Source of the DNA: a virus
Length of the DNA stretch: 64,000 nucleotides
Virus record (IMG/VR): IMGVR_UViG_3300045747_000454
Span: 52,034 to 116,033 of that record
Reading direction: 5' to 3' (one strand)
Shown here: positions 1 through 64,000 of the stretch, piece by piece
How positions within the stretch are numbered: the first letter of the stretch is position 1
Layout: each line of letters opens with the position of its first letter
The notes under the pieces: model-generated
Databases searched by the model: none
Told to the model about the DNA's origin: nothing
The model's input: the letters and a program-made list of their open reading frames with translations, nothing else
Translations under genes and position numbers: made by a program

Positions 1-5
1 TAGGC

Positions 6-11
6 TATTTA
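6..11 (-). promoter_or_regulatory. late promoter (TAAATA) firing out of the left edge of the window
   Basis: TATTTA at 6-11 in an intergenic gap; the same motif precedes most structural genes here (compare the T4 gp55 promoter TATAAATA). Confidence 0.6.
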
Positions 12-39
12 TGGCATTGCGAGATTTCAAAAAGTTGGG

Positions 40-531
40 TTACGGTAGGACGGCGTCCTTACGAATCAGCCAGACGCGCGTGACATCCTTACTCCAAGCC
101 TTGATGACATTCTTAGACCAACTGCGAAAGTTGGCGTCGTCAACCTTCTCGAGGTCCGTGACTCGAACGTAGCCGAGCTGCGCCGCGTGCCGCCCGACTA
201 TAGCATCGTAGAGCTTGACTCGGCTTAGCTCGCTGTTCTTGGAGCTGAAGCCAATGCCAAGTGGCTTGTTCTCGGCGACGGCTTTCTTCAACACGTCAAA
301 GACCGTGCTGAGAATGCGCAGAGCAACGATCCTGTCGGCTGGACTATCGCCAATCAGATCCCACGTTCCCTTTCGCTTGAAATCGACGATGTAGGTCTGA
401 CCACCCTGCCACCAATCGAGCGTGATAATGACAAGCTCATTCGAGCCATCCAGAAAGTGCGCCTCAATGCTCTTGTTGTTCTCTTCAACCTCGTACTTGT
501 ACGGAGAGTCAAGCAGCTCTTGCAGAATCAT
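40..531 (-). CDS. hypothetical protein with capsid-targeting-like leader (MILQELLD)
   Basis: Likely start is ATG 531, which forms an ATGA overlap with the gp6-like stop; the track's longer 40..762 ORF overlaps the gp6-like gene. Confidence 0.75.
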   Translation of the reverse strand: MILQELLDSPYKYEVEENNKSIEAHFLDGSNELVIITLDWWQGGQTYIVDFKRKGTWDLIGDSPADRIVALRILSTVFDVLKKAVAENKPLGIGFSSKNSELSRVKLYDAIVGRHAAQLGYVRVTDLEKVDDANFRSWSKNVIKAWSKDVTRVWLIRKDAVLP

Positions 532-3500
532 TTGACGGCCTGCCTGATCACGGTTGGCGTCAGAGCGTCGACGATCTCGATGTCGCCCAACTCTGCTGCG
601 GATTGAAGAATCTCGTCGATGCCTGACTCGACGGTGAACATCGCACCGAATGAGTTCGTGCTGTACGTTGGCACCAGCACGACCGTCGCCACGTCGGCAG
701 GCAAGCGCTGGTGAATCAGACTGGACAGCTCGGTGGCGTAGAACGTGTCGCCGAAGTCCCAAGTGTCGATGCTGAAGTACGTGTTGATGACGTTCAGAAT
801 CTCTTCCTTGATGCGCTCGTTCGTCAGCGTCGAGGACTGCGCACGAACGACCTTGAACTTGGCGCGCAGCTGAGGTTCAGCAAGACCACCGAAGAGCAGG
901 CGCAGCTTGCCTGGATGCAGCACGAGCGTGTCGCTCAGCATCTTGTTCTCAAGCAGATAGCCGTAGGTGTTGCGCAGGTCGAGCGGCGTCGGTGGCGTCG
1001 GAGCAGACAGCGAGGTGCCACGCACGTAGCTGATGACGTTGTCGTAGTAGCCGCGCGTCATCAGATAGGCGTCGTGAATGTTCGTTGGCGACGGATCGAT
1101 GACGTTCGTGAATGGTGTGAAGTGCTCCCACATGAAGTCGAGGCCCTTGTCGCTGTTCGACACGGACGACAGCTTTGGCATACGAAGGTTGCGCCCGTGC
1201 GTCAGCGAGTTGTTGATTGTGGCGCCAGCTTGCCAGGATCCAGGCGTCGGGTCAGCGGCAGACAGCACGGTTGGCGTTGCCAGCGAGAAGTACTCGTAGC
1301 TGTCGGCGGCAAATGTTTCAAACTGCAGCAGGCGATCAGGGATCAGGTCGCCAGAGGTGTCCTCATTCAGCAGGTCAGACGGCACGATTTCAAGCTGATT
1401 GACGTTGATCGATCCGCTTGAATCACGAACAGCACCGACAACGTCGTACAGCTGTGAAGTGCCAAGCGGCTGTCCAGCCGTGTCGAGATTGGAGCGCAGC
1501 ACCTTGACATTGTCGAAGACGCGCTTCTTAGTGTCGGTGTCGATGAGAACATCAAGATTGTTGTACCAAAAGCGAGTCGTTGGCGACTCGACGATGAGCT
1601 TGAAGTTGCGATGATTGACCTCGTAGCCAACGACTTGCAGCGTCGAGACGGCGCGAATCTTGCGAACGAAGATGACCCAGCTATGCTGCTTCAAACTCGT
1701 CGTTGTGGTGAAGACCTGCGGGTCTGCCATTGACGAGGCGAAGTCAACCATGCCTGGCGCTGACGCTGGCATGATCTGCCACCAACCATTCAGATTGACC
1801 TTGCAGGTCCACGTCGGACTGGCGGCACCGCTGGTTGCTGAGCGAAGAGACAGCACACCGGTTGCGCTGGTGTCGAGAATGAAGGCGTCACCTGCGACGA
1901 GCGTCGTCGTGCCCTGCGTCACGGTGAACATCGGAGTGCTGTTCGTGAAGCCAACAGGCTGAATGTCGTACTCACTGCCAATCTTGCCAGTCGGGAATGT
2001 CCCACGCAGATTGGAGCGCACAGCCAGCGTCAAACCATCAGCTTGAACTTCAATCGTCCAAACCTCACCAGCTTGCCAGAATCCGCTTGCAACCCAAGTG
2101 CCGTTGATTGCAATGGTACCATTGCCGATTGCAGCGAGCGTGCGATTGTAGCGCAGTCCAAAGTAGTCTTGAGCAGCGACCGATTGAATGCCTGAGCCAG
2201 TGTCGCCAGGTGGCGACTTGTTGATGCTGTCGATGGTGCGTGGCAGCGTCGCATCGTAGAGGTTGCCATCGTCCTCAGCGTTTGGACCTTGAACTGGAAT
2301 GACGCCGAGCAGCGTGCCGTTGGCGTCAACAACTCGATTCAGCGGCTCGCCGTACCAGTGACGGTCGATGAGGCCCTGCATCGCAGTCTTCTCCTTGAGC
2401 GAGCCGTTGCCAGCAAAGCCAAGAACGGTATCGACCTTGGTCGTGGAGCCGACGATGTTGTATGGTCGAGCGCGATTGTCCTCGATGAACTTGCGGCGGG
2501 GCGCCGACACAACACCACGAGTGGCTGGGTCAGTTGCCGAAATGTGCAGCAGCAGGTCAACGACGCCTGGCTCCTTGAGCAGCGGTTCGATGACGTCATC
2601 GATGAGACCCTTGCCAGACACGCTCGTCGTGATCGTGTTCATCGTCATGACGTAGCGCATGACCAGGTCGTCGCCGAACAGCTTGACATTCTCGTACTGA
2701 CCTGATGCGTCGTTCCAGTCGATGTACTTTGGCTGTCCAGCGAAGGTGCGATTGATCGTTTTGAGGCGAAGGATGGTTGGGTCCTTCAGCAGAAACGTGT
2801 TGTAGTCCTGCCCATTGACCATGCGGTTCTGAGCGTAGTAGGTTGCCGGCGCTGAGCGACGAACGTGCTCAATCGACTCGGTGGCTGAACCATTCTGCAG
2901 CGTCGAGGTCAGACTGAACGTCATCGTGATCGATTCGGCGTTGCCGAGCGTCGACGTGTAGTTCAGCGCCATCACCTGATTCGAAATGCGATTCTTCTGA
3001 ATGACGATGCTGCGGTTCGCTGACTGACGAAGCCAGAAGCGATACGAGCCGATCGGCGCGTCAGAGAAGTCACCATCGCCAAAGATGACGGTGACCTGAT
3101 CATTCTCGCGAGTATCGACCTCGAACTTCTTGCGAGTGCTGCGAATGTCGTTGAAGACCAGATTCTGCTCAGCGACTGTATCAACCTGCTGCCAACGCTC
3201 TGCCACGCTGCCATTCAACGCCAGACCTTGAACCCAGACGTCAGTGTGATTGACGTTCTCAGGATCGAAGTCGAGGCGACGATTTGGAAGGCGCTGCGTG
3301 ATGTCGTAGTCGATGCGCGTCAGAATGCCCTGCTTCGTGAAGAACAGAAAGCCAGTGTAGTCTGAGCCGTCGCCAATACCGTCGTTGGCGTACATGATTG
3401 AGAGCGGCGCTTGAAGGTCAGGCTCACGCTCGAACGGACCATTGTCGTCGACGTCAGCTGACACGATTTCCATGTTGAACGACTCGAGACCAGTTGACGC

Positions 3501-4094
3501 CTTGTAGGCGAACACCGCATTACGCAGAGTGGCAGGGTCGTTGCGCAGCGCGTAAAGGTCAAACACGACATCGCCAACCGTCTGTGTCTTCTGTGGTTGG
3601 CCGAGACGCGAACGAAGAATACGGTTCATGACGAGCGTGAACTGCTCCTTCCAATTCACGTTGTTCGCATCGTTCCACGTGATGGTTAGACCAGAGAGGT
3701 CGACGCCACGACTGTCGATGACGCGCTCGGTCGTCGAGACGGTGGTGACCTTCACCAGACCACGCACTGGAATGTTGCGCGTCGCCTTGTAGCTGATGAG
3801 CTTGGCGAGCTTGAGAATCGACTGCTTGCGCTGCGCCGTCGTGATGAAGTTCTCGTGCGCAACCATGTCGACACGGTAGGCGAGCTGCTCGGCGATGTAC
3901 GCAAACAACTCGAGCATCGCGATGAACTCAGACGACTGAATGTAGTCGTTGAACTGCTCGGGATAGTACGTGCGCGTGTAGTCAACCAGCGACTGCTTGA
4001 TTGTGTCGAAGTCGTACGAAACGAAGGAGACTGCGTTGAAAGCCTGATAGATCTTGTCCCAGGTTTCAGCGGAGTAGGTTGTGCGAAGCGCCAT
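528..4094 (-). CDS. baseplate wedge subunit, T4 gp6-like (1188 aa)
   Basis: N-terminal YDFDTIKQSL..Y..FNDY..SSEF..MLELFAY..ENFITTAQ and internal QNRMV..QDY are typical of gp6; lies next to gp25. Confidence 0.9.
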   Translation of the reverse strand: MALRTTYSAETWDKIYQAFNAVSFVSYDFDTIKQSLVDYTRTYYPEQFNDYIQSSEFIAMLELFAYIAEQLAYRVDMVAHENFITTAQRKQSILKLAKLISYKATRNIPVRGLVKVTTVSTTERVIDSRGVDLSGLTITWNDANNVNWKEQFTLVMNRILRSRLGQPQKTQTVGDVVFDLYALRNDPATLRNAVFAYKASTGLESFNMEIVSADVDDNGPFEREPDLQAPLSIMYANDGIGDGSDYTGFLFFTKQGILTRIDYDITQRLPNRRLDFDPENVNHTDVWVQGLALNGSVAERWQQVDTVAEQNLVFNDIRSTRKKFEVDTRENDQVTVIFGDGDFSDAPIGSYRFWLRQSANRSIVIQKNRISNQVMALNYTSTLGNAESITMTFSLTSTLQNGSATESIEHVRRSAPATYYAQNRMVNGQDYNTFLLKDPTILRLKTINRTFAGQPKYIDWNDASGQYENVKLFGDDLVMRYVMTMNTITTSVSGKGLIDDVIEPLLKEPGVVDLLLHISATDPATRGVVSAPRRKFIEDNRARPYNIVGSTTKVDTVLGFAGNGSLKEKTAMQGLIDRHWYGEPLNRVVDANGTLLGVIPVQGPNAEDDGNLYDATLPRTIDSINKSPPGDTGSGIQSVAAQDYFGLRYNRTLAAIGNGTIAINGTWVASGFWQAGEVWTIEVQADGLTLAVRSNLRGTFPTGKIGSEYDIQPVGFTNSTPMFTVTQGTTTLVAGDAFILDTSATGVLSLRSATSGAASPTWTCKVNLNGWWQIMPASAPGMVDFASSMADPQVFTTTTSLKQHSWVIFVRKIRAVSTLQVVGYEVNHRNFKLIVESPTTRFWYNNLDVLIDTDTKKRVFDNVKVLRSNLDTAGQPLGTSQLYDVVGAVRDSSGSINVNQLEIVPSDLLNEDTSGDLIPDRLLQFETFAADSYEYFSLATPTVLSAADPTPGSWQAGATINNSLTHGRNLRMPKLSSVSNSDKGLDFMWEHFTPFTNVIDPSPTNIHDAYLMTRGYYDNVISYVRGTSLSAPTPPTPLDLRNTYGYLLENKMLSDTLVLHPGKLRLLFGGLAEPQLRAKFKVVRAQSSTLTNERIKEEILNVINTYFSIDTWDFGDTFYATELSSLIHQRLPADVATVVLVPTYSTNSFGAMFTVESGIDEILQSAAELGDIEIVDALTPTVIRQAVK

Positions 4095-4120
4095 GAAGAA
4101 TGTCCTGTGTGAGCGTCAGC

Positions 4121-4126
4121 TATTTA
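4121..4126 (-). promoter_or_regulatory. late promoter TAAATA for the gp6-like gene
   Basis: TATTTA about 27 nt upstream of the start at 4094. Confidence 0.7.
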
Positions 4127-4516
4127 TGATCCAACGGGGAACGTGAGCTTGAGCGTTTCCTTCGTGTTCAGGCGAAGGTAGATGACGTCAACAAAGGCGA
4201 CGATGGCGTTGTTGTCTGGCAGCGCCATGACGGCAATGTCAACCATCTGAAGGCGAGGGTCGTACTCAATGACCATTCGCAAATCGTCCTCAACGACTTT
4301 CAGGCTTCGCTCGTCAAGTGGCTCGAACGCCATCATCGGAATGCGCGTGCCGAAGTTCGGTTGCATGACGCGCTCGCCAGGCGTCGTGTAGATATGGTTG
4401 AGCAGATCACGCTTCACGGTTTCGAAGTCGGTGGTCGTGAACGGACCACCACGCGTCTCGTAGCTGCTCGCAGTGGAAAAACCACGGTAGATTGCTGCAT
4501 TAGGATTGAAGGACAT
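4124..4516 (-). CDS. baseplate wedge protein, gp25-like
   Basis: DLLNHIYTTPGERVMQPNFGTRI..FEPLD..YDPRL is the gp25/GPW signature. Confidence 0.92.
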   Translation of the reverse strand: MSFNPNAAIYRGFSTASSYETRGGPFTTTDFETVKRDLLNHIYTTPGERVMQPNFGTRIPMMAFEPLDERSLKVVEDDLRMVIEYDPRLQMVDIAVMALPDNNAIVAFVDVIYLRLNTKETLKLTFPVGS

Positions 4517-4519
4517 ACG

Positions 4520-5644
4520 TTACGCTTTCCAGTTTGGGCCACGCTTGCCCGTAGTGCCAGGCCTCGGCCAGGGCTCGTGATCAGGCACGATGGTAGGTTT
4601 ATCAGCGCACTTCGCCTCGGTGGCCTTGGGACCGTTCAGTTGAATCGCTGTGCCAGTCAGGAACAGAATGCCCTTCGACAGAATGTTGAACTTCACGCCA
4701 GACGTCAGGTCAAGACCACCGTCACCAGAAAGTGAAACATCCTCGCACGCCGTCATGCGCGCGTGCCCAGTCGCGTTGAGGTTCAGATTCTTGCCAGCCT
4801 GAAGATTGATGTTGCCAAGCGCCGACACGTTGAAGTCACCGCCAGTCGACATGCTGATAGCCTCGGCTGCGTAGATGTGCACGTGGCCATCAGCGTCGAG
4901 CTCGACCCAAGTCTTGCCCTGCGCCGTCGAGACGTAGATGCGCTCGTTGGCGTCGTCGAAGATGACCTGATGCCCTTCAGCAGTCTTGATGCGAATGCGA
5001 GCAAAGCGGGCATCGTCCTGCAGAATGATGGCGTGTCGCCCAGGCGTCGTAATGCAGTAGGTCTGTGGGTCAAGCCCAGTGCTCTCGGTATCCTTGTCCT
5101 TGACCGTGGCAGTGCGCGTCGAGTAGCCCTCTGCGTCAGACTTGTCCGTCAGCGCCTGCGCAGCCTGTCGCTCGTAGGCGCCACGCGTCTTGGCAATCGA
5201 ATCACCGAGCTTGCCGTTGAACTGCGCCTTCAGATTTGAGGCGGCTGGTTCAATCGTCTCGAAGGTGTCTGACACTGGGGCACCACCATCCTTGTTGCGA
5301 CCGGCAGGCAGCGAGCGATTCGTGTGCACATCGAAGTATGAGCCCATGTAGACGCGCAGGCTCGGGTCGTCGTAGAGGAAACCGATGATGACGTGAGCGC
5401 CGACGCGCGGCACAGCCCACAGTCCGTAGGCGACTGGTCCAGTCGCCTTGGCGCCGCTGCCACCGCCAGCGTAGTCCTCAGCAGAGCCAGCTAGCTGCGA
5501 GGTGTAGAGAACCCACGGCAGCGTGTTGACGTCGAACGAGGTCAGGTCGCCATCGATTGACGGACACCAGACCTTGAAGCGACCCATCTCTTGTGGGTCA
5601 GCCGTTTCAACAACTACGCCCTCAACTAGTCCTGGCAAATTCAC
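4520..5644 (-). CDS. baseplate hub / central spike, gp5/VgrG-like
   Basis: OB-fold start GVVVETADPQEMGRFKVWCP..LPW..VPRVGAHVIIGF; C-terminal beta-helix-like repeats; ends with P.HEPW. Confidence 0.85.
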   Translation of the reverse strand: MNLPGLVEGVVVETADPQEMGRFKVWCPSIDGDLTSFDVNTLPWVLYTSQLAGSAEDYAGGGSGAKATGPVAYGLWAVPRVGAHVIIGFLYDDPSLRVYMGSYFDVHTNRSLPAGRNKDGGAPVSDTFETIEPAASNLKAQFNGKLGDSIAKTRGAYERQAAQALTDKSDAEGYSTRTATVKDKDTESTGLDPQTYCITTPGRHAIILQDDARFARIRIKTAEGHQVIFDDANERIYVSTAQGKTWVELDADGHVHIYAAEAISMSTGGDFNVSALGNINLQAGKNLNLNATGHARMTACEDVSLSGDGGLDLTSGVKFNILSKGILFLTGTAIQLNGPKATEAKCADKPTIVPDHEPWPRPGTTGKRGPNWKA

Positions 5645-7680
5645 TTCGTCTCCTTAGCTGGTGTTCCTTGAGTCGCTGGACCTGCGGCGGCAATCTTGTT
5701 GCCGCCGAAGATGTTGTGCGAGTAGAGCTCGAGCGTCTGCGTGAAATTGTGCCCAGTAAACTCATTCGACACCTTGAACACCGTATAGTAGCAGTCGGTC
5801 AGCACGCTGGTAGCGTAGTCGCCGTCTAGCTCAGTGTTGGTCTTGAAGTCGACGTTCGGACCCATGACCTTGACGCGAACGAAGACTGGCGAGGCGATGT
5901 AAGAAGCTTCAGACAGCGCAGATTCTTGCATCTTGAACTTGCCATTACCCTTACCCTCAAAGCCGAGGCGAGCAATGCGAGCGTCGAGGTCAGCACGATA
6001 CTTCAGCACGCCGTCTGCATCGCCCGCTGGCCTGTGGTCGAGCAGCGTGTCGATGTTGAACTTGTGCAGAATTTCTGGATTGCCCTTAATGCGCATCGCC
6101 ACGGTAATTGGCGAGCCAGCGTAGAACTTTGTGAGGTTAGCTGTGTAGCGCTGCGCCTCTTGCTGTTGCTCTAGCTGCTTGGCGCCAGATGCCATCTCGT
6201 CGCTTATCTTCTTGAAGTTCATCTTGACCGCGTCCGTGTCAAGCGGCATCAACAGCGGGTCCTTCGGACGAGTGTAGAGCAGGTCCTCAATGGCGCGCTT
6301 CACGTCGTCTGATTGCGTCTTGTCGGCAGCAACGCGCAGCGCTCCATCACCCATGCGCAGATTGGAGGCAAGCAGAAACTGAAAGTCTTGAACCTTCATC
6401 TCGAACTCAAGAATGTCCTTGTTCGCGCCGGTGAAGATGTAATCGTATTCGATGAAGTTCTGTGGAACGCGCTTCTCGGTGCCAGTCGTACCGTCTGGCA
6501 CAAGCTTGTACCAACGAGCTTCCTTCTCGCTGACGGTCGTTGGCGTTGACTTCTGATGCAGAAAGACGTTCGGCACCTCGAACTCGTAGACGTCAATGTG
6601 AACTGTGAGCGTTTCTTCATCGCTTGTGATGCCGACCAAATGCTTGTAGAATTTGATGGAGCCTTCTTTGATTGAGTCGCGCTGTTGAAAGTTGCCGAGC
6701 TTGGCAATCTCTGGGACCTGCACGAAGATGAGGTCGAGCGCCTTAGTCAGCGAGGTCCCTGGTGGTACGGCGCTGTACGATGTGGCAACCTTGCCAGCCT
6801 TCTCATCTGCCGCCTTCTTGGCGTCAATAGCACGCTGAGCAGCATCACGAATGCGCTCCTCCGCCTTGCCAGACACGCCGCCCGCAAATGTCATGTCATT
6901 CCAGGCGTCTGGAATCGTGATTTGATACTGCACCATTCGTCCAGTCGTCTTCGTACTGCCAGTGCCATTCAGCACGCCTTGAACTGCGCCGTAGTACTCT
7001 TTTGAGACCGCGTTCAATCGGTCGTTGAGACTTTTGATGGCGCTGCTGAGCTTGTTGTCTTCTGACTTGTACGACGTTGCCGTTGAGACCGTGAGAAAGC
7101 GACCGAAGCGATTGACATTGAAGTTCATGTTTGGCATGAACTCGAGCGTGTAGGTGCCACGCCCAAAGTCGAGATTGATGTCCATGCGATTCAGATGCAT
7201 TGGAATCGTTTCAGACTGCACAGTCTCTGATGAGCCGTCTGGATGGTGGCCGACGAAGATGGTGCGCAGCATGAAGACCATGCCATCGTAGTTTGTCTGC
7301 AGCTGCTTGTCCATCAACCACTGCATGAAGTTGCCGAAAGAGATGCCGACGCTGTCGAGAATCTGCATCGATAGGTCAGTCGCCAGATTCGACGTTGCCG
7401 CACCGGCCTGCAACCCATTGACGTACACATCGTACTTCAGCGATTCAACGGTGAATTGTCCGAAGCGGCGTGTGTCGAGAACAAGATACACGTCGTCATT
7501 GACGCCACCAACGCTGATTGGCGCGCCAAGATAGGTGGCAGCGTCGATAGCTTCAAGCGTGGCTTGCTTAAAGGATGAGTTCGCAAAGTTGAGTGCAGTC
7601 TGCGTCGTTCGGCAGGCCACGAGAATGTAGTGAATCGAGTACGACGAAAAGTCGTCAAGTGGATTTTTGATGTATGGCAT
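5641..7680 (-). CDS. baseplate hub protein (gp27-like), putative
   Basis: Position between gp53-like and gp5-like genes; C-terminal MRIKGNP...YTVFKVSNEF.G.NFTQTLEL pattern of hub proteins. Confidence 0.6.
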   Translation of the reverse strand: MPYIKNPLDDFSSYSIHYILVACRTTQTALNFANSSFKQATLEAIDAATYLGAPISVGGVNDDVYLVLDTRRFGQFTVESLKYDVYVNGLQAGAATSNLATDLSMQILDSVGISFGNFMQWLMDKQLQTNYDGMVFMLRTIFVGHHPDGSSETVQSETIPMHLNRMDINLDFGRGTYTLEFMPNMNFNVNRFGRFLTVSTATSYKSEDNKLSSAIKSLNDRLNAVSKEYYGAVQGVLNGTGSTKTTGRMVQYQITIPDAWNDMTFAGGVSGKAEERIRDAAQRAIDAKKAADEKAGKVATSYSAVPPGTSLTKALDLIFVQVPEIAKLGNFQQRDSIKEGSIKFYKHLVGITSDEETLTVHIDVYEFEVPNVFLHQKSTPTTVSEKEARWYKLVPDGTTGTEKRVPQNFIEYDYIFTGANKDILEFEMKVQDFQFLLASNLRMGDGALRVAADKTQSDDVKRAIEDLLYTRPKDPLLMPLDTDAVKMNFKKISDEMASGAKQLEQQQEAQRYTANLTKFYAGSPITVAMRIKGNPEILHKFNIDTLLDHRPAGDADGVLKYRADLDARIARLGFEGKGNGKFKMQESALSEASYIASPVFVRVKVMGPNVDFKTNTELDGDYATSVLTDCYYTVFKVSNEFTGHNFTQTLELYSHNIFGGNKIAAAGPATQGTPAKETK

Positions 7681-8055
7681 TTAGACGATTGGGAGAATAG
7701 CGATTGGAACTTCGCGAGTCGAGGCAACGCCGCCAGGCGTTCCGGCAAGCAGCGCTTGCAAACGAGACTTCGACGGCATATTGAGAACGACGCCCTCGGT
7801 GATCTCGCCATATGGGTCAAGAATGTTGTTGTACTGAGCGACGACCCACCACACGCGAGGTTCGTTGTAGAACATGGTTGTGATGAGGTCGAGGCGTCCG
7901 ACTAGCGCCTTCTCAACGACGTAGGTCGTGTCGTCGATGTTCAACGAGAAGCCGATGCGATCCCACCACTCAATGGCGTTGGCATTGACCTCGGTTGTCC
8001 CGCCGCTTACGTAACGAGACGTTTTCACTAGAGTGCTATTCTTTTCGGCCATCAA
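7681..8055 (-). CDS. baseplate wedge protein, gp53/LysM-like
   Basis: GRLDLIT..FY.EPRVWWVVAQYNNILDP..G..L.MP. Confidence 0.8.
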   Translation of the reverse strand: MMAEKNSTLVKTSRYVSGGTTEVNANAIEWWDRIGFSLNIDDTTYVVEKALVGRLDLITTMFYNEPRVWWVVAQYNNILDPYGEITEGVVLNMPSKSRLQALLAGTPGGVASTREVPIAILPIV

Positions 8056-9350
8056 TCGCCTCCGTCAATTCCAAAGCTACCGGTCTGTTGCAGCGAGCCA
8101 ATCTTCAGCGTGGTTGGAATCTTAGCTGTAGCGTTTGAAATCAATTCAGACGCCTTGGCTTGCGCCTGCGCCATGAATGAAGGTCCATTCAGCATCGAGC
8201 CGGCGAATGCTGGGTCGATGGCTGGTGTTATTCCAGACAACGTTGCTCCGCTGGTGTCCGTGAGATACTTCGGATCCTGCATCAGCTTATTTGGCATAGT
8301 CACTGTCTGAGCCTCTTGCTTGTTAGCCGCTGCGTGTGGTGAGGTCGGACCAGCTGTGTCTTCGTTTGCCGGCGCCTTGAAGGCGTCTGCGTAAAAGCCA
8401 AGACGATACCGATCAAGATTGAAGTTGTTGAACTCCGTCGTACTGTAGCTCTCGGTCAGATTGATGGCCACCGACATCACGGCAGGGAATGGTGTCTTTG
8501 GCTCCGATGACGGTTTGTTCAACTTCTGCGGGTCAGTCTCGTTGTCAATGTCGATTGGGTCCCAGGCAGGAAGATAGTCAACGTCCTTTGGCCAAGTCCA
8601 GTTCAGCGTGGTGACAACCACCGGCACCTCACCGACAAGACCGCGTAGACCCTTCAGCTTGAGCACTGGCGGTGGCGCACCGATCTTGCCCTTGAACTGC
8701 GGGTCCTTTGCGGTGGCGGCACCGAAGTACGGCATGACCCAAGCGCGCAGTCGAAAGATATTGCGAAGATTGATTGATGCCTCAGCCGAGGTGCGCGAGA
8801 TGAACATGCAGTTCAGATTCCAAGTCGTGCTGTCTGTGCCCTTGTACTTTTGAAAGGCACCTGGAAACTGTGGTGGTGCAACTGCGTCATACTGCGCACC
8901 GCGATTCTCAACGATGTCAGGCAGCACGACGAACTCCATGACGTAGCCCTCGCTGTCGGTCAGCGAGACGATGTGCTCCTTGTCGAGCATCACCACACCA
9001 GACAAAGCTTTCGCCTGAGCGGCTGTCGTAGTGGAGGTGCCAATCGCGCTGCTTGGAACTAACGCGCCAGGATTGGCGCCGCCGAGCGCACCAATCTTCT
9101 TCTGCGCATCGCCAATCTTCAAACCAAAGCCAGCTGCGATTGCTGCCGCACCCTCCTTAGCCTTGGTCGGAAGGTTGCTGAGTGAGAAGCCGCCGACCTG
9201 ATACTTTGTAGCTTCGTTTGCGAGGCTTGCAAGACGCTGTCCAGCTGACTGCATCTCTGGATTGTCGCCGCTCTCGGCAATGGCTCGAGCAGCCTTGTCA
9301 GCGATTGATTCACCTGCCGCTGGCAGCTTAAATGCTCCGTAGTCTTCCAT
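8052..9350 (-). CDS. baseplate / tail-tube initiator protein (gp48-like), putative
   Basis: YKGTDSTTW...LRAWVMPYF...GAPPPVLKL.G...VPVVVT...WPKDVDY resembles tube-initiator proteins; baseplate operon context. Confidence 0.6.
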   Translation of the reverse strand: MEDYGAFKLPAAGESIADKAARAIAESGDNPEMQSAGQRLASLANEATKYQVGGFSLSNLPTKAKEGAAAIAAGFGLKIGDAQKKIGALGGANPGALVPSSAIGTSTTTAAQAKALSGVVMLDKEHIVSLTDSEGYVMEFVVLPDIVENRGAQYDAVAPPQFPGAFQKYKGTDSTTWNLNCMFISRTSAEASINLRNIFRLRAWVMPYFGAATAKDPQFKGKIGAPPPVLKLKGLRGLVGEVPVVVTTLNWTWPKDVDYLPAWDPIDIDNETDPQKLNKPSSEPKTPFPAVMSVAINLTESYSTTEFNNFNLDRYRLGFYADAFKAPANEDTAGPTSPHAAANKQEAQTVTMPNKLMQDPKYLTDTSGATLSGITPAIDPAFAGSMLNGPSFMAQAQAKASELISNATAKIPTTLKIGSLQQTGSFGIDGGD

Positions 9351-10139
9351 TTACTTCTTCGCCTTCGCAGCCTTAGCAGCCGCCTTCGCTGCTTCCTTTG
9401 CATCAAGCGCAGCCTGCTTTGCAGCCGCCTTCTCAGCAGCCGCTGCAGCCTTGGCGTCAGCCTCCGCCTTCTCGGCTGCAGCTGCTGTCGCCAGCGATGC
9501 AGCTACCTTCTTGAAGATGATGTCAGACAGCGATTGCTTGACGCCGAGAATCTTGGCGAACGCAACCTTGTAACCCATCTTCACGGCGAGACGCGCCATC
9601 GAACCTGAGATCATGTGAACTGGAATGTCCTCGCCCTTTTCGGCGATGGCGAGAATCTCCTCAGACGGAGTTCCCTCGTCATCTGGGTCGCTGCGCTCCT
9701 CAAGCCCTGGCATCACGACGTGCTCGAGCTTCTCGCCGTTCGGACCGGTGAAGTACTTGTCAAGCAGCTCGATGTACTTGGACGCCCGGTCTGAACCTGC
9801 GGCGATGGCGTAGGGTTCGTAGCCGGCCTTCCGAACCTCCTCGAAGGCAGCCATGGCCGACGGGGCGGTGATGATCTTGACGCCGTTGGCTCGGCCGGAG
9901 GCCGTCATGAACTTGATGCGATCCTCAGCGCTCAGCGGGTTCTTGCTCAGATCCTTTGAGGTTTCGGCGCCGGCAACGACCACGACGATCGGCACCACGC
10001 CCTTGTGCTCACGCTCGAACTTCTTCATTCGGTCGATGACTGTGTAGTGTCCGGCGGTTGGCGGGTTGAAGCGACCAACGGCGACGACGGCTCGAGTCTT
10101 CTGCTGCCCAACCGTGTCCTCAAAAAGGTCTTGATCCAT
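9351..10139 (-). CDS. HIGH-superfamily nucleotidyltransferase (cytidylyltransferase/NMNAT-like) with Ala/Lys-rich tail
   Basis: GRFNPPTAGH, KNPLS, AGSDR and ISGS.AR motifs; start moved to ATG 10139 (GGAG RBS; TAAATA at 10163-10168). Confidence 0.8.
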   Translation of the reverse strand: MDQDLFEDTVGQQKTRAVVAVGRFNPPTAGHYTVIDRMKKFEREHKGVVPIVVVVAGAETSKDLSKNPLSAEDRIKFMTASGRANGVKIITAPSAMAAFEEVRKAGYEPYAIAAGSDRASKYIELLDKYFTGPNGEKLEHVVMPGLEERSDPDDEGTPSEEILAIAEKGEDIPVHMISGSMARLAVKMGYKVAFAKILGVKQSLSDIIFKKVAASLATAAAAEKAEADAKAAAAAEKAAAKQAALDAKEAAKAAAKAAKAKK

Positions 10140-10162
10140 AAGTAGTCTCCGATGCGGTGGAG

Positions 10163-10168
10163 TATTTA
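10163..10168 (-). promoter_or_regulatory. late promoter TAAATA heading the baseplate operon
   Basis: TATTTA 24 nt upstream of ATG 10139. Confidence 0.7.
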
Positions 10169-10213
10169 TCAAGATCAGGCATCCTGATTTTCGTGAGCAT
10201 TGTCGCTCGCAAA

Positions 10214-10222
10214 TGATACAAT
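10214..10222 (+). promoter_or_regulatory. early/middle sigma70-like extended -10 (TGaTACAAT)
   Basis: Related boxes precede other non-structural operons: 28317 TACAAT, 29111 TGaTACAAT, 29736 TGaTAGAAT, 50138-50143 TACAAT on the minus strand. Confidence 0.55.
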
Positions 10223-10270
10223 GTACTCACGCTGTCTCCCACCTAAACTCCCGTAAGAAGGGCAAAACTG

Positions 10271-10816
10271 ATGACAGCACCCAAAAAGCACTGTTTCACG
10301 ATCTATCACATCCCAGGTCTAAAGGTCGGATGTACTTCAAACTTCAAGAAGCGTCAGAAGGCGTATCCCGAAGGAACGATCTTCGAAGTGATTGAGGTTC
10401 TGGAAGGCATCTCAGAAGAAGCCGCAGGCAACCGCGAGTGGGAATGGGCGGATCACTATGGCTATCAGCGTGGCGGCTTCTACGCCAATCATTGGGGCAA
10501 CCACATCACCGACGAAATGAAGTCGGTCCTCGGCAAGAAGGGCGGCAACGCCTTGGCAGCTCAAGGTCGCAAGTGGGGTCCGCAATCCGACGACCATCGC
10601 GAGAAGATCGGTGCTCCACAGCGTGGTGTGCCACGCAAGAAACACGATGCGGCATCCAAAGCCAATCTCGCCGCCAAGCTCAAGGGCGCAACAGTGTGGG
10701 TTGTGAAAGATCAATCCCCTGTGAAGGTACGAACTGAGGCTCTTCAAGACTACTTGTCTGCGGGCTATCAGCGTGGTCGGAAACTCAAGTCGGGAGGTCA
10801 TCATGACTGCGCCTAA
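10271..10816 (+). CDS. free-standing GIY-YIG-like homing endonuclease (NUMOD3-like motif)
   Basis: TIYHIPGLKVGCT..R..E..E N-terminal half, HREKIG..QRG DNA-binding motif, C-terminal GYQRGR. Confidence 0.65.
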   Translation: MTAPKKHCFTIYHIPGLKVGCTSNFKKRQKAYPEGTIFEVIEVLEGISEEAAGNREWEWADHYGYQRGGFYANHWGNHITDEMKSVLGKKGGNALAAQGRKWGPQSDDHREKIGAPQRGVPRKKHDAASKANLAAKLKGATVWVVKDQSPVKVRTEALQDYLSAGYQRGRKLKSGGHHDCA

Positions 10817-11276
10817 GAAGATGGTCAAAGTTCGTAAGGAACGTTCGACTTCTACAAGAAATCACTACGTCACCAACCAGCAGCTGATCGAGGCAATCGC
10901 TGAGGACAAGGCAAACGGCATGAAGCTTTCCAACAAGCTCGCCGGTTACCTGCACATGATCGCCGAGCGGTACTCATACAGCCCGTCGTTCGCCGGCTAC
11001 TCCTTTCGCGAGGACATGGTCTCGGTCGCTGTGATGAACCTCGTCGCCAACTGGCACAAGTTCGATCCGGCAAAGTCCGACAACCCCTTCGCGTTCTACA
11101 CGACGGCAGCCTATCGTTCGTTTCTGCAGTACCTTGCTGACGAGAAGAAGCATCGCGAGATTCGCGACAACCTGCTCGTGAATGCTGGTGCCTCGCCGTC
11201 GTTCGCCTATCAGGACAAGACGAAGCCTGGTGCAACCCACGACGAAATGGCGTTCCGTTCCTCCTCGGAGGACTGA
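10803..11276 (+). CDS. late-transcription sigma factor, T4 gp55-like
   Basis: NHYVTNQQL...IAERYS..P.F.GYSFREDM...KFDP.KS.NPFAFYT..AY.SFLQ...EKK; GGAGG RBS before ATG 10803; upstream of gp47/gp46 as in T4. Confidence 0.92.
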   Translation: MTAPKKMVKVRKERSTSTRNHYVTNQQLIEAIAEDKANGMKLSNKLAGYLHMIAERYSYSPSFAGYSFREDMVSVAVMNLVANWHKFDPAKSDNPFAFYTTAAYRSFLQYLADEKKHREIRDNLLVNAGASPSFAYQDKTKPGATHDEMAFRSSSED

Positions 11277-11281
11277 TCAAC

Positions 11282-12349
11282 ATGGCGAAGATTCACACCG
11301 CCCGGGTTAGGGGCGAGATCACCAAGCTGGCGATGTTCACGGACATTCACTGGGGCGCTCGCAACAACTCTGACCAGCACAACCTCGACAACCTCGACTA
11401 CATCGATTGGTTCATCGAGCGCGCCAAGGAGGAGAAGCCGAGCCACATCGCCTTTCTCGGCGACTGGTTCGAGAATCGCAACGCCATCAACGTGCGCACG
11501 CTGAACCACGCCACTGAGGGTGCTCGCCGTCTGAACGCGCTCGGCATTCCAATCATCTTCATCGTCGGCAATCACGATCTGTACCATCGGTCGAATCGCA
11601 AGATCTTCAGCACGAACATGTTCGACGATCTTGAGAACTTCACCGTCATCAGCGAGCCAACTCGCCTGTCCAAGGACTGGTTCGTCGCACCGTTTCTGTT
11701 TCGTGACGAGTACCCAACCTTCACCGAGGATCTGAACAACTCGAAGTTCGTGCTTGGTCACTTCGAGTTTCGCAACTTCGTCGTGACGGGTGCGACGCGC
11801 GTGATGGAGCACGGACCAGACGCTGAGCTGTTCTCAGGTCCCAAGTACATCTTCTCTGGGCACTTTCACAAGCGGCAGCACAATCGCAACATCGTCTACA
11901 TCGGCAACACGTTCCCGACGAACTACGGCGATGCTGGCGACAATCAGCGTGGCTGCGCTGTGTTCGACGTCGAGAACGATGACGTCTACTTTCACGACTG
12001 GGAGGGTGCACCGCTGTTCTTCAAGACAAAGCTGACGCACATTCTCGCCGGTGAGGTGGAGTGGGCGCCGAAGTCGCGCGTGCGCTGCACGCTTGACATG
12101 GACATCGGCTACAGCGACGTGCAAGCGCTGAAGGAGGAGATGATCAAGACCTACGAGCTGCGCGAGTTCTCGGTAGAAGAGGACATCATCGCTCGCAAGG
12201 GACTGCTCAGCGAGGGTCTCGAGCTCGACACTGAGCTCGACATGTCGTCGCTCGATAGCACGGTTCGACAGCTCATCAATGAGGGCGTCGCACCATCACC
12301 AACCATCGACCCGCAAGTGCTGGTCAAACTGTATGAGGAGCTAGGATGA
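11282..12349 (+). CDS. recombination endonuclease subunit, gp47/Mre11/SbcD-like
   Basis: Metallophosphoesterase motifs DIHWG, LGDWF, GNHD, GHF, SGHFH. Confidence 0.95.
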   Translation: MAKIHTARVRGEITKLAMFTDIHWGARNNSDQHNLDNLDYIDWFIERAKEEKPSHIAFLGDWFENRNAINVRTLNHATEGARRLNALGIPIIFIVGNHDLYHRSNRKIFSTNMFDDLENFTVISEPTRLSKDWFVAPFLFRDEYPTFTEDLNNSKFVLGHFEFRNFVVTGATRVMEHGPDAELFSGPKYIFSGHFHKRQHNRNIVYIGNTFPTNYGDAGDNQRGCAVFDVENDDVYFHDWEGAPLFFKTKLTHILAGEVEWAPKSRVRCTLDMDIGYSDVQALKEEMIKTYELREFSVEEDIIARKGLLSEGLELDTELDMSSLDSTVRQLINEGVAPSPTIDPQVLVKLYEELG

Positions 12350-12540
12350 TTCGCTCACGCCAACCAAAGGTCGACCTCACGATCAAGAATCCAATCGAGC
12401 AGGCCGTCGTTGACCTGACCTGGGACACTTCACCGAGCCTGTCTATTTCGATCGGTCAGCTCATGTGGAATGATGAGCTTCAGAGCTTTCACATCTGGAT
12501 CGGCGACAAGTGGGTGCAGGTCTCTGGACACTCGCTGTGA
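12346..12540 (+). CDS. small hypothetical protein (single G-x-L-x-W-N...W-x-G-x-x-W repeat)
   Basis: ATGA overlap with gp47; 64 aa. Confidence 0.6.
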   Translation: MIRSRQPKVDLTIKNPIEQAVVDLTWDTSPSLSISIGQLMWNDELQSFHIWIGDKWVQVSGHSL

Positions 12541-12683
12541 GATTCGACACGGTCTTCTTCATGACGCTCGGCAATCGGTGGTTCACGCTGACGCTGAGCG
12601 TCTCGCGAGCGTGGCGCTCATTGTTTCTGACTCGTGAGCAGAAGCGCCTACAAACCATCGCCGGCATTCGGAACAAACAATGA
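12537..12683 (+). CDS. small hypothetical protein, 48 aa (not in ORF track)
   Basis: GTG..TGA ORF MRFDTVFFMTLGNRWFTLTLSVSRAWRSLFLTREQKRLQTIAGIRNKQ; fills the gap with 4-nt overlaps at both ends. Confidence 0.6.
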   Translation: MRFDTVFFMTLGNRWFTLTLSVSRAWRSLFLTREQKRLQTIAGIRNKQ

Positions 12684-14419
12684 CCTCAACGCTCAAGTTC
12701 AAAACCATCTCGATCAAGAACTTCATGTCGATGGGCAACAGCCCGTCGGAGATTGATCTTGACGAGCAGGGCACCGTCACCATCACTGGCGAGAACATCG
12801 ACCGTGGTGGCAGCAACGGCGCTGGCAAGACGACGATCATCAACGCCCTGTGCTACGCCATCTATAACAAGGCGTTCGACAACATCACGCTGCAGCGCCT
12901 GATCAACACGACCAACGCGACGAAGAACACGCAGATGGAAGTTCGGCTGACGTTCGAGAAGGACGGCTTCGACTACGAGGTCTTCCGTGCTCGTGGCTCC
13001 GAGTACAAGATCGAGATTCTGCGCGACGGCGAGGACATCACGCCGGGCAAGGGTGCGATCGAGTGCGACGCGCTGCTCGTCGACATCATCGGCATCAGCT
13101 ACGAACTCTTCACCAAGACGATCATCTTCTCTGGCAACTCGCCAGCCTTTCTGCAGCTGCCGCTGTTCCAGCAGCGCAATCAGATCGAGGAGCTGTTCAA
13201 CATCACGATGCTGTCCGAGAAGGCAACGCTGCTGAAGGAGCAGATCAAGACAACCGAAGGCGACATTAAGGTCGCTGAGGCGGTGATCAAGCAGCAGGAG
13301 GGTGCCGTTGAGCTGCATCGCAAGCACGTCGCCGAGGCGCACGCGCGAGTCGAGCGATTCGAGCGCAATCGCGTTGACACGATTCAGGAGATTGAGGACA
13401 CGCTGCAGATCGTTGGCAAGGTTGACTTCGACCTTGAGAAGGCGCTGCACGCCGAGCGCAGCTCACTCAAGCAAGAGGGCGCCTATCTCGCCGCCAAGCT
13501 TGCTCCGCTCCGCAAGGACAAGACGCAGCTCGAGAAGGATGTGAACAAGTTGATCGCCGAGCACGAGCATCTCGCCGACGCGCGCTGCCCGTACTGCACG
13601 CAGACGTTCCCAGATGCGCCAGTGAAGCTCGCCAAGGTCGACGCTGACATCACCACGAAGGGCGACAAGCTGCTCGAGGTCGAGACGAGCGTCGAAGCGC
13701 TGACCACCGACTCGACCGAGAAGCAGCGTCGACTGAAGGAGGTCGAGACGCTCATTCAGTATCAGGAGCTCGATGAGCTGCTCGAAGCTCGTGACAACGC
13801 CACTCAGCTGCGCAAGAAGGCGGACGAGCTGCGCACTGCCGTGAACCCACACGTTGAGGCGCACGAGAAGCTGGCTGCCGAGAAGACCGGCACCGTCGAC
13901 TATCTGAAGGCCGACGGTCTGCGTCGCAAGCTCGACCATCAGCAGTTCCTGCTGAAGCTGCTCACGGACAAGAACTCGTTCCTGCGTCGTCGCATCATCA
14001 ATCGCTCGATTCCATTCCTCAACAACAGGTTGAACCACTTCACCAACGCGCTGGGTCTGCCACACATCGTCAAGTTCGATGCCGACATGTCCTGCACCGT
14101 AGCCGAGTTCGGTCGAGAGCTCGACTTCGGCAACCTGTCCGCTGGCGAGAAGAAGCGCCTGAACACGGCGATGGCGCTCGCCTTCCGTGACGTGCTGCAT
14201 CATCTGCACGCCAAGACGAACCTGCTGATGATTGACGAGCTCGACGGCGCTCTGGATCAAGAGGGCATCGACAGCATCGTGCGCATTTTGAAGGAGAAGA
14301 GTCGTGATGAGGAGCTGTCCGTCTTCGTCATCTCACACCACCCAAGCATCGCTGGGCGGTTAGATCACAATCTCATTGTCCGTAAGGAGTCTGGGTTCAG
14401 CTTCGTAGTACTGGAGTGA
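12680..14419 (+). CDS. recombination ATPase subunit, gp46/Rad50/SbcC-like
   Basis: Walker A GSNGAGKTT, coiled coil with CPYC zinc hook, LSAGE signature, Walker B LLMIDE, ISH. Confidence 0.95.
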   Translation: MTSTLKFKTISIKNFMSMGNSPSEIDLDEQGTVTITGENIDRGGSNGAGKTTIINALCYAIYNKAFDNITLQRLINTTNATKNTQMEVRLTFEKDGFDYEVFRARGSEYKIEILRDGEDITPGKGAIECDALLVDIIGISYELFTKTIIFSGNSPAFLQLPLFQQRNQIEELFNITMLSEKATLLKEQIKTTEGDIKVAEAVIKQQEGAVELHRKHVAEAHARVERFERNRVDTIQEIEDTLQIVGKVDFDLEKALHAERSSLKQEGAYLAAKLAPLRKDKTQLEKDVNKLIAEHEHLADARCPYCTQTFPDAPVKLAKVDADITTKGDKLLEVETSVEALTTDSTEKQRRLKEVETLIQYQELDELLEARDNATQLRKKADELRTAVNPHVEAHEKLAAEKTGTVDYLKADGLRRKLDHQQFLLKLLTDKNSFLRRRIINRSIPFLNNRLNHFTNALGLPHIVKFDADMSCTVAEFGRELDFGNLSAGEKKRLNTAMALAFRDVLHHLHAKTNLLMIDELDGALDQEGIDSIVRILKEKSRDEELSVFVISHHPSIAGRLDHNLIVRKESGFSFVVLE

Positions 14420-14421
14420 GA

Positions 14422-14427
14422 TAAATA
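14422..14427 (+). promoter_or_regulatory. late promoter TAAATA
   Basis: Intergenic, 22 nt before ATG 14450; another copy at 14935-14940 precedes the resolvase. Confidence 0.65.
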
Positions 14428-14449
14428 GCGCATTGACTCAAGGACTCAC

Positions 14450-14917
14450 ATGAAACTCAACGAACTCTATGGCACCCGCCTGAATGAAGCTGAAGCGATC
14501 GAGGTCAAGAAGGCTGGCGACATCTGGAAGGATGCGTCTGACGGCTCGAAGACCTTCATTGCGAACACCGTCTACGATGTTCGCAAGATCGATGGCGGTG
14601 CTAAGTACGAGGTCTCCACCGAGGTTGGCACCGAGCGCAAGCCGTTCACGAAGCTTGACAAGGCTGGGCTCGACGCTGCGTTCACGCCAACGCACCCGAA
14701 GCAAACGCCAGACGCAGAAGGCTACACGCAGTACCGCAAGACGGACGAGATCGAAGCGATCAAGTACGACCAAGACACGCTCAAGGTCGACCTTGGCGAT
14801 GGCACCAACGTGCTGCTCAGCAAGGGCGATTACCTGATTCGCAAGGCGACTGGCGACACCTTCACCTACGAGGTCAAGAAGGCCAAGGACTTCGAGGTCA
14901 ACTACGCTGCAAAGTGA
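14450..14917 (+). CDS. hypothetical protein with capsid-targeting-like leader (MKLNELYG..LNE)
   Basis: Has its own late promoter and an AGGA RBS; KGDYLI motif. Confidence 0.75.
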   Translation: MKLNELYGTRLNEAEAIEVKKAGDIWKDASDGSKTFIANTVYDVRKIDGGAKYEVSTEVGTERKPFTKLDKAGLDAAFTPTHPKQTPDAEGYTQYRKTDEIEAIKYDQDTLKVDLGDGTNVLLSKGDYLIRKATGDTFTYEVKKAKDFEVNYAAK

Positions 14918-14962
14918 GCGCGGTTTAGGACGAGTAAATAGCTCCATTCACTTGGAGCTACA

Positions 14963-15511
14963 ATGGCAGAAGAAAAGACAAAGCGCAAGATGCGCCCTGG
15001 CGGTGGCAAAGCAAAGGGCGGTGCGTTCGAAGCGCGCATCGCCAAGGCGCTCTCCGCAGCGCTGCCACTCAACTTCATCAAGTCGCCTGGTTCAGGCGCT
15101 CGCATCGGCGGCAAGAACTTCGCCACCATCGGCAAGCTGATGGGTGAGGAGGCGATGAAGCTGTTCAACGCTGACGTCGTGCCAGTCAATGAATCGGCGA
15201 CTGGCATTCACTTTCGCTTCAGCGTTGAGTGCAAGTGCTACGCCACTCCAGACAACTTCGTGTCGCTCGTCAGCGGCACGGCGAACGTCTTCAAGTGGTT
15301 TGGCGAATCTGTGGTTGACTCGGCAAAGATTGAGCGCCTACCGATTCTGATCTTCAAGTGGAACGCCACGAAGGTCTTCGTCGCAGTTCGTCACGACACC
15401 TTCACTGGAGTCGAACCGAAGCTGCACCTCTCCAATAGCACCTCCGACCTCGACATCTACGAGTTCGACGAGCTGCTCAAGCTTCCAGACCTCTGGATCA
15501 ACCGAACCTAA
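14963..15511 (+). CDS. Holliday junction resolvase-like PD-(D/E)xK nuclease
   Basis: GKAKGGAFEARIAK...SG...ADVV...SVECK. Confidence 0.8.
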   Translation: MAEEKTKRKMRPGGGKAKGGAFEARIAKALSAALPLNFIKSPGSGARIGGKNFATIGKLMGEEAMKLFNADVVPVNESATGIHFRFSVECKCYATPDNFVSLVSGTANVFKWFGESVVDSAKIERLPILIFKWNATKVFVAVRHDTFTGVEPKLHLSNSTSDLDIYEFDELLKLPDLWINRT

Positions 15512-15518
15512 GAACAAC

Positions 15519-16103
15519 ATGACAGAAACAACTCTCCCACGCTGGGACGTAAAACGGGACGCCCATCGCCCACACGGGTTCAGCGACCTACTGCCAATCA
15601 TGGCGCACCACTATCGAACCATCGAGGCGCTCCACGCCTTTCTTGGTCCGTACAACGCTCGTCAGCGCAACTCGAATCGTCCGTACCTACCACCTGACAA
15701 GGAGACGCTGAAGCAGCTCGTCAAGCAGGGCGGCATGAACGACTTCTCGTATCAAGCGCTGATCAACGGCGTCATTCGGTTCTGCGAGCACACGAAGGGT
15801 CGTCGTGGTCTGCCCGAACCGCACCCATCCACGATCCACAGCATTCAGCTTCCACAACCTGCCTTTGAGCTCACGAACGGTTCGCCGGGGTGTACAATGG
15901 TCAACATCGCAGGAGCGGAAGAGCCCATTGAAGTTCAGGCAATCACCGGCGACTTTCGGTTCATCATCGTTCGTCCCAAGCTTTCACAGCTCGGCACGGC
16001 ATCGGCGACGAACTGGGAGGTGCTGTTCTTCCGTCACCCACACGGCTACATTCCCGATTGGGCTGACTCAACCCTCAACCCACGCTGGTCAGGCAAGTTC
16101 TAA
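15519..16103 (+). CDS. hypothetical protein
   Basis: Fits operon spacing and codon bias. Confidence 0.65.
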   Translation: MTETTLPRWDVKRDAHRPHGFSDLLPIMAHHYRTIEALHAFLGPYNARQRNSNRPYLPPDKETLKQLVKQGGMNDFSYQALINGVIRFCEHTKGRRGLPEPHPSTIHSIQLPQPAFELTNGSPGCTMVNIAGAEEPIEVQAITGDFRFIIVRPKLSQLGTASATNWEVLFFRHPHGYIPDWADSTLNPRWSGKF

Positions 16104-16112
16104 GGAGATTCC

Positions 16113-16313
16113 ATGCTCGTACAATTCACACCAATCGCACAACTCCCACCCGACGTCGCAGCTCGCCTTCGGTCGCATCTTGCCTCGCTGCCGCTGCGCA
16201 TGGACGACTCGCCGCTGCTCTTCGAGGGCTTTCACCTGCTGGCGAGAGACGTCATGTTGGTTCAGCGCGTCGCGAAGAACGCTTCGTCATCGTCAACCGC
16301 ACTGTTCGGCTGA
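16113..16313 (+). CDS. small hypothetical protein
   Basis: AAGGAG RBS. Confidence 0.6.
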   Translation: MLVQFTPIAQLPPDVAARLRSHLASLPLRMDDSPLLFEGFHLLARDVMLVQRVAKNASSSSTALFG

Positions 16314-16315
16314 TC

Positions 16316-16579
16316 ATGAGCGCCAAGAAAGCAAAGCTGCTTCGCCGAGTGGCGCTCGGACTCGCCGTGCAGGCTGAGGAAGCTGGTCGCAAGATCGATG
16401 CGCGCGGCACCGAGACTGTCGACGTCGGCCCATCCGGCCCATCCAGCATGATCAGCTCGGACCCTGGCGGCTGGCGCCGGCCAGCAGAGTTCGACCCGTT
16501 TCGAGGGCGCGTGATGGTCGTCAATCGGCGCGACACCTACCGTGGCATCGTCCGCGAGCTCAAGAAGGGCATGAAGTGA
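16316..16579 (+). CDS. small hypothetical protein
   Basis: Tight packing; GTGA overlap with the next gene. Confidence 0.6.
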   Translation: MSAKKAKLLRRVALGLAVQAEEAGRKIDARGTETVDVGPSGPSSMISSDPGGWRRPAEFDPFRGRVMVVNRRDTYRGIVRELKKGMK

Positions 16580-17811
16580 CGCTCTACAAGGTGGCTTCAA
16601 CCAAGCCACTTGATCATGACGACCCACTCCACTGGTCTCGCTTCTACCCTGACAAGCAGCGCCATCATCACGGCACGATGGCGAGACGGCAGGACCTCAT
16701 TCTCTATCTCGCCAACCTGCACGCTCGAGCTCTTGACTCTGGTATGCCATTGGGCATGATTCGCATTCCGATTCGCCTGACCTCGCTGCGTCAGTGGGTG
16801 CGAGACTATCGTCCAGTGCTCGACGCCTTCTTTGAGGTCGACCAGCTCGGCTACAATCTCGGCGATGCTGACTTTGAGCTGAGCACGCTGATACCACGTA
16901 ACGTCGTCAATGGTAAGCGCAAGGCGTCTGATGCTGCGCGCGAGCTCGTCTACGTTCCGCCAGAGCGCGTCGAGACCGAAACGGTGACGAAGGTCTTCAT
17001 TCAACAGCAGAATCGTGACGTCATTCTCAAGACGCTGGCGCTGACGAATCGCCTCGACCTGCGAGCGCCAGTCGAGTTTCTGCTGAGCGAACCAGAGTTC
17101 AACTTTCACTTCATTCGGGCAGGACGCCTTCAACAGCGCGACACGTCCGTCTGGCCAGTCGCGGCTGTTGAGACGTGGCCATCGTGGCTTCGTGAGTGGC
17201 TCTTCGGGCGTGGTGTCGACATCGACGCAGCGTACACGCAGTTTCTGCTCGAGCAGCTCAATCTCGTCTACGCTGACAAGCCACACCTCGTCAACATGCT
17301 GTTCCCAGATATCGTGCAGTCGCTGCACCACAAATCTGAGTGGCGAGCGAAGCTCTGCATGGAGACGCTTGGATTGCCGTGGAACGATGACAACATCGGC
17401 GTGGTCAAGCGAATCTGCATGAGTCTTGCCAACGGCAGTCGCATCAGTCCGGCGATTCTGTCAGGCGGTCGAGCGTACAGCGTCACCGCTGACATCGTGG
17501 TGGCAGCAACCGACGATGTCAGTCTGCTGAACTTCGAGCGCATTGGCACTCGATTGAAGTACATCGCCGAGCAGTACGCCACAGCGCGCAAGGTTATCTG
17601 CACGGGGTTGCAGCATCGACAAGCATCACGCGAGAATCAGAAGGAGATCTTCGGGTCGTACTTCGCGTGGGAGCGAGACGCTCGCTACAAGATCTGGGAG
17701 GAGTGTGGCAAGTGTGGCATCATGGTTCACGATGGGATCGACGGCGTTCCACAAGAGTACCTCGACCGAATGCCTGAGATCATGCGCAAGCTCGGAATTC
17801 TGTTGAGCTAA
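16576..17811 (+). CDS. hypothetical protein with family-A polymerase-like palm motifs
   Basis: GVDIDAAYTQFL (motif A-like), VVKRICMSLANG (motif B-like), IMVHDG (motif C-like). Confidence 0.5.
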   Translation: MTLYKVASTKPLDHDDPLHWSRFYPDKQRHHHGTMARRQDLILYLANLHARALDSGMPLGMIRIPIRLTSLRQWVRDYRPVLDAFFEVDQLGYNLGDADFELSTLIPRNVVNGKRKASDAARELVYVPPERVETETVTKVFIQQQNRDVILKTLALTNRLDLRAPVEFLLSEPEFNFHFIRAGRLQQRDTSVWPVAAVETWPSWLREWLFGRGVDIDAAYTQFLLEQLNLVYADKPHLVNMLFPDIVQSLHHKSEWRAKLCMETLGLPWNDDNIGVVKRICMSLANGSRISPAILSGGRAYSVTADIVVAATDDVSLLNFERIGTRLKYIAEQYATARKVICTGLQHRQASRENQKEIFGSYFAWERDARYKIWEECGKCGIMVHDGIDGVPQEYLDRMPEIMRKLGILLS

Positions 17812-17818
17812 CACCAGC

Positions 17819-17856
17819 CGCGCACATTTAATAGCATTAGTTGCCAAATAAGGAAT
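17819..17856 (+). repeat. 38-nt AT-rich dispersed element, copy 1
   Basis: cgcgcacatttaatagcattagttgccaaataaggaat; 36/38 identical to the reverse complement of 47040-47077. Confidence 0.9.
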
Positions 17857-17876
17857 GGGACCGCTCGGTCCCATTC
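17853..17876. terminator. hairpin between convergent operons
   Basis: GAATGGGACC-gctc-GGTCCCATTC; pyrimidine-rich tail on the minus strand. Confidence 0.7.
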
Positions 17877-17879
17877 GGG

Positions 17880-18104
17880 TCAGTACACCGGATACGGACT
17901 CTTCTTCTGACCCTCAAGCCGCTCGTTCACGAATTGAATCGCGATGTCGCGCTCCAACGGCGACATGTTCAGCGCCGTCTCGTACTGAATCGAACCACGA
18001 GAGAACCAAGCGATCTCCACCGCTTGCTTGAGCAGATTACGAACGTCAACACCCATTGAGTTGATCATGGCGGCGATTCTGCTCGTATCGCCTGACATGA
18101 TCAT
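17880..18104 (-). CDS. baseplate hub assembly protein, gp51-like (possibly also the -1 frameshift extension of the upstream gene)
   Basis: ALNMSPLERDIAIQFVNERLE resembles gp51-like/tail-chaperone C-terminal domains; ATGA overlap at 18101-18104. Confidence 0.7.
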   Translation of the reverse strand: MIMSGDTSRIAAMINSMGVDVRNLLKQAVEIAWFSRGSIQYETALNMSPLERDIAIQFVNERLEGQKKSPYPVY

Positions 18105-18877
18105 TCGGTGAAAAAAGAGATTGGGTTTAGCGGCAGCTCGACGGTCATGTCGCCGCCGCAGTCCTTGCACACGAGCGTTGTCGTCTGCGCCGGACCCCAG
18201 TCGTTCGTCCGATCAATCGCTTCGGTGATGCGATTGTGAAACGGCCCAGACGCAGCCCGAACCCACTCTTCGATCAGCTTCTTATCGCTGATGCCGTCGA
18301 TGTCGCTGATGATAGAGGTCAAGTTGAACACAAGGTTCTTCTTGAGATCATCTGGCGTAAAGTCGGTCTTGTTGGCGTTCAGATGGAACAGCTTGATCAT
18401 GTGATCGAATTTGATCGGGTGAACTCGAACGACCTGCCCGTTCGGCATCACGGCGATGAACTTCTCATCCGCCACCGTCGGGTCGAGAGTCTTCATGTTC
18501 TGAATCGCCGTCTCGATGTTGACCAGGTACGAGTGCTCCTTGGCGCCCTCGCAGGTGTGCGTCACGCTGATCGCGAACTCAGGACCGTAGGTCACCAACC
18601 GCAGAAAGTACATGATGGCGTCGATGTCACGCCCATACAGCTCGGTCGGCTTCTTGATCTCTGGGATGCACTCGGCAAACACGGCTTCGATTGCCTTGCC
18701 GTTGAACAGCAGATCAGGATTCTTCAGCGTGATCTCAGCGATCGCCGACAGTGGGTGAACGTGAACCTCGCCCTCAGTGCTTGACAGCTCACCGCTGGTG
18801 TAGAGAGCGCCGGCGGATGGCAGCTGAAAGGTTCGACCGGGCAGCTTGAGCTTTGCGAGCAGGGGATTGACTTCCAT
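18101..18877 (-). CDS. baseplate hub assembly chaperone, gp26-like
   Basis: QLPSAG.LY...LKNPDLLFNG...DIDAIM..LR..TYG, C-terminal CKDC, ends ..ISFFTE; GGAG RBS before ATG 18877. Confidence 0.8.
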   Translation of the reverse strand: MEVNPLLAKLKLPGRTFQLPSAGALYTSGELSSTEGEVHVHPLSAIAEITLKNPDLLFNGKAIEAVFAECIPEIKKPTELYGRDIDAIMYFLRLVTYGPEFAISVTHTCEGAKEHSYLVNIETAIQNMKTLDPTVADEKFIAVMPNGQVVRVHPIKFDHMIKLFHLNANKTDFTPDDLKKNLVFNLTSIISDIDGISDKKLIEEWVRAASGPFHNRITEAIDRTNDWGPAQTTTLVCKDCGGDMTVELPLNPISFFTE

Positions 18878-18894
18878 TGGAACTCCAGGTTGGA

Positions 18895-18917
18895 TAAATA
18901 GCCTATGCCAGTATTTA
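18895..18917. promoter_or_regulatory. face-to-face pair of late promoters
   Basis: TAAATA (+) at 18895-18900 and TATTTA (-) at 18912-18917, 11 nt apart, between divergent genes. Confidence 0.7.
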
Positions 18918-18939
18918 TCGTCTTCGAACCGACACAAAA

Positions 18940-21897
18940 ATGACCAACTCAGAACTAGAACAGTTCTCGACTGCTATCGTCAATGCTATCAAGAAGTCTG
19001 GGCTTGCCGCTTAGGCGCCCCCCAAGCGGCAAGCCACTACTGAAGACCGCAAGGAGCAAGCCGAAAAGAAGCGTGGTGCTGGTGTCATCTTCTCGACGAC
19101 TACTTCGATCAAGAGCCTTGGGGCAACGGCTGACCTAGCCGCAGGTGCGCTTCGTGATCTTTCAAAGACCGCGCTGCGATCCATCATTGGCCTGTCTCAA
19201 TTCACCTCAGCGCTTGAGGACTCTTCAAAGAGGACAACGACTAAGGGCAGAATCGCTGGTCGGGTCGCGGCGAAGCCGGCCAAAGTATCGGCGGATGCTG
19301 CCATTGCACGTGCAATGGCATCACTCAAAGACCAGGAGCGTGCCGAAGAGCGTGAACGCAACGGGCGTGAGAGTCAGCGCATTTTGGCTGAACAAGCCAG
19401 AGCGCGAAAGGAAAAGGCTCGCCAAGACCGTGTTCAGAAGGCTCGCGTCACGCCAACTGGAAAGCCAGAGCGTTCAGAATTTGTCGGGCCAATCAAGCCA
19501 GAAGAAATCATTGATACCTCTGACAAGCTCAAGCCCATCGATCTCATCGACACAAAGAAGCAGCTTGAGTGGAAGACTGGTCCAGAGTTCATCATGGACA
19601 AATACCTTAAGCCGATTGCTGTCGACATCGACAAAAAGCTTAAGGCACGAACAGCAGCATTTGCGAAGTTCGAGGGAGATGAGGATCTAGCCAATGCTCG
19701 GCGTCGCGATGCAATTGATCACAACGTCCTGCAAATTGGCGCCTTCGCGACCAAGTCGATGGGCATTCTTTGGCGCACAACGCTTGATTCACTGAACATT
19801 ATGTTTGGCACGCTTGCACAGCGTGGCTACGGTACATCAGACTCATTCAGCACTCTTGCCGTGAACTCAGCACGCGCTGGCATGAGCATTCAAGAGTACA
19901 CAGAGATGATGGACAGCAGCATGGCTGTTGTCTCGCGCTCGTCAAGCTTCGCTGACTTCGACAGTAAGCTGAAAGTTGGAACTAACGCGCTGAAGGAGTT
20001 CGGCATTGCCGGACCAGAGGCGACCAAGGCCGTTGCTAGCTTGATGACATCATCGACGCAGCTTGGCATTCCACAGGACCAGCTGAAGGAGAGTATTGAA
20101 GCTCAGATGACGGCGTTCAGACAGCTGCAGAAGACTACTGGCATTACGATCACGGACTTCGCTCGACTGTCTGCCGAGGTTAGCTCGTATGAGTCGGTTC
20201 AGACGGAGCTTGCCGCCCTTGATCCGGCGCAGCGTGATGCTCGTCGTGCTGCGCTGACTCAGCAGTACGCGTACGCCAAGTCGCTTAACATCTCAGAGCG
20301 CGCTCAAGCTAGCTTCACACAAGCCATCATTGAGCAGCGCCGCTCAACAGTCAAGACTCGCTACAATCAAGCTGGTCGTCTGATGCAAGCCGGCGGTATG
20401 GTTGGCATGGGTGCTGATCAGATCGAAGAGATGCGTAAGCTCTCGCTCAATCGTTACAAGAGCGATGATGAGCAGAAGCGCTACATGGATTTACTTGGCA
20501 AGCTCGGCACTGGCATGGAGCAGGTTCAGCAGCAAGGTGGTCCAGGCTCGCAGTACCAGATGGACACAATGAAGGAGCTGCTTGACTCGAACGGCATGAC
20601 CTCGGCAATGGACGCCGCCATGGCTATCAAGCTTGGCAAGGAATCTGGAAAGACTGGCAATGCCGACATGTCGCGCAGCGTTAGCGAGCTCGATAAGAAT
20701 CTGTCTGGCTTGTTCACGTGGGTAAAGGGTTGGGGTGCTAACCCCATTGGCGCAGCTGCCATCTCTATAACGTCTGCTTTCGTCGCTCTCGCATCGTCAA
20801 TCAAATTCGGCCTCATTGAAGTGGCGCCGATGCTCGGCACGATAATTGGCGACAGAGCTGGAACAATCATTGCGCGAATGATGTCTGGGACGGCGCATGG
20901 CTTTGGGTCAGACTCTAAAAATCCTATCCCGTCTGATACTGGCTCAGACCCTACAAAGCCAAAGATGAGCAAGTGGGTCAAGGGTGCTGCTATTGCTGGC
21001 GGCGTTCTTGAAGCCGGCATGGCAGGCTATGGGGCCTACAGCACCTACTCAGACATGAACAAGAAGGAAGCTGAGGAGGGTGGTCCGACCAAGGAGACGA
21101 AGGAGAAGAAGGCTGAGGCTGTAGGCAATGGCGTGCTTGGTGGGCTTGGTGGTGTAGCTCTGGCAATAGCACCATTCCTCGGGCCGGCAGCGCCATTCGT
21201 AGCTGGATTCGGACTTGTCGCCTCAGCGCTCAATATGTTTGGCGCAGGCGGCGCCGTTGGCAAGCTGTTCGTCAGTAATGAGACGGCCGTCGAGAAGAAC
21301 ACTCGCGAGACAAACAAGCTGACCAAGGAGATGAACGAGGCTCGTGCGGCTCAAGCGAATGACGATAATGTCATGGACGCTTCAGCGCTGGCTGGGTTGC
21401 CAACTAGTGCAGTCAGAGCCGGCATTGCAGGTTCAATCGCTTCAGCAGATGAGGTTGCCAAGGCGCGACCAGTCGATCCTGCCGTCATAGCTCAGAACCT
21501 CAAGGACACACAAGACAATGTAAGCGAGATGCTGGAGGCGCAGGCTCGAGTCGATGCCGCGGCGGCCTATGGAAAGCCAACCAAGACAACGCCAACGTCG
21601 ATTGCCGGCTCATCTATCGCTCTGCCAACGAGCGTAGCACCAAATCGCGTCAATCCTACGACCGTAAATACAGCTACGGACGAGGCGGCAGAACGGAAGA
21701 CATCACAACTGCCAGCAGTGCTGAAGCGCGATGCTGTTGATCAGGTGGCGATTCTGCAGAAGCAGACTGACATTATGCAGCAGCACACAGATCTTATGCA
21801 GAAGAGCATTGATGCGACGAATGATCTTACTCGCACTCTTGCAACACGCTCAACTCAGCCAAGCACTGAAAACCTCTACCGTCGAGCTACTGGCTAA
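18940..21897 (+). CDS. probable tape-measure protein; frame starts at ATG 18940 and contains one in-frame TAG (19012-19014)
   Basis: The track ORF 19315..21897 is long, helical and Ala-rich with Gly-rich hydrophobic segments; 100 sense codons without ATG/GTG/TTG precede it in frame back to the TAG, then 24 codons to an ATG just after a late promoter. Confidence 0.65.
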
Positions 21898-21919
21898 CGA
21901 ATAACGCAGGACAATCACC

Positions 21920-23608
21920 TTGAGCACACTATCAAACTACTGGCGAATCATCACTCCGGCATCGCGCAAGCAGATGTACACGACGCTCGCCACCGACGCG
22001 TACGACCCGAGAACGACTGACGTCTCGTCGCTCTCGTCCGTGCAGTGGTACTCACAGGTTCTGCGTGGTCCTGGATCGCGCTCGCAGATGTACAAGCAGT
22101 ACGACGCGATGGACGGCGACATTGACATCTGCCGCAGCCTCGACATCATCGCCGAGGAAATGTCAGGCAAGAACGACAAGACCGACCTGCCCTTCGAGAT
22201 CAGCTACGAGAAGGAGGACAATCAAGATGTCTCCGACTCTACGGCAGTCACGCTCCGTCAGGCAGTTCGTCAGTGGTCAGAGCTGCAGGATTTGAAGCGT
22301 CGCATCTACACGATTGGTCGAACGATGATCAAGTACGGCGACTGCTTCTTTCAGAAGATGTCTGACACGAAGAAATGGAAGTACATCGACCCGTCGCTCG
22401 TCTACGGTATCGAGGTCAACGAGTTCGGCGACAAGATTGCCTATCACGTAAAGCGTCCGCACGCCGGCATGGGCAGCCCATTCGCTCCTCGTCAGGAGCA
22501 GCTCGACGTGATTCCGGCTGACGCCATGATTCACTTCACGATGTGCGACGACATGGGCGACTCCGCTCCGTTCGGTCAGTCGGTCCTTCGTCCAGTCTTT
22601 CGTGTCTATCGTCAGCTGGCGATGATCGAGGACGCCGTCATCATCTACCGTATCGTTCGCGCTCCAGAGCGCCGCGTCTTCTACGTCGACACCGGCAACA
22701 TGCCACCACAGCGCGTCAAGCTGTACCTCGAGCAGATCAAGAACGAGATTCGTCAGAAGCGCTCGCCAACCTCGAATCAAGGCGGCAAGGACACCGTTGA
22801 CGGTGCCTACGACCCGATGTCGATTCAGGAGGACATGTTCTTCCCTGTCAACGCTGCTGGTCGTAGCTCACGCGTTGAAACTCTGCCAGGCGGCACCGAA
22901 GACTTCGGCACGAACCTGCTCAAGTACTTTCAGGACAAGGTTTTCCGTGGTCTGCGCATTCCAACCTCCTACATGTCAGGCGGCGACGGGCAGGGCGCTC
23001 AGTACAACGACGGCAAGGTCGGCATCGCGTACATCGAAGAAATGCGCTTCGCCAACTTCGTCATGCGTCTTCAGGATCGTCTTGAGGAGCACTTTGACAG
23101 CGAGTTTAAGACCTATCTGAAGGTCGTCGGTCTGAAGATCGACGAGGAGATCTTCAAGCTCAAGCTGCCTGATCCATCTAACTTTGCGCTGTATCGTCAG
23201 GCTGCGCTCGACGCCGACCTGATTGGCTCGTTCAACAACATCGAAGCGACGAAGTATCTGTCGCGTCGCTTCATTCTCAAGCGCTACCTTGGTCTTAACG
23301 ACGACGAGATTCAGATGAACGAGGTCATGATCAAGGAAGAGCGTGGCATCACCGAAGCATCAGACATTCCGTCCATTCAGCAGATCTATGACCCAACGGT
23401 CTACGAGAACCGTGAGAGCCGGACCGTTGATGCTGGTGAGGGTGAAATCGCTGGTGGTCTGGGCGGCGAGGAGGACATTGGCATGGAGCCAGGCGGCTTC
23501 ATGCCTGACCCAATGGCAGGCGGCGATCTAGGTGCTGAAGAACCATTGGCTCCTGAAGCTCCAGCCCCAGCAGGCGGCGCGGAACCGGCCGCAGAACCAG
23601 CGGTTTAA
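21920..23608 (+). CDS. portal vertex protein, T4 gp20-like
   Basis: EDAVIIYRIVRAPERRVFYVDTGNMP, EDMFFP, VETLPGG, LRIP.S. Confidence 0.96.
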   Translation: MSTLSNYWRIITPASRKQMYTTLATDAYDPRTTDVSSLSSVQWYSQVLRGPGSRSQMYKQYDAMDGDIDICRSLDIIAEEMSGKNDKTDLPFEISYEKEDNQDVSDSTAVTLRQAVRQWSELQDLKRRIYTIGRTMIKYGDCFFQKMSDTKKWKYIDPSLVYGIEVNEFGDKIAYHVKRPHAGMGSPFAPRQEQLDVIPADAMIHFTMCDDMGDSAPFGQSVLRPVFRVYRQLAMIEDAVIIYRIVRAPERRVFYVDTGNMPPQRVKLYLEQIKNEIRQKRSPTSNQGGKDTVDGAYDPMSIQEDMFFPVNAAGRSSRVETLPGGTEDFGTNLLKYFQDKVFRGLRIPTSYMSGGDGQGAQYNDGKVGIAYIEEMRFANFVMRLQDRLEEHFDSEFKTYLKVVGLKIDEEIFKLKLPDPSNFALYRQAALDADLIGSFNNIEATKYLSRRFILKRYLGLNDDEIQMNEVMIKEERGITEASDIPSIQQIYDPTVYENRESRTVDAGEGEIAGGLGGEEDIGMEPGGFMPDPMAGGDLGAEEPLAPEAPAPAGGAEPAAEPAV

Positions 23609-23609
23609 G

Positions 23610-23626
23610 TAAATAGGTTCATCACA
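23610..23626 (+). promoter_or_regulatory. late promoter with extended motif TAAATAGGTTCATCACA
   Basis: Near-identical copies at 50227 and 50927. Confidence 0.75.
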
Positions 23627-23642
23627 TTCGAAAGGCTTCATC

Positions 23643-24251
23643 ATGAAAATTCTATCAGAACACCTTGCACCAGCGCAGTCGAAGCTTACCGAAATGCGCC
23701 GCGGCAACGACCTCTACCTGTCTGGCATCATGATGCAGGCTGCGCTGAAGAACGGCAACGGCCGTTGCTACCCGCTCGAAGAGATCTCGAAGGCCGTTGA
23801 GACGGCAAAAACTCGCATCAGCGAGGGCAACTACATCTGCGGTGAGCTCAATCACCCAGACGTGCTGTCGATCAATCTCGCCAACGTCTCGCACGCCATC
23901 GTCGAAGCCAGCATGTCTGGCAATGACGCCATCGGCAAGATGAAGCTCCTCAACACACCGTCTGGCAACATCGCCAAGGGTCTGATCGAAGGTGGCGTTC
24001 GTCTCGGCGTGTCGTCACGCGGCACCGGCAACGTGAACGAAGGCGGCAACGTCTCTGACTTCTCGTTCGTCACCGTCGACATCGTCTATCAGCCATCGGC
24101 ACCAGGCGCCTACCCGAACGTCGTTCACGAAGCGATGGGTTCGAAGAAGGTGATGACCCTCGCCGAAGCCATGGTCCACGATCCGAAGGCGCAGAAGCAC
24201 TTCGCCAAGGAAATCAAGACGTTCCTCGAAGCCCTCAAGCTGAACAAGTAA
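23643..24251 (+). CDS. prohead core protease, T4 gp21-like
   Basis: N.NGR.YP, GELNHP, VSH, TPSG.I, GVSSRG.G, D.V.QPSAP.AY. Confidence 0.95.
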   Translation: MKILSEHLAPAQSKLTEMRRGNDLYLSGIMMQAALKNGNGRCYPLEEISKAVETAKTRISEGNYICGELNHPDVLSINLANVSHAIVEASMSGNDAIGKMKLLNTPSGNIAKGLIEGGVRLGVSSRGTGNVNEGGNVSDFSFVTVDIVYQPSAPGAYPNVVHEAMGSKKVMTLAEAMVHDPKAQKHFAKEIKTFLEALKLNK

Positions 24252-24254
24252 GCC

Positions 24255-24524
24255 ATGGAACACTCACGTCTCCTCCACCTCGCTGGCGTTCCACTCACGG
24301 AAGCCAAGGCCTCATCGCTCAACGACACAGAAAAGAAGTTCGCCGCAGCCGTGCGCGAGTACTTTCTGAACACGCTGAAGGACCGCATCGGCAATCCAGA
24401 CAACGGCTCCGACGTGCTCGTACAGTTTGAAGACGAGTGGGGCGACCTGCCACACGCCGTTGACTTCGTCGTTCGCAGCGTGATGAAGTCTGAAAAGGCC
24501 AGCGTTCGCAAAGAACTCAAATAA
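24255..24524 (+). CDS. small prohead-core-associated protein (N-terminus SRLLHLAGVPLTE)
   Basis: Head operon context; N-terminus paralogous to the next gene. Confidence 0.7.
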   Translation: MEHSRLLHLAGVPLTEAKASSLNDTEKKFAAAVREYFLNTLKDRIGNPDNGSDVLVQFEDEWGDLPHAVDFVVRSVMKSEKASVRKELK

Positions 24525-24542
24525 TCCTAACTAGGAATCATC

Positions 24543-24839
24543 ATGAACCAATCCCGCCTCCTCCACCTCGCTGGCATTCTCACTGAAGCCAAGAAGCCAC
24601 CGATGGACGTGCCAGACATGGACGGCGATGCTGATGACGCACCCGTCGCCAAGAAGGCACCAAAGGGCGACAAGGCTGCTCCAGCCAGCGACGCACCGCC
24701 GACCAAGGCTGAGATCATTCAGCAGATCTGCGATGACACTGGCCTCGAAGAAACCCTCGAGGGCAAGGACTGGAAGAAGGCCTGCAGCGCCATCAAGAAG
24801 GCGTTCGACGCTGGTGTGAAGAGCTGCTCAGCAAAGTGA
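24543..24839 (+). CDS. small prohead-core-associated protein (N-terminus SRLLHLAGILTE)
   Basis: AGGA RBS; paralogous N-terminus. Confidence 0.7.
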   Translation: MNQSRLLHLAGILTEAKKPPMDVPDMDGDADDAPVAKKAPKGDKAAPASDAPPTKAEIIQQICDDTGLEETLEGKDWKKACSAIKKAFDAGVKSCSAK

Positions 24840-24910
24840 GACGAACCTGTGAAAAGTTGGCATCCCTTGAACCATAAATAAGGTTGCCAACACTCAACAG
24901 GAGAGCACCT

Positions 24911-25111
24911 ATGTCAGAGCACGCCGAAACACTCAAGTCCATGCTGCAAAGCATCATCAACAATCGTGAAGAGGACGCCGCCGTTCAGATTCACGACTAC
25001 TTCGTCGCGAAGACTCGCGAGGTCGCAGGTCTTCAGACTCAAGCACCGACCGACTACTCGGACGTCGAAGAGCTTGAGGACGTCGTCGACGCCGATGCCA
25101 CCGACGACTAA
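24911..25111 (+). CDS. small acidic prohead core protein (gp67/gp68-like), putative
   Basis: TAAATA at 24875-24880, AGGAG RBS, ATG 24911; acidic tail; lies between protease and scaffold. Confidence 0.6.
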   Translation: MSEHAETLKSMLQSIINNREEDAAVQIHDYFVAKTREVAGLQTQAPTDYSDVEELEDVVDADATDD

Positions 25112-25133
25112 AAGCCTCACAGGCTTATGTCAG

Positions 25134-25169
25134 GCGGCGGAAAATCAGCGAGATTTCCGCCGCATTTTT
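25134..25169 (+). terminator. Rho-independent terminator
   Basis: GCGGCGGAAAATC..GATTTCCGCCGC followed by ATTTTT; the next TAAATA is at 25182-25187. Confidence 0.7.
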
Positions 25170-25294
25170 CTGCAACCTCGCTAAATAGGATGTGCGCTTA
25201 AGGTTCGGGTCCAAAGACCTTGAACTTCGCGAAATCAAAAGAGTAGGACTTGTCAAGTCGACAGCCTGCGTTCCCGTAACACAAGGAGAAACCA

Positions 25295-26182
25295 ATGGAT
25301 GAAATCCTGAATAAGTTGCTTCAGTCTGAGCTGCTCAGCGAAGACACGAAGGCTGAAATCTCCGAGCAGTGGACGGCATCTGTCGAAGCTTACAAGACGC
25401 AAGTGCGTGAGGAAGTTTCCGGCCAGGTCCGTCTCGAGCTCGCAGAACAGTGGACCCAAGAGCGTGATGAACTCATCGCCAAGGTCGACACCTTCGTCTC
25501 TGAAGCGCTGGTCAACGAGCTCAAGGAACTGCACGGCGACATCAGCCGCTTCCGCGACCTCGAAGCCGAACTGGCCGAGAAGCTGGTCGAAGAGAAGCAC
25601 GCCCTCGCTGAGCAAGTCGCTGAAGAGCTCGATGCTCTCGTCGACAAGATCGACGCCTTCTTCGAGATGCGCCTGAGCGCTGAGCTGGAAGAGCTGAAGG
25701 AAGACCTCGACGTGGTCAAGCAGAACGAGTTCGGTCGCAAGATCTTCGAAGCGTTCGCCAAGACCTACGGTGAGTCCTACGTGGACGAAGATGCCGTTCA
25801 GTCGAAGCTGGCCATCGCTGAAGCCAAGCTGGCCGATGTCGAGTCCACCCTCGTCGAGCGCGAAGCCAAGATCAATCGCATGGTCCGCGAAGCCAAGATG
25901 GAAGAGATCCTCTCTCCGCTGTCTGGCAAGAAGCGCGAGCAGATGGCGATGATTCTCAAGAACGTTGACACCAGCCGCCTTGAAGAGTCGTACAAGTATT
26001 TCATCGGTCGTGTGCTGAAGGAAGACGAAACGTCAACCGCCAAGCCGCTGACTGAAGGTGCTACTGGCACCGCAAAGACTACTGTCGTCACTGGCGAGCC
26101 AGCCAAGACGATCGTGGAATCCGCACAAGGATCCAAGGGTTCCAACCTGGACAATCTGCGTCGCCTCGCGGGTATTCGTTAA
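25295..26182 (+). CDS. prohead scaffold (core) protein, gp22-like
   Basis: Acidic coiled coil directly upstream of the major capsid gene; LSEDTK..I...W; FGRKIFEAF; LTE/IVE candidate cleavage sites; C-terminal LRRLAGI. Confidence 0.88.
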   Translation: MDEILNKLLQSELLSEDTKAEISEQWTASVEAYKTQVREEVSGQVRLELAEQWTQERDELIAKVDTFVSEALVNELKELHGDISRFRDLEAELAEKLVEEKHALAEQVAEELDALVDKIDAFFEMRLSAELEELKEDLDVVKQNEFGRKIFEAFAKTYGESYVDEDAVQSKLAIAEAKLADVESTLVEREAKINRMVREAKMEEILSPLSGKKREQMAMILKNVDTSRLEESYKYFIGRVLKEDETSTAKPLTEGATGTAKTTVVTGEPAKTIVESAQGSKGSNLDNLRRLAGIR

Positions 26183-26209
26183 TCCTGCCAAACCAAAGGA
26201 GAAAATCTC

Positions 26210-27562
26210 ATGCAATTGATTGAAAACTGGCAAGAAACCAAAGAGGCGCTGCTCGAAGGCCTTCAAGGTTCCAAGAAGTCCGTCATGGACACCCTGCTCG
26301 AAAATCAGAAGAACTATCTGATCGAAACAGCAGGCCCACAAGCTGTCGCCACCGGCGCCATCAGCAACTTCCAGAAGATCACCATTCCGATGATCCGACG
26401 TATCCTCCCAGGTACGATCTCTTCGGACCTGGTTGGTCAACAGCCAATGGCTGGCCCAGTCGGCCTGGTGTACTCGCTGCGCTTCGCCTACGGTGAAGAC
26501 GCGACGACTCCGACGACCGGTACTGACATCACTGCTGGCGACGAAATCTACAGCAACAACGTCTCGAAGTTCAAGCGCTTCTACTCGACGCAAGTCGGCG
26601 GCACCACTGGCTACCCGCCAGTCGGCACCACGACCTCTGACGGTCACCCAGTCCCGAACGTTGACACCCGTCCTGACGCTTCGATCACCAACACGACCGG
26701 CACGTTCAATCCGATGGACAACACGTCGGCCGGTATGGAAGGCTTCGGCGGTCGCTCGCTGCGCCTCGCTGTTCTGAAGCAGACGATCACGGCCGGTTCA
26801 CGCAAGCTGCAAGCTCGCTGGACCATGGAAGCTGCTCAAGACCTGAACAGCCAGCACGGCATGGACCTCGAGTCCGAGCTGACCGCTGCTCTGTCCACCC
26901 AGATCGCTCATGAAATCGACAACGAAATCCTGACCGACCTGATGGGTCTCGCTTCGACCGTCGCTACGTTCGACTTCGCTGCAATCCCGGCTGGCATCAC
27001 CGCCAACTACCTCGGCGACCGCTACGCCCACCTCGGCATCCTCATCAACAAGATGGCGAACGAGATCGGTGTCAAGACCCGTCGTGGCCCAGCAAACTGG
27101 CTCGTCGGTGGTCACCTGATCACTTCGATGCTGCAGTCCGCTGCCAAGTCGGTGTTCGCCCCGGCCGTTCAAGGCTCGTTCGCTGACCCGATCGGCAACA
27201 AGCTGGTCGGCACGCTGAATGGCTCGATCAAGGTCTACGCATACAACTGGGGTCTCCAAGACGCCTGGCAGATGTCGTCGACTGGCTCGCCAACCGGCAT
27301 GGTCAACGCCATGGGTACCGTCGGTGAAGAAGTTCTGCTCGGCTTCAAGGGCGGTTCGTCCGAACTTGACACTGGCTACTTCTACTGCCCGTACATCCCG
27401 CTGATGAGCACTGGTGTGGTCATGGACGCCAACACGTTCAGCCCAGCCGTCTCGCTCATGACGCGCTACGGCAAGTGCACGTTCCTGAACACGAACACGT
27501 CGCTCGGGAACTCAGCAGATTACTACGCCAGAATTTTGGTCAAGAACGTCAGTTTTTCCTGA
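26210..27562 (+). CDS. major capsid protein, T4 gp23-like
   Basis: LLENQ, IPMIRR, QPMAGPVGLVYSLR, SRKLQARWTMEAAQDL...HG.D.E.EL, TRRG.AN, FYCPYIPL, MTRYG. Confidence 0.97.
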   Translation: MQLIENWQETKEALLEGLQGSKKSVMDTLLENQKNYLIETAGPQAVATGAISNFQKITIPMIRRILPGTISSDLVGQQPMAGPVGLVYSLRFAYGEDATTPTTGTDITAGDEIYSNNVSKFKRFYSTQVGGTTGYPPVGTTTSDGHPVPNVDTRPDASITNTTGTFNPMDNTSAGMEGFGGRSLRLAVLKQTITAGSRKLQARWTMEAAQDLNSQHGMDLESELTAALSTQIAHEIDNEILTDLMGLASTVATFDFAAIPAGITANYLGDRYAHLGILINKMANEIGVKTRRGPANWLVGGHLITSMLQSAAKSVFAPAVQGSFADPIGNKLVGTLNGSIKVYAYNWGLQDAWQMSSTGSPTGMVNAMGTVGEEVLLGFKGGSSELDTGYFYCPYIPLMSTGVVMDANTFSPAVSLMTRYGKCTFLNTNTSLGNSADYYARILVKNVSFS

Positions 27563-27597
27563 GATCAAGCGCACGGTGCGACGCAAGTCGCACTACC

Positions 27598-28215
27598 TCA
27601 AGAGGGCTCCTTCGGGAGCCCTTTTTGTTTATACTGACGCCCACGGTACCAACCTTCGCCTGGACACTCGCGCCCCGCCTTGGTGATTACACCGTTGGTC
27701 CACCAGAAGGTCCCAGATCTGATGGCGACAAGTTTCGCCTTACATTCATCAGACTTAGGGATGCCTTTGTGCCCTTCTGAAATAGCCTTGCACTGCGCCT
27801 CGCTGAGTTTTCTGCCTGTCATCGTCTTGACTTGCCTCGCAATTGATTCAGGCTTCTTTGGCTTCCCCTTCTGAGAAGCGCTCATACGCAACTTCGTCTC
27901 TTCACTGTGTTTGCGCCCCTGCATAGTTGGCACATTGTCAATGGTCTTGTTCAGAAACAGCGGGTTGACATCCGCCTTCATTCGCTTCAGGACTTTGTGT
28001 TCCCAATCACGCGCCTTCGCTGGCTCTACAAATGTCTGGCGTATCTGAATGACAGATGGCTCACCGTGTTCTTGTCTGAACAACTTGACATACTTAGATG
28101 ATGTGAAGTACTTTGTCCAAAGGTCTGATGGGTCGCAGTTCGGGCGCCAGCGAACCCCGTAGTACCACGTGTTGTGTTCGGGCCAGCCAATCAAGTATGT
28201 GTAGGGTGTTGTCAT
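27598..28215 (-). mobile_element. free-standing GIY-YIG (Seg-like) homing endonuclease with NUMOD3 repeats
   Basis: YTYLIGW...WYYGVR..YFTSSK..WEHKVL..FLNK; HSEETKLRMS-type repeats; lower GC; late TAAATA at 28242-28247. Confidence 0.85.
27603..27626 (+). terminator. Rho-independent terminator after the capsid gene
   Basis: AGGGCTCC-TTCG-GGAGCCCT-TTTT; preceded by a second hairpin GTGCGAC-GCAA-GTCGCAC at 27576-27593. Confidence 0.9.
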
Positions 28216-28348
28216 AGGGTTTCCTAAAGTTCCAAACGTTCTATTTATCTAATCGGACAGGCGAAAACTGCCGGTGCCAGAACCTGACCTTAGGTCGCGC
28301 GGCACCGCCGACAGAATACAATAGGAACTTCTAGTTAAAGGAGAGTTC

Positions 28349-28582
28349 ATGCGCGTTGACATCGAATCAATAATTCTGGAGTGTGCCGAAACGGTCTCAC
28401 ACTTCCTTGGCGACCCGTCGCTGCAGGACAGCTTCGCCACCATGTGCTTCGACAGCCTCGACATGGTTGACTTCGTGATGGAGGTCGAGGACGCCTTTGA
28501 CCTCGAGATCGACGATGACGCTGCCATGAGCTGGGTCACGCTGCAGGACACGGTTGACTATGTCAAGAGCGTGCTGACATGA
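28349..28582 (+). CDS. acyl carrier protein 1
   Basis: FDSLDMVDFVMEVEDAFDLEIDDD...T..D.VDY; phosphopantetheine Ser intact; AAGGAG RBS. Confidence 0.85.
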   Translation: MRVDIESIILECAETVSHFLGDPSLQDSFATMCFDSLDMVDFVMEVEDAFDLEIDDDAAMSWVTLQDTVDYVKSVLT

Positions 28583-28809
28583 GCGTCAAACAACGAGTAG
28601 AAGAGCTCCTCGCCAAGCTTGGCGATTGGGAGCTAACGAGCCTCAGCGACGACGCGAACATTTTCCTTGACCTAGGCTTCGATAGTCTTGATTCAATCTC
28701 TATGGTGATGGATGCCGAAGAGTGTTTCGAAATCGAGATTCTCGATGAAGAAGCCGGCAAGATTCAAACAGTCGGCGACCTCGTTCGCCTGATTGAAAGC
28801 AAGCTATGA
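28579..28809 (+). CDS. acyl carrier protein 2
   Basis: DLGFDSLDSISMVMDAEECFEIEILDEEAGKIQTVGDLV is a canonical ACP pattern. Confidence 0.9.
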   Translation: MSVKQRVEELLAKLGDWELTSLSDDANIFLDLGFDSLDSISMVMDAEECFEIEILDEEAGKIQTVGDLVRLIESKL

Positions 28810-29078
28810 GCGATCCACTTCGCGACCTTCTCGACGAGCAAGCAGCCATTCGCGCAGAGGCAACGGTTGTTGAGCTGCGCGCCGCTGGCATTCGCAAGCG
28901 CCAGTCAGCAGTGCTCGACAAGATTCGTGCCATCTGTCCGCACGAGACGACGAAGGAAACCTCGAGCTACTACTCAGGTTCCTACTACGACAAGGCTTCG
29001 ACGGTCTATCAGGTCCACTGCACGGTGTGCGGACTGAAGGTCGACGAGCACACGGTGATGCACTGCTACTACGGCTGA
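28806..29078 (+). CDS. small putative zinc-binding protein
   Basis: CPH...CTVCG; ATGA overlap. Confidence 0.6.
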   Translation: MSDPLRDLLDEQAAIRAEATVVELRAAGIRKRQSAVLDKIRAICPHETTKETSSYYSGSYYDKASTVYQVHCTVCGLKVDEHTVMHCYYG

Positions 29079-29145
29079 ACTCAAACGTCGGTCGCGTCAT
29101 CAGCCAGCTTTGATACAATGAACAACCATCAACTCAGGAGACTAC

Positions 29146-29697
29146 ATGTCCTGTCACACCGATAACTGCCCAGACTGCGCTGGAACCGACTGCGGTTCAC
29201 AAGACGACACCGACATCGCCCTCTACGGCGGTGGTGACTGGGTCTTCGACAACGCCGAGATGCACGCTCAGTTCGGCGTCAACGAAGCCGTCGACAAGCT
29301 CGGCCGCCTTCAGCTGCTGACCTTTCTGAAGTTCCGCCTCGACTTTCTGCAAGAGGAGCTGAACGAAGCTCGCCTCGCCTACGATGTGCTCGCCCTTCTG
29401 CCGAACAACCTCAGCAGCAAGGACGATGTTCTGAAGGCCGGCAACACCGCTGCTGAGGACGTCGTCGACGCGATGATCGACCTGTGCGTCGTCGCCATCG
29501 GCACCCTCGACCTCTTTCAGGTCGACGCCTACGAGGCTTGGGATCGTGTCCACGTCGCCAACATGTCGAAGGAGGTCGGCATCAAGCCTGGTCGTCCGAA
29601 CCCGCTCGGTCTGCCTGACCTCATCAAGCCACCAGGCTGGGTTGGTCCGACGCACGCAGACAACGTCGGCATTTTGCCACGGTTGTACGAGGCGTAA
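29146..29697 (+). CDS. MazG/PRA-PH-like nucleoside triphosphate pyrophosphohydrolase
   Basis: LQEELNE...EDVVDAMIDL...AWDRVHVANMSK...LIKPPGW.GP. Confidence 0.8.
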   Translation: MSCHTDNCPDCAGTDCGSQDDTDIALYGGGDWVFDNAEMHAQFGVNEAVDKLGRLQLLTFLKFRLDFLQEELNEARLAYDVLALLPNNLSSKDDVLKAGNTAAEDVVDAMIDLCVVAIGTLDLFQVDAYEAWDRVHVANMSKEVGIKPGRPNPLGLPDLIKPPGWVGPTHADNVGILPRLYEA

Positions 29698-29750
29698 GGC
29701 TTTACAGTCGTAACGAGCGCGTGGACGAAAATTTGTGATAGAATGCTAGC

Positions 29751-30365
29751 ATGAACATCTTCGTCCTACATGATGACCCAGCGCGCGCCGCTCAGCTTCA
29801 CCTCGACAAGCACGTTGTCAAGATGATCCTCGAGTACGCGCAGCTCCTGTCAACCGCTCATCGGGTGCTCGACGGCAAGCTGACCACCGTGAACATCACG
29901 CGCAACGGCAAGACCAAGCTCAAGCGCGTGCTGCTCCTATCGAGCGAGACCGCCGACTACGCGACTGGCGAAATTCACGACCCCAAGTGCTACAACGCCA
30001 CGCACGTCAATCACCCAAGCGCTGTCTGGGCTCGCACCAATCTCGCCAACTATCGCTGGCTCTTCCGTCTGTTCAGCGCTTGCCTCGACGAGTACACGCA
30101 CCGCTACGGCAAGGTTCACGCGACGGCTCGGCTGGCGCCGTTCCTCGCAATGCCGCCTACCAACATTCCATTCAGCGCTGACCGCACACCATTCGCGCTG
30201 GCAATGCCGGACGAATACAAGGACGCCGATGCTGTTGTGGCTTACCAAAATTACTACGTGGGCTCGAAAGCTACGATGGCACGCTGGACCAACCGTTCAG
30301 CCCCAGCCTGGTTTGCGGCCCGTACAAAGGACTTCGATGCATCCACTTTCGAACGAACGCGCTGA
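29751..30365 (+). CDS. pyrimidine-dimer DNA glycosylase (DenV-family-like)
   Basis: MNIFVL..DP..AAQ.H.DKHVVKMILEYAQLLSTAH; THVNHP...W; EY..RYGK.H; AMPD; AY..YY. Confidence 0.85.
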   Translation: MNIFVLHDDPARAAQLHLDKHVVKMILEYAQLLSTAHRVLDGKLTTVNITRNGKTKLKRVLLLSSETADYATGEIHDPKCYNATHVNHPSAVWARTNLANYRWLFRLFSACLDEYTHRYGKVHATARLAPFLAMPPTNIPFSADRTPFALAMPDEYKDADAVVAYQNYYVGSKATMARWTNRSAPAWFAARTKDFDASTFERTR

Positions 30366-30612
30366 GTGGCTTCGCGCTCGCCTCTTTCTGCTTGACCGCA
30401 TGATCCGCGAGTTCAACGAGCACACGCCGCGCTATCAATCCAGTCAAGGCATGGTGCGACAGCACGCCGCCGTGATGAACCAGCTCGAGGCCGAGCGGCT
30501 CACGTTCACCATCGAGCACAACACGCTCACCGAGTATCTCACCGTCGAAGCCGCTGCACGTTTTGCTCGTGCACAAGCCGAGCTTGACGGCGACCCAGCA
30601 CTGAACGGCTAA
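30337..30612 (+). CDS. hypothetical protein
   Basis: AAGGA RBS before ATG 30337 (MHPLSNERAEW). Confidence 0.6.
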   Translation: MHPLSNERAEWLRARLFLLDRMIREFNEHTPRYQSSQGMVRQHAAVMNQLEAERLTFTIEHNTLTEYLTVEAAARFARAQAELDGDPALNG

Positions 30613-30614
30613 TC

Positions 30615-31199
30615 ATGGGCGCTAACCTAACACGAATCCTCGTCGTCGACATCGAGTCGACCTGCTGGGAAACGCCTGACGAGCAGGGCAACAAGCCGAT
30701 GGAGGTCATCGAGATCGGCGTCTGCGAGCTGCGCGTCAAGTCGCGTGAGATCGTCAACAAGCAGTCGTTCCCCGTGCGGCCGCAGTTCACGAGCGTCTCG
30801 CCGTTCTGTGAGAAGCTGACTGGCTGGACGCAGGCCGAGGTCGAGAAGGCGCCGCCGATCGACGCCGTGCTGCTCGAGATTCAGAAGGCCTACGGCATTA
30901 CCAAGCACCACGTCTGGACGAGCTTCGGCGAGTACGACCGTGTCAAGCTCAGCTCGGACCGTGATCAAGAGGGTGGTCTCTTCAAGCTCTACAACATCGA
31001 GCGCGAGAACAACCCATTCTCGTTCATGCGAGCGCACTACAACATCAAGACGTTGATGGCCCTCAAGGAAGGTCTCGACCGAGAGCTGGGCATGGCGCGA
31101 GCGCTGAACTTCTACGGCGAGAAGCTGGAAGGTCGGCATCACAACGGCGCTGATGACGCCTACAACATTGCCAAGATCGTTCGAAGGGTTCTATCGTGA
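30615..31199 (+). CDS. DEDDh 3'-5' exonuclease (ERI1/KapD-like)
   Basis: VVDIESTCW, EVIEIG, LTG, GEYD, GRHHNGADDA. Confidence 0.9.
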   Translation: MGANLTRILVVDIESTCWETPDEQGNKPMEVIEIGVCELRVKSREIVNKQSFPVRPQFTSVSPFCEKLTGWTQAEVEKAPPIDAVLLEIQKAYGITKHHVWTSFGEYDRVKLSSDRDQEGGLFKLYNIERENNPFSFMRAHYNIKTLMALKEGLDRELGMARALNFYGEKLEGRHHNGADDAYNIAKIVRRVLS

Positions 31200-31387
31200 A
31201 GTGCACTGCCCCATGCGTTCCGCCGTGTGAACACGAAGCCACCACAGAGCTGCTGTCGATGGCCAACGCTCACCTCGGCTACAACTGCGATGCACACATC
31301 GCTTCGCTGCGCGTGAAGCAAGTCGGCAGCATCGCGCAGGAGTATCGCACGAAGCCGCTGGAGACGAAGAGTGAACCTGTCGCCTGA
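31196..31387 (+). CDS. small hypothetical protein
   Basis: GTGA overlap; fills the operon gap. Confidence 0.45.
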   Translation: MKCTAPCVPPCEHEATTELLSMANAHLGYNCDAHIASLRVKQVGSIAQEYRTKPLETKSEPVA

Positions 31388-31649
31388 CACCATCAATGCA
31401 GTCTTCGAGCTGTCTGGCGGCTTCTTTCTGCTGAACCACTGCCGAACGCTGTGGGCCTCGAAAGAGGCGTACGGCGTCTCACTGCTCTCCACAGCGTTCT
31501 TTCTGCTTTGGGGCTGTTGGAACATTTTCTACTACCCGCACCTCGGGCAGATGCTCAGCTTCTACGCTGGGCTGTTCATTATGTTCGCCAACACGCTGTG
31601 GGTCGGCATGATCATTTATCTGCGAGCGAAACGAGCGAAGCTGGTGTAG
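31371..31649 (+). CDS. small three-helix membrane protein (PQ-loop/SemiSWEET-like)
   Basis: Three hydrophobic segments with K...GVS motif and W..W..YY; GGAG RBS. Confidence 0.6.
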   Translation: MNLSPDTINAVFELSGGFFLLNHCRTLWASKEAYGVSLLSTAFFLLWGCWNIFYYPHLGQMLSFYAGLFIMFANTLWVGMIIYLRAKRAKLV

Positions 31650-31860
31650 TGTCAACCAGATTCCCGTAGTCGTCGACGACCTCGAACGGCGCTGGAATCT
31701 TGAACATCATTCCAGGGCGCGGGAGCGCCGAGTAGTTCAGCTCGTTGAAGGCGTGGCGCAGATGCGTCAGCTCAGCGTGCGTGAGGTTGTGACGCCCCTT
31801 CAGCCGAAGCACCGCGTCGATTGTCTCCGACGGTCGAAAGGCGTGAAGCACGTAGCGCAT
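31612..31860 (-). CDS. small LysM/tail-X-like late protein
   Basis: ETIDAVL...N.LN...PRPG..FKIP; ATG 31860 downstream of minus-strand TAAATA at 31893-31898. Confidence 0.55.
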   Translation of the reverse strand: MRYVLHAFRPSETIDAVLRLKGRHNLTHAELTHLRHAFNELNYSALPRPGMMFKIPAPFEVVDDYGNLVDTTPASLVSLADK

Positions 31861-31865
31861 AGCCA

Positions 31866-31905
31866 GGAATCCCATAAATAGTGAACACCAGCTATTTAGG
31901 ATTCC
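31866..31905. promoter_or_regulatory. face-to-face late promoter pair within an imperfect palindrome
   Basis: GGAATCCcaTAAATAG...CTATTTAGGATTCC. Confidence 0.7.
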
Positions 31906-31906
31906 C

Positions 31907-33778
31907 ATGGCAGACATTACCGCAAAGACAACCCATGACCTTTGGGTTGAGTCACGCGAGTTCTCGCTCAGCATCTCTCGCTCGGCGCCAACCTCCATCA
32001 CAATCACCGTCACTCGACCGGCTAGTCTAACGGTCGTCGACGGCGCGGTGGTGCTGCTCTCTACGAGCCCTATTGCTGCTGCGAACTATCCGACCGACGG
32101 TCGACAGTACACCCCGTCGGTCGACGAGCTCATTCCAGCCGACCGCATCGTCGGTGTTGACGGCGCGCACGTCGTTGGCTCCTACTCCGGCGTTCTCGGT
32201 AGCCCGATGCCGACAGGTACCCTTGATGCAGCGACTGGCAAGGTGTCGTTTGACATCGTGGTCACCAACACTGATGCAACGAAAATCTACTACGCGTCAG
32301 TCCACGGCGTGTCGAACGTTCTTCAGTACTACCCAGTCGGCATTCAGTCGTACCCAATCGAAGGCTCACGCGTTGAGAAGGGCGTCGAGGGCTTCGCTGG
32401 CAACATTCCATCTCTACCAGAGGCGCCAGTCTCACCGACCGAGGGCTTCGTCTATCACGACCAGCAGCTCAATCTCTTTCAGTACTGGACCGGCACGACT
32501 TGGGTCCCAACGCGTGCTGACACCATTCTTACTGGCGACAACTTCCCTGGTGCAATTGGCTACACCTACCTGCTGAACGCTGGTCCGCCGCGCATCTTCG
32601 ACGGCGTCAAGTGGGTCTTCGCCAATGAGACGAACCTTCAGTTTCGCACTGGCGCGACTTGGACTCCGATTCATGGCTACTCAGCCTACACAAAGCTGCC
32701 AGAAGCACCAACCATCGGCGACCTTATCTGGAACTACACGTCACAGCGTGGTCAGTACTGGGATGGCGCTCAGTGGGTTTACCCAGGTCCGAGCAACTCT
32801 CTGTTCGACACTGGGACTGGTCTCATTCCAGCCTTCGTCAATCCACTTGGCATCGAGTTCACGATGCTGCCAACGCCGTACGTTGGCCTGCTGTTCTACA
32901 ACACCACGACCAAGGAGCTGAGCGCTTGGACTGGCACTGAGTGGCGTCGCGCCAACACTGATCAGATCGGCTCACCAATCAGCGACAAGCTGACGGTTGG
33001 TAACGATGGCTCCTACAATGAGCGCATGCGCCTCATCAAGGTGCTGAAGTCGCAGCTCGGCTGGCCGCAGTCGTGCGTCGAGCTCGAGGAGGAGCAGTTC
33101 AACATCGCCATCGACAACGCGCTCGACAACTTCCGCATGTGGTGCGACGGTGCCTATCGCATGAAGTACGTGATGTTCAAGCTGTACAATGGGCAGCAAA
33201 CGTACTATCTGAACAGTCAAGTCGATCAGACCGACAAGATCGTGGATGTCGCCAAGATTCACCGACTGAACATTCTCGGTATCGAAACGGCGAATGGTAA
33301 CGACGCCGTCTGGACATCTGGCATTCTGACGTCATACTACAGCGCCGTGTCTGTCGACATTCTGTCGCTCAACATGCTGTCGATGATGTCGGAAGAGTTT
33401 CAGCGGCTGTTCGCTGGTGACCTTACCTTCCTTTGGGATGAGCCGAGTCGTGAGCTGTTCGTCACGCGCAAGATCTATCGCGACGAGAAGGTCATCGTCG
33501 AGTGTCTGATGGAGCGGACGGAGCAGGAGATTCTGGTCGACCGTTGGAGCAAGCAGTTCATTCAGAACTGGGCCTTGGCTGAAGCCAAGTATCAGCTCGG
33601 CATGATTCGTAGTCGCTTCAGCTCTGGCACGCCAGGTGCTGCCGGCACCATCACGCAGAACGGTGAGCTGCTCATCACTGAAGCTCGACAGGACATGACT
33701 GAGCTGAAGCAATCGGCGCTCGACTTCGAGTGGGGTGGACACGTTGGTCACGGCAACGTCAGCTTCCTTTTTGGATAG
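31907..33778 (+). CDS. neck protein, gp13-like, with long N-terminal extension
   Basis: C-terminal LGWP...VELEEEQ..IAIDNAL...WALAEAK.QLG.IRSRF..PG..G.ITQNG..L..EA; N-terminal P..G..Y...W.G..W repeats. Confidence 0.88.
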   Translation: MADITAKTTHDLWVESREFSLSISRSAPTSITITVTRPASLTVVDGAVVLLSTSPIAAANYPTDGRQYTPSVDELIPADRIVGVDGAHVVGSYSGVLGSPMPTGTLDAATGKVSFDIVVTNTDATKIYYASVHGVSNVLQYYPVGIQSYPIEGSRVEKGVEGFAGNIPSLPEAPVSPTEGFVYHDQQLNLFQYWTGTTWVPTRADTILTGDNFPGAIGYTYLLNAGPPRIFDGVKWVFANETNLQFRTGATWTPIHGYSAYTKLPEAPTIGDLIWNYTSQRGQYWDGAQWVYPGPSNSLFDTGTGLIPAFVNPLGIEFTMLPTPYVGLLFYNTTTKELSAWTGTEWRRANTDQIGSPISDKLTVGNDGSYNERMRLIKVLKSQLGWPQSCVELEEEQFNIAIDNALDNFRMWCDGAYRMKYVMFKLYNGQQTYYLNSQVDQTDKIVDVAKIHRLNILGIETANGNDAVWTSGILTSYYSAVSVDILSLNMLSMMSEEFQRLFAGDLTFLWDEPSRELFVTRKIYRDEKVIVECLMERTEQEILVDRWSKQFIQNWALAEAKYQLGMIRSRFSSGTPGAAGTITQNGELLITEARQDMTELKQSALDFEWGGHVGHGNVSFLFG

Positions 33779-33847
33779 CGAACCTAGGAACATTTTAGCT
33801 GCCGTCTGAAAATGGTGTACTATACGCTATTACAGACGGGAGCTAAA

Positions 33848-34663
33848 ATGCGAGCGGACCAACGCCAATACCACATCATCTACAAGACCACTTGCCTCAC
33901 AACAGGCAAGTGGTATCTCGGGATGCATTCAACTGATGACCTCAACGACGGGTATCTTGGTAGCGGGCAACTTCTCTGGAAGTCGCTCAAGAAGTACGGG
34001 AAGGACAATCATCAATACGAGATTCTAGAGTATCTGCCATCTCGAAAAGCGTTGATCCTTCGAGAAGAGGAGTTGATCACCGACGAAGTCAGAAATCAAC
34101 CGCAGTGCCTGAATCTTCGCAACGGCGGGACAGGCAATGACCCTGGATTCTGGGAGATGACGGACGAGGACAAGCGCACCCAAGCTAGCGAGCGTCTATC
34201 TGTCAAGAGCAAGAAGATGTGGGCGGAACGCAAAGCGGACCCAATCGCACTTGCTGAGCACATTGCCAAAGCTATTACGCCTGAAAGCATTGGCAAACGA
34301 GCTGCTACTACCAGAGCTAGAGCTCACAAGCGAACACCAGAGCAGCTTGCCAATCTTACTACTGGGCAACAGAGCTACTACGCTAACGTTGACCCGACGG
34401 TGCTAAAGACACGTGGGCAGAAGGCAGCTCAAACACGTCTAGAGCGAGGCACCAACAAAGGCGGACGACCGAAAGGTATCCCAGCGACTGAGTCGCAGAA
34501 GCAATGCAAGACCTGGATCATTCAGACCGAAGATGGCGCCAAACAAGTCATTCGCAATCTCAAGGCGTTCTGCGAAGAGCACAACATCAGCAGAACGTCG
34601 TTCGTACGTTCTGCCAGTAATGACAAGTTTATGAACGGATTCAGATTGGTTGGACCCACTTGA
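33848..34663 (+). mobile_element. free-standing GIY-YIG (Seg-like) homing endonuclease
   Basis: IIYKTTCL.TGKWYLGMHST..L.DGYLGSG..L..KKYG...E..LI...CLNL..GG; atypical codon usage; GGGAG RBS before ATG 33848. Confidence 0.9.
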
Positions 34664-34707
34664 TACCAACCCATTGGCATAAATAACCCAGCTCAGCTGG
34701 ACACTAC

Positions 34708-36567
34708 ATGCCAACACCATCTTGCCCCGACTCAGTCGGCAGCGTCAACACACCGAACTCCACGGCGATCCCCGTATCGCCAACGAACCCGGCGCGGGCG
34801 TACGTCGCTCCAGCGCTGAACATCGGGACCTACTCTCTCACCGACGCCTGCTCGAACCTTGACTCGAAGTATCAAGAGGACGTCGCAGCAGAGAACCTCA
34901 ATGTGTCTGGTGCACCGGTCAACGTCTTCAAGCTGCTTGGCATTCACGAGCAGGGCAAGCTCATCGACCTCACTGGGACCGGCGCGCCACTCGGCAGCGG
35001 TGCTCCAGATCAGGCGTTCGATGCGCTTGCTGGGTCGTGGATCAGCGCTGAGACCGGTGCTGCCGTGCTTGAAGCGCCAGCCTACATCGGCTACGACTTC
35101 GGCGCTCGTCTCACATCATTCGGACAACCAGAGACGGTGCCGGCCCCGAACATTCAGCTGCACGTCACGTCCTTTCGCATTCAACAGGGTTCAGACCCAG
35201 CCACTCGCGCCCTTCAAGTTCGCATCGACCGAAGCCACGGTGGCTATCGCGTTGACCCACTGAAGGTCAACTTCACAGGCGTTGGCAATGGTGGCTTCGG
35301 CAGCTTCAGCGCTGGCGTTGAGGCGAAGCCTGGCACGCTGATGCTGGCTGCTCTCTCGCCAACGCAGTTCAGCGTCTTCTTCACGGGCAGCGCTGGCACC
35401 GTGGTGCTTGGCGTCGCCACCGTTGGTGTGCGCTTCAACTCAACGATCTGCTCGTTCACTCTCACGACTGGGTCAATCCCATACGATGTCAATGACCTCT
35501 TCACCGTAGTCATCGAGCTCGAGTGGCTGCGAGTTGACGTCGTCAATCTACCGAACCTCGCTACACCAGCCCTCATTCGCGTACGTCAATCATCGCAAGC
35601 TCGCTACTGGCGCGTTGTGCCGTTGAGCTTCGCTGGCGTGCTGAGCAATCAACCTTGGGTCGTTGAGAAGCTCGAGCTGTTCGACTTTCAGCAGACGCGC
35701 CTCGACGACATTCAAGATAGTCTGTACATGGAAAACCGTGACCGCGACTACGCCAAGGCGTCGATGCAGCTCAAGGCAGCGTACACACCGTTCGACGCCG
35801 TCAGCGACCTGTCGAAGTTCGGCTTCAGCATCGCCGACATCTACACCTTCACCACCAGCTTCGCGCAGATGGTCGCCACGCTTGGTCGTCCAATCGTTGT
35901 TGGCGATGTGCTTGAACTGCCAGGCGAGCTTGGCTTCGACCACAACCTCAAGCCAGTGCGCAAGTTCCTTGAGGTGTCAGACGTGAGCTGGAGCGCTGAG
36001 GGCTTCACCACGAACTGGCGTCCAATCCTCTATCGCTTTCAAGCGCAGAACCTGATCCCGTCGCAGGAGACACGCGACATTCTCGGCACCGCCGACACGC
36101 AGAAGTACATCATCGATGATGGTTCATTCTTCGCTGGCATCGAGCAGATCTCGACGGCCGACCTTACTGCCGCCGAGCGTAATCAAGCTGAAGCGGTCGA
36201 TGCTGTGCCTGAGAAGGGCACGAACGTTCGTGAGGAGGCCTCTGGCACGAATCGCTTCGGGCAGCCTGGCTCCTATGATGGCGTTGGTGTCTACGTTGAG
36301 GATGGTCTGCCGCCAGATGGCAAGCCATACGAGACTGGCTTCAAGCTGCCAGACGTTGGTACCGGTGTGAACGGATCCTTCTTCCGTCTTGAGTACGATC
36401 CGAAGCTCAACATTCCAGCTCGCCTCTACAAGTTCTCGAGCATTAAGGGCAAGTGGATCTTCGTTGAGACTGACCGTCGCACCGCTCGCTCAGCGCATCG
36501 TCCATCGCAGCTTGAGATTCTGAATCGCACGACCACGATGCCGCTCAACACTAAGAAGCCAGTCTGA
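34708..36567 (+). CDS. neck protein, gp14-like, with inserted domains
   Basis: E.L.V.GA.V.V.K.LG; IQD.LYMENRDRDY; DLSKFG; LGRPIVVGDVLELP; TAAATA at 34680-34685. Confidence 0.8.
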   Translation: MPTPSCPDSVGSVNTPNSTAIPVSPTNPARAYVAPALNIGTYSLTDACSNLDSKYQEDVAAENLNVSGAPVNVFKLLGIHEQGKLIDLTGTGAPLGSGAPDQAFDALAGSWISAETGAAVLEAPAYIGYDFGARLTSFGQPETVPAPNIQLHVTSFRIQQGSDPATRALQVRIDRSHGGYRVDPLKVNFTGVGNGGFGSFSAGVEAKPGTLMLAALSPTQFSVFFTGSAGTVVLGVATVGVRFNSTICSFTLTTGSIPYDVNDLFTVVIELEWLRVDVVNLPNLATPALIRVRQSSQARYWRVVPLSFAGVLSNQPWVVEKLELFDFQQTRLDDIQDSLYMENRDRDYAKASMQLKAAYTPFDAVSDLSKFGFSIADIYTFTTSFAQMVATLGRPIVVGDVLELPGELGFDHNLKPVRKFLEVSDVSWSAEGFTTNWRPILYRFQAQNLIPSQETRDILGTADTQKYIIDDGSFFAGIEQISTADLTAAERNQAEAVDAVPEKGTNVREEASGTNRFGQPGSYDGVGVYVEDGLPPDGKPYETGFKLPDVGTGVNGSFFRLEYDPKLNIPARLYKFSSIKGKWIFVETDRRTARSAHRPSQLEILNRTTTMPLNTKKPV

Positions 36568-37223
36568 TGCTCCTACAAGAACTCACAGTCAAAGACACCA
36601 AGGATCCAGAGGACATTCTCAAGATCCTTCGGCGAGACTGCAAGCCGTTTCTATCGTCTGGTCTTTCGCATCCATTCTATCGTGGTCTGCCACGCGCCTT
36701 TGCCGGTAAACAAACCCCGATCATCACGCTCGAGTACGATCTGAAGGAAGTGCATCTGATCAAGATGACGCGTCAGCACGATCGGTTGCCTACTGGCACG
36801 AACCCAGCCGTTCACGACCTGTTCGACACGCTGTTCAACTCAAAGTTCGGTTGGAAGGCTCGATCGTCTGGCGTCTTCGCCTCTGCCGAGTGGGCTCAAG
36901 CCAACGGCTATGGCATGCCATTCGCCTTCTTTCCAATCGGCAACTTTCACTCGCTCTGGTCGCCTGAGGTCTACGATCTGTTTGCAGCGCTGCCACGCGG
37001 GCTCGAGACGATGATCGTCCACGGCAGCTCTAAGGAGAAGGTCGAGGGCAAGCTGCGGTTGCGCCACTACTTCGACACGCTCGACTATCATGCGGATGAT
37101 CTGAAGAGCCTCGGCGACGACCATCGCGAGGTGATGTTTGACTGCGACAGCTACTATCTGGTTGATGCTCATAGCAAGTGGGACGAGACTGACCATCCAG
37201 TGCTCAAGGAACTTTTCAAATGA
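36567..37223 (+). CDS. array-1 paralogue 1, putative ADP-ribosyltransferase-fold internal head protein
   Basis: FYRG / GVFAS..QANGYG..FFPIG / REVMFDC; leader MLLQEL. Confidence 0.6.
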   Translation: MLLQELTVKDTKDPEDILKILRRDCKPFLSSGLSHPFYRGLPRAFAGKQTPIITLEYDLKEVHLIKMTRQHDRLPTGTNPAVHDLFDTLFNSKFGWKARSSGVFASAEWAQANGYGMPFAFFPIGNFHSLWSPEVYDLFAALPRGLETMIVHGSSKEKVEGKLRLRHYFDTLDYHADDLKSLGDDHREVMFDCDSYYLVDAHSKWDETDHPVLKELFK

Positions 37224-37879
37224 TGACCTTCAAGGACTTTATCGCCGAGGACATAGTGCCGAACATGCCGCTGGCGCAGTATGTCAAGATGCGCTGCGCA
37301 CCGTACCTCAAGCTGCCGGGCGCTACGTCTGGTCTGCTGTTTCGTGGTCTTGGGCCGTTTGGCACCTCGTCTAAGGAGAAGATCAACGGCACCGATGTCA
37401 AGTGGAAGGTCGTCACCGCTCGCAAGAACCGTCCGGCAGGCGACACGCCGCAGGAGTTCTCAGACGAAGCAGACAAGTACTTTCAAGAGATGTTTGGTTG
37501 GAAGGCTCGTGGCGACGCGACGTTCGTATCTGGCAACATGTTTCAAGCCGGCAACTACGGCGACGTTCACATCGTCATTCCAATGGGCGAGACGAAGTTC
37601 GTTTGGTCGCCAAAGCTCGTAGACCTGTACACCGAAGTCTTCATAAAGCTCTTTGGGCGCTATGGTCCAAAGAGCAACAAGGACCCAGAAGAGCATGCCA
37701 AGTTCATTGAGGCAATCAAGAAGGCGAACTACATCGACACCGATCTGACGAAGGCTATTAAGTCTAAGCACGAGATCGCGCTGAACTGTCAGCGCTACGT
37801 CGCCATCGACATATCAAAGGTGCCAGCGCACGGTCGCTGGGACATCGCTGGCGCAATCGGAATCAAGAATCAAACATGA
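37220..37879 (+). CDS. array-1 paralogue 2, putative ART-fold internal head protein
   Basis: LFRG / ATFVS..QAGNYG / HEIALNC; leader MMTFKDFIAE. Confidence 0.6.
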   Translation: MMTFKDFIAEDIVPNMPLAQYVKMRCAPYLKLPGATSGLLFRGLGPFGTSSKEKINGTDVKWKVVTARKNRPAGDTPQEFSDEADKYFQEMFGWKARGDATFVSGNMFQAGNYGDVHIVIPMGETKFVWSPKLVDLYTEVFIKLFGRYGPKSNKDPEEHAKFIEAIKKANYIDTDLTKAIKSKHEIALNCQRYVAIDISKVPAHGRWDIAGAIGIKNQT

Positions 37880-38514
37880 AGCTGCGCGACCTCTTCGAGG
37901 ACCAACAGACTCTTGAGCAAGCTCTCAAGGACTGCGAGCCATATCTCAATCTGCCTGGCGCTAAGAACGGCATGCTGTTTCGTGGCATGCGCAACCTCAG
38001 CTTCGACGACTACAATCGTGATATGGCGACTGGCACTCGCTGGTTGAACTTCAAATCTCGGCGTAATCGTCTGCCATCTGACACGCCATCTGAGTACGCA
38101 ACTCTCGCTGACGACGTGTTTCACGAGAAGTTCGATTGGTACCCACGGACCAACGGCACGTTCGTCACCGGCAATCTCAAGGATTCTCGTGAGTACGGGA
38201 TTCCGCACGTCGTCATTCCAATCGGGCCGACGCGCTACGTCTGGTCGCCGAAGGTCAAGGATCTGTTCCTTTGGCTCACTCAAGGGCTAGGGCTGTACAC
38301 CGCGATGGCGGAGATGGCAGAGGACGAGCGGCACGCCTTCTTCACAGCCGAGCTCAAGAAAGCCGGCTACAAGGACACCGATCTTGGAGCTGGCATCCCA
38401 AGTGGTCACGAGATCATGCTCAGCTGCGATAGATACATAGCCGTCCGCTGTGATGGCGGCGAGTCTGGCATCATGGCTGCCGTCTACGAGCTAACCGACA
38501 TCGAACCGGACTGA
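37876..38514 (+). CDS. array-1 paralogue 3, putative ART-fold internal head protein
   Basis: LFRG / GTFVT..SREYG / HEIMLSC; leader MKLRDLFE. Confidence 0.6.
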   Translation: MKLRDLFEDQQTLEQALKDCEPYLNLPGAKNGMLFRGMRNLSFDDYNRDMATGTRWLNFKSRRNRLPSDTPSEYATLADDVFHEKFDWYPRTNGTFVTGNLKDSREYGIPHVVIPIGPTRYVWSPKVKDLFLWLTQGLGLYTAMAEMAEDERHAFFTAELKKAGYKDTDLGAGIPSGHEIMLSCDRYIAVRCDGGESGIMAAVYELTDIEPD

Positions 38515-38516
38515 GC

Positions 38517-39167
38517 ATGAAACTACAAGATCTCTTTGAATGGCAAGAAACGCTTGGATCGGCGCTGAGGTCTAACTGTGGCGCCTATCTCAAGGCGCCA
38601 GGCGCTCACGCCGGCTTTCTGTTTCGTGGCATGCGCGCCAATCAGCTCGCACGGTACAACGAGGACAATGAAACTGATCTGAAGTGGACCATTCTTCAGA
38701 CTCGCAAGAATCGCCAGCCGTCGGATACGCCAGACGAGTTTCACGAGCTGGCAAACGAGTTCCTTCTTCAGAAGTTTGGTTGGAAGCCACGCACTGATGG
38801 TGTCTTTGCGACGAGCAGTCACAAGGAGGCTAATGGCTACGGTTTGCAGCACGTCTTCTTTCCAATCGGTCCTGTCGACTACATCTGGTCGCCGCACGCC
38901 CATGATCTGTACGTCAACATCTACCACGACATCCTGGCGCATGGTCCGAACAGCGCGCTTGATGATGACGAGCAGCACAAGATCTTTCTGAAGGCGCTTG
39001 AGAACGCGGAGTATCAAGACTGGGGTCTGAGCTACGCAATTGAGAAGGGTCATGAGATCATGTTCAACTGCGACCGTTATCTCGTTGTTCGCTGTGGTTC
39101 CAACGAGAAGGATGAAGTGCTTGAAAAGCTCGCCGAGCTAACTGGGATCGACCATGAAGCTGAGTGA
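38517..39167 (+). CDS. array-1 paralogue 4, putative ART-fold internal head protein
   Basis: LFRG / GVFATSS..ANGYG / HEIMFNC; leader MKLQDLFE. Confidence 0.6.
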   Translation: MKLQDLFEWQETLGSALRSNCGAYLKAPGAHAGFLFRGMRANQLARYNEDNETDLKWTILQTRKNRQPSDTPDEFHELANEFLLQKFGWKPRTDGVFATSSHKEANGYGLQHVFFPIGPVDYIWSPHAHDLYVNIYHDILAHGPNSALDDDEQHKIFLKALENAEYQDWGLSYAIEKGHEIMFNCDRYLVVRCGSNEKDEVLEKLAELTGIDHEAE

Positions 39168-39753
39168 CCTCTTTGAAGATGACAGCGAATCGCTTGAGGA
39201 CGCCATCAAGCTCTGTCAACCGTACCTCTCAATGCCTGGCGCCAAGACCGGCTTGCTCTGGCGTGGCGTCAACACAGAGGACGATCGCTTTCAGCGAGAT
39301 GAGCAGGACGACGGCACGGTTATCTCGTGGGGCATCTTCAACCGTCGAAACTATCGTCAGCCGAAGTCAACACCACTCGAGTACTCTGAGGCTATGGACG
39401 AGGTCTTCAAGAAGGAGTTTGGTTGGAAGCCTCGTCAGCAGGGCGTCTTCGTCACTGGCTCGCGTGGGCACGCATCTGGCTACGGCAAGGAGTACGTCTG
39501 CGTTCCTATTGGTCCGACGCGCTTCGTGTGGTCTGGCAATGTTGAAGACCTGTTCATCATTTGCCAGAACTTTCGCGAGCGACAGGGCGACTCCGTTGAG
39601 AAGTTCAAGAAGTTCCTCCTGACGCTTGATTACATCGACACTGATCTATCGCGCGCCATCAAGTCGCATCACGAGATCATGCTCGACTGCGATAGCTATC
39701 TGCTGCTGTACACCAACGATCGTAGCAAGATCAAAACGCTACTAGGCATGTAA
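39154..39753 (+). CDS. array-1 paralogue 5, putative ART-fold internal head protein
   Basis: LWRG / GVFVT..ASGYG / HEIMLDC; leader MKLSDLFE. Confidence 0.6.
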   Translation: MKLSDLFEDDSESLEDAIKLCQPYLSMPGAKTGLLWRGVNTEDDRFQRDEQDDGTVISWGIFNRRNYRQPKSTPLEYSEAMDEVFKKEFGWKPRQQGVFVTGSRGHASGYGKEYVCVPIGPTRFVWSGNVEDLFIICQNFRERQGDSVEKFKKFLLTLDYIDTDLSRAIKSHHEIMLDCDSYLLLYTNDRSKIKTLLGM

Positions 39754-40415
39754 TGATTCTACAAGACCTCTTCGAAGCAAAGGCGACCATCGCCTCAACC
39801 ATCGCTCGCTGCAAGCCATACCTCAGCATGCCTGGCGCCAAGACCGGCTTGCTGTATCGTGGCATCGAGCTGTCGTGGAAGGACTATCGCCACGAGGAGG
39901 TGACGCTGCCAAGTGGTGAGGTCATCGCCATTGACTGGACGATTCTGAAGCGTCGAGTCGGTCGTGAGCCGACCGCAACGCCACACGCGTACGCTTCTGC
40001 GGCTGATGACTTCTTCAACGAGAAGTTTGGTTGGCGCTGTCGGTCGGCTGGTACGTTTGCAACTGGGTACGAGCTTGAGACCGGCATCTACGGCGACACG
40101 CACATTTTTCTGCCGATCGGCAAGACCCGCTTCGTGTGGTCAGACTTCGTTCGCGACATGTACGAGCTGGTGAACAAGATTCGAATGTCGCCAAAATTTA
40201 GCAACCTCAATGATGACGAGCGCATGAAGGCTCTCGTCGAAAAGCTTGAGAGCTCTGACTACGTCAGCAGCGGTCTGGGTGATGCTATTCGTTCGCGCAA
40301 GGAGATCATGGTCGACTGCGGCAGCTACATTGCTGTTCTGGTTGACCGAAACAGCACTACCGTGAACGATGTGGCAACCCGTAAATACATCAAAGACCTG
40401 ACTGGCATCTCATGA
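39753..40415 (+). CDS. array-1 paralogue 6, putative ART-fold internal head protein
   Basis: LYRG / GTFAT..TGIYG / KEIMVDC; leader MILQDLFE. Confidence 0.6.
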   Translation: MILQDLFEAKATIASTIARCKPYLSMPGAKTGLLYRGIELSWKDYRHEEVTLPSGEVIAIDWTILKRRVGREPTATPHAYASAADDFFNEKFGWRCRSAGTFATGYELETGIYGDTHIFLPIGKTRFVWSDFVRDMYELVNKIRMSPKFSNLNDDERMKALVEKLESSDYVSSGLGDAIRSRKEIMVDCGSYIAVLVDRNSTTVNDVATRKYIKDLTGIS

Positions 40416-41092
40416 ACCTACGAGACCTCTTCGAAGTTAAGAAGCCTGCGCTTCATCCATCTGAGCTCGGCGACCTACTTGCCGCCGATGCTGGGAAGTA
40501 TCTCAACACTGCTGGCGTGAAGACAAGCTTTCTGTACCGTGGTCTGACCGTCCCGCTTCAGAGCTACACGACCGAGGAGATCGACGGTAGCGAGGTGTCG
40601 TGGATCATCATGGACGCACGCCGTGATCGCGAACCCGTGAGCACGCCGAAGGCGTTCTCTAACGCCGCTGACGCCTACTTCAATCAGCACTTTCGTTGGA
40701 CGCCACGCCGCGATGGCACCTTCGCCGTCAAGAACCTCAGTCTCGCTCGCGACTACGGCGAGGGTAACATCTTCATTCCGCTCGGCGACTTTCGCTTCAT
40801 CTGGTCTGAGGACATTGCCGACCTCTACATCGCCTACGATGAGATCAAAGAGGACTGGTATGAAGCCAACCTGTCGAGAGACGAGATGATTGAGAAGTGG
40901 GTCGAGTATCTTGACACAGCTGGCTACACCAATCAAGACCTTGGGCGCGCTATTGCATCTGATCATGAGATCATGTTCGACTGCAATCAGTATCTGCTCG
41001 TTCATCTTCCGCTGTCTCGTGGTCCGAACGGTGGCACTGCTGTCGCTAAGGTCATGACCGCCCTCACCGGCATCAAGTACGGATACAAATGA
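40412..41092 (+). CDS. array-1 paralogue 7, putative ART-fold internal head protein
   Basis: LYRG / GTFAV..ARDYG / HEIMFDC; leader MNLRDLFE. Confidence 0.6.
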   Translation: MNLRDLFEVKKPALHPSELGDLLAADAGKYLNTAGVKTSFLYRGLTVPLQSYTTEEIDGSEVSWIIMDARRDREPVSTPKAFSNAADAYFNQHFRWTPRRDGTFAVKNLSLARDYGEGNIFIPLGDFRFIWSEDIADLYIAYDEIKEDWYEANLSRDEMIEKWVEYLDTAGYTNQDLGRAIASDHEIMFDCNQYLLVHLPLSRGPNGGTAVAKVMTALTGIKYGYK

Positions 41093-41877
41093 TCTCTAAC
41101 TACCACTTTGACAATCAGCTGCGCGCTTACATGCTGCAGTTCGTCAGCATCTTCTACGGACTGCAGGTGCAGACTGGCAAGGGCGAGTGCGATGAACCTG
41201 AGTTCATTCAAGTGCCAGTCGTCATCGGCAACAAGGACAAGGTCGTTGCTGCCATCATGACTGGCAACACCAACAATCGGTCGTTCGCGCTGCCGCTGAT
41301 GTCTGCTCACCTCGTCTCACTTGCACAGGCGCCAGAGCGCCGCAAGGTGCAGGCGTACGTCGACCAGCGCGTCACGATGAAGGCTGGTGGTGTGTTCCCA
41401 GATGACCTGACGGTTGTCAAGCGCGCCATGCCAATCCCATACAACATGACGCTCGAGCTGTCCATCTACGCCTCGAACATGCAGCAGCGCGATCAGATTC
41501 TCGAGCAGCTGCTGGTGCTGTTCAACCCAGACCTGCAGATTCAAAAGAGCGATGGACCATTCGACTGGACGAAGTTGACGAAGGTCGAGCTGACCGACAT
41601 CAGCAACGAGGAGAATTATCCGACTGGCACTGACAAGCGGATAATCACCTGGACTCTAATGTTCGAGGTTCCAATCTATCTGAGCATTCCAATGGGCGTC
41701 AAGGACGATCTGGTGCGCCGCATCACGATTCGCATCGGCGACCTTGACAGCATGCAGATTGGCGTCGTTGATGAGAACGGTGAGATTCTGCCGTTCGGCA
41801 CCGTGCTGACCACGCTTGACATCACGACTCGCGACCCGTCTGGTCCGACACCATTCCCACCGACGCCACTGCCATGA
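41089..41877 (+). CDS. tail terminator / sheath stabiliser, gp15-like
   Basis: Y.FD.QLR.Y..QF..IF; VPV..G; LP.MS; PIPYNMT.ELSIYA.N..Q..QILEQ.L.LFNP. Confidence 0.88.
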   Translation: MISNYHFDNQLRAYMLQFVSIFYGLQVQTGKGECDEPEFIQVPVVIGNKDKVVAAIMTGNTNNRSFALPLMSAHLVSLAQAPERRKVQAYVDQRVTMKAGGVFPDDLTVVKRAMPIPYNMTLELSIYASNMQQRDQILEQLLVLFNPDLQIQKSDGPFDWTKLTKVELTDISNEENYPTGTDKRIITWTLMFEVPIYLSIPMGVKDDLVRRITIRIGDLDSMQIGVVDENGEILPFGTVLTTLDITTRDPSGPTPFPPTPLP

Positions 41878-43421
41878 TCACCTTTCGTCAGTATCTAGAA
41901 GAGCGCTCGATGAGCGCAACTGAGCTTGAGAAGGTCGCGACTCGGCACGCCAACACTGCGAAGATCGGCTTCGAGTTCGAGTTCGCCCTGCCGCCTGGAC
42001 ATCGCCTCATCTCCGCCGAGAGCAACGAGATGCGCGACACGGCAACGCTCGACGAGTTCGATGACATGGAGGAGCTGCTGCACGCTCTTGGTGCTGCTCG
42101 CCGAGACTTCAGCAGCTTCAACAGCGCCTACAACGATTGGAAGGAAGAAGCTCAGAACCTCTGGGTTGATGAGAACTGGAACGCCTATAACGAGAATGAT
42201 GAAGATGAGGGGCGCAGCGAAGCGTTGGATTACTACGAACGCAGAGAAGCTGAAGGCATGACCGAGCTCGAGTTCGTCAAGAGCGAGTATGGCAGTCGCC
42301 TTGAGATGCTGGCTCACTTTGGCGTGTCGCCAGACCACGGCTGGAGCGACGAGCGCAACAACGACCGATCAGCCTTCTACACCTCGCAAGCATCTGAGGA
42401 CGATGAGAAGTTCACGCACGAGCTTGTCGCCAAGGAGCTGCACAGCGACCTCGGCGTTGACATCGTTGTCCCAGCAATTGAACCACACGAACCGTCGACG
42501 CAGTGGATGGTGGTGCCAGATGGTTCAATCAGCGGTGGCAGCGGCGTCGAGGTCGTTTCACCACCGTTGCCGCTGAAGGAAGGTCTTGAGAAGCTTGCTG
42601 AGATGTTCGCGTGGATGAAGAGCCAGTACGTCATCACCAACGCGAGCACGGGCTTTCACATCAACGTCAGCACGCCAAATCTTTCGAACCTCGACCCAGT
42701 CAAGCTCATCGTCTTTCTCGGTGAGAAGCACGTGTTGACACAGTTCAATCGGGTGCTGAACACCTACACATCGCAGCAGTCTGAGCGCATCATCAACTCA
42801 GTCGGCTCATCAGGCAAAATGCCGAAGGAGGCGCAAGCGCTCATCGACCTGGCAAAGTCGGTGCTGTCCAATCAGAAGTACTCGTCGGTCAATCTGAGCA
42901 AGCTGGCGCACGGCTATCTTGAGTTTCGCATCGTCGGCAACGAGAACTATCACAAGCGCCTGAACGAGGTTCGCTCAGCCTCGCTGCGCTTCGTCTCAGC
43001 GCTTGAGGTCGCCTGCGACCCTGACGCCGAGCGCAAGCTGTACCTGAAGAAGCTGGCAGCGATGATGGACCTCGGTACGACGCGCGACCACAACGATGAC
43101 TTCGACAATCGCCCAATCACCGACATTCTCGACATGGCGAGCGAGAACAATCTACCGTATGACCAAATGATGGAGATGGCGAAGAAGGGCAACGTCACGG
43201 CAGTGCAGCGCGGCAAGGCGGTGAACTTCATCATCAACATTCTGATGGAGCAGCTTCACTCTTCATTTGTCTCACTCGGCATCAAGCATCCAAGCGCGCG
43301 CCACCGTGCTGAGCTGAAGCTGCTGCTGAAGCGCCTTGGAGTGACAACGGATGACCTTCACGCGGTGGCAGACAGACCTGAAAGTACCCTCAACCTTCGT
43401 TGGTTCTTCGCCGAAAAGTGA
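41874..43421 (+). CDS. amidoligase (COOH-NH2 ligase) family enzyme with capsid-targeting-like leader
   Basis: IGFEFE, DGSI, EVVSPP, NASTGFHINVS, KY.SVN, LEFR; leader MITFRQYLEE. Confidence 0.8.
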   Translation: MITFRQYLEERSMSATELEKVATRHANTAKIGFEFEFALPPGHRLISAESNEMRDTATLDEFDDMEELLHALGAARRDFSSFNSAYNDWKEEAQNLWVDENWNAYNENDEDEGRSEALDYYERREAEGMTELEFVKSEYGSRLEMLAHFGVSPDHGWSDERNNDRSAFYTSQASEDDEKFTHELVAKELHSDLGVDIVVPAIEPHEPSTQWMVVPDGSISGGSGVEVVSPPLPLKEGLEKLAEMFAWMKSQYVITNASTGFHINVSTPNLSNLDPVKLIVFLGEKHVLTQFNRVLNTYTSQQSERIINSVGSSGKMPKEAQALIDLAKSVLSNQKYSSVNLSKLAHGYLEFRIVGNENYHKRLNEVRSASLRFVSALEVACDPDAERKLYLKKLAAMMDLGTTRDHNDDFDNRPITDILDMASENNLPYDQMMEMAKKGNVTAVQRGKAVNFIINILMEQLHSSFVSLGIKHPSARHRAELKLLLKRLGVTTDDLHAVADRPESTLNLRWFFAEK

Positions 43422-43514
43422 GTCGAAAACGATGGCGTGAAATCGTCATCGCCATAAATACTCCCATGAACAATCAGAACGGTCGTTGACCGTCTACTCA
43501 GGAGAAAATCAAAC

Positions 43515-45368
43515 ATGGCAGCTCTCATTTCACCGGGCGTAAGCGTAACGGTCACCGACCAAAGCTTCTTCTTCCCGACCGCTGCGGCGACAGTCCCGCT
43601 CATCTTCCTGGCAACTCGCGCCAACAAGCGTCAGGCTGACGGCGTCTCGACGGCGTCTGGCACGCTTGAAAGTGGCGTCGTTCGCACCATCACCTCAGTG
43701 ACGCAGTCGCTGCAGCTGTATGGCGTGCCGTACTTCCACACCGACATCTCTGGTCAGGGTCTGCACGGCGATGCTCGCAATGAGTACGGTCTGTTCACGC
43801 TGAACAACTTCCTCGGCATCGGCAACCGTGCCTTCGTCGTTCGCGCCAACATCGACCTGAATGACCAGACCGACACCTTCATGTCGCTCGGCACTCCAGT
43901 CGCTGAGAACCTTCAGTTCGTTGGTCTCGGCACTGGCACTTGCACTGGCATCAGCGCTGCATCAAGCCTGGTCAAGACGCAGACGATCACTGTGACCTTC
44001 TCAAGCCCAACGTCCTTCGGCATCACTGGCTCGGTCAGCGGCTACATCACCGCCGGCAACGTCGGTCAACCATTGCCAGTCGCATCGCCAATTCAGCTGT
44101 CGATCACCGCTGGTGCTGGTGTTGGTTCGCACGCCTTCGTCGCTGGCGACAAGTTCACCTTCGATCTCGTTTACGCTGCTACCCCAGCCGTTGGCAACAC
44201 GGGTAATGGCACCGTCACAAGTCTGCGCACTGACGCTTATCTGACGAACAGCGTTTGGACCATCACGTTCTCGTCACCGACCGCCTACTCGGTGTCTGAC
44301 GGCATCAACACTCCAGACTCTGGCGTCGTTGGCTCGCCGTTCGACAACAACAAGCTGAACTTCACCATTCTGGCTGGCACACTCCCGTTCGTCGCTGGCG
44401 ACGAGTTCGACATCACCGCAGCTCAAGTTCAAATCGTCTCGCCGCTCGGCTCGACCGACCTGGCTCGTCGCGGTGAGATCGCCAAGGCTCTGCGCGCCGC
44501 GATTGGTCTCAACGTCGAAATCCGTTCTGAGCTCTATGAGTACAACCTCATTGTCTGCCCAGGCAACTACGACGTCGCAGCCTCGCTCATCGACCTCGCC
44601 AACAGCATTCACGACGAAGCCTTCGTTCTGCTCGACACACCGTGCGACCTGAACCCAGAGCAAGTCACATCGTGGGCAATGACCTCGAAGCGTCAAGGCG
44701 GCAACGGCAACGCGTACTACTACCCATGGGCCATTCAGTCGAACCTCGACGGCGCCCTCGTGTTGATCCCGCCATCGGCTGTCGCGCTGCGCACGCTGGC
44801 TTTCAGCGATGATCAGTCGTACGTCTGGTTCGCACCAGCCGGTACCGCTCGTGGTCGCACCTTCGGCATTCAGTCGGTTGGCTACGTCACCGGCACGCTC
44901 GGCACCGCAACGACCTTCATCGAGACGAACCTGAACCAAGGTCAGCGCGATGACATGTACATTCAAGGCCACGCCATCAACCCAATCACATTCTTCCCAG
45001 GTCGTGGTACCCTCGTCTGGGGTCAGAAGACCTCGCAGTACGACTCGTCAGCCATGGACCGTATCAACGTCGTCCGTGGTGTCATGTTCCTGCGTCGTGT
45101 GCTTCGCAAGGGTGCGATGCCGTTCGTGTTCGAACCGAATGACCAGATCACTCGTGACAACCTGAAGGCAGCCGCCGACGCTCTGCTCAGTGACATGATG
45201 GTCAAGCGCGGTCTCTATGACTTCGCCACCTACTGCGATGGCACGAACAACACGCCAACCGTGATCGACAACAACCAGCTGATCCTGGACATTGCCATCA
45301 AGCCAACGCGTGCGGCAGAGTTCATCTCCATCCCAATCCGCGTCGTGGCTACTTCAGCCACTATCTAA
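43515..45368 (+). CDS. tail sheath protein, gp18-like
   Basis: SPGVSVTVTDQS; YYPW; WFAPAG..RG; RD.MY...INPI; WGQKT; DRINV.R; FEPND..TR; IKPTRAAEFI; TAAATA at 43455-43460. Confidence 0.96.
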   Translation: MAALISPGVSVTVTDQSFFFPTAAATVPLIFLATRANKRQADGVSTASGTLESGVVRTITSVTQSLQLYGVPYFHTDISGQGLHGDARNEYGLFTLNNFLGIGNRAFVVRANIDLNDQTDTFMSLGTPVAENLQFVGLGTGTCTGISAASSLVKTQTITVTFSSPTSFGITGSVSGYITAGNVGQPLPVASPIQLSITAGAGVGSHAFVAGDKFTFDLVYAATPAVGNTGNGTVTSLRTDAYLTNSVWTITFSSPTAYSVSDGINTPDSGVVGSPFDNNKLNFTILAGTLPFVAGDEFDITAAQVQIVSPLGSTDLARRGEIAKALRAAIGLNVEIRSELYEYNLIVCPGNYDVAASLIDLANSIHDEAFVLLDTPCDLNPEQVTSWAMTSKRQGGNGNAYYYPWAIQSNLDGALVLIPPSAVALRTLAFSDDQSYVWFAPAGTARGRTFGIQSVGYVTGTLGTATTFIETNLNQGQRDDMYIQGHAINPITFFPGRGTLVWGQKTSQYDSSAMDRINVVRGVMFLRRVLRKGAMPFVFEPNDQITRDNLKAAADALLSDMMVKRGLYDFATYCDGTNNTPTVIDNNQLILDIAIKPTRAAEFISIPIRVVATSATI

Positions 45369-45387
45369 GTCGACCAGCGCGTCGACG

Positions 45388-45409
45388 AATGGGGACCTAG
45401 GTCCCCGTT
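45388..45409. terminator. hairpin/palindrome after the sheath gene
   Basis: aatGGGGACCTAGGTCCCCgtt followed by TAAATA at 45414-45419. Confidence 0.6.
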
Positions 45410-45450
45410 GCTGTAAATAGACGCAGCACAATCCACACCGGAGATGACAC

Positions 45451-46089
45451 ATGAAGGTCACTGAACTATTCGAAGCCTACTCAGTTCTGCCAAAGCTTGA
45501 GAACATTGGAACCATCGGCGTCAAGCAGGCTGGCAACGTCTACACCGTGTCAGCCAGCGCCAAGTCAGGTCCCATCGTGGCCGGCATCATGAGCGTTTGC
45601 AAGACGCTCGGCAGCAAGAAGGGCTACACGCTCAAGACCCTCACTGGCAAGGTCATCGACCAATCGGTGCTGTTCAAGCTCTATGACACTCGCCCATACG
45701 GCGTGAAGGTCGTGTCCGACGAGCCGAACGCCGCCGAGGTGATTCAGAAGGCAGCGGAGTCCGCTACCGCTGGAGTCATCTCTGACTTCAAGAAGATGGT
45801 GCAGCACAAGAAGGACGCGCCGAAGCGTAAGGCTGAAGCGTCGAAGTACGCTGCCGCTGGTCGCCGTGAAGACATGAAGAAGTACGACGAGCTCTACGGC
45901 AAGGGTACTTGGAACCGTGTCACGTACAAGCAAGAAGGTGGCGACGACGGCTATCAGTACGTCGTGCGCGTCGATGGCAGAGTGATTGACAATGGTCTCA
46001 CGCTGTCTTCAGCCAAGTACGAGAAGCGTGAAGCGGTCAAGCGTCTCGCCAAGAAGGAAGGTCTGGGAACCTTCGGGAAGAAGTCATGA
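45451..46089 (+). CDS. basic hypothetical protein with leader MKVTELFE
   Basis: Late promoter, GGAG RBS. Confidence 0.75.
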   Translation: MKVTELFEAYSVLPKLENIGTIGVKQAGNVYTVSASAKSGPIVAGIMSVCKTLGSKKGYTLKTLTGKVIDQSVLFKLYDTRPYGVKVVSDEPNAAEVIQKAAESATAGVISDFKKMVQHKKDAPKRKAEASKYAAAGRREDMKKYDELYGKGTWNRVTYKQEGGDDGYQYVVRVDGRVIDNGLTLSSAKYEKREAVKRLAKKEGLGTFGKKS

Positions 46090-46433
46090 AGGTAACTGAA
46101 CTATTCGAAAGTCTGGCACCAGGTCAAGCGGCTTGGAAGGCTGAGATGACGAAAAAGGGAGCCGTCAAGTTCAAGCGCGACGAGCACGGCGGTGGCGCCG
46201 TTGATCGCATCGTCGCCTACAACGAGGCTGGCAAGGTCGTTGGTGGCTTCAATCTGAAGGCACGCGTCGCCGAAGGCGTCAAGGACAACTCCGAGAAGCT
46301 GGCAACGCTGAAGCGCCGCCTTCGTGAGCTGACAACTGACTTTCACAACATGGGCTACACCTTCGGTGAGGCTGAGCGCAAGCTTCGCGTCAAGCAGATC
46401 AAAGACGAGATTGCCGAGATCGAGGCGAAGTGA
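46086..46433 (+). CDS. hypothetical protein with leader MKVTELFE
   Basis: Same 8-aa leader as the upstream gene; ATGA overlap. Confidence 0.75.
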   Translation: MKVTELFESLAPGQAAWKAEMTKKGAVKFKRDEHGGGAVDRIVAYNEAGKVVGGFNLKARVAEGVKDNSEKLATLKRRLRELTTDFHNMGYTFGEAERKLRVKQIKDEIAEIEAK

Positions 46434-46993
46434 TCACCTTCAAGCAGTTCCTCGAAGAGGAAGAACGAACCATCCACGCCAAGAAGATCAAGGACGCAAA
46501 GCCTTGGTCTGCTAAGCTGGCTGAGGGCGACTACACCATCGGTGACGTCACGTTCAGCGCAGCCAATGGTCTTGGCGCGGTGCCGTACAATCAAGAGGTC
46601 AACTACTTCGGCTTCGTCGGGATGACAAAGCCATCAACGTTTCTAGAGCTCGCTCTGCCGCACGACGGTCAGCGTGAGCTTGACGCGAGCAACATTCAGC
46701 GGCTGATTGAGGAGGGCTACGCGTGTGGCATTCCGTTCATGCAGCTTCGACTGAACGACGAGGGTCTGCCACGCATCGAGGGGCATGAGGGTCGAGCTCG
46801 CATGATTGCCATTCAGAAGATTCTCGGCGATCAACCAATCCCAGTTCACTTTCTGCTGATGAACGGACTGCGCTCGAAGAACCTGACGCCAGAGCGTCTC
46901 GAAGCTATTCGGGATGGCATCGAGTCTGAGAACGGCAGCAAGTACGTTCGACATCCATTCTCACGAATCTACGTCAAGGGCGAAGCCGCCTAA
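46430..46993 (+). CDS. ParB/sulfiredoxin-like domain protein with leader MITFKQFLEE
   Basis: P..FL.LA...I...IEEG...GIPF.....RIEGHEGRARMIAI..I.GD..IPV. Confidence 0.6.
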   Translation: MITFKQFLEEEERTIHAKKIKDAKPWSAKLAEGDYTIGDVTFSAANGLGAVPYNQEVNYFGFVGMTKPSTFLELALPHDGQRELDASNIQRLIEEGYACGIPFMQLRLNDEGLPRIEGHEGRARMIAIQKILGDQPIPVHFLLMNGLRSKNLTPERLEAIRDGIESENGSKYVRHPFSRIYVKGEAA

Positions 46994-46998
46994 AACGA

Positions 46999-47024
46999 CA
47001 ATGGGAGTCGACTAACTCCCATTG
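46999..47024. terminator. hairpin between convergent operons
   Basis: CAATGGGAGT-cgacta-ACTCCCATTG. Confidence 0.7.
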
Positions 47025-47039
47025 GGTGAACCGCACGCG

Positions 47040-47077
47040 ATTCCTTATTTGCCTACTAATGCTATTAAATGTGCGCG
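47040..47077 (-). repeat. 38-nt AT-rich dispersed element, copy 2
   Basis: Reverse complement cgcgcacatttaatagcattagtaggcaaataaggaat; includes the kinase stop codon. Confidence 0.9.
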
Positions 47078-47625
47078 AGTGATTTTGTGATCACGAAGTA
47101 GACGCACATGTCGAACACGTAGTCGCTCCACATCGTCCGAGTCGTTGGTTGATCATCGGTATCACGGTCGAGGACCTGATAGTTGGTGCCGTACTTCTGG
47201 TACTCTGTGAGACCGGCATTGAACTGCTCAACGGTTAACTTGATGCGATCGTCGACGAAGGGTTGCGTGACGGGTGGTCGAGTGAAGAAGACCTCGAGCA
47301 CGTCGAACCGACGTAGAAACTCTGCGTGATAGAACTCAGACACAGCGGTCGACTCGCCACGCAGCACCTTGTCGTAGACGAGGTTCGACACGACGAAGCG
47401 GTCGAGCAGATAGACCTTGGACGGGTCGAGCAGCTCGAACATCGAGAACAGCAGCTCGAAGTCCTTCTCGGTGTTGATGCGCAGCAGGTCGCCAGACGGC
47501 AGCGTCTTCTTGAACTCGATGATGTGCGCAGCACCAGGACACGCGTGCTTCACTTGGCGCATCATCGTTGACTTGCCGCAGTTGTCCATGCCGTCGAAGA
47601 CAATGAAGCTAGTTTTTGCAGACAC
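47065..47625 (-). CDS. dNMP (thymidylate-like) kinase
   Basis: IVFDGMDNCGKST P-loop, LLDRF..S..VY; GTG 47625 with AGGAG RBS. Confidence 0.85.
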   Translation of the reverse strand: MSAKTSFIVFDGMDNCGKSTMMRQVKHACPGAAHIIEFKKTLPSGDLLRINTEKDFELLFSMFELLDPSKVYLLDRFVVSNLVYDKVLRGESTAVSEFYHAEFLRRFDVLEVFFTRPPVTQPFVDDRIKLTVEQFNAGLTEYQKYGTNYQVLDRDTDDQPTTRTMWSDYVFDMCVYFVITKSLAHI

Positions 47626-48652
47626 GCACGAACTCCTGGTTGTAGTACTGGTCGGTCTCCGCCGGCTCGTAGACGAACGGAGTATGGTCGAGCATATTAT
47701 ACCACGCCGTCTCAAGCGCAGTCTCAAGCTGATCGAGGTTGTCGATCGCCACTGGGTTGTCGATCAGGTTCGAGGTGAACGTCACCATTGGGCAACCGTA
47801 GTACAGAAACTCGACGGTGCCTGGGTGCAGGACCGTGTCGATGTCGTCGAGCATCACGATCATCGGCACCGAGTCGAGGTGACCGTAGTACTCGGCCTTC
47901 GTCGGCTTGATCCGTTGAACATAGTCTGGCAGCGCGTCGCCACTGCTCTCGTTCGGATCGGTGATGACGACGAACCAGCCCTTGTCGGCGAGGCCTTGGC
48001 GCTCGAACGCTTCGAGAAACTCAGTCCACTTGTAGGCCTTGTCGGACAGGCGGAACGGCCAGAAGATCAGCATCGGGTCGCAGGCCGGCGGCGTTGGCTT
48101 GGACTTCGGCAACAGCAGCGAGTGCGCGCACTTCAGATCGAAGAAGACACGGTCGATCAGGTCCGGACGAACCTCGAGGATGTACTCGCGCTGTCGAGGG
48201 TTGATGACCGTCGTGAAGAGCGATTGCTCGATCGACTTCAGATCCTTCTCGAAGAACTTGTCGATGTACGGCCGATCGAGCTCTGGCAGCTTCGTGATGT
48301 TGAAGTTGTAGATGACCGGCAGCTTGCCGTAGTAGCCAGTGATGTCGGTGATCAGCAGGTCGAAGCCGTGAATCTTGTCCACGTCGTTCGCAGCCCAGAA
48401 GATCTCACGAGTCTCGACGGCATTCTCGCCGTACTCGAACGGACGAATCTTGATGCGGTCGGTTCGAGCGTGAACGAAGGCAGCGGCCTCAGCGTAGTCG
48501 CTCGAGTTGAGCGGCACGCCGAGCGCGACGTAGTCGAAGTCGGACGCGAGCGCGCGAGCTAGAGCCAGCTGAAAGTTGCCATCCTTGAGGATGGCGTACT
48601 TGCCGGTCTCATAGCTGCGCATCGAGAAGATGGGCAGCCAGAGCGCTCTCAT
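47609..48652 (-). CDS. putative DNA glycosyltransferase (GT-B-like)
   Basis: 347 aa; FDLLITDITG, IFWPFRLSDK.Y, late H.G.VEFLYYGCPMV resemble GT-B motifs; lies between the TS-like gene and the kinase. Confidence 0.55.
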   Translation of the reverse strand: MRALWLPIFSMRSYETGKYAILKDGNFQLALARALASDFDYVALGVPLNSSDYAEAAAFVHARTDRIKIRPFEYGENAVETREIFWAANDVDKIHGFDLLITDITGYYGKLPVIYNFNITKLPELDRPYIDKFFEKDLKSIEQSLFTTVINPRQREYILEVRPDLIDRVFFDLKCAHSLLLPKSKPTPPACDPMLIFWPFRLSDKAYKWTEFLEAFERQGLADKGWFVVITDPNESSGDALPDYVQRIKPTKAEYYGHLDSVPMIVMLDDIDTVLHPGTVEFLYYGCPMVTFTSNLIDNPVAIDNLDQLETALETAWYNMLDHTPFVYEPAETDQYYNQEFVRVCKN

Positions 48653-49602
48653 TGCGAAGCGACCTTCAGGTCAGGCATCGTCGGCACGAAGCTGTTCCAG
48701 CCACCGGTGGTTGGCGGCTCAACACCATCCTCGTCGTTGAAGATCACCGCAGCCGGGACCGTGATCGTCTTGATCTGCGGCGGTGCCTTCTTCTGAATCA
48801 CGCCAATGCGACCGTCTTCGGCGTCGGCCAGAATCTTGTCGACCAACGGCTGCTCACGCTCGAAGTAGTGAGCGCTGACGATGTTGTGATGGTAGATGCC
48901 GAGCTCGAGCGCTGGGTGCACGGCCTTCAGCGCCTTCCACAGGTACTCGTGCAGCATCGTCATGTTGAACACGTCGTAGCAGAGGGTGAGGACCATGTTG
49001 TTGGAGCGCATGTGGGTGTACATGTTCAGATGACCGTCGCGAATCAGCCACGTGAAGGAGTCGGTACATGGGTACTCTTCCTTCGTGTCGGTGCCGAGCA
49101 TGTTGAGGTCGTCCTCGTTCAGCACGTGAATGACGCAGCGACGTGAGTCAGGGTCGCGCGTCAGCTCTTCGATGATGAAGGGCAGCTGCTTGAGAATGCG
49201 CGGACCGTACGCCGTCGAGAAGTTCGTCGGCATCGCCTTGTCGTCCTTCGGCTTGTCGATGAACTCGACCGCGTGCTTGTTGGCGCCGGAGACGTAGGAG
49301 AAGTCGGTGTCGCCGTTGACCATCCAGATGAAGAACTTCATCGCGAACTCGTAGTTGACCTCGCGAGCCTTGTTCCAGACCATGCGGTCGCGCGGGTCGG
49401 TCAGCTCGAAGGTCAGGTTCGTGATCTCACGCGAACCAACGCCACGCGGCGACGGGGTGTACTCGGGATTCTCCTTCAGCATGCGCAGCATGTCGAGGTA
49501 GATCGTCTCGAAGTTGTTGCCGATGAAGTACTTCTGCGTTGCGCAAACGGCCCAGAACTCGCCAGCGGCCTGTTCGTCATCGGAGGTGTAGTCGAGAGTC
49601 AT
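48649..49602 (-). CDS. thymidylate-synthase-fold dCMP-modifying enzyme (dCMP hydroxymethylase-like)
   Basis: AYGPR, DPDSRR, YPCT catalytic Cys, MRSNN..L.L.YD (Asp at the TS Asn177 position), SAHYF; start ATG 49602. Confidence 0.85.
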   Translation of the reverse strand: MTLDYTSDDEQAAGEFWAVCATQKYFIGNNFETIYLDMLRMLKENPEYTPSPRGVGSREITNLTFELTDPRDRMVWNKAREVNYEFAMKFFIWMVNGDTDFSYVSGANKHAVEFIDKPKDDKAMPTNFSTAYGPRILKQLPFIIEELTRDPDSRRCVIHVLNEDDLNMLGTDTKEEYPCTDSFTWLIRDGHLNMYTHMRSNNMVLTLCYDVFNMTMLHEYLWKALKAVHPALELGIYHHNIVSAHYFEREQPLVDKILADAEDGRIGVIQKKAPPQIKTITVPAAVIFNDEDGVEPPTTGGWNSFVPTMPDLKVASQ

Positions 49603-50114
49603 GATTGTCCTTGAAGGTTGAAGCCGGTGTTGTAGGCTGAGGTGAGATAGGCGTCGGCGAGGGCTGGCGTCATGCGTGGGCCCACGTTGCTGCAGACGTG
49701 AAAGGAGGGATGAAGGCCACAGTAGCGCATGGCATCGCCAAGATAGGTCAGGTCTGGATCCTTGTCCTGACCCAGCGTGATGAAGCACGTCACTGGGATG
49801 TTCAGCGTTGGTGTCATTCTACCAAGCTTCTCATCGTACTTGAACGCCATGTCCCGGACGAAGACTGTTTGAAGCAGGTCGACGAGCTTGGCCGGCGGCA
49901 TCTCCCACCAGCACGGGTAGACGAAGTTGATGTGCTCTGCCCAACCCGTTGTCACAAGCCGATGAACGAAGTCAGAGCAGCCGCCGTCGAAGGCGTGCGC
50001 GCGTCGAACCCAATGTTTGGCGTCGTCAGCACCCTTGTGAAACTTGTCCGCCAACTGATGACAGAACGATCCATGGCGTGGATCGGGGTGAGCGATGATT
50101 TGAAGGACGTTCAT
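49599..50114 (-). CDS. flavodoxin-fold NAD(P)H oxidoreductase (Flavodoxin_2-like)
   Basis: VL.IIAHP...SF...LA; A..I.FVYP.WW..PPA.L...L..VF..D.AF. Confidence 0.8.
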   Translation of the reverse strand: MNVLQIIAHPDPRHGSFCHQLADKFHKGADDAKHWVRRAHAFDGGCSDFVHRLVTTGWAEHINFVYPCWWEMPPAKLVDLLQTVFVRDMAFKYDEKLGRMTPTLNIPVTCFITLGQDKDPDLTYLGDAMRYCGLHPSFHVCSNVGPRMTPALADAYLTSAYNTGFNLQGQS

Positions 50115-50272
50115 GGTCTTTCCGTAGTGATGAGCAGATTGTATCTTATCGGCGGCACGCCTCGACCCGTCTTCAGGATCAACGAACCGCCTGCTCAGGA
50201 TGCACCAAAATTTCAGTGCCCTCGCATAAATAGGTCATCACACTGCTCTATGAGCTCACAGGAGATAAGACA

Positions 50273-50866
50273 ATGGCAACACTGGCTAACATGGGTATTC
50301 CGGGCGCCGGCGCTGGTATTCTTCACCCACGCCTTCGCAACAAGTTCCGCATCACGTTTCTGAACATTGGTCAGCTCGTGCCAGGCACCAACTCACGCAA
50401 CATGACAATGCAGGTCACGACGATCACGCTGCCGAACATCTCGTTCACCGAAGTTGTTCTGCATCGTTACAACTCGACTGCGTACATCGCCGGCAAGCAC
50501 GAGTGGCAGCCAATCAACGTGACGGTCGAAGACGACATCACCGGCCTCGCCGCCACGGTTGTCAAGGCTCAGCTCGAGACTCAAGGTCGCATCATCGGCG
50601 TTGACCTCGACGGTCGTTGGCTGAACACTGCTGCCACTGGCTCGGACTACAAGTTCGGCGCCAAGATCGATCAGCTCGACGGCGACGAAGGCGTTGTTCA
50701 GACCTGGATCCTTGAAGGCTGCTTCATCGCTTCCGCTGACTTCGGCGATCGTGACTACTCGGCTTCTGAAGCCGCTACCATCGTGATGTCGATTCGCTTC
50801 GACCACGCTCGCCACATCGAGACCGGCGCTGGCTACGGTACTGCGCTCGGCGGTAACGTCGCTTAA
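50273..50866 (+). CDS. tail tube protein, gp19-like
   Basis: P.LRNKFR..F; LP..SF.EV....YNS..YIAGKHEW.PI...EDD; DYKF; QLDG; W.LEGCF; IRFDHA; TAAATA at 50227. Confidence 0.93.
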   Translation: MATLANMGIPGAGAGILHPRLRNKFRITFLNIGQLVPGTNSRNMTMQVTTITLPNISFTEVVLHRYNSTAYIAGKHEWQPINVTVEDDITGLAATVVKAQLETQGRIIGVDLDGRWLNTAATGSDYKFGAKIDQLDGDEGVVQTWILEGCFIASADFGDRDYSASEAATIVMSIRFDHARHIETGAGYGTALGGNVA

Positions 50867-50885
50867 GCTTTCACGAGCACATTGG

Positions 50886-50907
50886 AACGGGACCCTAGGG
50901 TCCCGTT
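50886..50907. terminator. perfect 22-bp palindrome/hairpin after the tube gene
   Basis: AACGGGACCCTAGGGTCCCGTT. Confidence 0.65.
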
Positions 50908-50955
50908 GTCGTATCCTGAAAGCAGATAAATAGGTTCATCACACTTGGACCGTAA

Positions 50956-52317
50956 ATGCCAGCATCAATCAAAGGCCTACTGAACGACTCGCAGATCGCG
51001 CTTGAGAAGCAAGCGTCCGATAAGTTCGGTGCGGCGGTTGAGGGCTTCGCGCACGGCACGCTCGGGCTTACTGATCCGAACAAGGTTCAACCAAAGGTCA
51101 ATCGCAATGATGGGTCGTGGTACGCAACGTCCTACGCTGCGGCTCTTGCTGGTGCCTCAGACTTTCGCCCGAAGCTTAAGTTCCTCTTCAAGGTCGAGTT
51201 CAACTTCACCCCAGAAGCTCAGAAGGTCATCAACACCGTTCCAAATCTGAAGAGCAAAGAGTTCTCGTTCATGATCAAGCAGGTTGACCGCCCGAAGATT
51301 ACCTTCGAGTACGAAGAGGGCGTCAACATGTACAACTTTCGCACGAAGGCGCTGAAGAACATTCAGCACCGAGAGTTGACGATGATCTTCATGGACGACG
51401 TTGGCAATCGCGTCTTCGACTTCTTCCGTGTCATGATGATGATTCACTCTCCAATCACGCAGCGTGCTGTTGCTCGTGATGGCACGATGCTACCGCCAGA
51501 GCGCATTCAAGCTTCGTACAATGCCGGCAACAGCATGGCATTCACGCAGCTGACTGAGAACATGCTCAACAAGCAGGCGGCGAACAATAAGGACAACGCT
51601 CACCGCGCCGTCGTCAACTCGACGTTCGGCAACTCTATTGAGAGCATTCGAGTCAAGCAAATCTTCGTCAACCCAATGAAGGGTCTGGCAGACGCAGTTG
51701 AGATGGTCTCGTACGACTTCATCAATCCACGCATCACCAACTTTGACCTTGATGAGCTGTCGCACGAGAGCAATGAAGTCAATCTGCTGACAATGGTCTT
51801 CGACTACGACTGGATGGAAATGGTCGACATCGGCACCATCGGTTCGAAGACCGTGTCATACGGCGATGATCAGAAGCAACAGATGATGGCGAAGGGGTTG
51901 CACGGCGCCCCAACCGACATCTCACCAAACAGCGTGAATGGCGGCACCAACGCTACTGCTGCTGGTGGCAACAAGGGATTGTCTGGTGCGCTCGGCTCCA
52001 TCGTCGATCGCCAGCTCACGAACGTCTCAAAGGACCTCGCCTCAAAGGCGCTCAAGACCGTGGCAGGCAATGGACGCTTCGCTAACGTCATCTCACAGCA
52101 AGCTGGCAGCGCCTTTGGCGGTGCTGGCGACGCACTGTTGAATGGCGCCGTATCTGGCATTGGCGGTCTGCTCAGCAGCGCCACGAACCCGAATGGGCGC
52201 ACCGCGTCCAATGTTAGCTCATCATCTCGCCCTGGCGCAGACTCAACTTCGACTGGCACACCGTCAATGACGCAGGTGACATCGACTGGCGTTGACATCC
52301 CTTACGGACAGACCTAA
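50956..52317 (+). CDS. tail-tube-like baseplate junction protein (gp54-like), putative
   Basis: PKLKFLFKVEF; K.VDRPK..F; N.YN; INPRIT.FD.DELS; L...FDYD; G/S-rich tail. Confidence 0.65.
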   Translation: MPASIKGLLNDSQIALEKQASDKFGAAVEGFAHGTLGLTDPNKVQPKVNRNDGSWYATSYAAALAGASDFRPKLKFLFKVEFNFTPEAQKVINTVPNLKSKEFSFMIKQVDRPKITFEYEEGVNMYNFRTKALKNIQHRELTMIFMDDVGNRVFDFFRVMMMIHSPITQRAVARDGTMLPPERIQASYNAGNSMAFTQLTENMLNKQAANNKDNAHRAVVNSTFGNSIESIRVKQIFVNPMKGLADAVEMVSYDFINPRITNFDLDELSHESNEVNLLTMVFDYDWMEMVDIGTIGSKTVSYGDDQKQQMMAKGLHGAPTDISPNSVNGGTNATAAGGNKGLSGALGSIVDRQLTNVSKDLASKALKTVAGNGRFANVISQQAGSAFGGAGDALLNGAVSGIGGLLSSATNPNGRTASNVSSSSRPGADSTSTGTPSMTQVTSTGVDIPYGQT

Positions 52318-52769
52318 TGGCACATCAAGGTCGCTTCATTCCAAAGAACCCGCAGAAGTACGTGGGGCGCAGCACGAACCAAATCATGTTTCGGTCGTCG
52401 TGGGAGTGCGCCTTCATGAAGTGGCTCGACACCAACAATGCCATTCTGCGCTGGGGTTCAGAAGAGCTCGCCATTCCGTACGTGCATCCCTTTGACGGGC
52501 GCATGCATCGGTACTATCCAGACATGGTCATCATGTACATGGACACGACCGGCGCGGTCAAGCGCGAGATCATCGAGATCAAGCCGCACAAGGAAAGCGT
52601 TGTGACGCCAAAGATGACCGATCGCGATCGTCAAGCGCTCATGATCAATCAAGCAAAGTGGAAGTACGCCGCTGAGTACGCCGAGAAGAACGGCGCAGTC
52701 TTTCGCGTGCTCACTGAGCAAACCATGTTCAAGCAAAAGCCGAAGAAGGCAGTAGGAGCAGCAGTATGA
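52317..52769 (+). CDS. head completion protein, T4 gp4-like (TnsA-type nuclease)
   Basis: GRF.PKNPQKY.G; FRSSWE; W.SEE..IPY; RYYPD; IEIKP; NQAKW; F.VLTE. Confidence 0.93.
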   Translation: MAHQGRFIPKNPQKYVGRSTNQIMFRSSWECAFMKWLDTNNAILRWGSEELAIPYVHPFDGRMHRYYPDMVIMYMDTTGAVKREIIEIKPHKESVVTPKMTDRDRQALMINQAKWKYAAEYAEKNGAVFRVLTEQTMFKQKPKKAVGAAV

Positions 52770-53053
52770 AGGTCAATGAACTACTCGATGAAGGTTGGGC
52801 GAGCAAGACAGCGATGATCGCTGCGCCATTCGCTATCGCCGTTGGGACTGCCTACGTTGCGCCAAAGGCAACGATCGACGGCAACACCTACGACAAGACA
52901 ACGATCCACATGATGGACAAGGCAAAGGACCTCAAGCACGGCGTGACCACGCTGCACGGCAAGAAGGTCAAGGTCGTGTACGGCACCGTCACGTCGCAAG
53001 CAAAGGGTGGTCCACGCGACATCAAGGTCTACGCAGTGAAGGACGACCAATGA
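52766..53053 (+). CDS. small protein with leader MKVNELLDE and a hydrophobic segment
   Basis: AGGAG RBS; ATGA overlaps at both ends. Confidence 0.65.
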   Translation: MKVNELLDEGWASKTAMIAAPFAIAVGTAYVAPKATIDGNTYDKTTIHMMDKAKDLKHGVTTLHGKKVKVVYGTVTSQAKGGPRDIKVYAVKDDQ

Positions 53054-53520
53054 GCGACGTTCGCACTCTCGGCAAGGTCAAGATTACCAACCCATTGGAT
53101 GATCTCTTCAACACGCTGCCGAACGATCTCGAAGAGGCGGACAACTACGTTGGCGTCACTGAGGGTGAGCTCGCGGTAGCGCAGGGCAACGATGGCACCG
53201 CGGTCGTCGAGAAGGACGACGAGGACATCGAGATCGATCGCAAGGTCGATGAGGTCTACGAGGCAGCCATCGGCGCCTTCAACACGCAGACCGCCTACCT
53301 CGAGGTCATCGAGCCACGCTACGCCGCTCGCAACGCAGAGGTCGCCGCTAACTATCTGAACATCGCGCTGAACGCAGCGTCGGTGCGCGCCAAGGTCAAG
53401 GGTGATCGCAAGAAGAACGCAGCGTTCGTACCGTTCTCAAACAACAAGACAAGCGGTGCGGTCGTCGCCTCGCGTGAAGATCTGCTGCGCATGATGGCAA
53501 CGGACGCGGAGCTGAAGTGA
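53050..53520 (+). CDS. putative terminase small subunit (gp16-like)
   Basis: EPRY.AR..EVA..YL..AL.A...K and C-terminal VVASREDLLRM; start ATG 53050. Confidence 0.6.
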   Translation: MSDVRTLGKVKITNPLDDLFNTLPNDLEEADNYVGVTEGELAVAQGNDGTAVVEKDDEDIEIDRKVDEVYEAAIGAFNTQTAYLEVIEPRYAARNAEVAANYLNIALNAASVRAKVKGDRKKNAAFVPFSNNKTSGAVVASREDLLRMMATDAELK

Positions 53521-54425
53521 TCACGTTCAAGCAGTTCCTTAGCCTCGGCGAGGCTATCATCAAGCCGTGGGAGCAGTTCTCCGTTGAGACGGAGAAGGCT
53601 GTCGGCATGCTGAACTCCTCGCATCGTGATGGTCTCAAGGCCATCACGACCGGCGGGCTGCTGTTCCGCGGGTTCAAGGAGCTCGGCGTTGAGCGTGGCT
53701 CGATGGCGATCGTCGATCCATCGAAGGGCGAGCGCACCTCACGCGACTCGAACAACATGTATCAGCTCGCGATGGATCGCTCTGCTGCGCTGAAGGATTA
53801 TCCGTCTCGCAGCAAGGCGCTCATCTGCTCGACGAGCGCCTACGACGCTCGCCACTACGGTACGCCGTACGTCATCGTGCCAGTCGACGGTACGAAGATT
53901 GCGGTGTCGCAGTCTGAAGACTTCGCAACTGAGACGTTCATGAAGGGCAGCTTCACCTCGTCCGTTGAAAGCTTCAGCACGCTGCTACGGCGCGTCGCTG
54001 AGCAACTCAAGATTGATCACCGCGGTGATGGCAAGTTCACTGATGCTGATGCGCTCAATCGTGTCTTCGACTCTAAGACGCCTGAAGAGATCGCTGAGGC
54101 ATTCGACTCGTACAGCTACTGTGTGATATCGAAAGAAGATTTGATCGACTTCTTTGAGAAGCACAAGAAGAATCGCTTTGACGCGATCGCCACGTTCAGC
54201 TTTACACCAGCGACGATCAGCACTCGCCTCGTCGAGTACGGCGAGAACCTTGAACCAATCTACGACTACGAGTGCTGGCTCAGCGCGCGCTGCATGGCAA
54301 TCCCGTGCCCGATGTTCGGCGACATTCTGAATCGACTTAAGGAGCAGAGCTTCCCGATTCACGCTAAGTACAAGACGATGATGGAAAACGGAATCTTTCC
54401 AAAGATGATTGGGCGACAAGAGTGA
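53517..54425 (+). CDS. array-2A paralogue 1, putative ART-fold internal head protein
   Basis: LLFRG / RTSRDSNN.YQL / RS..LICSTS...A.HYG / ECW; leader MITFKQFL. Confidence 0.62.
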   Translation: MITFKQFLSLGEAIIKPWEQFSVETEKAVGMLNSSHRDGLKAITTGGLLFRGFKELGVERGSMAIVDPSKGERTSRDSNNMYQLAMDRSAALKDYPSRSKALICSTSAYDARHYGTPYVIVPVDGTKIAVSQSEDFATETFMKGSFTSSVESFSTLLRRVAEQLKIDHRGDGKFTDADALNRVFDSKTPEEIAEAFDSYSYCVISKEDLIDFFEKHKKNRFDAIATFSFTPATISTRLVEYGENLEPIYDYECWLSARCMAIPCPMFGDILNRLKEQSFPIHAKYKTMMENGIFPKMIGRQE

Positions 54426-55291
54426 TCACCTTCAAGCAATACCTCAACGAGGTCATTCTCAAGAAGTGGGAGGAGGAGCCAGTCGAACACGACAAGCTCT
54501 TCGACCTGCTGATAAAGAGCGAGTCAGCGCTGAAGGCTATCGAGAACGGTGGGCTGCTGTTCCGCGGCTTCAATACAGCGACCGTCAAGGACTCTGTCTA
54601 CATCGACCCGACGTCTGCTGCCCGCACCTCACGCGACTCGTACAACCTGTATCAGCTTGGTATGGACCGGTCTGTCTCGCTACAAGACTATCCGAAGCGC
54701 TCGCACTCGCTCATCTGCTCGACGAGCTGGCACCACGCTGATGACTATGGAAACGTGTTCGTCGTGTTTCCACCGAACAACGCGAAGGTCGTGATGTCGA
54801 ACGTCTCAGACTTTCTAGAGCAGCCGATTGAGAGCGACTTTGGTAGTCGCGTCACAAGCCTCGACAAGTTCTTTCGACGCCTCTGCAATCTGCTCGACAT
54901 CGAGCCTAATGAGCAGGGCAAGTTCATCGACGCTAAGCCAATCAACGCTGCACTCGACGCCGTCACATCGCGCCGTGCTGCCGAGCTCGTGTTCGACGCA
55001 GCATCACCGGCAGACCTCATCTACTACGAAAAGTTCTTCGAGACGCACAAGCGCAATCGCTTTGACGCGCTCGCCAGCGATGAGCTGACACCACGAGCTC
55101 TTGAGCTGCGCCTCAAGAAGTTTGGCGAGACGCTCTCTCCTGATCGCGGCGTCGAGTGCTGGGTTGACACGCGCTGCCTCGTCATCGCAGTGTCGCGCTT
55201 CGCCTCAATCATTCGACAGCTTGAGGATGCCGACTACTCAATCTATCGACAGTACATCGGTGACGCGACCGCGTGGCACTACAAGAACTAA
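54422..55291 (+). CDS. array-2A paralogue 2, putative ART-fold internal head protein
   Basis: LLFRG / SLICSTS...ADDYG / ECW; leader MITFKQYLNE. Confidence 0.62.
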   Translation: MITFKQYLNEVILKKWEEEPVEHDKLFDLLIKSESALKAIENGGLLFRGFNTATVKDSVYIDPTSAARTSRDSYNLYQLGMDRSVSLQDYPKRSHSLICSTSWHHADDYGNVFVVFPPNNAKVVMSNVSDFLEQPIESDFGSRVTSLDKFFRRLCNLLDIEPNEQGKFIDAKPINAALDAVTSRRAAELVFDAASPADLIYYEKFFETHKRNRFDALASDELTPRALELRLKKFGETLSPDRGVECWVDTRCLVIAVSRFASIIRQLEDADYSIYRQYIGDATAWHYKN

Positions 55292-55293
55292 CT

Positions 55294-56157
55294 ATGCTGA
55301 CCTTCAAAGAATACCTGGAAGAAGCCGTTCTCAAGCCGTGGAAAGAGAAGGACATCGACACCAAGAAGCTGACGAAGCGATTGAGCGAGACGCACTCGAA
55401 CTGGTTGTCTGCCGTGACGAATGGTGGACTGCTGTTCCGTGGTCAGCACGACATACACGGTGAGGTTCGTCAGATCAATCCAGCGAAGGGTCTTCGCTCG
55501 TCGCGCGACACGAACAACATCTATCAGCTCGCGATGGACATCTCACCAGCAATGAAGCTCTATCCATCGCGCGGTAAGTCGCTCATCTGCTCAACAACGC
55601 CAAGTGGTGCCAGCACCTACGGCTACGCGTACGCGCTCATTCCGGCAAACGACGCGAAGATTGCCGTCTCTGAAGAGGGTGACTTTCTCGAGCAGACTAT
55701 TCACGATTCGATTGTGTGCGATGAGATTCGAGCCTTCGGACCTGACCTTCAACGTCTAGTAAAAGACTGCGGCGGCGAGGTCAAAGATACGTTTGAAACG
55801 GCAGCAGAGCTCAACAAGATCTTCTCCAAGCTCAATGCGAAGAAGTTCACAACAGCGCTTGTTGCCCGCGCGTCAAACACAATTGACTCTGGCGCTCAAG
55901 CGATGCTGCTCAAGGAGTTTGAGCGAAACGTTCACAACCGCTTCGACTATCTCGCCGCTGATTCAATGTCGCCTCTTCAGCTCGATCTTCGCCTGGTTCC
56001 GTACGGATCCTTTCTCAGCGACAAGAGCGTCGAGTGCTGGGTCTCATCGAAGTGCCTCATGATTCCGATGAAGATCTTCAAGGGCATGTTGCAAGAGCTA
56101 GACAAGAGCGGACACGAGATCGCTCACAAGTACGCTAGCATGGCGTGGCAAACATGA
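55294..56157 (+). CDS. array-2A paralogue 3, putative ART-fold internal head protein
   Basis: LLFRG / SLICSTT...ASTYG / ECW; leader MLTFKEYLEE (ATG 55294). Confidence 0.62.
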   Translation: MLTFKEYLEEAVLKPWKEKDIDTKKLTKRLSETHSNWLSAVTNGGLLFRGQHDIHGEVRQINPAKGLRSSRDTNNIYQLAMDISPAMKLYPSRGKSLICSTTPSGASTYGYAYALIPANDAKIAVSEEGDFLEQTIHDSIVCDEIRAFGPDLQRLVKDCGGEVKDTFETAAELNKIFSKLNAKKFTTALVARASNTIDSGAQAMLLKEFERNVHNRFDYLAADSMSPLQLDLRLVPYGSFLSDKSVECWVSSKCLMIPMKIFKGMLQELDKSGHEIAHKYASMAWQT

Positions 56158-57023
56158 TCACCTTCAAAGAGTTCCTCGCCGAGAAGGTCATCAAGAAGTG
56201 GGAGAGCCAGAATCTCACGGTTCGCAAGGCGATCGACATTCTGAACACCTCACATCGGGACGGGCTTAGCGCCATCTCTAACGGTGGGCTGCTGTTTCGT
56301 GGCAATGAGAACGCGCCTGACGCCATTCACACGATCGACCCGCGAACTGGCATTCGAACCTCAAGAGACTCGAACAGCCTGTACCAGCTCGCAATGGAGC
56401 GCTCGACAGCGCTGCAAGACTATCCGTCTCGCAGCAAGTCGCTCATCTGCTCGACGAGCTTTCTAAACGCCAACGCCTATGGTTCGGTGTACGTTGTGAT
56501 TCCAGAGGATGGAACGCAGATTGCTGTTTATGAGAAGCGAGATCTGCTCTACGCCAAGTACAAGACCGGCACCTTCACTCAAGGTCTTGAGAGCTTCAGC
56601 TACCAGCTTGAAAATCTTGCCACTAGTCTTGGCTACGAGCCTAAGGGATACAAGTTCACGGACGCTGCCATGGTCAACAAAGCTTTCGCAAAGGCGACGG
56701 CTGAGGAGTTCGTCACTGAGCTGGCTGCCGCGATGCCGAAGACATTCAACTGGCCAACGTACACCAAGATCTTCGAGAAGGTCAAGAACAATCGCTTCGA
56801 CTACATCGCCTCGCAAGACCTAACCCCGGCAACTTTGAAGCTGAGCCTGCATAAATACGGCAGTGCCCTCGGTGTCACGAACGTCAACAGCCCTCACGGA
56901 AAAGAGTGCTGGTTCTCAGCAAAGGCGATCTTGATTCCAGTCAGCATCTTTCGCGAGATTCTGACTGAGCTGGAGACGCAAGGACACCCGATTCACAAGG
57001 CTTACCAGAAGAACGCGATATGA
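56154..57023 (+). CDS. array-2A paralogue 4, putative ART-fold internal head protein
   Basis: LLFRG / SLICSTS...ANAYG / ECW; leader MITFKEFLAE (ATG 56154). Confidence 0.62.
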   Translation: MITFKEFLAEKVIKKWESQNLTVRKAIDILNTSHRDGLSAISNGGLLFRGNENAPDAIHTIDPRTGIRTSRDSNSLYQLAMERSTALQDYPSRSKSLICSTSFLNANAYGSVYVVIPEDGTQIAVYEKRDLLYAKYKTGTFTQGLESFSYQLENLATSLGYEPKGYKFTDAAMVNKAFAKATAEEFVTELAAAMPKTFNWPTYTKIFEKVKNNRFDYIASQDLTPATLKLSLHKYGSALGVTNVNSPHGKECWFSAKAILIPVSIFREILTELETQGHPIHKAYQKNAI

Positions 57024-57784
57024 TCACCTTCAAGCAGTATCTCGACGAATCAATCAACGACAAGGGTCTCTTCAAGGCGATCTTCGTCATCGGGCTGCCT
57101 GGCTCTGGCAAGAGCTACACGATCACGAAGCTCAGCGGCGGCGTTGAGCCGCGCATCGTCAACACCGACCGTGCTGTTGAGCACCTCACTGGCATCACGA
57201 AGAGCAAGAAGAACATTCGAACCGACGCAAAGACCTTCGACAAGAATGAGGATGAGGTCGATGACCAGTGGACTCAGGACATTGCCGACTCGGCGCAGCG
57301 CATCACGGTCAACACGCTCACTGGCTACATCGATGGCATGCTGCCGCTCTTCGTCGACGGCACCTCGAACAACGTATCGCGCATCATGCACCGTGTCGGC
57401 ATTCTCGAATCGCTTGGCTACGACGTGGGTATCGTGTTTGTGAACGCCACCTTCGAAACCGCTGTGCAGCGCGCCAACAACCGTCGTCGCAAGGTCACGC
57501 AGGACTTCATCAAGTTCGTCGCCGATCAGAACGCCGAGAACGTCGCCTATCTGAAGTCGAAGACTACCTTCTTCCGTCAGGTCGACAACGACGCAGGTCA
57601 GCTCAACGATGACGCCTTGAAGAAGGCTTACAAGTCGGTGCAAGCGTTCTTCAGCGCACCGCTCAAGAATCCAGTTGGTAAGCGCACGCTCGCCAAGCTT
57701 GAAGAGACGAAGCAGAAGTATCTGAAGCCATCGATCGTCACGGATGACAAGCTCAAGCAGCTCGTCAATGGGTGGTACAAATGA
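57020..57784 (+). CDS. P-loop kinase (zeta-toxin/AAA_33-like) with leader MITFKQYLDE
   Basis: GLPGSGKS, VNTD, FVDGT, LGYDV..VFV, A.QR...R.RKV. Confidence 0.8.
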   Translation: MITFKQYLDESINDKGLFKAIFVIGLPGSGKSYTITKLSGGVEPRIVNTDRAVEHLTGITKSKKNIRTDAKTFDKNEDEVDDQWTQDIADSAQRITVNTLTGYIDGMLPLFVDGTSNNVSRIMHRVGILESLGYDVGIVFVNATFETAVQRANNRRRKVTQDFIKFVADQNAENVAYLKSKTTFFRQVDNDAGQLNDDALKKAYKSVQAFFSAPLKNPVGKRTLAKLEETKQKYLKPSIVTDDKLKQLVNGWYK

Positions 57785-58566
57785 AGCTCGCCGAACTCTA
57801 CGAAGCCGCTGCTGGTAAGGAGCTTCAGTTTGAGCCGGTGCCTGATGTTCAGAAGGCGATTGACCTGCTCAACGCTCACTGCAAGGACGCGCTGTGGATG
57901 CTGCACAACAACACGCCGATCTGGCGTGGTTTTTCGCACGCGCCAAACTTGCTGTTTCAAATGATCGACACGAGCAAGACCGAGCGAGTCAGCGAGAACA
58001 CATCGAACTACTACACTGCCATTCTCGACAACAATCCGAAGATGGCGAAGTATCCGAAGCGCAGCAGGTCGCTCATCTGCTCGATGGACAGGCATGATGC
58101 TGAAGCCTTTGCGTCTGGTAATCTTAGTGCCTTCGCCATCATCCCATTTGACGGCACCAAGATTGGCGCTGTCAACGAGGCCGACATGTGGAACGTTCAA
58201 GTGTCGATCTTTGGCCTAACTGAAAGCATCTCCAATATCAATGAGGTCTACGAGCAGTGGGGCATTGAGGACAACATTCGTAGCCTTGAGGAGTTTGCTG
58301 AGAACCTTCGAGCCGGCGACGTCAAGCCAAGTCTGAAGTACGGCAGTGCAAGGCTTTCAATCACGTATGACGTTAAGGAAAACTTCATGGACGAGCTGTA
58401 CGATGCCTACTCGCCACACAAGCTCGGCTTCTCTTTGCACACCACCTCTAATCTGCACGGCGTCGAAGGTGAGGTCTGGGTCGGCGGTCGAGTCATGATG
58501 ATTCACCCAGACATGTTGGACAAGCTTGTCAAGACCTACAAGTCACTTACCAAGGGCGCCAAGTGA
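57781..58566 (+). CDS. array-2B paralogue 1, putative ART-fold internal head protein
   Basis: IWRG / R.SENT.NYYT / SLICS....A.AF / GEVWV; leader MKLAELYE. Confidence 0.6.
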   Translation: MKLAELYEAAAGKELQFEPVPDVQKAIDLLNAHCKDALWMLHNNTPIWRGFSHAPNLLFQMIDTSKTERVSENTSNYYTAILDNNPKMAKYPKRSRSLICSMDRHDAEAFASGNLSAFAIIPFDGTKIGAVNEADMWNVQVSIFGLTESISNINEVYEQWGIEDNIRSLEEFAENLRAGDVKPSLKYGSARLSITYDVKENFMDELYDAYSPHKLGFSLHTTSNLHGVEGEVWVGGRVMMIHPDMLDKLVKTYKSLTKGAK

Positions 58567-59354
58567 ACCTACAAGAGCTACACGAATCTGCCGTCTACGG
58601 CAAGGACATGCAGATTGAGAGTAAGGGTGTCAAAGACGCCATTGACCTTCTCAACAAGCACTGCAAGAAGGCGCTGTGGATGTTGCACGACAACAATCCG
58701 CTGTGGCGCGGGCACAAGCATTCGCTTGAAGACTTCTCAACCGTCGACACCTCCAAGTCGGAGCGCGCCAGCACCAACACGCGCAACTACTACACAATCA
58801 TCCTCGACAACAATCCGAAGATGGCTGGCTGGCCAAAGCGCAGCAAGTCGCTCATCTGCTCGAAAGATCTTGATCGTGCGTTTGGCTACGCGCAGCACAA
58901 TAGCAGCTGGCTCTACGCCTTGATTCCATATGACGACGCCAAGATCGGCGCTGTGAACAGCGAGGACATCTGGGACGCTAGAGTCTCCTTAGGGTCTGTG
59001 ACGCAGGAGATTGAAGAGTGGAATGACTTCTGGCGCTATCTTGGCGCAGCCGAAAGCATCGAGGGGCTTGAGAAGATTGCGGCACGAGTGAAGGCTGGCG
59101 ACATTCATCAGCTGGATAAGATGCTGACAGCCGAGCAACGGCAAGACCTGATGGGCACCATCTTCGACGCGTACGATCCAAAGAGGCTTGGCTTCACGCT
59201 TCACAACTCAGCGACCGTGAAGAGAGCTAAGTTTGGTGAGGTCTGGGTCGAGGGCAAGGTCATGCTGATCAAGAAGAAGATGTGGGACCGCATTCGCGCG
59301 TCGTACAAGGAGTTGAGCAAGGCAGCTGGGCAAACGGTTGAGGACGACGAATGA
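58563..59354 (+). CDS. array-2B paralogue 2, putative ART-fold internal head protein
   Basis: LWRG / SLICS....AFGY / GEVWV; leader MNLQELHE. Confidence 0.6.
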   Translation: MNLQELHESAVYGKDMQIESKGVKDAIDLLNKHCKKALWMLHDNNPLWRGHKHSLEDFSTVDTSKSERASTNTRNYYTIILDNNPKMAGWPKRSKSLICSKDLDRAFGYAQHNSSWLYALIPYDDAKIGAVNSEDIWDARVSLGSVTQEIEEWNDFWRYLGAAESIEGLEKIAARVKAGDIHQLDKMLTAEQRQDLMGTIFDAYDPKRLGFTLHNSATVKRAKFGEVWVEGKVMLIKKKMWDRIRASYKELSKAAGQTVEDDE

Positions 59355-60124
59355 AGCTACAAGAACTCTATGAAGCCGCAGTCAAGGGCAAGGCGATCAA
59401 GTACGATCCGAAGAAGACGAAGGAGGCGATTGACATTCTCAACACGCACTGCAAGAACGCCCTTTGGATGCTGCACGAGAACAAGCCAATCTGGCGTGGT
59501 GCGAAGACGAACAAGGCTGCGCCGTTCCTCGTCGTTGACACGAGCCAGTCAGAGCGCAAGTCTGAGAACACGAAGAACTACTACACGGTCATTTTCGACA
59601 ACAATCCAGCAATGGCTGGCTTTCCAAAGCGCAGTCAGTCGCTCATTGGCACAACTGAGAAGACTCGGTCCTATGACTTCACTGGCTTCGGCTCGTACCT
59701 CTATGCCATGATTCCATTCGACGATGCCAAGATTGGCGCGGTGAATAGCTTCGACATCTGGGATGCGACGGTGTCGTTTGGCGACTTCGAGCAAGAGCTG
59801 AACTACATGAACAAGAAGTTCGAGCAAGCCGGCATTCCAGATACGATTGAGGGTCTCAAGGCCTTCGCCAAGAAGCTGAAGGATCCGAAGTTCGAGGTGC
59901 CAAGCGGCATGAAGTACATCTCACAAGAAGAGCGCAATGACTTCATGGCCTACCTCTATCGCGAGTACTCGCCAAAGAATCTTGGCTTCACGCTGCACAC
60001 CACCTCGAACATGAAGGGCGTTGAGGGCGAGGTCTGGGTTGGTGGCAAGGTCATGATGATCGAAGAGCCAATGTGGCAGCGCATTCGCAAGGCGTATGAC
60101 GCTGGCGTGCAGGATGACGAATGA
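59351..60124 (+). CDS. array-2B paralogue 3, putative ART-fold internal head protein
   Basis: IWRG / SLIGTT / GEVWV; leader MKLQELYE. Confidence 0.6.
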   Translation: MKLQELYEAAVKGKAIKYDPKKTKEAIDILNTHCKNALWMLHENKPIWRGAKTNKAAPFLVVDTSQSERKSENTKNYYTVIFDNNPAMAGFPKRSQSLIGTTEKTRSYDFTGFGSYLYAMIPFDDAKIGAVNSFDIWDATVSFGDFEQELNYMNKKFEQAGIPDTIEGLKAFAKKLKDPKFEVPSGMKYISQEERNDFMAYLYREYSPKNLGFTLHTTSNMKGVEGEVWVGGKVMMIEEPMWQRIRKAYDAGVQDDE

Positions 60125-60915
60125 GACTCGCTGAACTCTTCGAAGCCGAGGTCAAGGGATCGCCGCTGAAGCCTGAGGTCATTGAGAACGCGCTTGAGCT
60201 GTTCAAGACATCGTGCAAGAACGCGAAGTGGATGCTGGAGAAGGATCGTCCGATTTGGAAGGGCTTTCACGGAGTGCAGCCAGCGCCAGAAGGCAAGATC
60301 GCAGTCATCGACACGCACCAGTCAAAGCGCAAATCGCAGAACTCGCAAAACTACTACACTGAGATCCTCGATCACAGCAGCTACTTTGAGGGCTGGCCGA
60401 AGCGCAGTCAGTCGCTCATCTGCTCGCTCGACAAGAACTACGCCGAGGGCTACTCGCAGCGCAGCGGTGGGCTCTACGCAATCGTTCCGTTCAATGACGC
60501 GAAGATTGGCAGCGTCGAGGCCGTTGACATTTGGGGCGTTGAGTTTCAACCGTTCGGCGTTGGAAGCTCTATAGGTTTTGAGGACTTCAACTCTTGGCTT
60601 AAGCATCTCAAGATTACAGACACGATTGATGGCCTCTGCGACTTCGCCGAGAAGCTCGCCAATCGGGATGAAGATGCCGTCAAGGGCTTTGAAAAAGCGT
60701 TTCCAGAGGCGGCGAAGGACACGGACGTTCTCGACGACTTCATGGGTTATCTGAACGGCAGCCTGTCACCTGAGATTCTTGGGTTCGAACAGTACGATTC
60801 ACGATCAGTTCGCAACGCCATGGACGAGGCAGAGGTATGGGTGTCCGGCAAGGTGCTGATCATGACCGACAAGACCTGGGATGCTCTTGTTCTTCAGAAC
60901 AAGATGTCTGGGTGA
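60121..60915 (+). CDS. array-2B paralogue 4, putative ART-fold internal head protein
   Basis: IWKG / SLICS....AEGY / AEVWV; leader MRLAELFE. Confidence 0.6.
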   Translation: MRLAELFEAEVKGSPLKPEVIENALELFKTSCKNAKWMLEKDRPIWKGFHGVQPAPEGKIAVIDTHQSKRKSQNSQNYYTEILDHSSYFEGWPKRSQSLICSLDKNYAEGYSQRSGGLYAIVPFNDAKIGSVEAVDIWGVEFQPFGVGSSIGFEDFNSWLKHLKITDTIDGLCDFAEKLANRDEDAVKGFEKAFPEAAKDTDVLDDFMGYLNGSLSPEILGFEQYDSRSVRNAMDEAEVWVSGKVLIMTDKTWDALVLQNKMSG

Positions 60916-60948
60916 AGTAAATAGGCGATGCCTACAAACACCGACACC

Positions 60949-62076
60949 ATGATCACCTTCAAGCAGTTTCTCGCCGAGGCCAGCTCTGGCCCCGACAAGT
61001 GGGATAAGTACTTCGCCGACGCTGACACCGAGACGATCGTCAAGACCGACGGTGCGCAGCTCTACGACGTCTTCGGCACGCCGGTCGAGAAGGAGGTCGC
61101 TCGCGGCGACAAGATCAAGGTCCTCGCCGGCGAGTACGACACCAAGCCACGCGTTCGCATTGGCAAGGGTGAGTATCGCATGAAGCTCACCGACATCGAC
61201 AAGCCATTCAAGATGGACCACACGGTCAAGAGCGATCTGAAGCCTGACGTGCTTGGTCTCACCGGCAAGCAGAAGATCTCGACGCTCGCCAAGAAAATCA
61301 AGACGCTCATCGACGATCACAGCGACATTCCTGAGGAGACCGGCGCCTATCTGAAGGCGCTCGTCGATCACGCTGAGAAGCCGACCGACACGAAGAAGAC
61401 TGACAAGGTCAAGGAGCTGTACGTCGACAATGGCATCAAGGGCGACACAGCCCTGACGAACTCGATCAGCCGCGACTTCATGGAGCTGCTCGGACCATTC
61501 TTCGTTGTCAACGAGAAGCCAGAGTTCAAGGGTGGCACAGCCAACTTCCCAGAGCTCGGCAATGCTCCGCTGTTCGACTTTGAGGTTGAGAAGGACGATC
61601 AGACGACGCAGTTCTCCTCGAAGAAGTCAGGCAGCAACAGCAACACGCTGAAGGTCAGCGAGGTCGTCAAGCTGGTGGATGGCAACGCAGCGCTGAAGAA
61701 GAAGTACAAGCGCGAGTTTGATTTGATGACGATCATCAACACCTCCTCCGTGAAGCTTGCTCCTGCCAAGATCAACGACTGGCTTGCGACGACGTTCCCA
61801 GGCAAGTACAAGAAGGCTGCAGCGCCGACCGACGATACGACGATTGCTCGTCTCGAAGCCTCGACCGTCAAGTGGATCAATGAGCAGGCTGGACTGAACT
61901 TTCTGCCGCTCGTGCAGCTTTCCATTCCAGATCTCTGGTACGTTAAGTCGAAGTTGAACTCTGACGGCACGATCAAGGTTGAACCGCTCAAGTCTGGTCG
62001 CGACATCTCGAAGGCCAATCTGCGCAGCAAGTCCTCACCAGGCCACCTTGCTGACAAAATTGGCTTCGCAATGTAA
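60949..62076 (+). CDS. hypothetical protein with leader MITFKQFLAE; possible PD-(D/E)xK nuclease domain
   Basis: TAAATA at 60918-60923; DF.E.LGP...FP...N.PLFDF.....QFSSK. Confidence 0.55.
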   Translation: MITFKQFLAEASSGPDKWDKYFADADTETIVKTDGAQLYDVFGTPVEKEVARGDKIKVLAGEYDTKPRVRIGKGEYRMKLTDIDKPFKMDHTVKSDLKPDVLGLTGKQKISTLAKKIKTLIDDHSDIPEETGAYLKALVDHAEKPTDTKKTDKVKELYVDNGIKGDTALTNSISRDFMELLGPFFVVNEKPEFKGGTANFPELGNAPLFDFEVEKDDQTTQFSSKKSGSNSNTLKVSEVVKLVDGNAALKKKYKREFDLMTIINTSSVKLAPAKINDWLATTFPGKYKKAAAPTDDTTIARLEASTVKWINEQAGLNFLPLVQLSIPDLWYVKSKLNSDGTIKVEPLKSGRDISKANLRSKSSPGHLADKIGFAM

Positions 62077-62119
62077 GCCTGCACGAATAAATAGAGAACA
62101 CTCACTGGAGCATCCAAGC

Positions 62120-64000
62120 ATGTCCATTCTGCAAGAACTCACCTCTTCGGCGTACAATACGTCGGAGCTCAAGGCCATTCAGAGCTTTCTACTGGCAGAG
62201 AGCAAGACGCTCTCCGACCTCACGCTGAAGACCTGGCTCGGTACGGGCGAGAATCAAATCGCTAAGCGCGCTGCTGCGCTGCTCGACGACGACCTCGAAG
62301 CGCTGTACGCCTACTACAAGAGCAAGCCACGTCCAAAGGACACTGTTGGCGAGATGCGCTACGCCGCCATCATGTCGGCGTACAAGAAGCGTCACCACAT
62401 CACCGAAGCACAAGACGGCGAGCTCTCCGTTGGCGACACTGTCGAGGTCTCTGGCAACGTTCAGTTTCAAGACTGCGTCGGCGAGGTCGAAAGCCTGCAC
62501 GGTGGCTTCGTTGCCGTGAAGATCTACAGCTCGAACAGCACTCACTCATTCCACGCCTCTGACCTGCGCAAGATCGATGACGATCACGACCATGGCGATG
62601 ATGGTGATAACGAAGATGAGTACGATGGCGGTGACGGTGATGAATCGTTCTTCGTGGTCATTCACGACAGCGACGAGAACAAGTCGTTCATCGGCGAGTT
62701 CGAGAAGGACGGTGGTCGCTGGCGCGAGCACGTGGTGTCTGGCAAGCCGCCATACGCCTGGGGTGGTCGATTCATGAGCTACCTCAGTGCTCACGAGATC
62801 ATGTCGATGCTGACCCGCGACTTCAAGCACTACGAGGTCGAAGGTCCATTCGACAGCAAGGAAGAAGCCGTTGAGTTCGTTCACGGCAATCACGGTCACG
62901 ACACGCTGAAGGAAAGCGAAGAGCTCAAGGCGCTTGGTCGCAACATCAAGAAGGGCAAGAAGCCACCAGAAGATGAGTTGCCACCAGCTAATGATGAGCT
63001 GCCACCTGAGGACGGCGAGACTCCGCCAGTCGACGATGAGGCATCAACCGACGAGCCAGCACCAGAAGACGGTGATGTGCCTGCTGACGATGAGCTGCCA
63101 GCCGATGACGCTGCGCCGACCGACGAGCCGCCTGCCGATGAAGAGCCAGAAACAACGACCGCTGACACCGATACAGTGTCCGCCGACGCTGTCACGCCTG
63201 AGTTCAAGGTTGGCGACGTCGTCAAGCCGAACAAGGGTCAGCACGCTGGCGAACCACATGAGGTCGTTGGCATTCACCCAGACGGTGGTCTGCTCATCAA
63301 GCCACAGGGCCTCGATGACCAGGCAATCAAGTACACCGCCAAGTCGAAGACAGCCAAGATTCGCACCGACGACGTTGCCATCGTCGAGAGTCAGCAGCTG
63401 AAGCGTGGTCTGCTCAAGGCCGTCACTGAGACTCGTGTCGACAACGGTGCGCTGACGATGCCTGAGCTGCTCAAGCTCCGCAACGGTCTGTACGAAGCCG
63501 GCGACATGGTCGGCTATCGCGTCCTCGTTCAAGCCATCACCGAAGCCAAGAGCGGTGGCAAGCCACGCATGAAGGAAGTTGAGGGCAAGCTCGCAGCGCA
63601 CGCCAAGAGCAAGGGTGATCGCGAAGCCAAGTACGGCACGCTGTCGCCAGGCGACCAAGTGTCGCACGAGCAGACTCGCACGCGTCTGTTGAAGGACCTG
63701 TCGCGTGAGCGCAGCAAGGCCAACTGCTCTGAGGGCAAGGTCGGCGACTTCGTCGCAAAGGTCAAGCGCGGTGCCGAAGCAACTCAGAAGGCTCGCGGTG
63801 AAGCCGCAAAGATCTGGGGTTCGAAGGATGAAGACGAAGCCAAGAAGCACGTGAAGAACAGCAACCGCTACTCCAACCTCGGCACCGAGCGATCAGGTAA
63901 GTCCGACTACGTCCCACCGAAGAGCGCGCTGACCAAGCTGGCTGGCGCCGTCATGGGTCACCCAACCGGCGCGCCGAAGTACAAGGTCGGTGACACCGTC
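62120..64000 (+). CDS. large multidomain late protein, truncated by the window end (not in ORF track)
   Basis: TAAATA at 62088-62093, GGAG RBS, ATG 62120, open for 627 codons to the edge; MSILQEL leader, three (S/K)VGD.V KOW-like motifs, P/D/E-rich linker. Confidence 0.85.
   Translation, partial: MSILQELTSSAYNTSELKAIQSFLLAESKTLSDLTLKTWLGTGENQIAKRAAALLDDDLEALYAYYKSKPRPKDTVGEMRYAAIMSAYKKRHHITEAQDGELSVGDTVEVSGNVQFQDCVGEVESLHGGFVAVKIYSSNSTHSFHASDLRKIDDDHDHGDDGDNEDEYDGGDGDESFFVVIHDSDENKSFIGEFEKDGGRWREHVVSGKPPYAWGGRFMSYLSAHEIMSMLTRDFKHYEVEGPFDSKEEAVEFVHGNHGHDTLKESEELKALGRNIKKGKKPPEDELPPANDELPPEDGETPPVDDEASTDEPAPEDGDVPADDELPADDAAPTDEPPADEEPETTTADTDTVSADAVTPEFKVGDVVKPNKGQHAGEPHEVVGIHPDGGLLIKPQGLDDQAIKYTAKSKTAKIRTDDVAIVESQQLKRGLLKAVTETRVDNGALTMPELLKLRNGLYEAGDMVGYRVLVQAITEAKSGGKPRMKEVEGKLAAHAKSKGDREAKYGTLSPGDQVSHEQTRTRLLKDLSRERSKANCSEGKVGDFVAKVKRGAEATQKARGEAAKIWGSKDEDEAKKHVKNSNRYSNLGTERSGKSDYVPPKSALTKLAGAVMGHPTGAPKYKVGDTV

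Follow-up and report, generated by a model that had tools for sequence, protein, structure and literature searches.

Short N-terminal leaders resembling T4 capsid-targeting sequences on at least 20 putative late genes of a jumbo phage fragment

Gene content of the window

The window analyzed here comprises 64,000 nucleotides (positions 52,034 to 116,033 of the IMG/VR virus record IMGVR_UViG_3300045747_000454). By its sequence, it is part of the genome of a T4-superfamily jumbo phage that encodes a gp21-type prohead protease. Coordinates of all features are collected in Table 1. The acidic protein encoded at 25295-26182 matched only phrog_10922, a phrog without known function; from the position of its gene, it may be the docking partner of the leaders described below. 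No match was obtained when two stretches of 11-12 kb were compared with the phage collection by megablast. Searches of PHROGs and Pfam returned no match for the two small head-module proteins or for the genes at 45451, 46086, 46430, 60949, 14450, 52766, and 62120.

Table 1. Head genes, leader-bearing genes, and TAAATA boxes of the window.
Feature	Position	Strand	Remarks
Portal protein, gp20 type	21920..23608	+	Pfam Portal_T4, E 2.8e-89
Prohead protease, T4 gp21 type	23643..24251	+	Pfam Peptidase_S77, E 5.8e-24
Two small head-module proteins, shared RLLHLAG...LTE N-terminus, candidate core proteins	24255..24839	+	RsoM2USA_380 start identical
Acidic L-x-E-rich protein, gp22-scaffold position	25295..26182	+	Between protease and capsid gene; composition
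Major capsid protein, gp23 type	26210..27562	+	51% identity to RsoM2USA capsid protein; aligns with T4 gp23
TAAATA late-promoter-like box	34680..34685	+	Heads run 34708-43421
TAAATA box	45414..45419	+	Heads 45451-46993
TAAATA box	50927..50932	+	Heads run 50956-60915
TAAATA box	60918..60923	+	Heads 60949-62076
Class I MMTFKDFIAE, family A body	37220..37879	+	
Class I MITFRQYLEE, Amidoligase_2 body	41874..43421	+	Leader-bearing orthologues in IMG/VR
Class I ITFKQFLEE, GTG start, body without family match	46430..46993	+	IMG/VR orthologues with same leader
Class I ITFKQFLSLGE, GTG start, family B1	53517..54425	+	L-G-E site shifted two residues
Class I ITFKQYLNE, GTG start, family B1	54422..55291	+	
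Class I MLTFKEYLEE, family B1	55294..56157	+	
Class I MITFKEFLAE, family B1	56154..57023	+	
Class I MITFKQYLDE, P-loop kinase (Zeta_toxin / AAA_33)	57020..57784	+	Pfam
Class I MITFKQFLAE, 375 aa body without family match	60949..62076	+	
Five class II, family A, M[KIN]LxDLFE	37876..41092 (starts 37876, 38517, 39154, 39753, 40412)	+	AF2 model
Two adjacent class II, MKVTELFE	45451..46433 (starts 45451, 46086)	+	Unrelated bodies
Four class II, family B2, MxLxEL[YHF]E	57781..60915 (starts 57781, 58563, 59351, 60121)	+	
Loose MILQELLD, 163 aa, no function assigned	40..531	-	Start 531
Loose MDQDLFE, cytidylyltransferase-like protein	9351..10139	-	Start 10139
Loose MKLNELYG...LNE, 155 aa	14450..14917	+	TAAATA box at 14422
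Loose MLLQELTV, family A paralogue	36567..37223	+	
Loose MKVNELLDE, then hydrophobic stretch	52766..53053	+	Putative member
Loose MSILQELT, large ORF running off window	62120..64000	+	Putative member

Leader motifs and putative late gene context

When the complete 116,033-base contig was translated in all six frames, the class I core ([ILM]TF[KR][QED][FY][LI]) was found nine times, each time directly after an ATG or GTG opening a long open reading frame (ORF). The class II core (.[LV].[ED]L[FYH]E), which is a weak motif, was found 15 times, with 11 occurrences at ORF starts. A previous sequence-only reading had assigned class I leaders to nine genes and class II leaders to 11, and all 20 starts were confirmed by reading. 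At four of these starts (55294, 56154, 57781, and 60949), the longest ORF begins further upstream; in the last case, 60949 is favored because a mere 4 nt separate the TAAATA box at 60918 from the alternative, upstream ATG. The tripeptide L/I-x-E occupies residues 6-8 in all 11 class II leaders and residues 8-10 in eight of the nine class I leaders, the gene at 53517 having L-G-E at residues 10-12. At least 20 putative late genes share a short N-terminal address label ending in a prohead protease site.

Third-base identity between same-residue codon pairs of the leaders was 0.66 and 0.62, versus 0.56 and 0.53 expected from codon usage. Since the variation at synonymous sites is close to that predicted from codon usage, conservation at the DNA level (i.e. 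a repeat or promoter element) was rejected as the cause of the motif; the leaders are conserved as protein.

The hexamer TAAATA was observed 23 times versus 2.2 expected, an approximately tenfold enrichment. Every strict leader (20 of 20) is found in a run of same-strand genes with such a box upstream. That leaders are confined to TAAATA units, as had been claimed, agrees with their presence in 20 of 81 box-downstream ORFs versus 0 of 34 others (Fisher p = 7e-4; the classification is crude and the paralogues are non-independent). The boxes are putative promoters, and the leader genes would be expressed late.

The initial estimate of about 26 tagged genes included six looser leaders. As 6 of 95 other ORFs also have [LI]-x-E among their first 10 residues, these six looser leaders cannot be told from chance by motif alone, which leaves 20 solid and six unproven genes. 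The gene at 36567 belongs with the family A paralogues, and similar N-termini are retained in orthologues of a 350 kb relative for 531(-), 10139(-), and 14450 (the G001 orthologues start with MVLAELLD, MEEFIFE, and MKLHELKLFEE, respectively). Distant IMG/VR homologues of 10139(-) start with MKLNELFE. For 52766 and 62120, no support for leader membership was found, and searches of IMG/VR and of PHROGs and Pfam gave no homologues of 52766.

Proteins behind the leaders

One superfamily, consisting of families A and B, carries 15 of the 20 strict leaders, and shared descent explains part of the leader repetition within the window. The proposal that the leaders sit on unrelated folds consequently applies only partly inside the window, but it holds across metagenomes (see below). 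In otherwise confident models, the first 5-6 residues of the leader had pLDDT values below 50.

Conserved columns of families A and B comprise an Arg (xRG), a Ser/Thr, and a Glu, suggesting from sequence alone a candidate R-S-E or H-Y-E triad. Possibly, these families adopt an ADP-ribosyltransferase (ART) fold, the signal for which is weak. In Pfam, PDB-profile, and BFVD searches, neither family was linked to T4 Alt or Mod or to any other ART. Profiles of families A and B gave only noise against PDB sequences, a Foldseek comparison of the family B model with the PDB gave nothing below E 0.3, and the strong BFVD matches were exclusively uncharacterized jumbo-phage proteins, including Atu_ph07 gp53 and gp54. 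The view of the cargo as enzymes is backed by Pfam matches for three bodies and by the weak ART-fold signal for fifteen. The proposed cargo set consists of 15 paralogues from a single superfamily specific to phages, together with a P-loop kinase resembling zeta toxins, a member of the amidoligase family, and several small proteins without assigned function; the cytidylyltransferase-like enzyme is probably also cargo.

Occurrence of the leader in other genomes

The exact start MITFKQFL was found in at least 100 IMG/VR stretches, always opening an ORF, and 68 of 93 such ORFs had E at position 10. Their bodies fall into 36 protein clusters unrelated by BLAST. All five large contigs bearing this leader encode a Peptidase_S77. 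Orthologues of 60949 in IMG/VR (59-60% identity) have the same leader, and RsoM2USA_254, the orthologue of the kinase at 57020, starts with MTTFKEYLLE.

Orthologous bodies may also differ in their N-termini. Some family B2 orthologues begin with a class I leader and some with a class II leader, and in others an N-domain of 60 residues precedes an internal class I motif. (A 75-residue ORF at 24884 was considered as kin of the N-domain of the long B2 orthologues, but the comparison showed no relation.) In Atu_ph07 gp53, a family B body is followed within the same polypeptide by the kinase, which here is encoded by a separate gene with its own leader. Because the leader occurs on unrelated bodies and is swapped between orthologues, plain paralogy was rejected as the whole explanation. 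These sequence comparisons indicate that the leader is a separate evolutionary module exchanged between bodies, with one copy per separately encoded polypeptide.

In XacN1, a capsid-level relative, the class I DNA pattern is absent, so that the leader sequence is not uniform across capsid-level relatives. The class II DNA pattern was only partly informative in IMG/VR, as about half of its matches fall deep within longer open frames. Among its ORF-start matches, one large cluster is an unrelated family of proteins of 412-430 aa, which we would guess to be HK97-type capsid proteins.

Virion proteins of related phages

In purified virions of Atu_ph07, 131 of 714 proteins were detected (PMC6102473 Table S5). 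Atu_ph07 ORFs were mapped to this list by exact molecular weight. All 13 ORFs matching M[KR]Wx[QED]LxE turned out to be virion proteins (gp53-62, gp381, gp408, and gp482), and 11 of them are homologous to family A, family B, or the kinase of the window; gp381 and gp482 had no match among the tagged proteins of the window. Peptide coverage in virions was 12-46% for gp53-63 (PMC6102473). In RsoM2USA, ORF89, ORF132, and ORF438 begin with M[KL]TFKQ[FY] and represent three of the ten identified virion bands (PMC8504454). The class I pattern has only seven matches in this genome, compared with 486 annotated ORFs, and the three virion proteins are among the seven. The presence of proteins with matching labels in purified virions of two relatives supports the view that the leader marks cargo carried in the particle, virion presence being shown only in these relatives.

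Interpretation

Our preferred reading, to which we assign a probability of about 0.75, is that the short N-terminal peptides are T4-type capsid-targeting propeptides, with packaging shown only in relatives. The T4 N-termini taken from NC_000866 are MKTYQEFIAE for IPII and IPIII, MKTFKEF for IPI, and MELITELFDE for Alt; the counterparts in the window are MMTFKDFIAE, MITFKEFLAE, and MKLxELFE. The likeness between IPIII and the leader at 37220, noted in the sequence-only reading, is thereby confirmed. Cleavage by gp21 takes place after L/I-X-E, and for packaging the 10 N-terminal residues of IPIII are enough (PMC9026906); the targeting sequence is the only shared part of the T-even internal proteins (PMC3012670). 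The gene at 53517 has no E at position 10, which counts against the reading.

By analogy with T4, the cargo genes would be transcribed late from TAAATA promoters, and the leader (~8-10 residues, disordered in models) would bind the scaffolding core during prohead assembly. The gp21-type Peptidase_S77 protease (23643-24251) is predicted to remove the leaders after their terminal L-x-E, which would free the cargo inside the head, and the cargo would exit with the DNA at infection. The earlier idea of a portable T4-like tag marking late proteins for packaging is supported by the Peptidase_S77 gene, the L/I-x-E ends, the 36 clusters, the swapped leaders, and the virions of relatives.

On this reading, it is the T4 capsid-targeting system in a new lineage and at an unusual scale. 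As in the T4 internal proteins, otherwise unrelated late proteins carry a leader of about 10 residues, M-x-T-[FY]-[KQ]-[EQ]-F-[IL]-x-E, that terminates in the L/I-x-E site of a protease of the gp21 type. Such genes number three in T4, and about 10 are known from the T-even phages together, whereas nine class I and 11 class II leaders were found here in a third of a genome. The bodies are mostly enzyme-like and 200-500 residues long, in contrast to the small basic GmrSD inhibitors of T-even phages, and relatives of this phage, unlike T4, also have the motif internally, behind the 60-residue N-domain. The class II form MKLxELFE resembles the MELITELFDE of Alt, a head-packaged and injected ADP-ribosyltransferase whose short propeptide is removed by gp21.

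Alternatively, the leader could be an assembly or docking signal for the tail, baseplate, whiskers, or hair fibres, the tagged proteins being structural or surface components that are not injected. We regard this as unlikely. The virion proteomes of relatives do not resolve compartments, the array of family A genes stands in a stretch of neck and tail genes, directly ahead of gp15, and Atu_ph07 has hair-like fibres as well as 102 virion proteins without assigned function (PMC6102473). However, the leader has the form of the T4 head-targeting sequence ending in a prohead protease site, Peptidase_S77 accompanies it in 5/5 large contigs, the bodies resemble small enzymes rather than fibres, and a cargo-less copy of the motif is found within the RsoM2USA head gene cluster.

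Somewhat less probable still is a shared N-terminus without a targeting role, arising by inheritance among paralogues or as a preferred translation start of tightly coupled late genes (ATGA/GTGA overlaps, no Shine-Dalgarno). Such an origin would fit the 15 leaders on one superfamily and the many starts that run into the preceding stop codon and have no ribosome-binding site, but hardly the same leader on 36 unrelated clusters and its swapping on orthologous bodies, or synonymous sites varying almost to the extent expected from codon usage. Copies of the motif that stand internally, behind the 60-residue domain, or at the C-terminus of RsoM2USA_381 can have no role in initiation, and the presence of all 13 leader-bearing Atu_ph07 proteins in virions also speaks against this alternative. 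Finally, the peptide could be a degradation or regulatory tag that a phage or host protease reads in the cytoplasm and that keeps toxic enzymes in check up to their sequestration, packaging then being incidental. This is very improbable. Several bodies are toxin-like (possible ARTs and the zeta-toxin-like kinase), and a disordered, exposed N-terminus might act as a degron, but this phage group offers no precedent, the Atu_ph07 proteins accumulate in virions at the peptide coverage given above, and the motif agrees with both the T4 capsid-targeting sequence and the prohead protease site.

Capsid-targeting propeptides have parallels in other head-delivered systems. In the jumbo phages phiKZ, 201phi2-1, and SPN3US, dozens of packaged proteins, among them inner-body and ejection proteins, have propeptides cut after Glu by a diverged gp21 homologue; these phages differ in belonging to another lineage, in the site (S/A-X-E), and in their long and varied propeptides, with no single short shared leader. 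In MuF- or portal-fused polymorphic effectors and in polyvalent proteins, diverse effector domains, often ARTs, have an N-terminal packaging module in common through which they are delivered in phage heads (PMC9503650). Their module is a complete structural domain fused to the effector, whereas here it is a peptide of 8-10 residues that is predicted to be removable.

If a MITFKQFLxE or MKLxELFE start together with a gp21-type protease marks cargo, the packaged and probably injected proteome of this phage group would become predictable from sequence. Such a signature would give a functional label to 'hypothetical' families and bring out candidate host-takeover or anti-defence effectors. The T4 capsid-targeting principle, already used for loading foreign proteins into T4 heads, would be extended to much larger capsids.

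Tentatively, and with the odds somewhat against so broad a view, the leader may be a general swappable label across the Atu_ph07 / RsoM2USA-like branch of T4-superfamily jumbo phages, defining a large unrecognized injected proteome (at least 36 IMG/VR body families, with expanded ART-like arrays, kinases, amidoligases, and nucleotidyltransferases). Copy number or position within the head would then depend on the leader class (MITFKQFLxE, MKLxELFE, M[KR]WxQLxE, or N-domain plus internal motif), and near-identical leader DNA would provide microhomology for the shuffling of cargo genes. In the adjacent genes at 45451 and 46086, the DNA encoding the two leaders is identical at 23 of 24 nt.

Leaders and their genomic setting

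All strict starts listed by the sequence-only reading were read as claimed: nine of class I (M[ILM]TF[KR][QED][FY][LI]xE) and eleven of class II (Mx[LV]x[ED]L[FYH]E), both classes terminating in L-x-E. Searching all six frames of the full contig gave nine occurrences of the class I core [ILM]TF[KR][QED][FY][LI], always directly after an ATG or GTG opening a long ORF, and 15 of the class II core.[LV].[ED]L[FYH]E, 11 of them at ORF starts. Codon pairs encoding the same residue agreed at the third base in 0.66 and 0.62 of cases, where codon usage predicts 0.56 and 0.53; synonymous positions vary, and therefore the constraint acts on the leader peptide.

Of the original figure of about 26 leader genes, these 20 are solid. 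By motif, the six looser leaders cannot be distinguished from chance, as 6 of 95 other ORFs also have [LI]-x-E in their first ten residues. Among the six, 36567 has tagged paralogues, and 531 and 10139 (starts on the minus strand) as well as 14450 have similar N-termini kept in orthologues of a 350 kb relative; 52766 and 62120 are without support for leader membership. The scale of tagging is unusual, with 20 solid genes on a third of the genome; a 97%-complete 350 kb relative has 14 tagged genes, and RsoM2USA has seven class I matches.

TAAATA boxes (23 observed vs. 2.2 expected) were positioned 20-40 nt before start codons. As had been proposed, strict leaders were confined to such putatively late units: each of the 20 follows a box and belongs to a run of genes on the same strand. 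By a crude classification in which paralogues are not independent, strict leaders opened 20 of 81 box-downstream ORFs and none of the 34 others (Fisher p = 7e-4).

The window (bases 52,034-116,033 of a 116,033-base IMG/VR record, completeness estimate 32%; G+C 56%) encodes T4-type portal, protease, gp15 and gp23-type capsid proteins, and its gene content therefore assigns it to a T4-superfamily jumbo phage. The capsid protein is also 45-47% identical to those of Xoo-sp13, XacN1 and Stenotrophomonas jumbo phages. A near-identical record was not found in the phage collection by megablast with two 11-12 kb stretches.

Features of the window, its contig (C1) and sequence stretches of relatives (L handles)
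Feature	Position	Strand	Remark
Portal	21920-23608	+	Portal_T4, E 2.8e-89
Prohead protease	23643-24251	+	Peptidase_S77, E 5.8e-24
Small proteins	24255-24524, 24543-24839		Between protease and scaffold candidate
Scaffold candidate	25295-26182		Named from position and composition only
Major capsid protein, gp23-type	26210-27562	+	51% identity to RsoM2USA capsid protein
Tail sheath stabiliser, gp15			T4-type gene, in window
Cytidylyltransferase-like protein	9351-10139	-	
Family A	36567-41092		7 paralogues, including loose 36567
Amidoligase_2 body	41874		
Family B1	53517-57023		4 paralogues
Zeta-toxin / AAA_33 P-loop kinase body	57020		
Family B2	57781-60915		4 paralogues
Atu_ph07 gp394	L249:5548-7002		Leader MQYTDLIE
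RsoM2USA ORF132	L107:35583-37607		Leader MKTFKQFL
RsoM2USA_274-283	L229:15364-21455		Tandem array
RsoM2USA_381	L003:5020-5247		75 residues, head gene cluster
ORF with kinase-like loop	C1:25847-26494		Upstream of window

Tagged proteins in virions of relatives

Absence of tagged proteins from virions had been named as refuting; in the published proteomes of two related jumbo phages, leader-bearing proteins were present in virions. Only ten virion bands were identified for Ralstonia phage RsoM2USA (PMC8504454), and three carry the leader: ORF89 (MKTFKQFLSE), ORF132 (MKTFKQFLNTLME) and ORF438 (MLTFKQYAQPILTE, eight residues in). Its genome has only 7 class I pattern matches vs. 486 annotated ORFs. 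In Agrobacterium phage Atu_ph07, 13 ORFs match the variant M[KR]Wx[QED]LxE. Assigned to published gp numbers by molecular weight (agreement within 0.01 kDa), all 13 (gp53-62, gp381, gp408, gp482) were detected in purified virions, in which 131 of 714 proteins were found (PMC6102473 Table S5). The adjoining gp63 (MRLFQLLE) was likewise detected. Homologues of the window's families A and B and of its kinase account for gp53-63 and gp408; gp381 and gp482 had no match among the window's tagged proteins.

That the leader addresses another virion compartment is less likely than head targeting. A degradation tag is also a less likely reading of a leader whose carriers are found in virions.

The virion-detected gp394 and ORF132 have 'WDKERYADIF' just after the leader in common and seem to represent an additional conserved cargo family. 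RsoM2USA_274-283 comprise ten paralogues of ~200 residues, mostly starting M[KR]L.EI (class II-like), two with M[RS]FK.WL.E.

Bodies and portability

Counting loose 36567, 15 of 20 tagged proteins form one superfamily. Weak BLAST matches and hhalign (82% probability, E 1e-5) connect its families A, B1 and B2. AlphaFold models reached pLDDT 92 and 87, with the first five or six residues below 50. The remaining bodies are unlike the superfamily and one another; those at 45451, 46086, 46430 and 60949 had no match in domain or family searches.

Five lines of evidence agree in presenting the leader as a portable module, and plain paralogy or a translation-start preference is accordingly the less likely explanation. 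DNA for exact MITFKQFL occurs in at least 100 IMG/VR stretches (chance expectation <1, a rough estimate). All 112 matches stand at the start of ORFs (56-522 residues), with Glu at position 10 in 68 of 93 and bodies falling into 36 clusters without BLAST similarity between them; all five large contigs with this leader encode Peptidase_S77. Metagenomic B2 orthologues, with a common body motif around 'LN.HCK.ALWML', have three kinds of start: (i) class I, MITFKQFLxE; (ii) class II, MKLQELFE; and (iii) an N-domain of 60 residues with an internal class I-like motif behind it. RsoM2USA_381 is this N-domain and motif standing alone, ending in ITFKDFIIAE plus three residues. The motif therefore appears to work, or at least is kept, away from the extreme N-terminus. 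Atu_ph07 gp53 carries the kinase behind a family B body in a single polypeptide, as in phrog_12810; in the window, the kinase has a gene and a leader to itself. Genes 45451 and 46086 are neighbours with unrelated bodies, and their leader-coding DNA (45451-45474, 46086-46109) matches at 23 of 24 nt, which suggests recent leader copying or recombination at the leader.

The N-domain (MP..ALKHLAKKA...) fused before B2 bodies was seen in metagenomic proteins P0013, P0023, P0024, P0026, P0036, P0043 and P0046.

Comparison with T4 and proposed function

T4 N-termini were taken from its genome record. Of the internal proteins (IPs), IPII and IPIII start MKTYQEFIAE and IPI MKTFKEF, while Alt starts MELITELFDE; counterparts are MMTFKDFIAE, MITFKEFLAE and MKLxELFE in the window and MKTFKQFLSE in RsoM2USA. 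T4 gp21 cleaves after L/I-X-E, the first ten residues of IPIII are enough for head incorporation, and Alt and the IPs are located in the prohead core (PMC9026906). T-even internal proteins are diverse, the targeting sequence alone being conserved (PMC3012670), and ip genes have been found through this leader (PMC12373910).

We consider it probable, at about three in four, that the leaders are T4-type capsid-targeting propeptides. Support comes from the motif, its position and portability, the co-occurring protease and the detection of tagged homologues in the virions of two relatives. The leaders would bind the scaffold and so bring many diversified late proteins into the core of the prohead, and the Peptidase_S77 protease would remove them after L-x-E. 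The cargo, with its predicted enzymatic activities, would then lie inside the head and be delivered with the DNA at infection.

The targeting principle is already known from T4. Our literature search found no paper on such leaders in this jumbo-phage branch, nor MITFKQFL and related strings. Broad surveys of packaged ADP-ribosyltransferases appeal to fusions with MuF or the portal and to gene neighbourhood, and to no short leader (PMC9503650, PMC7824862). The leader is of practical use for predicting packaged proteins.

The protease (MKILSE) and capsid protein (MQLIE) each contain L/I-x-E among residues 1-6, and a comparable site lies close to the N-terminus of T4 gp21 (PMC9026906). The two small proteins following the protease start alike (M..SRLLHLAG[VI].LTEAK) and differ in body; RsoM2USA_380 starts MDITRLKHLAGVPLLE. 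This start may be another head-core propeptide class. The ORF upstream of the window, which follows a TAAATA box at 24137, has a protein-kinase-like glycine-rich loop. One of its internal starts reads MKVQELLAE, and it may represent additional tagged cargo.

What the first reader, a model, noticed from the sequence alone, without database searches (positions are those of the whole stretch)
18940..19314. In-frame amber codon inside a strong hairpin at the start of the probable tape-measure gene
Seen in sequence: ATG 18940, just after a late promoter, reads MTNSELEQFSTAIVNAIKKSGLAA, then TAG (19012-19014), then 100 open codons with no ATG/GTG/TTG that run in frame into the 860-aa ORF. The TAG lies in a hairpin with a perfect 12-bp stem: GGCTTGCCGCTT (19001-19012) pairs with AAGCGGCAAGCC (19024-19035). 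The A of TAG faces C19023 and is followed by two more G-C pairs, so TGG would give a perfect 15-bp stem. Established: a hairpin-embedded UAG is the architecture of T4 gene 60 bypassing, and an A-C mismatch in UAG is the hepatitis delta virus amber/W editing geometry. The codon before the stop is GCT, and the next GCT downstream (19078-19080) is in frame. Inference: programmed readthrough, bypassing or editing limits the amount of this low-copy protein. A sequencing error or a recent TGG-to-TAG mutation is a real alternative.
Basis: partly seen in the sequence, partly recalled or inferred. Interest (0 to 1): 0.8.

Follow-up and report, generated by a model that had tools for sequence, protein, structure and literature searches.

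The report
Amber stop inside phage tail gene
A giant phage's tape-measure-like tail gene is truly interrupted by one UAG stop at codon 25, inside a strong hairpin; no relative shares the stop, and it is most likely either read through by a phage amber-suppressor tRNA, as the cultured relatives carry, or a plain G-to-A change or error.

Summary
ATG 18940 is followed by 24 codons and TAG 19012-14. Then come 100 codons with no ATG/GTG/TTG, running into the 860-codon ORF. The stop sits in a perfect 12-bp hairpin, 14 of 15 bp with an A-C mismatch at the stop.

Homology shows one 985-codon gene. Both sides of the TAG align with the continuous N-termini of the family. All 16 aligned proteins and 6 DNA loci lack the stop, and the 6 loci lack the hairpin, so this is not a conserved recoding signal.

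The phage uses the standard code. TAG ends 7 of 125 genes, and no other gene on the 116-kb contig is interrupted. The contig holds no tRNA but is only about 32% complete.

It is a RsoM2USA-like jumbo phage. All three cultured relatives carry tRNA(CUA), and two have a PTH2-type gene with TAG at codon 3.

- Best reading (0.42): a lineage-specific amber read by a phage suppressor tRNA.
- Rivals: consensus error or dead allele (0.30); a hairpin-driven hop, bypass or readthrough (0.12); start at 19315 (0.08).

T4 gene 60 and HDV editing are not supported. The hairpin's role is unexplained. Earlier scan notes reported amber-gated PTH2 genes in other jumbo phages, but not this tail-gene case.

The parts
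18893..18900 (+). Late-promoter-like GATAAATA upstream of the gene. A second copy lies on the minus strand at 18919-18912 and faces the divergent baseplate gene.
   Evidence: Motif census: ATAAATA occurs 26 times in 116 kb and is often 29-61 nt before starts. Relatives carry GTATTTAC at a similar distance before their ATG.
18940..19011 (+). True start codon and first 24 codons of the tail gene (a conserved N-terminal helix, MTNSELEQFSTAIVNAIKKSGLAA).
   Evidence: 11 of 24 residues are identical, ungapped from residue 1, to the N-terminus of the closest homologue P0003. The family motif is seen in 16 homologues. The coding score is best in this frame.
19012..19014 (+). In-frame TAG at codon 25, in the variable linker of the family.
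   Evidence: Homologues have sense codons through this linker.
19001..19035 (+). Hairpin with a 12-bp perfect stem and 11-nt loop. It can also be read as a 15-bp stem with one A-C mismatch at the middle base of TAG and a 5-nt loop.
   Evidence: There is no counterpart in six relatives, whose best stems in the first 240 nt are 4-8 bp. There are no matches elsewhere in public viral or metagenome contigs.
19015..19314 (+). 100 codons after the stop with no canonical start. This is the coding continuation: linker, then the conserved block around IFSTTTSIKSLG..AAGALRDLSK.
   Evidence: Collinear matches to P0003 (1-114 vs 1-130, E 7e-7), P0010, P0001, P0008 and P0005. The frame-1 coding score is 0.15, against -0.64 and -0.67 in the other frames.
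19299..19320 (+). 9-bp perfect palindrome (TGCCATTGC acgt GCAATGGCA) that contains ATG 19315, the gene callers' start.
   Evidence: There is no Shine-Dalgarno sequence upstream, and homologues have no conserved Met here.
19315..21897 (+). Rest of the gene (the 860-codon ORF as called), with the conserved core domain and Gly-rich hydrophobic C-terminal half. It is tape-measure-like.
   Evidence: 201 homologues at E <= 1e-3, mostly 800-1150 aa. The family profile hits PDB 9ki1_g 'probable tape measure protein' at E 4e-8, and some members hit PHROG tape-measure families. It is syntenic with the 851-, 918- and 1009-aa ORFs next to the portal gene in RsoM2USA, XacN1 and RAS14.
18101..18877 (-). Divergently transcribed T4-type baseplate protein gene.
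   Evidence: PHROG 150 'baseplate hub' at E 1.4e-7. Pfam T4_baseplate at 24.5 bits, exactly at the cut-off.
21920..23608 (+). T4-type portal gene immediately downstream.
   Evidence: Pfam Portal_T4 at E 3e-89. It is 52% identical to the Ralstonia phage RsoM2USA portal.

Best explanation
18940-21897 is one 985-codon gene for a tape-measure-like tail protein. Codon 25 is a UAG that only this lineage has, and it lies in a poorly conserved linker. The full-length protein is made because the UAG is read as a sense codon. The most probable reader is a phage-encoded tRNA(CUA) lying in the roughly two thirds of the genome that the contig lacks. In such a phage a TGG-to-TAG change is tolerated, and it may also delay or lower synthesis of this low-copy protein. 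Such a change could arise by a G-to-A transition or by a flip of the hairpin loop. Shown: gene continuity, uniqueness of the stop, the standard code, and suppressor tRNAs plus amber-interrupted genes in the cultured relatives. Inferred: that this phage has such a tRNA, that it reads this UAG, and any regulatory benefit. The hairpin's contribution is unknown.
For: Continuity: both flanks of the TAG align collinearly with continuous N-termini of the family. Six relatives' DNA shows the same promoter-to-ATG layout and no stop. ATG 19315 is a poor start: it has no SD, sits inside a 9-bp palindrome, and has no conserved Met in homologues. The contig is otherwise clean, with 94% coding density, tight gene overlaps and no other interrupted gene. 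That argues against a sloppy consensus. Clade: 53 contig ORFs have RsoM2USA homologues, and the portal is 52% identical. RsoM2USA, XacN1 and RAS14 all carry well-formed tRNA(CUA) genes. PMC8504454 reports the RsoM2USA one. RsoM2USA and RAS14 each have a PTH2-type gene that starts SD-ATG-NNN-TAG, and the RsoM2USA one is unannotated in GenBank. So UAG is decoded in this clade. TAG is the rarest terminator, ending 7 of 125 genes. RsoM2USA's tRNA block at 45-112 kb has essentially no counterpart in the contig, which maps to 224-327 kb. Absence of tRNAs on the contig is therefore expected. This fits the model in bioRxiv 10.1101/2021.08.26.457843, where rare stops plus a suppressor tRNA let in-frame stops arise in structural genes.
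Against: No tRNA(CUA) has been seen for this phage. No other in-frame TAG exists on 116 kb. None was found deep inside conserved genes of the three cultured relatives. The stop is not conserved in any of the 22 homologues examined. Suppression does not explain why the stop sits in the second-strongest hairpin of the contig, at its only mismatch. Under this reading that is a coincidence of roughly 1 in 100 to 1 in 1000. The known amber-gated genes of the relatives have TAG at codon 3 followed by A, whereas here it is at codon 25 followed by G.
Confidence: 0.42

Rival explanations
1. Artefact or dead allele. The real, functional sequence has TGG (Trp) at codon 25. The A at 19013 is then a consensus or assembly error, or a non-viable variant captured in a low-coverage metagenome assembly.
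For: A single A-to-G change both restores the ORF and turns the 12-bp stem into a perfect 15-bp stem. That is what one substitution in a perfect palindrome would look like. The stop is unique among 22 homologues. This is a single metagenomic contig with no second copy of this region anywhere. Inverted repeats are known trouble spots for polymerases and sequencers (my own knowledge, not tested here).
Against: The rest of the contig shows no frameshifts or other broken genes, so the consensus error rate is low. A lethal allele should not be the majority base in a 116-kb assembly. The two extra pairs beyond the mismatch would arise by chance about 1 time in 10.
Confidence: 0.3
2. Hairpin-dependent recoding without a suppressor tRNA. 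Three variants are possible. One is low-level near-cognate readthrough. The second is a +6 hop of peptidyl-tRNA-Ala from GCU (19009-11) over UAG to GCG (19015-17). The third is a gene 60-like bypass to GCU at 19078-80. In each, the stem helps the ribosome escape RF1.
For: A stop placed exactly in a very rare, strong hairpin is hard to ascribe to chance. The codons flanking the UAG are both Ala codons readable by one tRNA-Ala(UGC) (sequence; decoding rule from my own knowledge). An identical GCU lies 66 nt downstream in frame. A tape measure is needed in only a few copies per virion, so about 1% efficiency could suffice (inference).
Against: Neither the hairpin nor the stop is conserved in any relative. 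With UAG in the A site, the 5' arm (-8 to +4 relative to the P-site codon) is inside the ribosome, so the stem is melted. No stable structure lies downstream of the stop (z = +1.1). The 24-aa nascent chain is simply the family's ordinary N-terminus, not a dedicated signal, whereas gene 60 needs one (PMC5462505). AAGGAG at 19051-56 is not placed before any landing or start codon.
Confidence: 0.12
3. The functional protein starts at ATG 19315 (860 aa). On this reading 18940-19314 is a recently inactivated, dispensable N-terminal remnant.
For: Gene callers chose this ORF (P0151). A few family members are called with short N-termini, such as P0054, P0068 and P0117.
Against: The upstream 125 codons are still homologous to the family N-terminus and score as coding in frame. 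ATG 19315 has no SD and is buried in a 9-bp palindrome. No homologue has a conserved Met there. The promoter-like motif sits in front of 18940, not 19315. With the upstream part included, the core domain starts at residue 289, against 298 in RsoM2USA gp376.
Confidence: 0.08
4. A-to-I RNA editing of the UAG to UIG (read as Trp) at the A-C mismatch, as at the hepatitis delta virus amber/W site.
For: The geometry matches: the A of UAG is opposite C in a long GC-rich stem.
Against: No ADAR-type or CDA/TadA-type deaminase is found on the contig (the ADAR model also found nothing in the control genomes, so that search is uninformative). ADARs are not known in bacteria or phages. To my knowledge the only bacterial mRNA editor, TadA, needs a UACG tRNA-Arg-like loop, and here the context is UAGG within a stem.
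Confidence: 0.02

Closest known systems
In-frame amber codons read by phage-encoded suppressor tRNAs (TAG-recoded 'code 15' phages; model in bioRxiv 10.1101/2021.08.26.457843), and the amber-gated PTH2 genes of standard-code jumbo phages
   Same: A late or structural phage gene carries an in-frame TAG. TAG is the rarest terminator. All three cultured relatives tested carry tRNA(CUA), and RsoM2USA and RAS14 have genes that begin ATG-NNN-TAG.
   Different: Only one TAG in 116 kb rather than many. It is at codon 25 rather than codon 3. No relative keeps it. No suppressor tRNA has been seen for this phage. GC is 57% rather than low. The stop is embedded in a hairpin, which is not a feature of those systems.
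T4 gene 60 translational bypassing
   Same: UAG immediately follows a codon that recurs downstream in frame (GCU...GCU, 66 nt apart). The take-off codon and the stop lie in the 5' arm near the top of a hairpin. It is a T4-related phage.
   Different: There is no dedicated nascent-peptide signal. The stem lies mostly 5' of the P-site codon rather than forming a compact A-site hairpin. There is no SD-like element before the landing codon. The 'gap' is an open frame that aligns with the linker of homologues. There is no conservation and no mobile-element context (PMC5462505).
Stop-hopping (+6 tRNA hop over a stop between synonymous codons; described in E. coli test constructs, from my own knowledge)
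   Same: GCU-UAG-GCG places two codons readable by one tRNA-Ala on either side of the stop.
   Different: Hops are known as low-efficiency events in artificial constructs, not as a natural way to express a phage structural gene. This was not tested here.
HDV amber/W editing site
   Same: The A of UAG faces C within a long stem.
   Different: It needs a host ADAR. None exists in bacteria and none is on this contig.
Small hairpin-loop inversions and quasi-palindrome mutations (known from chloroplast and bacterial genomes; from my own knowledge)
   Same: Flipping the 11-nt loop between the 12-bp arms turns TAG GCG CCC CCC into TGG GGG GCG CCT, which is open (W G A P). The hairpin itself could therefore have generated the stop, or could revert it, in one step.
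   Different: This is purely a sequence-level possibility. No second allele has been observed.

Membership tests
T4 gene 60-type bypass | Identical take-off and landing codons flanking the skipped stretch, with a stop right after take-off | tested here: met
   GCT at 19009-11, TAG at 19012-14, and the next GCT in any frame at 19078-80, in frame.
T4 gene 60-type bypass | Dedicated nascent-peptide signal in the exit tunnel | tested here: not met
   The 24-aa leader is the ordinary N-terminus shared by 16 homologues that have no stop. Gene 60 needs a specific 46-aa chain (PMC5462505).
T4 gene 60-type bypass | Compact hairpin that can form in the A site from nucleotides 3' of the take-off codon | tested here: not met
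   The 5' arm spans -8 to +4 around the P-site codon. Only two G-C pairs (19014-15 with 19021-22) could form 3' of it.
T4 gene 60-type bypass | Element conserved among carriers | tested here: not met
   Six DNA loci and 16 proteins of the family show no stop, and the six DNA loci show no comparable hairpin. There are no other copies of the hairpin in public contigs.
Structure-stimulated stop-codon readthrough (MuLV or luteovirus type) | Stable structure starting a few nucleotides 3' of the stop | tested here: not met
   19015-19134 folds no better than shuffles (z = +1.1). The only strong stem contains the stop itself.
ADAR or TadA A-to-I editing site | A matching deaminase and its recognition motif | tested here: not met
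   PF00383 and PF02137 are absent from the contig (the contig is partial, and the PF02137 search matched none of the control genomes, so it is uninformative). The context is UAGG, not the UACG loop.
Suppressor-tRNA-dependent in-frame amber (phage stop-codon recoding or amber gating) | In-frame TAG in a gene whose two sides match one continuous protein in relatives | tested here: met
Suppressor-tRNA-dependent in-frame amber (phage stop-codon recoding or amber gating) | Phage-encoded tRNA with a CUA anticodon | not testable with these tools
   There is none on the 116-kb contig, but the contig is about 32% complete and does not cover the tRNA block of RsoM2USA. It is present in 3 of 3 cultured relatives.
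Suppressor-tRNA-dependent in-frame amber (phage stop-codon recoding or amber gating) | TAG depleted as a terminator | tested here: met
   TAG ends 7 of 125 genes. It is also the rarest stop in RsoM2USA, XacN1 and RAS14.
Suppressor-tRNA-dependent in-frame amber (phage stop-codon recoding or amber gating) | The in-frame TAG recurs in other genes or in relatives | tested here: not met
   It is the only case on the contig and is absent from all homologues. Relatives have in-frame TAG only at codon 3 of PTH2-type genes.
Tail tape measure protein | Sequence or profile similarity to known tape measures, and tail-module position | tested here: inconclusive
   The family profile hits PDB 9ki1_g 'probable tape measure protein' at E 4e-8, but only over 64 Gly-rich residues. 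Single family members each hit one of three PHROG tape-measure families, and 6 of 10 hit 'tail associated lysin'. The window protein itself has no Pfam or PHROG hit. It lies between a baseplate gene and the portal gene.

The most novel reading that the evidence does not exclude
The hairpin and the UAG form one device. One version is a structure that tunes the race between RF1 and a suppressor tRNA, or drives an Ala-to-Ala hop, to set the dose or timing of the tape measure. The other is a quasi-palindrome whose 11-nt loop flips between TAG (off) and TGG (on), giving a heritable on/off switch for tail assembly in a jumbo phage.
Probability: 0.1. Interest if true: 0.8.

Novelty: new member of a known kind. 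Interest (0 to 1): 0.45.

Why it matters
If the TAG is real, this would be a structural gene of a standard-code, GC-rich jumbo phage that depends on reading UAG. That would extend the known targets of the puzzling suppressor tRNAs of RsoM2USA/XacN1-type phages beyond small PTH2-type genes. It would also be a candidate snapshot of the first step toward stop-codon recoding of late genes, as proposed for gut phages. Practically, the gene is mis-called in databases as an 860-aa protein that lacks its conserved N-terminus. The amber-gated PTH2 gene of RsoM2USA is likewise missing from its GenBank annotation. If the TAG is an error, the finding is ordinary.

Tried and rejected
- **Genome-wide TAG reassignment: rejected.** TAG-bridged long frames are not in excess. 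TAG ends real genes that are followed by junk or by separate genes.
- **Other interrupted genes on the contig: none real.**
  - The candidate at window 226 is most likely an antisense shadow, judged from the translation only.
  - DnaB-like + TAG + 105 codons is a separate small gene with its own SD and ATG.
  - The 347-aa gene's extension is junk.
  - The gp47/gp46 'split' is two normal genes that happen to be fused in XacN1.
- **Close relatives that could show the allele at 19013: none found.**
  - Phage GenBank by DNA and by protein gave nothing.
  - IMG/VR by protein gave nothing.
  - The 5.8-billion-protein search gave one hit at 46%.
  - Cluster look-up gave only the window's own protein and a 292-aa C-terminal fragment.
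  - Two metagenome scans and one IMG/VR scan with hairpin or leader patterns gave 0 hits.
- **The look-up of encoding contigs was closed.** The DNA of P0003 and of the short-N-terminus family members could therefore not be inspected.
- **First cross-genome tblastn screen for in-frame stops:** it was swamped by antisense or conserved-DNA artefacts. The stricter screen found none, and its one XacN1 candidate was a promoter region.
- **tRNAs in five IMG/VR relatives' contigs:** none, but these are 3-43% fragments.
- **Other checks:**
  - An intrinsic terminator is rejected, because no U-tract follows the stem.
  - Rfam gave no match.
  - A -1 frameshift on C CCC CCA in the loop was considered. 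It is rejected because it would discard the conserved frame-1 N-terminus.
  - Re-initiation after the stop is rejected. AAGGAG at 19051-56 is not followed by any start codon.
Full report
**What is there**

- ATG 18940 opens a frame of 24 codons (MTNSELEQFSTAIVNAIKKSGLAA), followed by TAG at 19012-14. The same frame then stays open to 21897.
- The first ATG/GTG/TTG after the TAG is ATG 19315, so 100 codons have no canonical start.
- The stop lies in a hairpin. Positions 19001-12 pair perfectly with 19024-35. The A of TAG faces C19023, and two more G-C pairs follow. The fold is -28.4 kcal/mol, z = -3.2.
- In the whole 116-kb contig only two perfect stems of 12 bp or more with short loops exist, against none in shuffled sequence. 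The hairpin is therefore not a chance feature.
- A GATAAATA motif sits at 18893-18900. ATAAATA occurs 26 times in the contig against about 5 expected from base composition (my estimate), often 29-61 nt before gene starts. 'Late-promoter-like' is a fair description.

**Context**

- The window is the last 64 kb of a 116-kb IMG/VR contig that CheckV rates about 32% complete. GC is 57%.
- It carries T4-type portal, prohead protease, major capsid and baseplate genes.
- The nearest cultured phage is the 344-kb Ralstonia jumbo phage RsoM2USA, with 52% portal identity. 53 contig ORFs have homologues there, mapping to 224-327 kb. Next come XacN1 and Stenotrophomonas phage RAS14.
- In all three, an 851-, 918- or 1009-aa ORF lies just upstream of the portal gene, as here. 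In RsoM2USA, as here, the divergent upstream neighbour matches the window's baseplate gene. In XacN1 that neighbour is annotated as a late sigma factor.
- The RsoM2USA ORF is a distant homologue, 22% identical over the core domain.

**Is it one gene?**

Yes.
- A full HMMER search found 201 homologues at E <= 1e-3, mostly 800-1150 aa.
- The first 125 residues, read through the TAG, align collinearly with the N-termini of the closest homologues. P0003 matches 1-114 against 1-130 at E 7e-7. P0010, P0001, P0008 and P0005 match with nearly equal offsets.
- The 24-residue leader matches the first 24 residues of P0003 at 11 positions without gaps. It carries the family's N-terminal motif.
- In the alignment the TAG falls in a variable Gly/Ser/Arg-rich linker. 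That linker lies between the N-terminal helix and the next conserved block.
- Codon-usage scores pick frame 1 on both sides of the stop. The 100 post-stop codons score low for a coding stretch, 0.15 against a 5th percentile of 0.19.
- ATG 19315 has no Shine-Dalgarno sequence and is buried in a 9-bp palindrome. It has no conserved Met counterpart in homologues.
- The database protein of 860 aa (P0151) is therefore a gene-caller truncation.

**Is the stop or the hairpin conserved?**

No.
- The 16 aligned homologous proteins and the six IMG/VR loci whose DNA I could read have continuous N-termini. Those loci share the layout of a promoter-like motif followed by ATG.
- Their best stems in the first 240 nt are 4-8 bp, against 12 bp here.
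- No closer relative exists in any collection I could reach.
- All relatives are 46% identical or less. Conservation within the immediate lineage is therefore untested.

**Genetic code**

The code is standard.
- TAG terminates 7 of 125 called genes, and what follows those stops is junk or a separate gene.
- TAG-bridged long frames are not in excess.
- No other gene on the contig is interrupted.
- Coding density is 94% with tidy gene overlaps. The consensus is therefore of good quality.

**The clade reads UAG**

- The RsoM2USA paper reports 44 tRNAs including a CUA suppressor (PMC8504454). I confirmed it with Infernal and ARAGORN.
- I found the same in XacN1, with two tandem copies, and in RAS14, with one CUA plus one UUA tRNA. 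All are well-formed type-I tRNAs with encoded CCA ends.
- Earlier notes of this scan said that standard-code jumbo phages pair such tRNAs with PTH2-type genes that have an amber codon just after the start. I tested that claim in two of these relatives.
  - RsoM2USA has AAAGGAG-N7-ATG TTG TAG ATT.., followed by a PTH2 domain and no other start for 108 codons.
  - RAS14 has ATG AAG TAG ACC.., followed by weak, sub-threshold HD and PTH2 matches.
  - The RsoM2USA gene lies in an unannotated gap of the GenBank record.
- A cross-genome screen found no in-frame TAG deep inside conserved genes of the three phages.
- The tRNA block of RsoM2USA (45-112 kb) has essentially no counterpart on the contig. 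The absence of tRNAs on the contig is therefore uninformative.

**Mechanism**

*Best reading (0.42).* A lineage-specific amber is read by a phage suppressor tRNA.
- In such a phage a TGG-to-TAG change in a tolerant linker is viable, and may even be useful as a dose or timing gate for a low-copy protein.
- This fits the published model that rare stops plus a suppressor tRNA let in-frame stops appear in structural genes (bioRxiv 10.1101/2021.08.26.457843).
- The weak points are these:
  - No tRNA(CUA) has been seen for this phage.
  - The TAG is the only one of its kind.
  - The hairpin coincidence is left unexplained.

*Main rival (0.30).* An error or a dead allele.
- One A-to-G change restores both the ORF and a perfect 15-bp stem.
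- Against it, the contig is otherwise clean.
- The two extra pairs beyond the mismatch are only weakly significant.

*Hairpin-driven recoding (0.12).*
- The flanking codons GCU-UAG-GCG would permit a +6 hop by one tRNA-Ala. An identical GCU lies 66 nt downstream.
- With UAG in the A site the 5' arm is inside the ribosome, so the stem is melted.
- Nothing stable lies downstream of the stop.
- The nascent chain is the ordinary family N-terminus.
- The defining gene 60 features are not met (PMC5462505).

*Internal start at 19315 (0.08) and A-to-I editing (0.02).* Both are unlikely.

*A possible link between hairpin and stop.* This link needs no programme. Inverting the 11-nt loop between the arms converts TGG GGG GCG CCT (W G A P) into TAG GCG CCC CCC. 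The palindrome itself could thus create or revert the stop. This is an idea only.

**Function of the protein**

Tape-measure-like is reasonable but not proven.
- The family profile hits PDB 9ki1_g 'probable tape measure protein' at E 4e-8, over a Gly-rich segment.
- Single family members each hit one of three PHROG tape-measure families, and 6 of 10 hit 'tail associated lysin'.
- The window protein itself has no Pfam or PHROG hit.

**Verdict**

- The feature is a real, unique amber codon in a real gene. It is not a conserved recoding element.
- The clade context makes natural suppression plausible.
- Only reads, a complete genome or proteomics can separate suppression from error.

Noticed in passing
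L045:8850-9218 (-), which is MG752970.1 68850-69218: RsoM2USA has an unannotated PTH2-family gene that starts AAAGGAG-N7-ATG TTG TAG ATT. There is no other start codon for 108 codons. It lies in a gap between annotated ORFs 92 and 93. It is a likely target of the phage's tRNA(CUA).
   Followed up: yes
L091:8314-9171 (-), which is OP752703.1 88314-89171: RAS14 has a 286-codon ORF with weak, sub-threshold HD and PTH2 Pfam matches. It starts AAGGAA-N6-ATG AAG TAG ACC.
   Followed up: partly
MG752970.1 55744-55821; AP018399.1 36047-36205 (repeated at 354842-355000); OP752703.1 306328-306403 and 302428-302502: All three cultured relatives carry tRNA(CUA) genes. XacN1 has two in tandem. RAS14 also has a tRNA with a UUA (ochre-reading) anticodon. 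Their bodies resemble Thr, Val or Lys-type tRNAs, and the amino-acid identity is unknown.
   Followed up: partly
window 19299-19320: A 9-bp perfect palindrome around CACGTG contains ATG 19315, the start chosen by gene callers.
   Followed up: no
window 19024-19035 and 19051-19062: The 3' arm AAGCGGCAAGCC recurs 27 nt later as AAGGAGCAAGCC (KRQA / KEQA). This offers the 5' arm a second, 10-of-12 pairing partner, and it contains a perfect SD core.
   Followed up: no
whole contig, e.g. window 17853-17876, 46999-47024, 50886-50907, 25134-25163: There are 23 perfect stem hits of 10 bp or more, against about 1 expected. Several sit just after gene ends. Most of these have no U-tract, which suggests this phage's terminators or RNA-processing sites are U-less hairpins.
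   Followed up: no
window 11282-14419: The gp47-like (SbcD) and gp46-like (SbcC) genes are separate here, with a 330-nt spacer (12350-12679) that holds a small ORF. In XacN1 they are fused into one 1099-aa protein (ORF305).
   Followed up: partly
window 18905-18943: A 12-codon mini-ORF (ATG 18905 to TGA 18941-43) overlaps the gene's start as ATGA. It probably begins at or before the transcription start.
   Followed up: no

Follow-up and report, generated by a model that had tools for sequence, protein, structure and literature searches.

A run of seven similar genes lies directly 5' of a T4 gp15 homologue in the DNA of a jumbo T4-like phage (the window, a stretch of 64,000 nucleotides at positions 52,034 to 116,033 of IMG/VR record IMGVR_UViG_3300045747_000454). 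The questions that this locus raises are what the seven proteins do, and whether the copies are a recent amplification or an old one. We favour, with slightly better than even confidence, the explanation that each gene encodes two modules, a T4-like capsid-targeting leader and a divergent domain of the ADP-ribosyltransferase (ART) fold, and that the products are packaged, cleaved and injected NAD+-using enzymes.

The array (36567-41092, plus strand) consists of seven ORFs that are translationally coupled and encode 199-226 aa each (Table 1). Neighbouring ORFs in the array overlap by 1-14 nt, except for copies 3 and 4, which are separated by a 2-nt gap. At the upstream border the start of paralogue 1 has one base in common with the end of the preceding ORF, and at the downstream border a 4-nt overlap between the paralogue 7 stop and the gp15 gene joins the array to the late structural operon. 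The seven copies could be aligned end to end with 22 invariant columns, and each of them matched the joint profile at E 1e-78 to 1e-93, which puts their paralogy far above chance. Thus, the tightly packed set of 199-226 aa paralogues claimed in the sequence-only reading was borne out by the ORF coordinates, the alignment and the profile E-values. The same reading had placed the array between neck genes. This is correct for the gp15 side, whereas the upstream 619-aa protein can be called gp14-like by position only: BLASTP of this protein against T4 gp14 revealed no similarity, and its match is PHROG 11591, a 'virion structural protein'. Among the motifs that had been quoted, [FYW]RG and E[IV][MA]..C..Y were found in all seven copies, and the remaining ones generally hold with small deviations in copies 1, 2, 3 and 6 (the R..R.P..TP spacing is shifted in copies 1 and 2, S replaces A before YG in copy 3, and DM replaces DL in copy 6). 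In addition, the conserved N-terminal Cys is missing from paralogue 7. A megablast search of GenBank phages with the array gave no match, the T4 late promoter TATAAATA had zero occurrences in the window, and scans for sigma-70 promoters and terminators stayed at the background level.

Table 1. Features of the window discussed in the text. In the leaders of the paralogues the stroke follows the residue at which the leader is presumed to end.
Feature	Coordinates	Strand	Remarks
T4 gp21-type prohead protease (Peptidase_S77)	23643..24251	+	PF03420, E 3.2e-25; phrog_207, E 2e-53
gp13-like adaptor Ad2	31907-33778		further upstream of the array
Paralogue 1	36567..37223	+	218 aa; leader MLLQE/LTVKD (loose); most divergent copy; E 1.7e-78 to the family profile
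Paralogue 2	37220..37879	+	219 aa; pI 9.2; leader MMTFKDFIAE/D
Paralogue 3	37876..38514	+	212 aa; leader MKLRDLFE/D
Paralogue 4	38517..39167	+	216 aa; leader MKLQDLFE/W; copy taken for the AlphaFold2 model
Paralogue 5	39154..39753	+	199 aa; leader MKLSDLFE/D
Paralogue 6	39753..40415	+	220 aa; leader MILQDLFE/A
Paralogue 7	40412..41092	+	226 aa; leader MNLRDLFE/V
gp15 tail sheath stabiliser	41089..41877	+	PF16724, E 3.5e-36
Second array	53517..60915	+	eight distant homologues, 254-302 aa, canonical S-T-S; one P-loop kinase; same leaders throughout
P-loop kinase gene of the second array	57020-57784		adjoins genes of ART-like domains

The array had also been interpreted as a gene accordion. However, the pairwise identity among the seven copies is 23-43%, the copies occupy long branches in the tree, and a comparison of array copies with orthologues from a related phage gave dN/dS values of 0.08-0.28, which indicates purifying selection (0.23 for paralogue 1, whose orthologue in L006 is 88% identical, and 0.08 for paralogue 2). 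The divergence, the tree and the dN/dS of the orthologues together speak against the accordion, which we reject; judged from these sequence comparisons, the array is an old and stable expansion.

The N-termini were in good agreement with the earlier suggestion of capsid-targeting-like leaders. Six of the seven copies carry a strict T4-like leader (MKLxDLFE-type or MMTFKDFIAE), and the looser MLLQELTVKD of copy 1 still contains L-x-E. The leader of paralogue 2 is nearly identical to the capsid-targeting sequence of the T4 internal proteins, MKTYQEFIAE (PMC8442874), and the N-terminus of T4 Alt, MELITELFDE, resembles the MKLxDLFE leaders. A leader of about ten residues with an (L/I)-x-E end characterises T4-type capsid-targeted cargo, and such leaders are present here, in copy 1 loosely. 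The pattern was found within the first 12 residues of 23 ORFs, in comparison to 4 internal matches in 91,842 ORF residues. Unrelated proteins bear it as well, namely an amidoligase, a P-loop kinase and the products of small ORFs, and it is missing from P0001, a metagenomic polyvalent protein of 2,645 aa that contains five leaderless copies of the domain in series. This implies that the leader behaves as a separable address tag. The contig further encodes both components looked for in a genome with head cargo of this type, a T4-type head module and a gp21-type protease, the latter being the presumed remover of the leaders after (L/I/F)-x-E.

The family extends well beyond the array. When the family alignment (A4) was compared by hhalign with that of the second-array subfamily (A6), the probability was 98.6% (E 1e-15). 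The P-loop kinase of the second array is a neighbour of the ART-like domains, and the PHROG 12810 profile (788 positions) spans both this domain and a P-loop kinase. The family profile picks up more than 5,500 clusters (50% identity), and some 4,000 of these matches have an E-value of 1e-10 or better. Pfam has no model of the family, and the PHROGs label is 'unknown function' only. A search for related loci with alignment A1 gave three loci. The Agrobacterium phage Atu_ph07 has a tandem set of ten homologues, gp54-gp63 (E down to 2e-46), in which both subfamilies are represented and the leaders have the form M[RK]W.QL[TN]E. Mass spectrometry of its purified virions identified all ten, by 3-15 unique peptides each (PMC6102473 Table S5). 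This detection is not a strict proof of packaging, since the virions were PEG-purified only and the virion list includes replication and packaging proteins, namely a RecA-like protein, an ssDNA-binding protein and the terminase (PMC6102473 Table S5). Taken together, the leaders, the gp21-type protease and the homologues in virions make packaging into the head well supported, and for this particular phage we infer it.

The fold of the domain was assessed on two AlphaFold2 models, one of paralogue 4 (model 1; pLDDT 94.1, pTM 0.89) and one, built independently, of a sister-subfamily protein from the second array (model 2; pLDDT 90). In model 1 an ART-like core of six strands is predicted: beta1 36-39, beta2 96-99 followed by a helix, beta3 110-117, beta4 121-124, beta5 181-184 and beta6 187-192. 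The exhaustive structural search with this model ranked BC2332 (Z 6.2), Arr (4.9), DarT (4.4) and diphtheria toxin (4.2) highest, followed by AvrPphF-ORF2 (4.0) and then by cholix toxin, PARP15 and exotoxin A, and about 29 of the best 50 matches were ART-fold entries. A further structural match of model 1 was a 778-aa protein of Atu_ph07, which we assign to gp53 by length and mass and which has been named a Zeta-toxin domain protein (PMC6102473 Table S5). The top four matches of model 2, among 48,161 chains, were those of model 1. BC2332 (PDB 2AUA) was the best match of both models (Z 6.2-6.5 and 5.4, 127-133 residues aligned, rmsd 3.6-4.0 A, sequence identity 8-11%). It belongs to the SCOP ADP-ribosylation superfamily (PMC3000352), and the ART clan of Pfam includes DUF2441 (PMC7955679). 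Among the named entries of the ESM Atlas, DUF2441 was the nearest cluster and a PARP the nearest structure. At the same time, the best-match Z-scores of both models are low, about 5-6.5, a range that according to the tool a common arrangement can give. Foldseek gave no significant match to the PDB for either model (E 0.2 or worse). With core strands and best structural matches both of the ART type, at Z 5.4-6.5 and with non-significant Foldseek E-values, we consider a very divergent ADP-ribosyltransferase-like fold probable, not proven.

The ART assignment had originally been based on the order of Arg, Ser/Thr and Glu motifs, and in the models these residues occupy canonical strands. In paralogue 4, R37 lies in beta1, F97 and T99 in beta2, and E180 just before beta5, positions that in the predicted structure correspond to the ART triad ([H/R] in beta1, [Y/S] in beta2, [E/D/Q] in beta5). 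All seven copies keep the Arg, the Phe with the Ser/Thr (Val in copy 7) and the Glu, and additionally two further invariant Arg and one Asp; variation among them is seen in the helical region between beta4 and beta5. The 141 diverse homologues share R37, R66, R92, D130 and E180 without exception; conservation of F97 is 99%, and T or S is present at position 99 in 67%. In the sister subfamily (111 sequences) the invariant residues are R73, R98, D135 and E252; the Arg of beta1 (R51) is found in at least 90%, and the S-T-S of this subfamily aligns with T99-S100-S101 of the array family.

The sequence profiles, however, did not sustain the assignment. No Pfam ART-clan match was obtained with the seven paralogues, the 141 homologues and the eight proteins of the second array at E up to 10. 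The PF10386 (DUF2441) HMM had zero matches in the contig at E up to 10 and zero in Atu_ph07, RsoM2USA and the L008 contig at E up to 1, and profile searches against PDB sequences produced chance matches only (aIF2-alpha, E 0.19). When compared by hhalign with the T4 ModA/ModB alignment (A5), the family alignment A4 reached 8.4% probability and A3 0.6% (4-8% for the tries overall); the best local alignments paired E180 with the second Glu of ExE non-significantly, and a forced global profile alignment was meaningless. An ExE/QxE motif was not found, the position two before E180 being G, K, R, H, E or N (Glu in 11 of the 141 sequences). On the grounds of the 8% hhalign probability and the missing ExE motif, we see no support for a specific relation to Alt/Mod.

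The absence of ExE is one of several features that would also fit packaged ART-fold enzymes other than Alt-type protein ADP-ribosyltransferases, acting on nucleic acids or phosphate-bearing small molecules in the manner of DarT, Tpt1/KptA or RES-type enzymes, or as NADases that blunt NAD+-dependent defences. The three invariant Arg and two conserved Asp beside the catalytic Glu suggest a phosphate-rich substrate, the best matches (BC2332, Arr, DarT, diphtheria toxin, Tpt1) are not C3-, cholera-toxin- or Alt-like R-S-E toxins, and a linkage to P-loop kinases is seen in the second array, in PHROG 12810 and in the Zeta-toxin domain protein of Atu_ph07. However, ordinary protein ARTs also bind the NAD+ phosphates through conserved Arg, and no single substrate is directly favoured; we regard this explanation as unlikely.

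It is improbable, in our estimation, that the proteins are non-enzymatic internal head proteins in which the ART-like fold is a mere scaffold, i.e., cargo that fills the head or organises or protects the DNA, or defence decoys, comparable to T4 IPI-III and phiKZ-like inner-body proteins. The invariance of Arg, Asp and Glu across 141 and 111 diverse sequences is unexpected for a filler, the proteins are mostly acidic, not basic as DNA-binding proteins would be, and the domain is present as five fused copies in P0001, a protein of the polyvalent effector type. Such a role would nevertheless be consistent with the T4-type leaders, the homologues in virions, the zero sequence matches to ART families and the many copies per genome, since internal head protein families of giant phages reportedly also have many paralogues per genome. 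We find it quite improbable that the ART likeness is coincidental and that the domain has a new alpha/beta fold and some unrelated chemistry, or is a late assembly factor that is not delivered to the next host. The Z-scores below 8, the Foldseek E-values and the meaningless forced alignment to Mod could be read in this way, but two independent models from different subfamilies share the same four top ART-fold matches, ARTs make up most of the best 50 entries for model 1, the conserved residues are located on canonical ART strands in the models, and homologues were detected in the virions of Atu_ph07.

We therefore return to the reading of leader plus ART-fold enzyme. The 8-10 N-terminal residues with their (L/I/F)-x-Glu end would work as the T4 capsid-targeting sequence does, and the following approximately 200 residues would form the catalytic module, a very divergent member of the ART fold. 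The array would be co-translated with the late neck and tail genes, the leader would bring the proteins into the prohead core, and the gp21-type protease would trim it; the mature proteins would then remain in the head, exit together with the DNA and act in the host at the first moment of infection. As the most likely chemistry, NAD+ would be used in modifying host or nucleic-acid targets, or would be hydrolysed. In this scheme we infer the leader cleavage, the packaging in this phage, the injection, the NAD+ chemistry and the targets. The seven proteins are probably enzymes that are injected with the phage DNA, and the variable region between beta4 and beta5 in the models suggests that the copies probably differ in target. 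A broader proposal, which we put forward tentatively and consider rather doubtful, is that the family founds an unrecognised ART clade (R-[S/T]-E plus Arg-Arg-Asp) that is a major, independently expanded injected cargo of T4-related jumbo phages, in batteries of 4-15 enzymes each with a different host target at DNA entry; nucleic acids, nucleotide-based defence signals and proteins would be plausible targets.

Among ADP-ribosyltransferases packaged in phage heads, T4 Alt is the one well-studied case, others having been predicted in polyvalent proteins. To this picture our analysis adds a very large family without a Pfam model, whose arrays are amplified in several jumbo phage lineages and whose members have been seen in the virions of one lineage, and for which a T4-type address tag joined to a predicted divergent ART-fold catalytic domain offers a testable reading. 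If the activity is confirmed, some of the 'dark' proteins in the virions of Rak2-like and XacN1-like jumbo phages would be accounted for, and a natural set of enzymes with different targets would become available for studying how infection, at its earliest step, takes over the host and counters its defences.

T4 Alt is a head-packaged, injected mono-ADP-ribosyltransferase. The array proteins resemble it in the type of N-terminal leader, the gp21-type protease in the genome, the late structural gene context and, as predicted here, the ART fold, in which the Arg lies in beta1 and the Glu precedes beta5. However, Alt has 682 aa, a long N-terminal region and R-S-ExE, whereas the array proteins have about 200 aa and a single Glu; the profile comparison, which showed no similarity, was made with the Alt-related ModA/ModB. 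Moreover, T4 has one alt gene and, as alt.-1 and alt.-2, two truncated partial copies of its start, in comparison to seven copies in the window, or fifteen when the second array is included. The T4 internal proteins, of which IPI inhibits a restriction enzyme, are similar with respect to the leader of paralogue 2 and as small, non-essential-looking head cargo from multiple genes, but they are highly basic and non-enzymatic, whereas the array proteins are mostly acidic and have enzyme-like invariant residues. BC2332/DUF2441 gave the best structural match of both models, at Z of only 5.4-6.5, and is the nearest named cluster in the ESM Atlas, yet its HMM finds nothing here, the structural alignments have 8-11% identity, and the function of BC2332 is unknown. 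The gp54-gp63 proteins of Atu_ph07, which are the only family members with experimental data (virion detection), belong to the same family with both subfamilies, are likewise in tandem and have leaders ending in L-x-E. Their array, in contrast, adjoins a primase/helicase gene instead of neck genes, its copies have lengths of about 250-490 aa, and in the tree they branch separately, which indicates an independent expansion there. Finally, polyvalent virion proteins with ART domains have reportedly been described by Iyer and Aravind, and the five domain copies strung together in P0001 fit the concept of injected multiple effectors; in the window, the domains are encoded as separate genes, each with one targeting leader.

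Array 1 consists of seven ORFs of 199-226 aa each, lying in tandem on the + strand. Consecutive ORFs overlap by 1-14 nt at every junction except that between copies 3 and 4, where a 2-nt gap is found. Moreover, copy 1 starts on the final base of the preceding 619-aa ORF, and copy 7 overlaps the next gene, gp15, by 4 nt. Promoter and terminator scans detected none standing out within the array, which indicates that it is read along with the late genes for neck and tail. The full-length alignment of the seven paralogues contains 22 invariant columns, pairwise identities being 23-43%, and their joint-profile scores ranged from E 1e-78 to 1e-93, with the rest of the 116-kb contig never below 8e-5. 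Thus, the ORF layout, the alignment and the profile scores confirmed the seven-paralogue array proposed in the sequence-only reading, and the motifs it quoted were found with minor deviations. The window also encodes a T4-type portal and a major head protein. In gp15 comparisons RsoM2USA, XacN1, Xoo-sp13, Atu_ph07 and PA5oct, all jumbo myoviruses, came closest among sequenced phages, and CheckV estimated the contig at about 32% of a genome; together these results indicate that the contig is part of the genome of a jumbo phage related to T4. Two small paralogous ORFs, flanked by the genes for the prohead protease and a putative scaffold, start with MEHSRLLHLAGVPLTEAK and MNQSRLLHLAGILTEAK; neither matched a PHROG, and their products may be prohead core proteins.

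Features of the window around the two arrays
Feature	Coordinates	Evidence or remark
Two small ORFs, 89 and 98 aa	24255-24839	
gp21-type prohead protease	in window	PF03420, E 3e-25; phrog_207, E 2e-53
gp13-type adaptor Ad2	31907-33778	upstream of array 1
Possible GIY-YIG (SegE-like) homing endonuclease	33812-34663	weak Pfam match, E 0.001, under Pfam's cut-off; located after the gp13-like adaptor and before the next gene of the neck region
619-aa "virion structural protein"	directly upstream of array 1	gp14-like by position only
Array 1, seven paralogues	36567-41092	
T4 gp15 tail-sheath stabiliser	directly downstream of array 1	PF16724, E 3.5e-36
Amidoligase_2 enzyme	41874-43421	downstream of gp15; PF12224, E 5.6e-10; leader MITFRQYLEE
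Tail sheath	downstream of gp15, after the amidoligase	
Further leader-tagged ORFs	45451-46993, 52766-53053, 60928-62076	leaders MKVTELFE (twice), MITFKQFLEE, MKVNELLDE
Array 2	53517-60915	eight proteins of 254-302 aa and one P-loop kinase
Leader-tagged P-loop protein (zeta-toxin or polynucleotide-kinase-like)	57020-57784	interrupts array 2

None of the seven paralogues matched a Pfam model; their PHROG matches, 11975 and 15932, carry the label "unknown function". When the family profile was run against 1.84 billion representative proteins, 5,548 clusters passed E 1e-3 and 3,994 of these passed E 1e-10; almost all measure 190-230 aa. Among 141 diverse members R37, R66, R92, G109, P116, D130 and E180 (numbering of paralogue 4) are invariant, and this set is kept in all seven copies of the window, while C21, G38, P68, D80, F87, F97, Y108, G118, W124, S125, Y166, L171, C185 and Y188 are conserved in at least 90%. 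The two cysteines, present in 93-95% of the family, are located in the N-terminal helix (C21) and five residues past the catalytic Glu (C185), and might form a disulfide or bind a common ligand; paralogue 7 is without C21. Our literature search, with the supplements of the most relevant surveys outside its scope, found no paper describing the family.

Six of the seven paralogues begin with the leader MKLxDLFE, MILQDLFE, MNLRDLFE or MMTFKDFIAE; the N-terminus of paralogue 1 is MLLQELTVKD. In T4, the prohead protease makes a single cut in the capsid-targeting sequence MKTYQEFIAE, which carries any fused protein into the head (PMC8442874). The N-terminus of Alt, the ADP-ribosyltransferase (ART) packaged by T4, is MELITELFDE. 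N-termini of the kind MKTFKQFISE and MITFKQFLSE are found repeatedly in the family. In the six-frame ORFs of the contig the leader pattern occurred within the first 12 residues of 23 ORFs, compared with four internal matches in 91,842 residues, and it was also found on proteins of unrelated types, among them the amidoligase, a P-loop kinase and a number of small ORFs. The metagenomic 2,645-aa protein P0001 contains the domain five times (residues 686-884, 1726-1898, 1924-2117, 2156-2355 and 2375-2638), and in each copy the match to the family profile starts at its position 11-12, the leader thus being absent. Thus, the recurrence of the leader, its N-terminal bias, its presence on unrelated proteins and its absence from the P0001 copies indicate that it behaves as a modular, separable address tag. 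The leader is kept in phages with G+C contents of 37% and 55%, which suggests that the constraint acts on the protein. By analogy with T4, the leader would be cleaved after (L/I/F)-x-E by the gp21-type protease. Since the amidoligase carries such a leader, a peptide-ligase-type enzyme may be head cargo too. Those of the further leader-tagged ORFs that were scanned had no family match, and a 382-aa ORF among the tagged ones has MITFKQFLAE at an internal Met. P0001, a giant polyvalent protein, also matched GNAT weakly at around residue 1600.

The Agrobacterium phage Atu_ph07, a relative in culture, encodes ten tandem homologues, gp54-gp63 (numbers obtained by counting from CDS 70, the primase/helicase, and verified with the published masses). 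The first subfamily, that of array 1, accounts for six of them (E 1e-39 to 2e-46) and the second for the other four, and all ten carry a leader of the form M[RK]W.QL[TN]E. The virion proteome of this phage includes all of gp54-gp63, each supported by 3-15 unique peptides (PMC6102473, Supplementary Table S5). This proteome is the sole experimental evidence available for the family and supports the reading of these proteins as virion cargo. However, the preparation was purified by PEG only and the list includes a RecA-like protein, an ssDNA-binding protein and the terminase (PMC6102473), so the listing is not strict proof of packaging. Taken together, the leaders, the gp21-type protease and the virion homologues provide good support for the packaging proposed earlier.

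The proteins of array 2 form a distant sister subfamily of array 1 (hhalign probability 98.6%, E 1e-15, over the first ~136 columns). They fall into two sub-groups of four with leaders MITFKQFL.E or MxLxELxE, and have the corresponding conserved Arg, Asp and Glu; their canonical S-T-S aligns with T99-S100-S101 of the first subfamily. A related phage contig (L007/L008) carries three first-subfamily copies and one second-subfamily copy. PHROG 12810 (788 positions) spans the ART-like domain and the kinase together, and a 778-aa Atu_ph07 protein named Zeta-toxin domain protein, assigned to gp53 by length and mass, matched the ART-like model structurally.

In another related contig, L006, the same array is present in the same order, with four orthologous pairs 67-96% identical and dN/dS of 0.08-0.28. 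In the maximum-likelihood tree copies 2-7 of the window form one clade (support 92/95) with copy 1 apart, the Atu_ph07 copies lie on separate branches, and terminal branches measure about one change per site. The divergence, the tree and the dN/dS values imply that the arrays are old expansions within separate phage lineages, kept by purifying selection. The low dN/dS, long branches and separate clades contradict the "gene accordion" suggested previously, if taken as a recent event.

The AlphaFold2 model of paralogue 4, built on the 141-sequence alignment, had pLDDT 94.1 and pTM 0.89. A Foldseek search against PDB gave nothing significant, the top row being 2AUA (BC2332) at E 0.2. In exhaustive structural alignment with 48,161 representative chains, 2AUA again came first (Z 6.2; 133 aligned residues, rmsd 4.0 Å), followed by Arr (Z 4.9), DarT (4.4), diphtheria toxin (4.2) and AvrPphF-ORF2 (4.0); the next-ranked chains were cholix toxin, PARP15, a PE-like toxin, exotoxin A, DarT again and PARP1. 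The re-examined Foldseek candidates agreed with this result. BC2332 belongs to the SCOP ADP-ribosylation superfamily (PMC3000352), and its Pfam family, DUF2441, is a member of the ART clan (PMC7955679). Among named clusters of the ESM Atlas, a PARP domain came nearest by structure and, as a lead only, a viral DUF2441 cluster by features (score 0.84). The resemblance could be coincidental, as every Z-score was in the range flagged by the tool as possibly fortuitous. However, about 29 of the top 50 entries were ART-fold proteins, and the model of an array-2 protein, obtained from a separate alignment (pLDDT 90.1), placed 2AUA (5.4), Arr (5.1), diphtheria toxin (5.0) and cholix toxin (4.7) on top, reported as the same four as for paralogue 4. 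The weight of the fold call therefore lies in the agreement of two models and the dominance of one fold in the list. As to function, rival readings are that the proteins are ART-fold enzymes that act on something other than protein or as NADases, or that they fill the head without enzymatic activity. From the ART-like fold and the packaging we infer that the proteins would be enzymes injected into the host, possibly with one target per copy.

The model core has six strands in the order expected for ART (core as described in PMC9503650). R37 lies in beta1 (36-39) within the motif L-[FWY]-R-G, F97 and T99 in beta2 (96-99), followed by the helix bearing A..YG, and E180 directly before beta5 (181-184); in the model these residues are at the ART places of H/R, Y/S and the catalytic Glu. 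Position 99 is Ser/Thr in only 67% of members and Val in paralogue 7, a first departure from the classical R-S-E toxins and Alt/Mod. The two models thus raise the earlier ART call from a motif guess to a probable structural assignment; by sequence the family matched neither the Pfam ART families nor the T4 Mod family. Membership in DUF2441 was rejected, as there was no match by sequence, and so was membership in Alt/Mod, given the missing Mod match and motif. Considering the ART-like model, these departures and the lack of ART or Mod sequence matches, we file the proteins as a probable new, divergent ART-fold family. Unlike the classical R-S-E toxins and Alt/Mod, it has no ExE or QxE motif, and it departs from them further by the additional invariant residues R66, R92 and D130.
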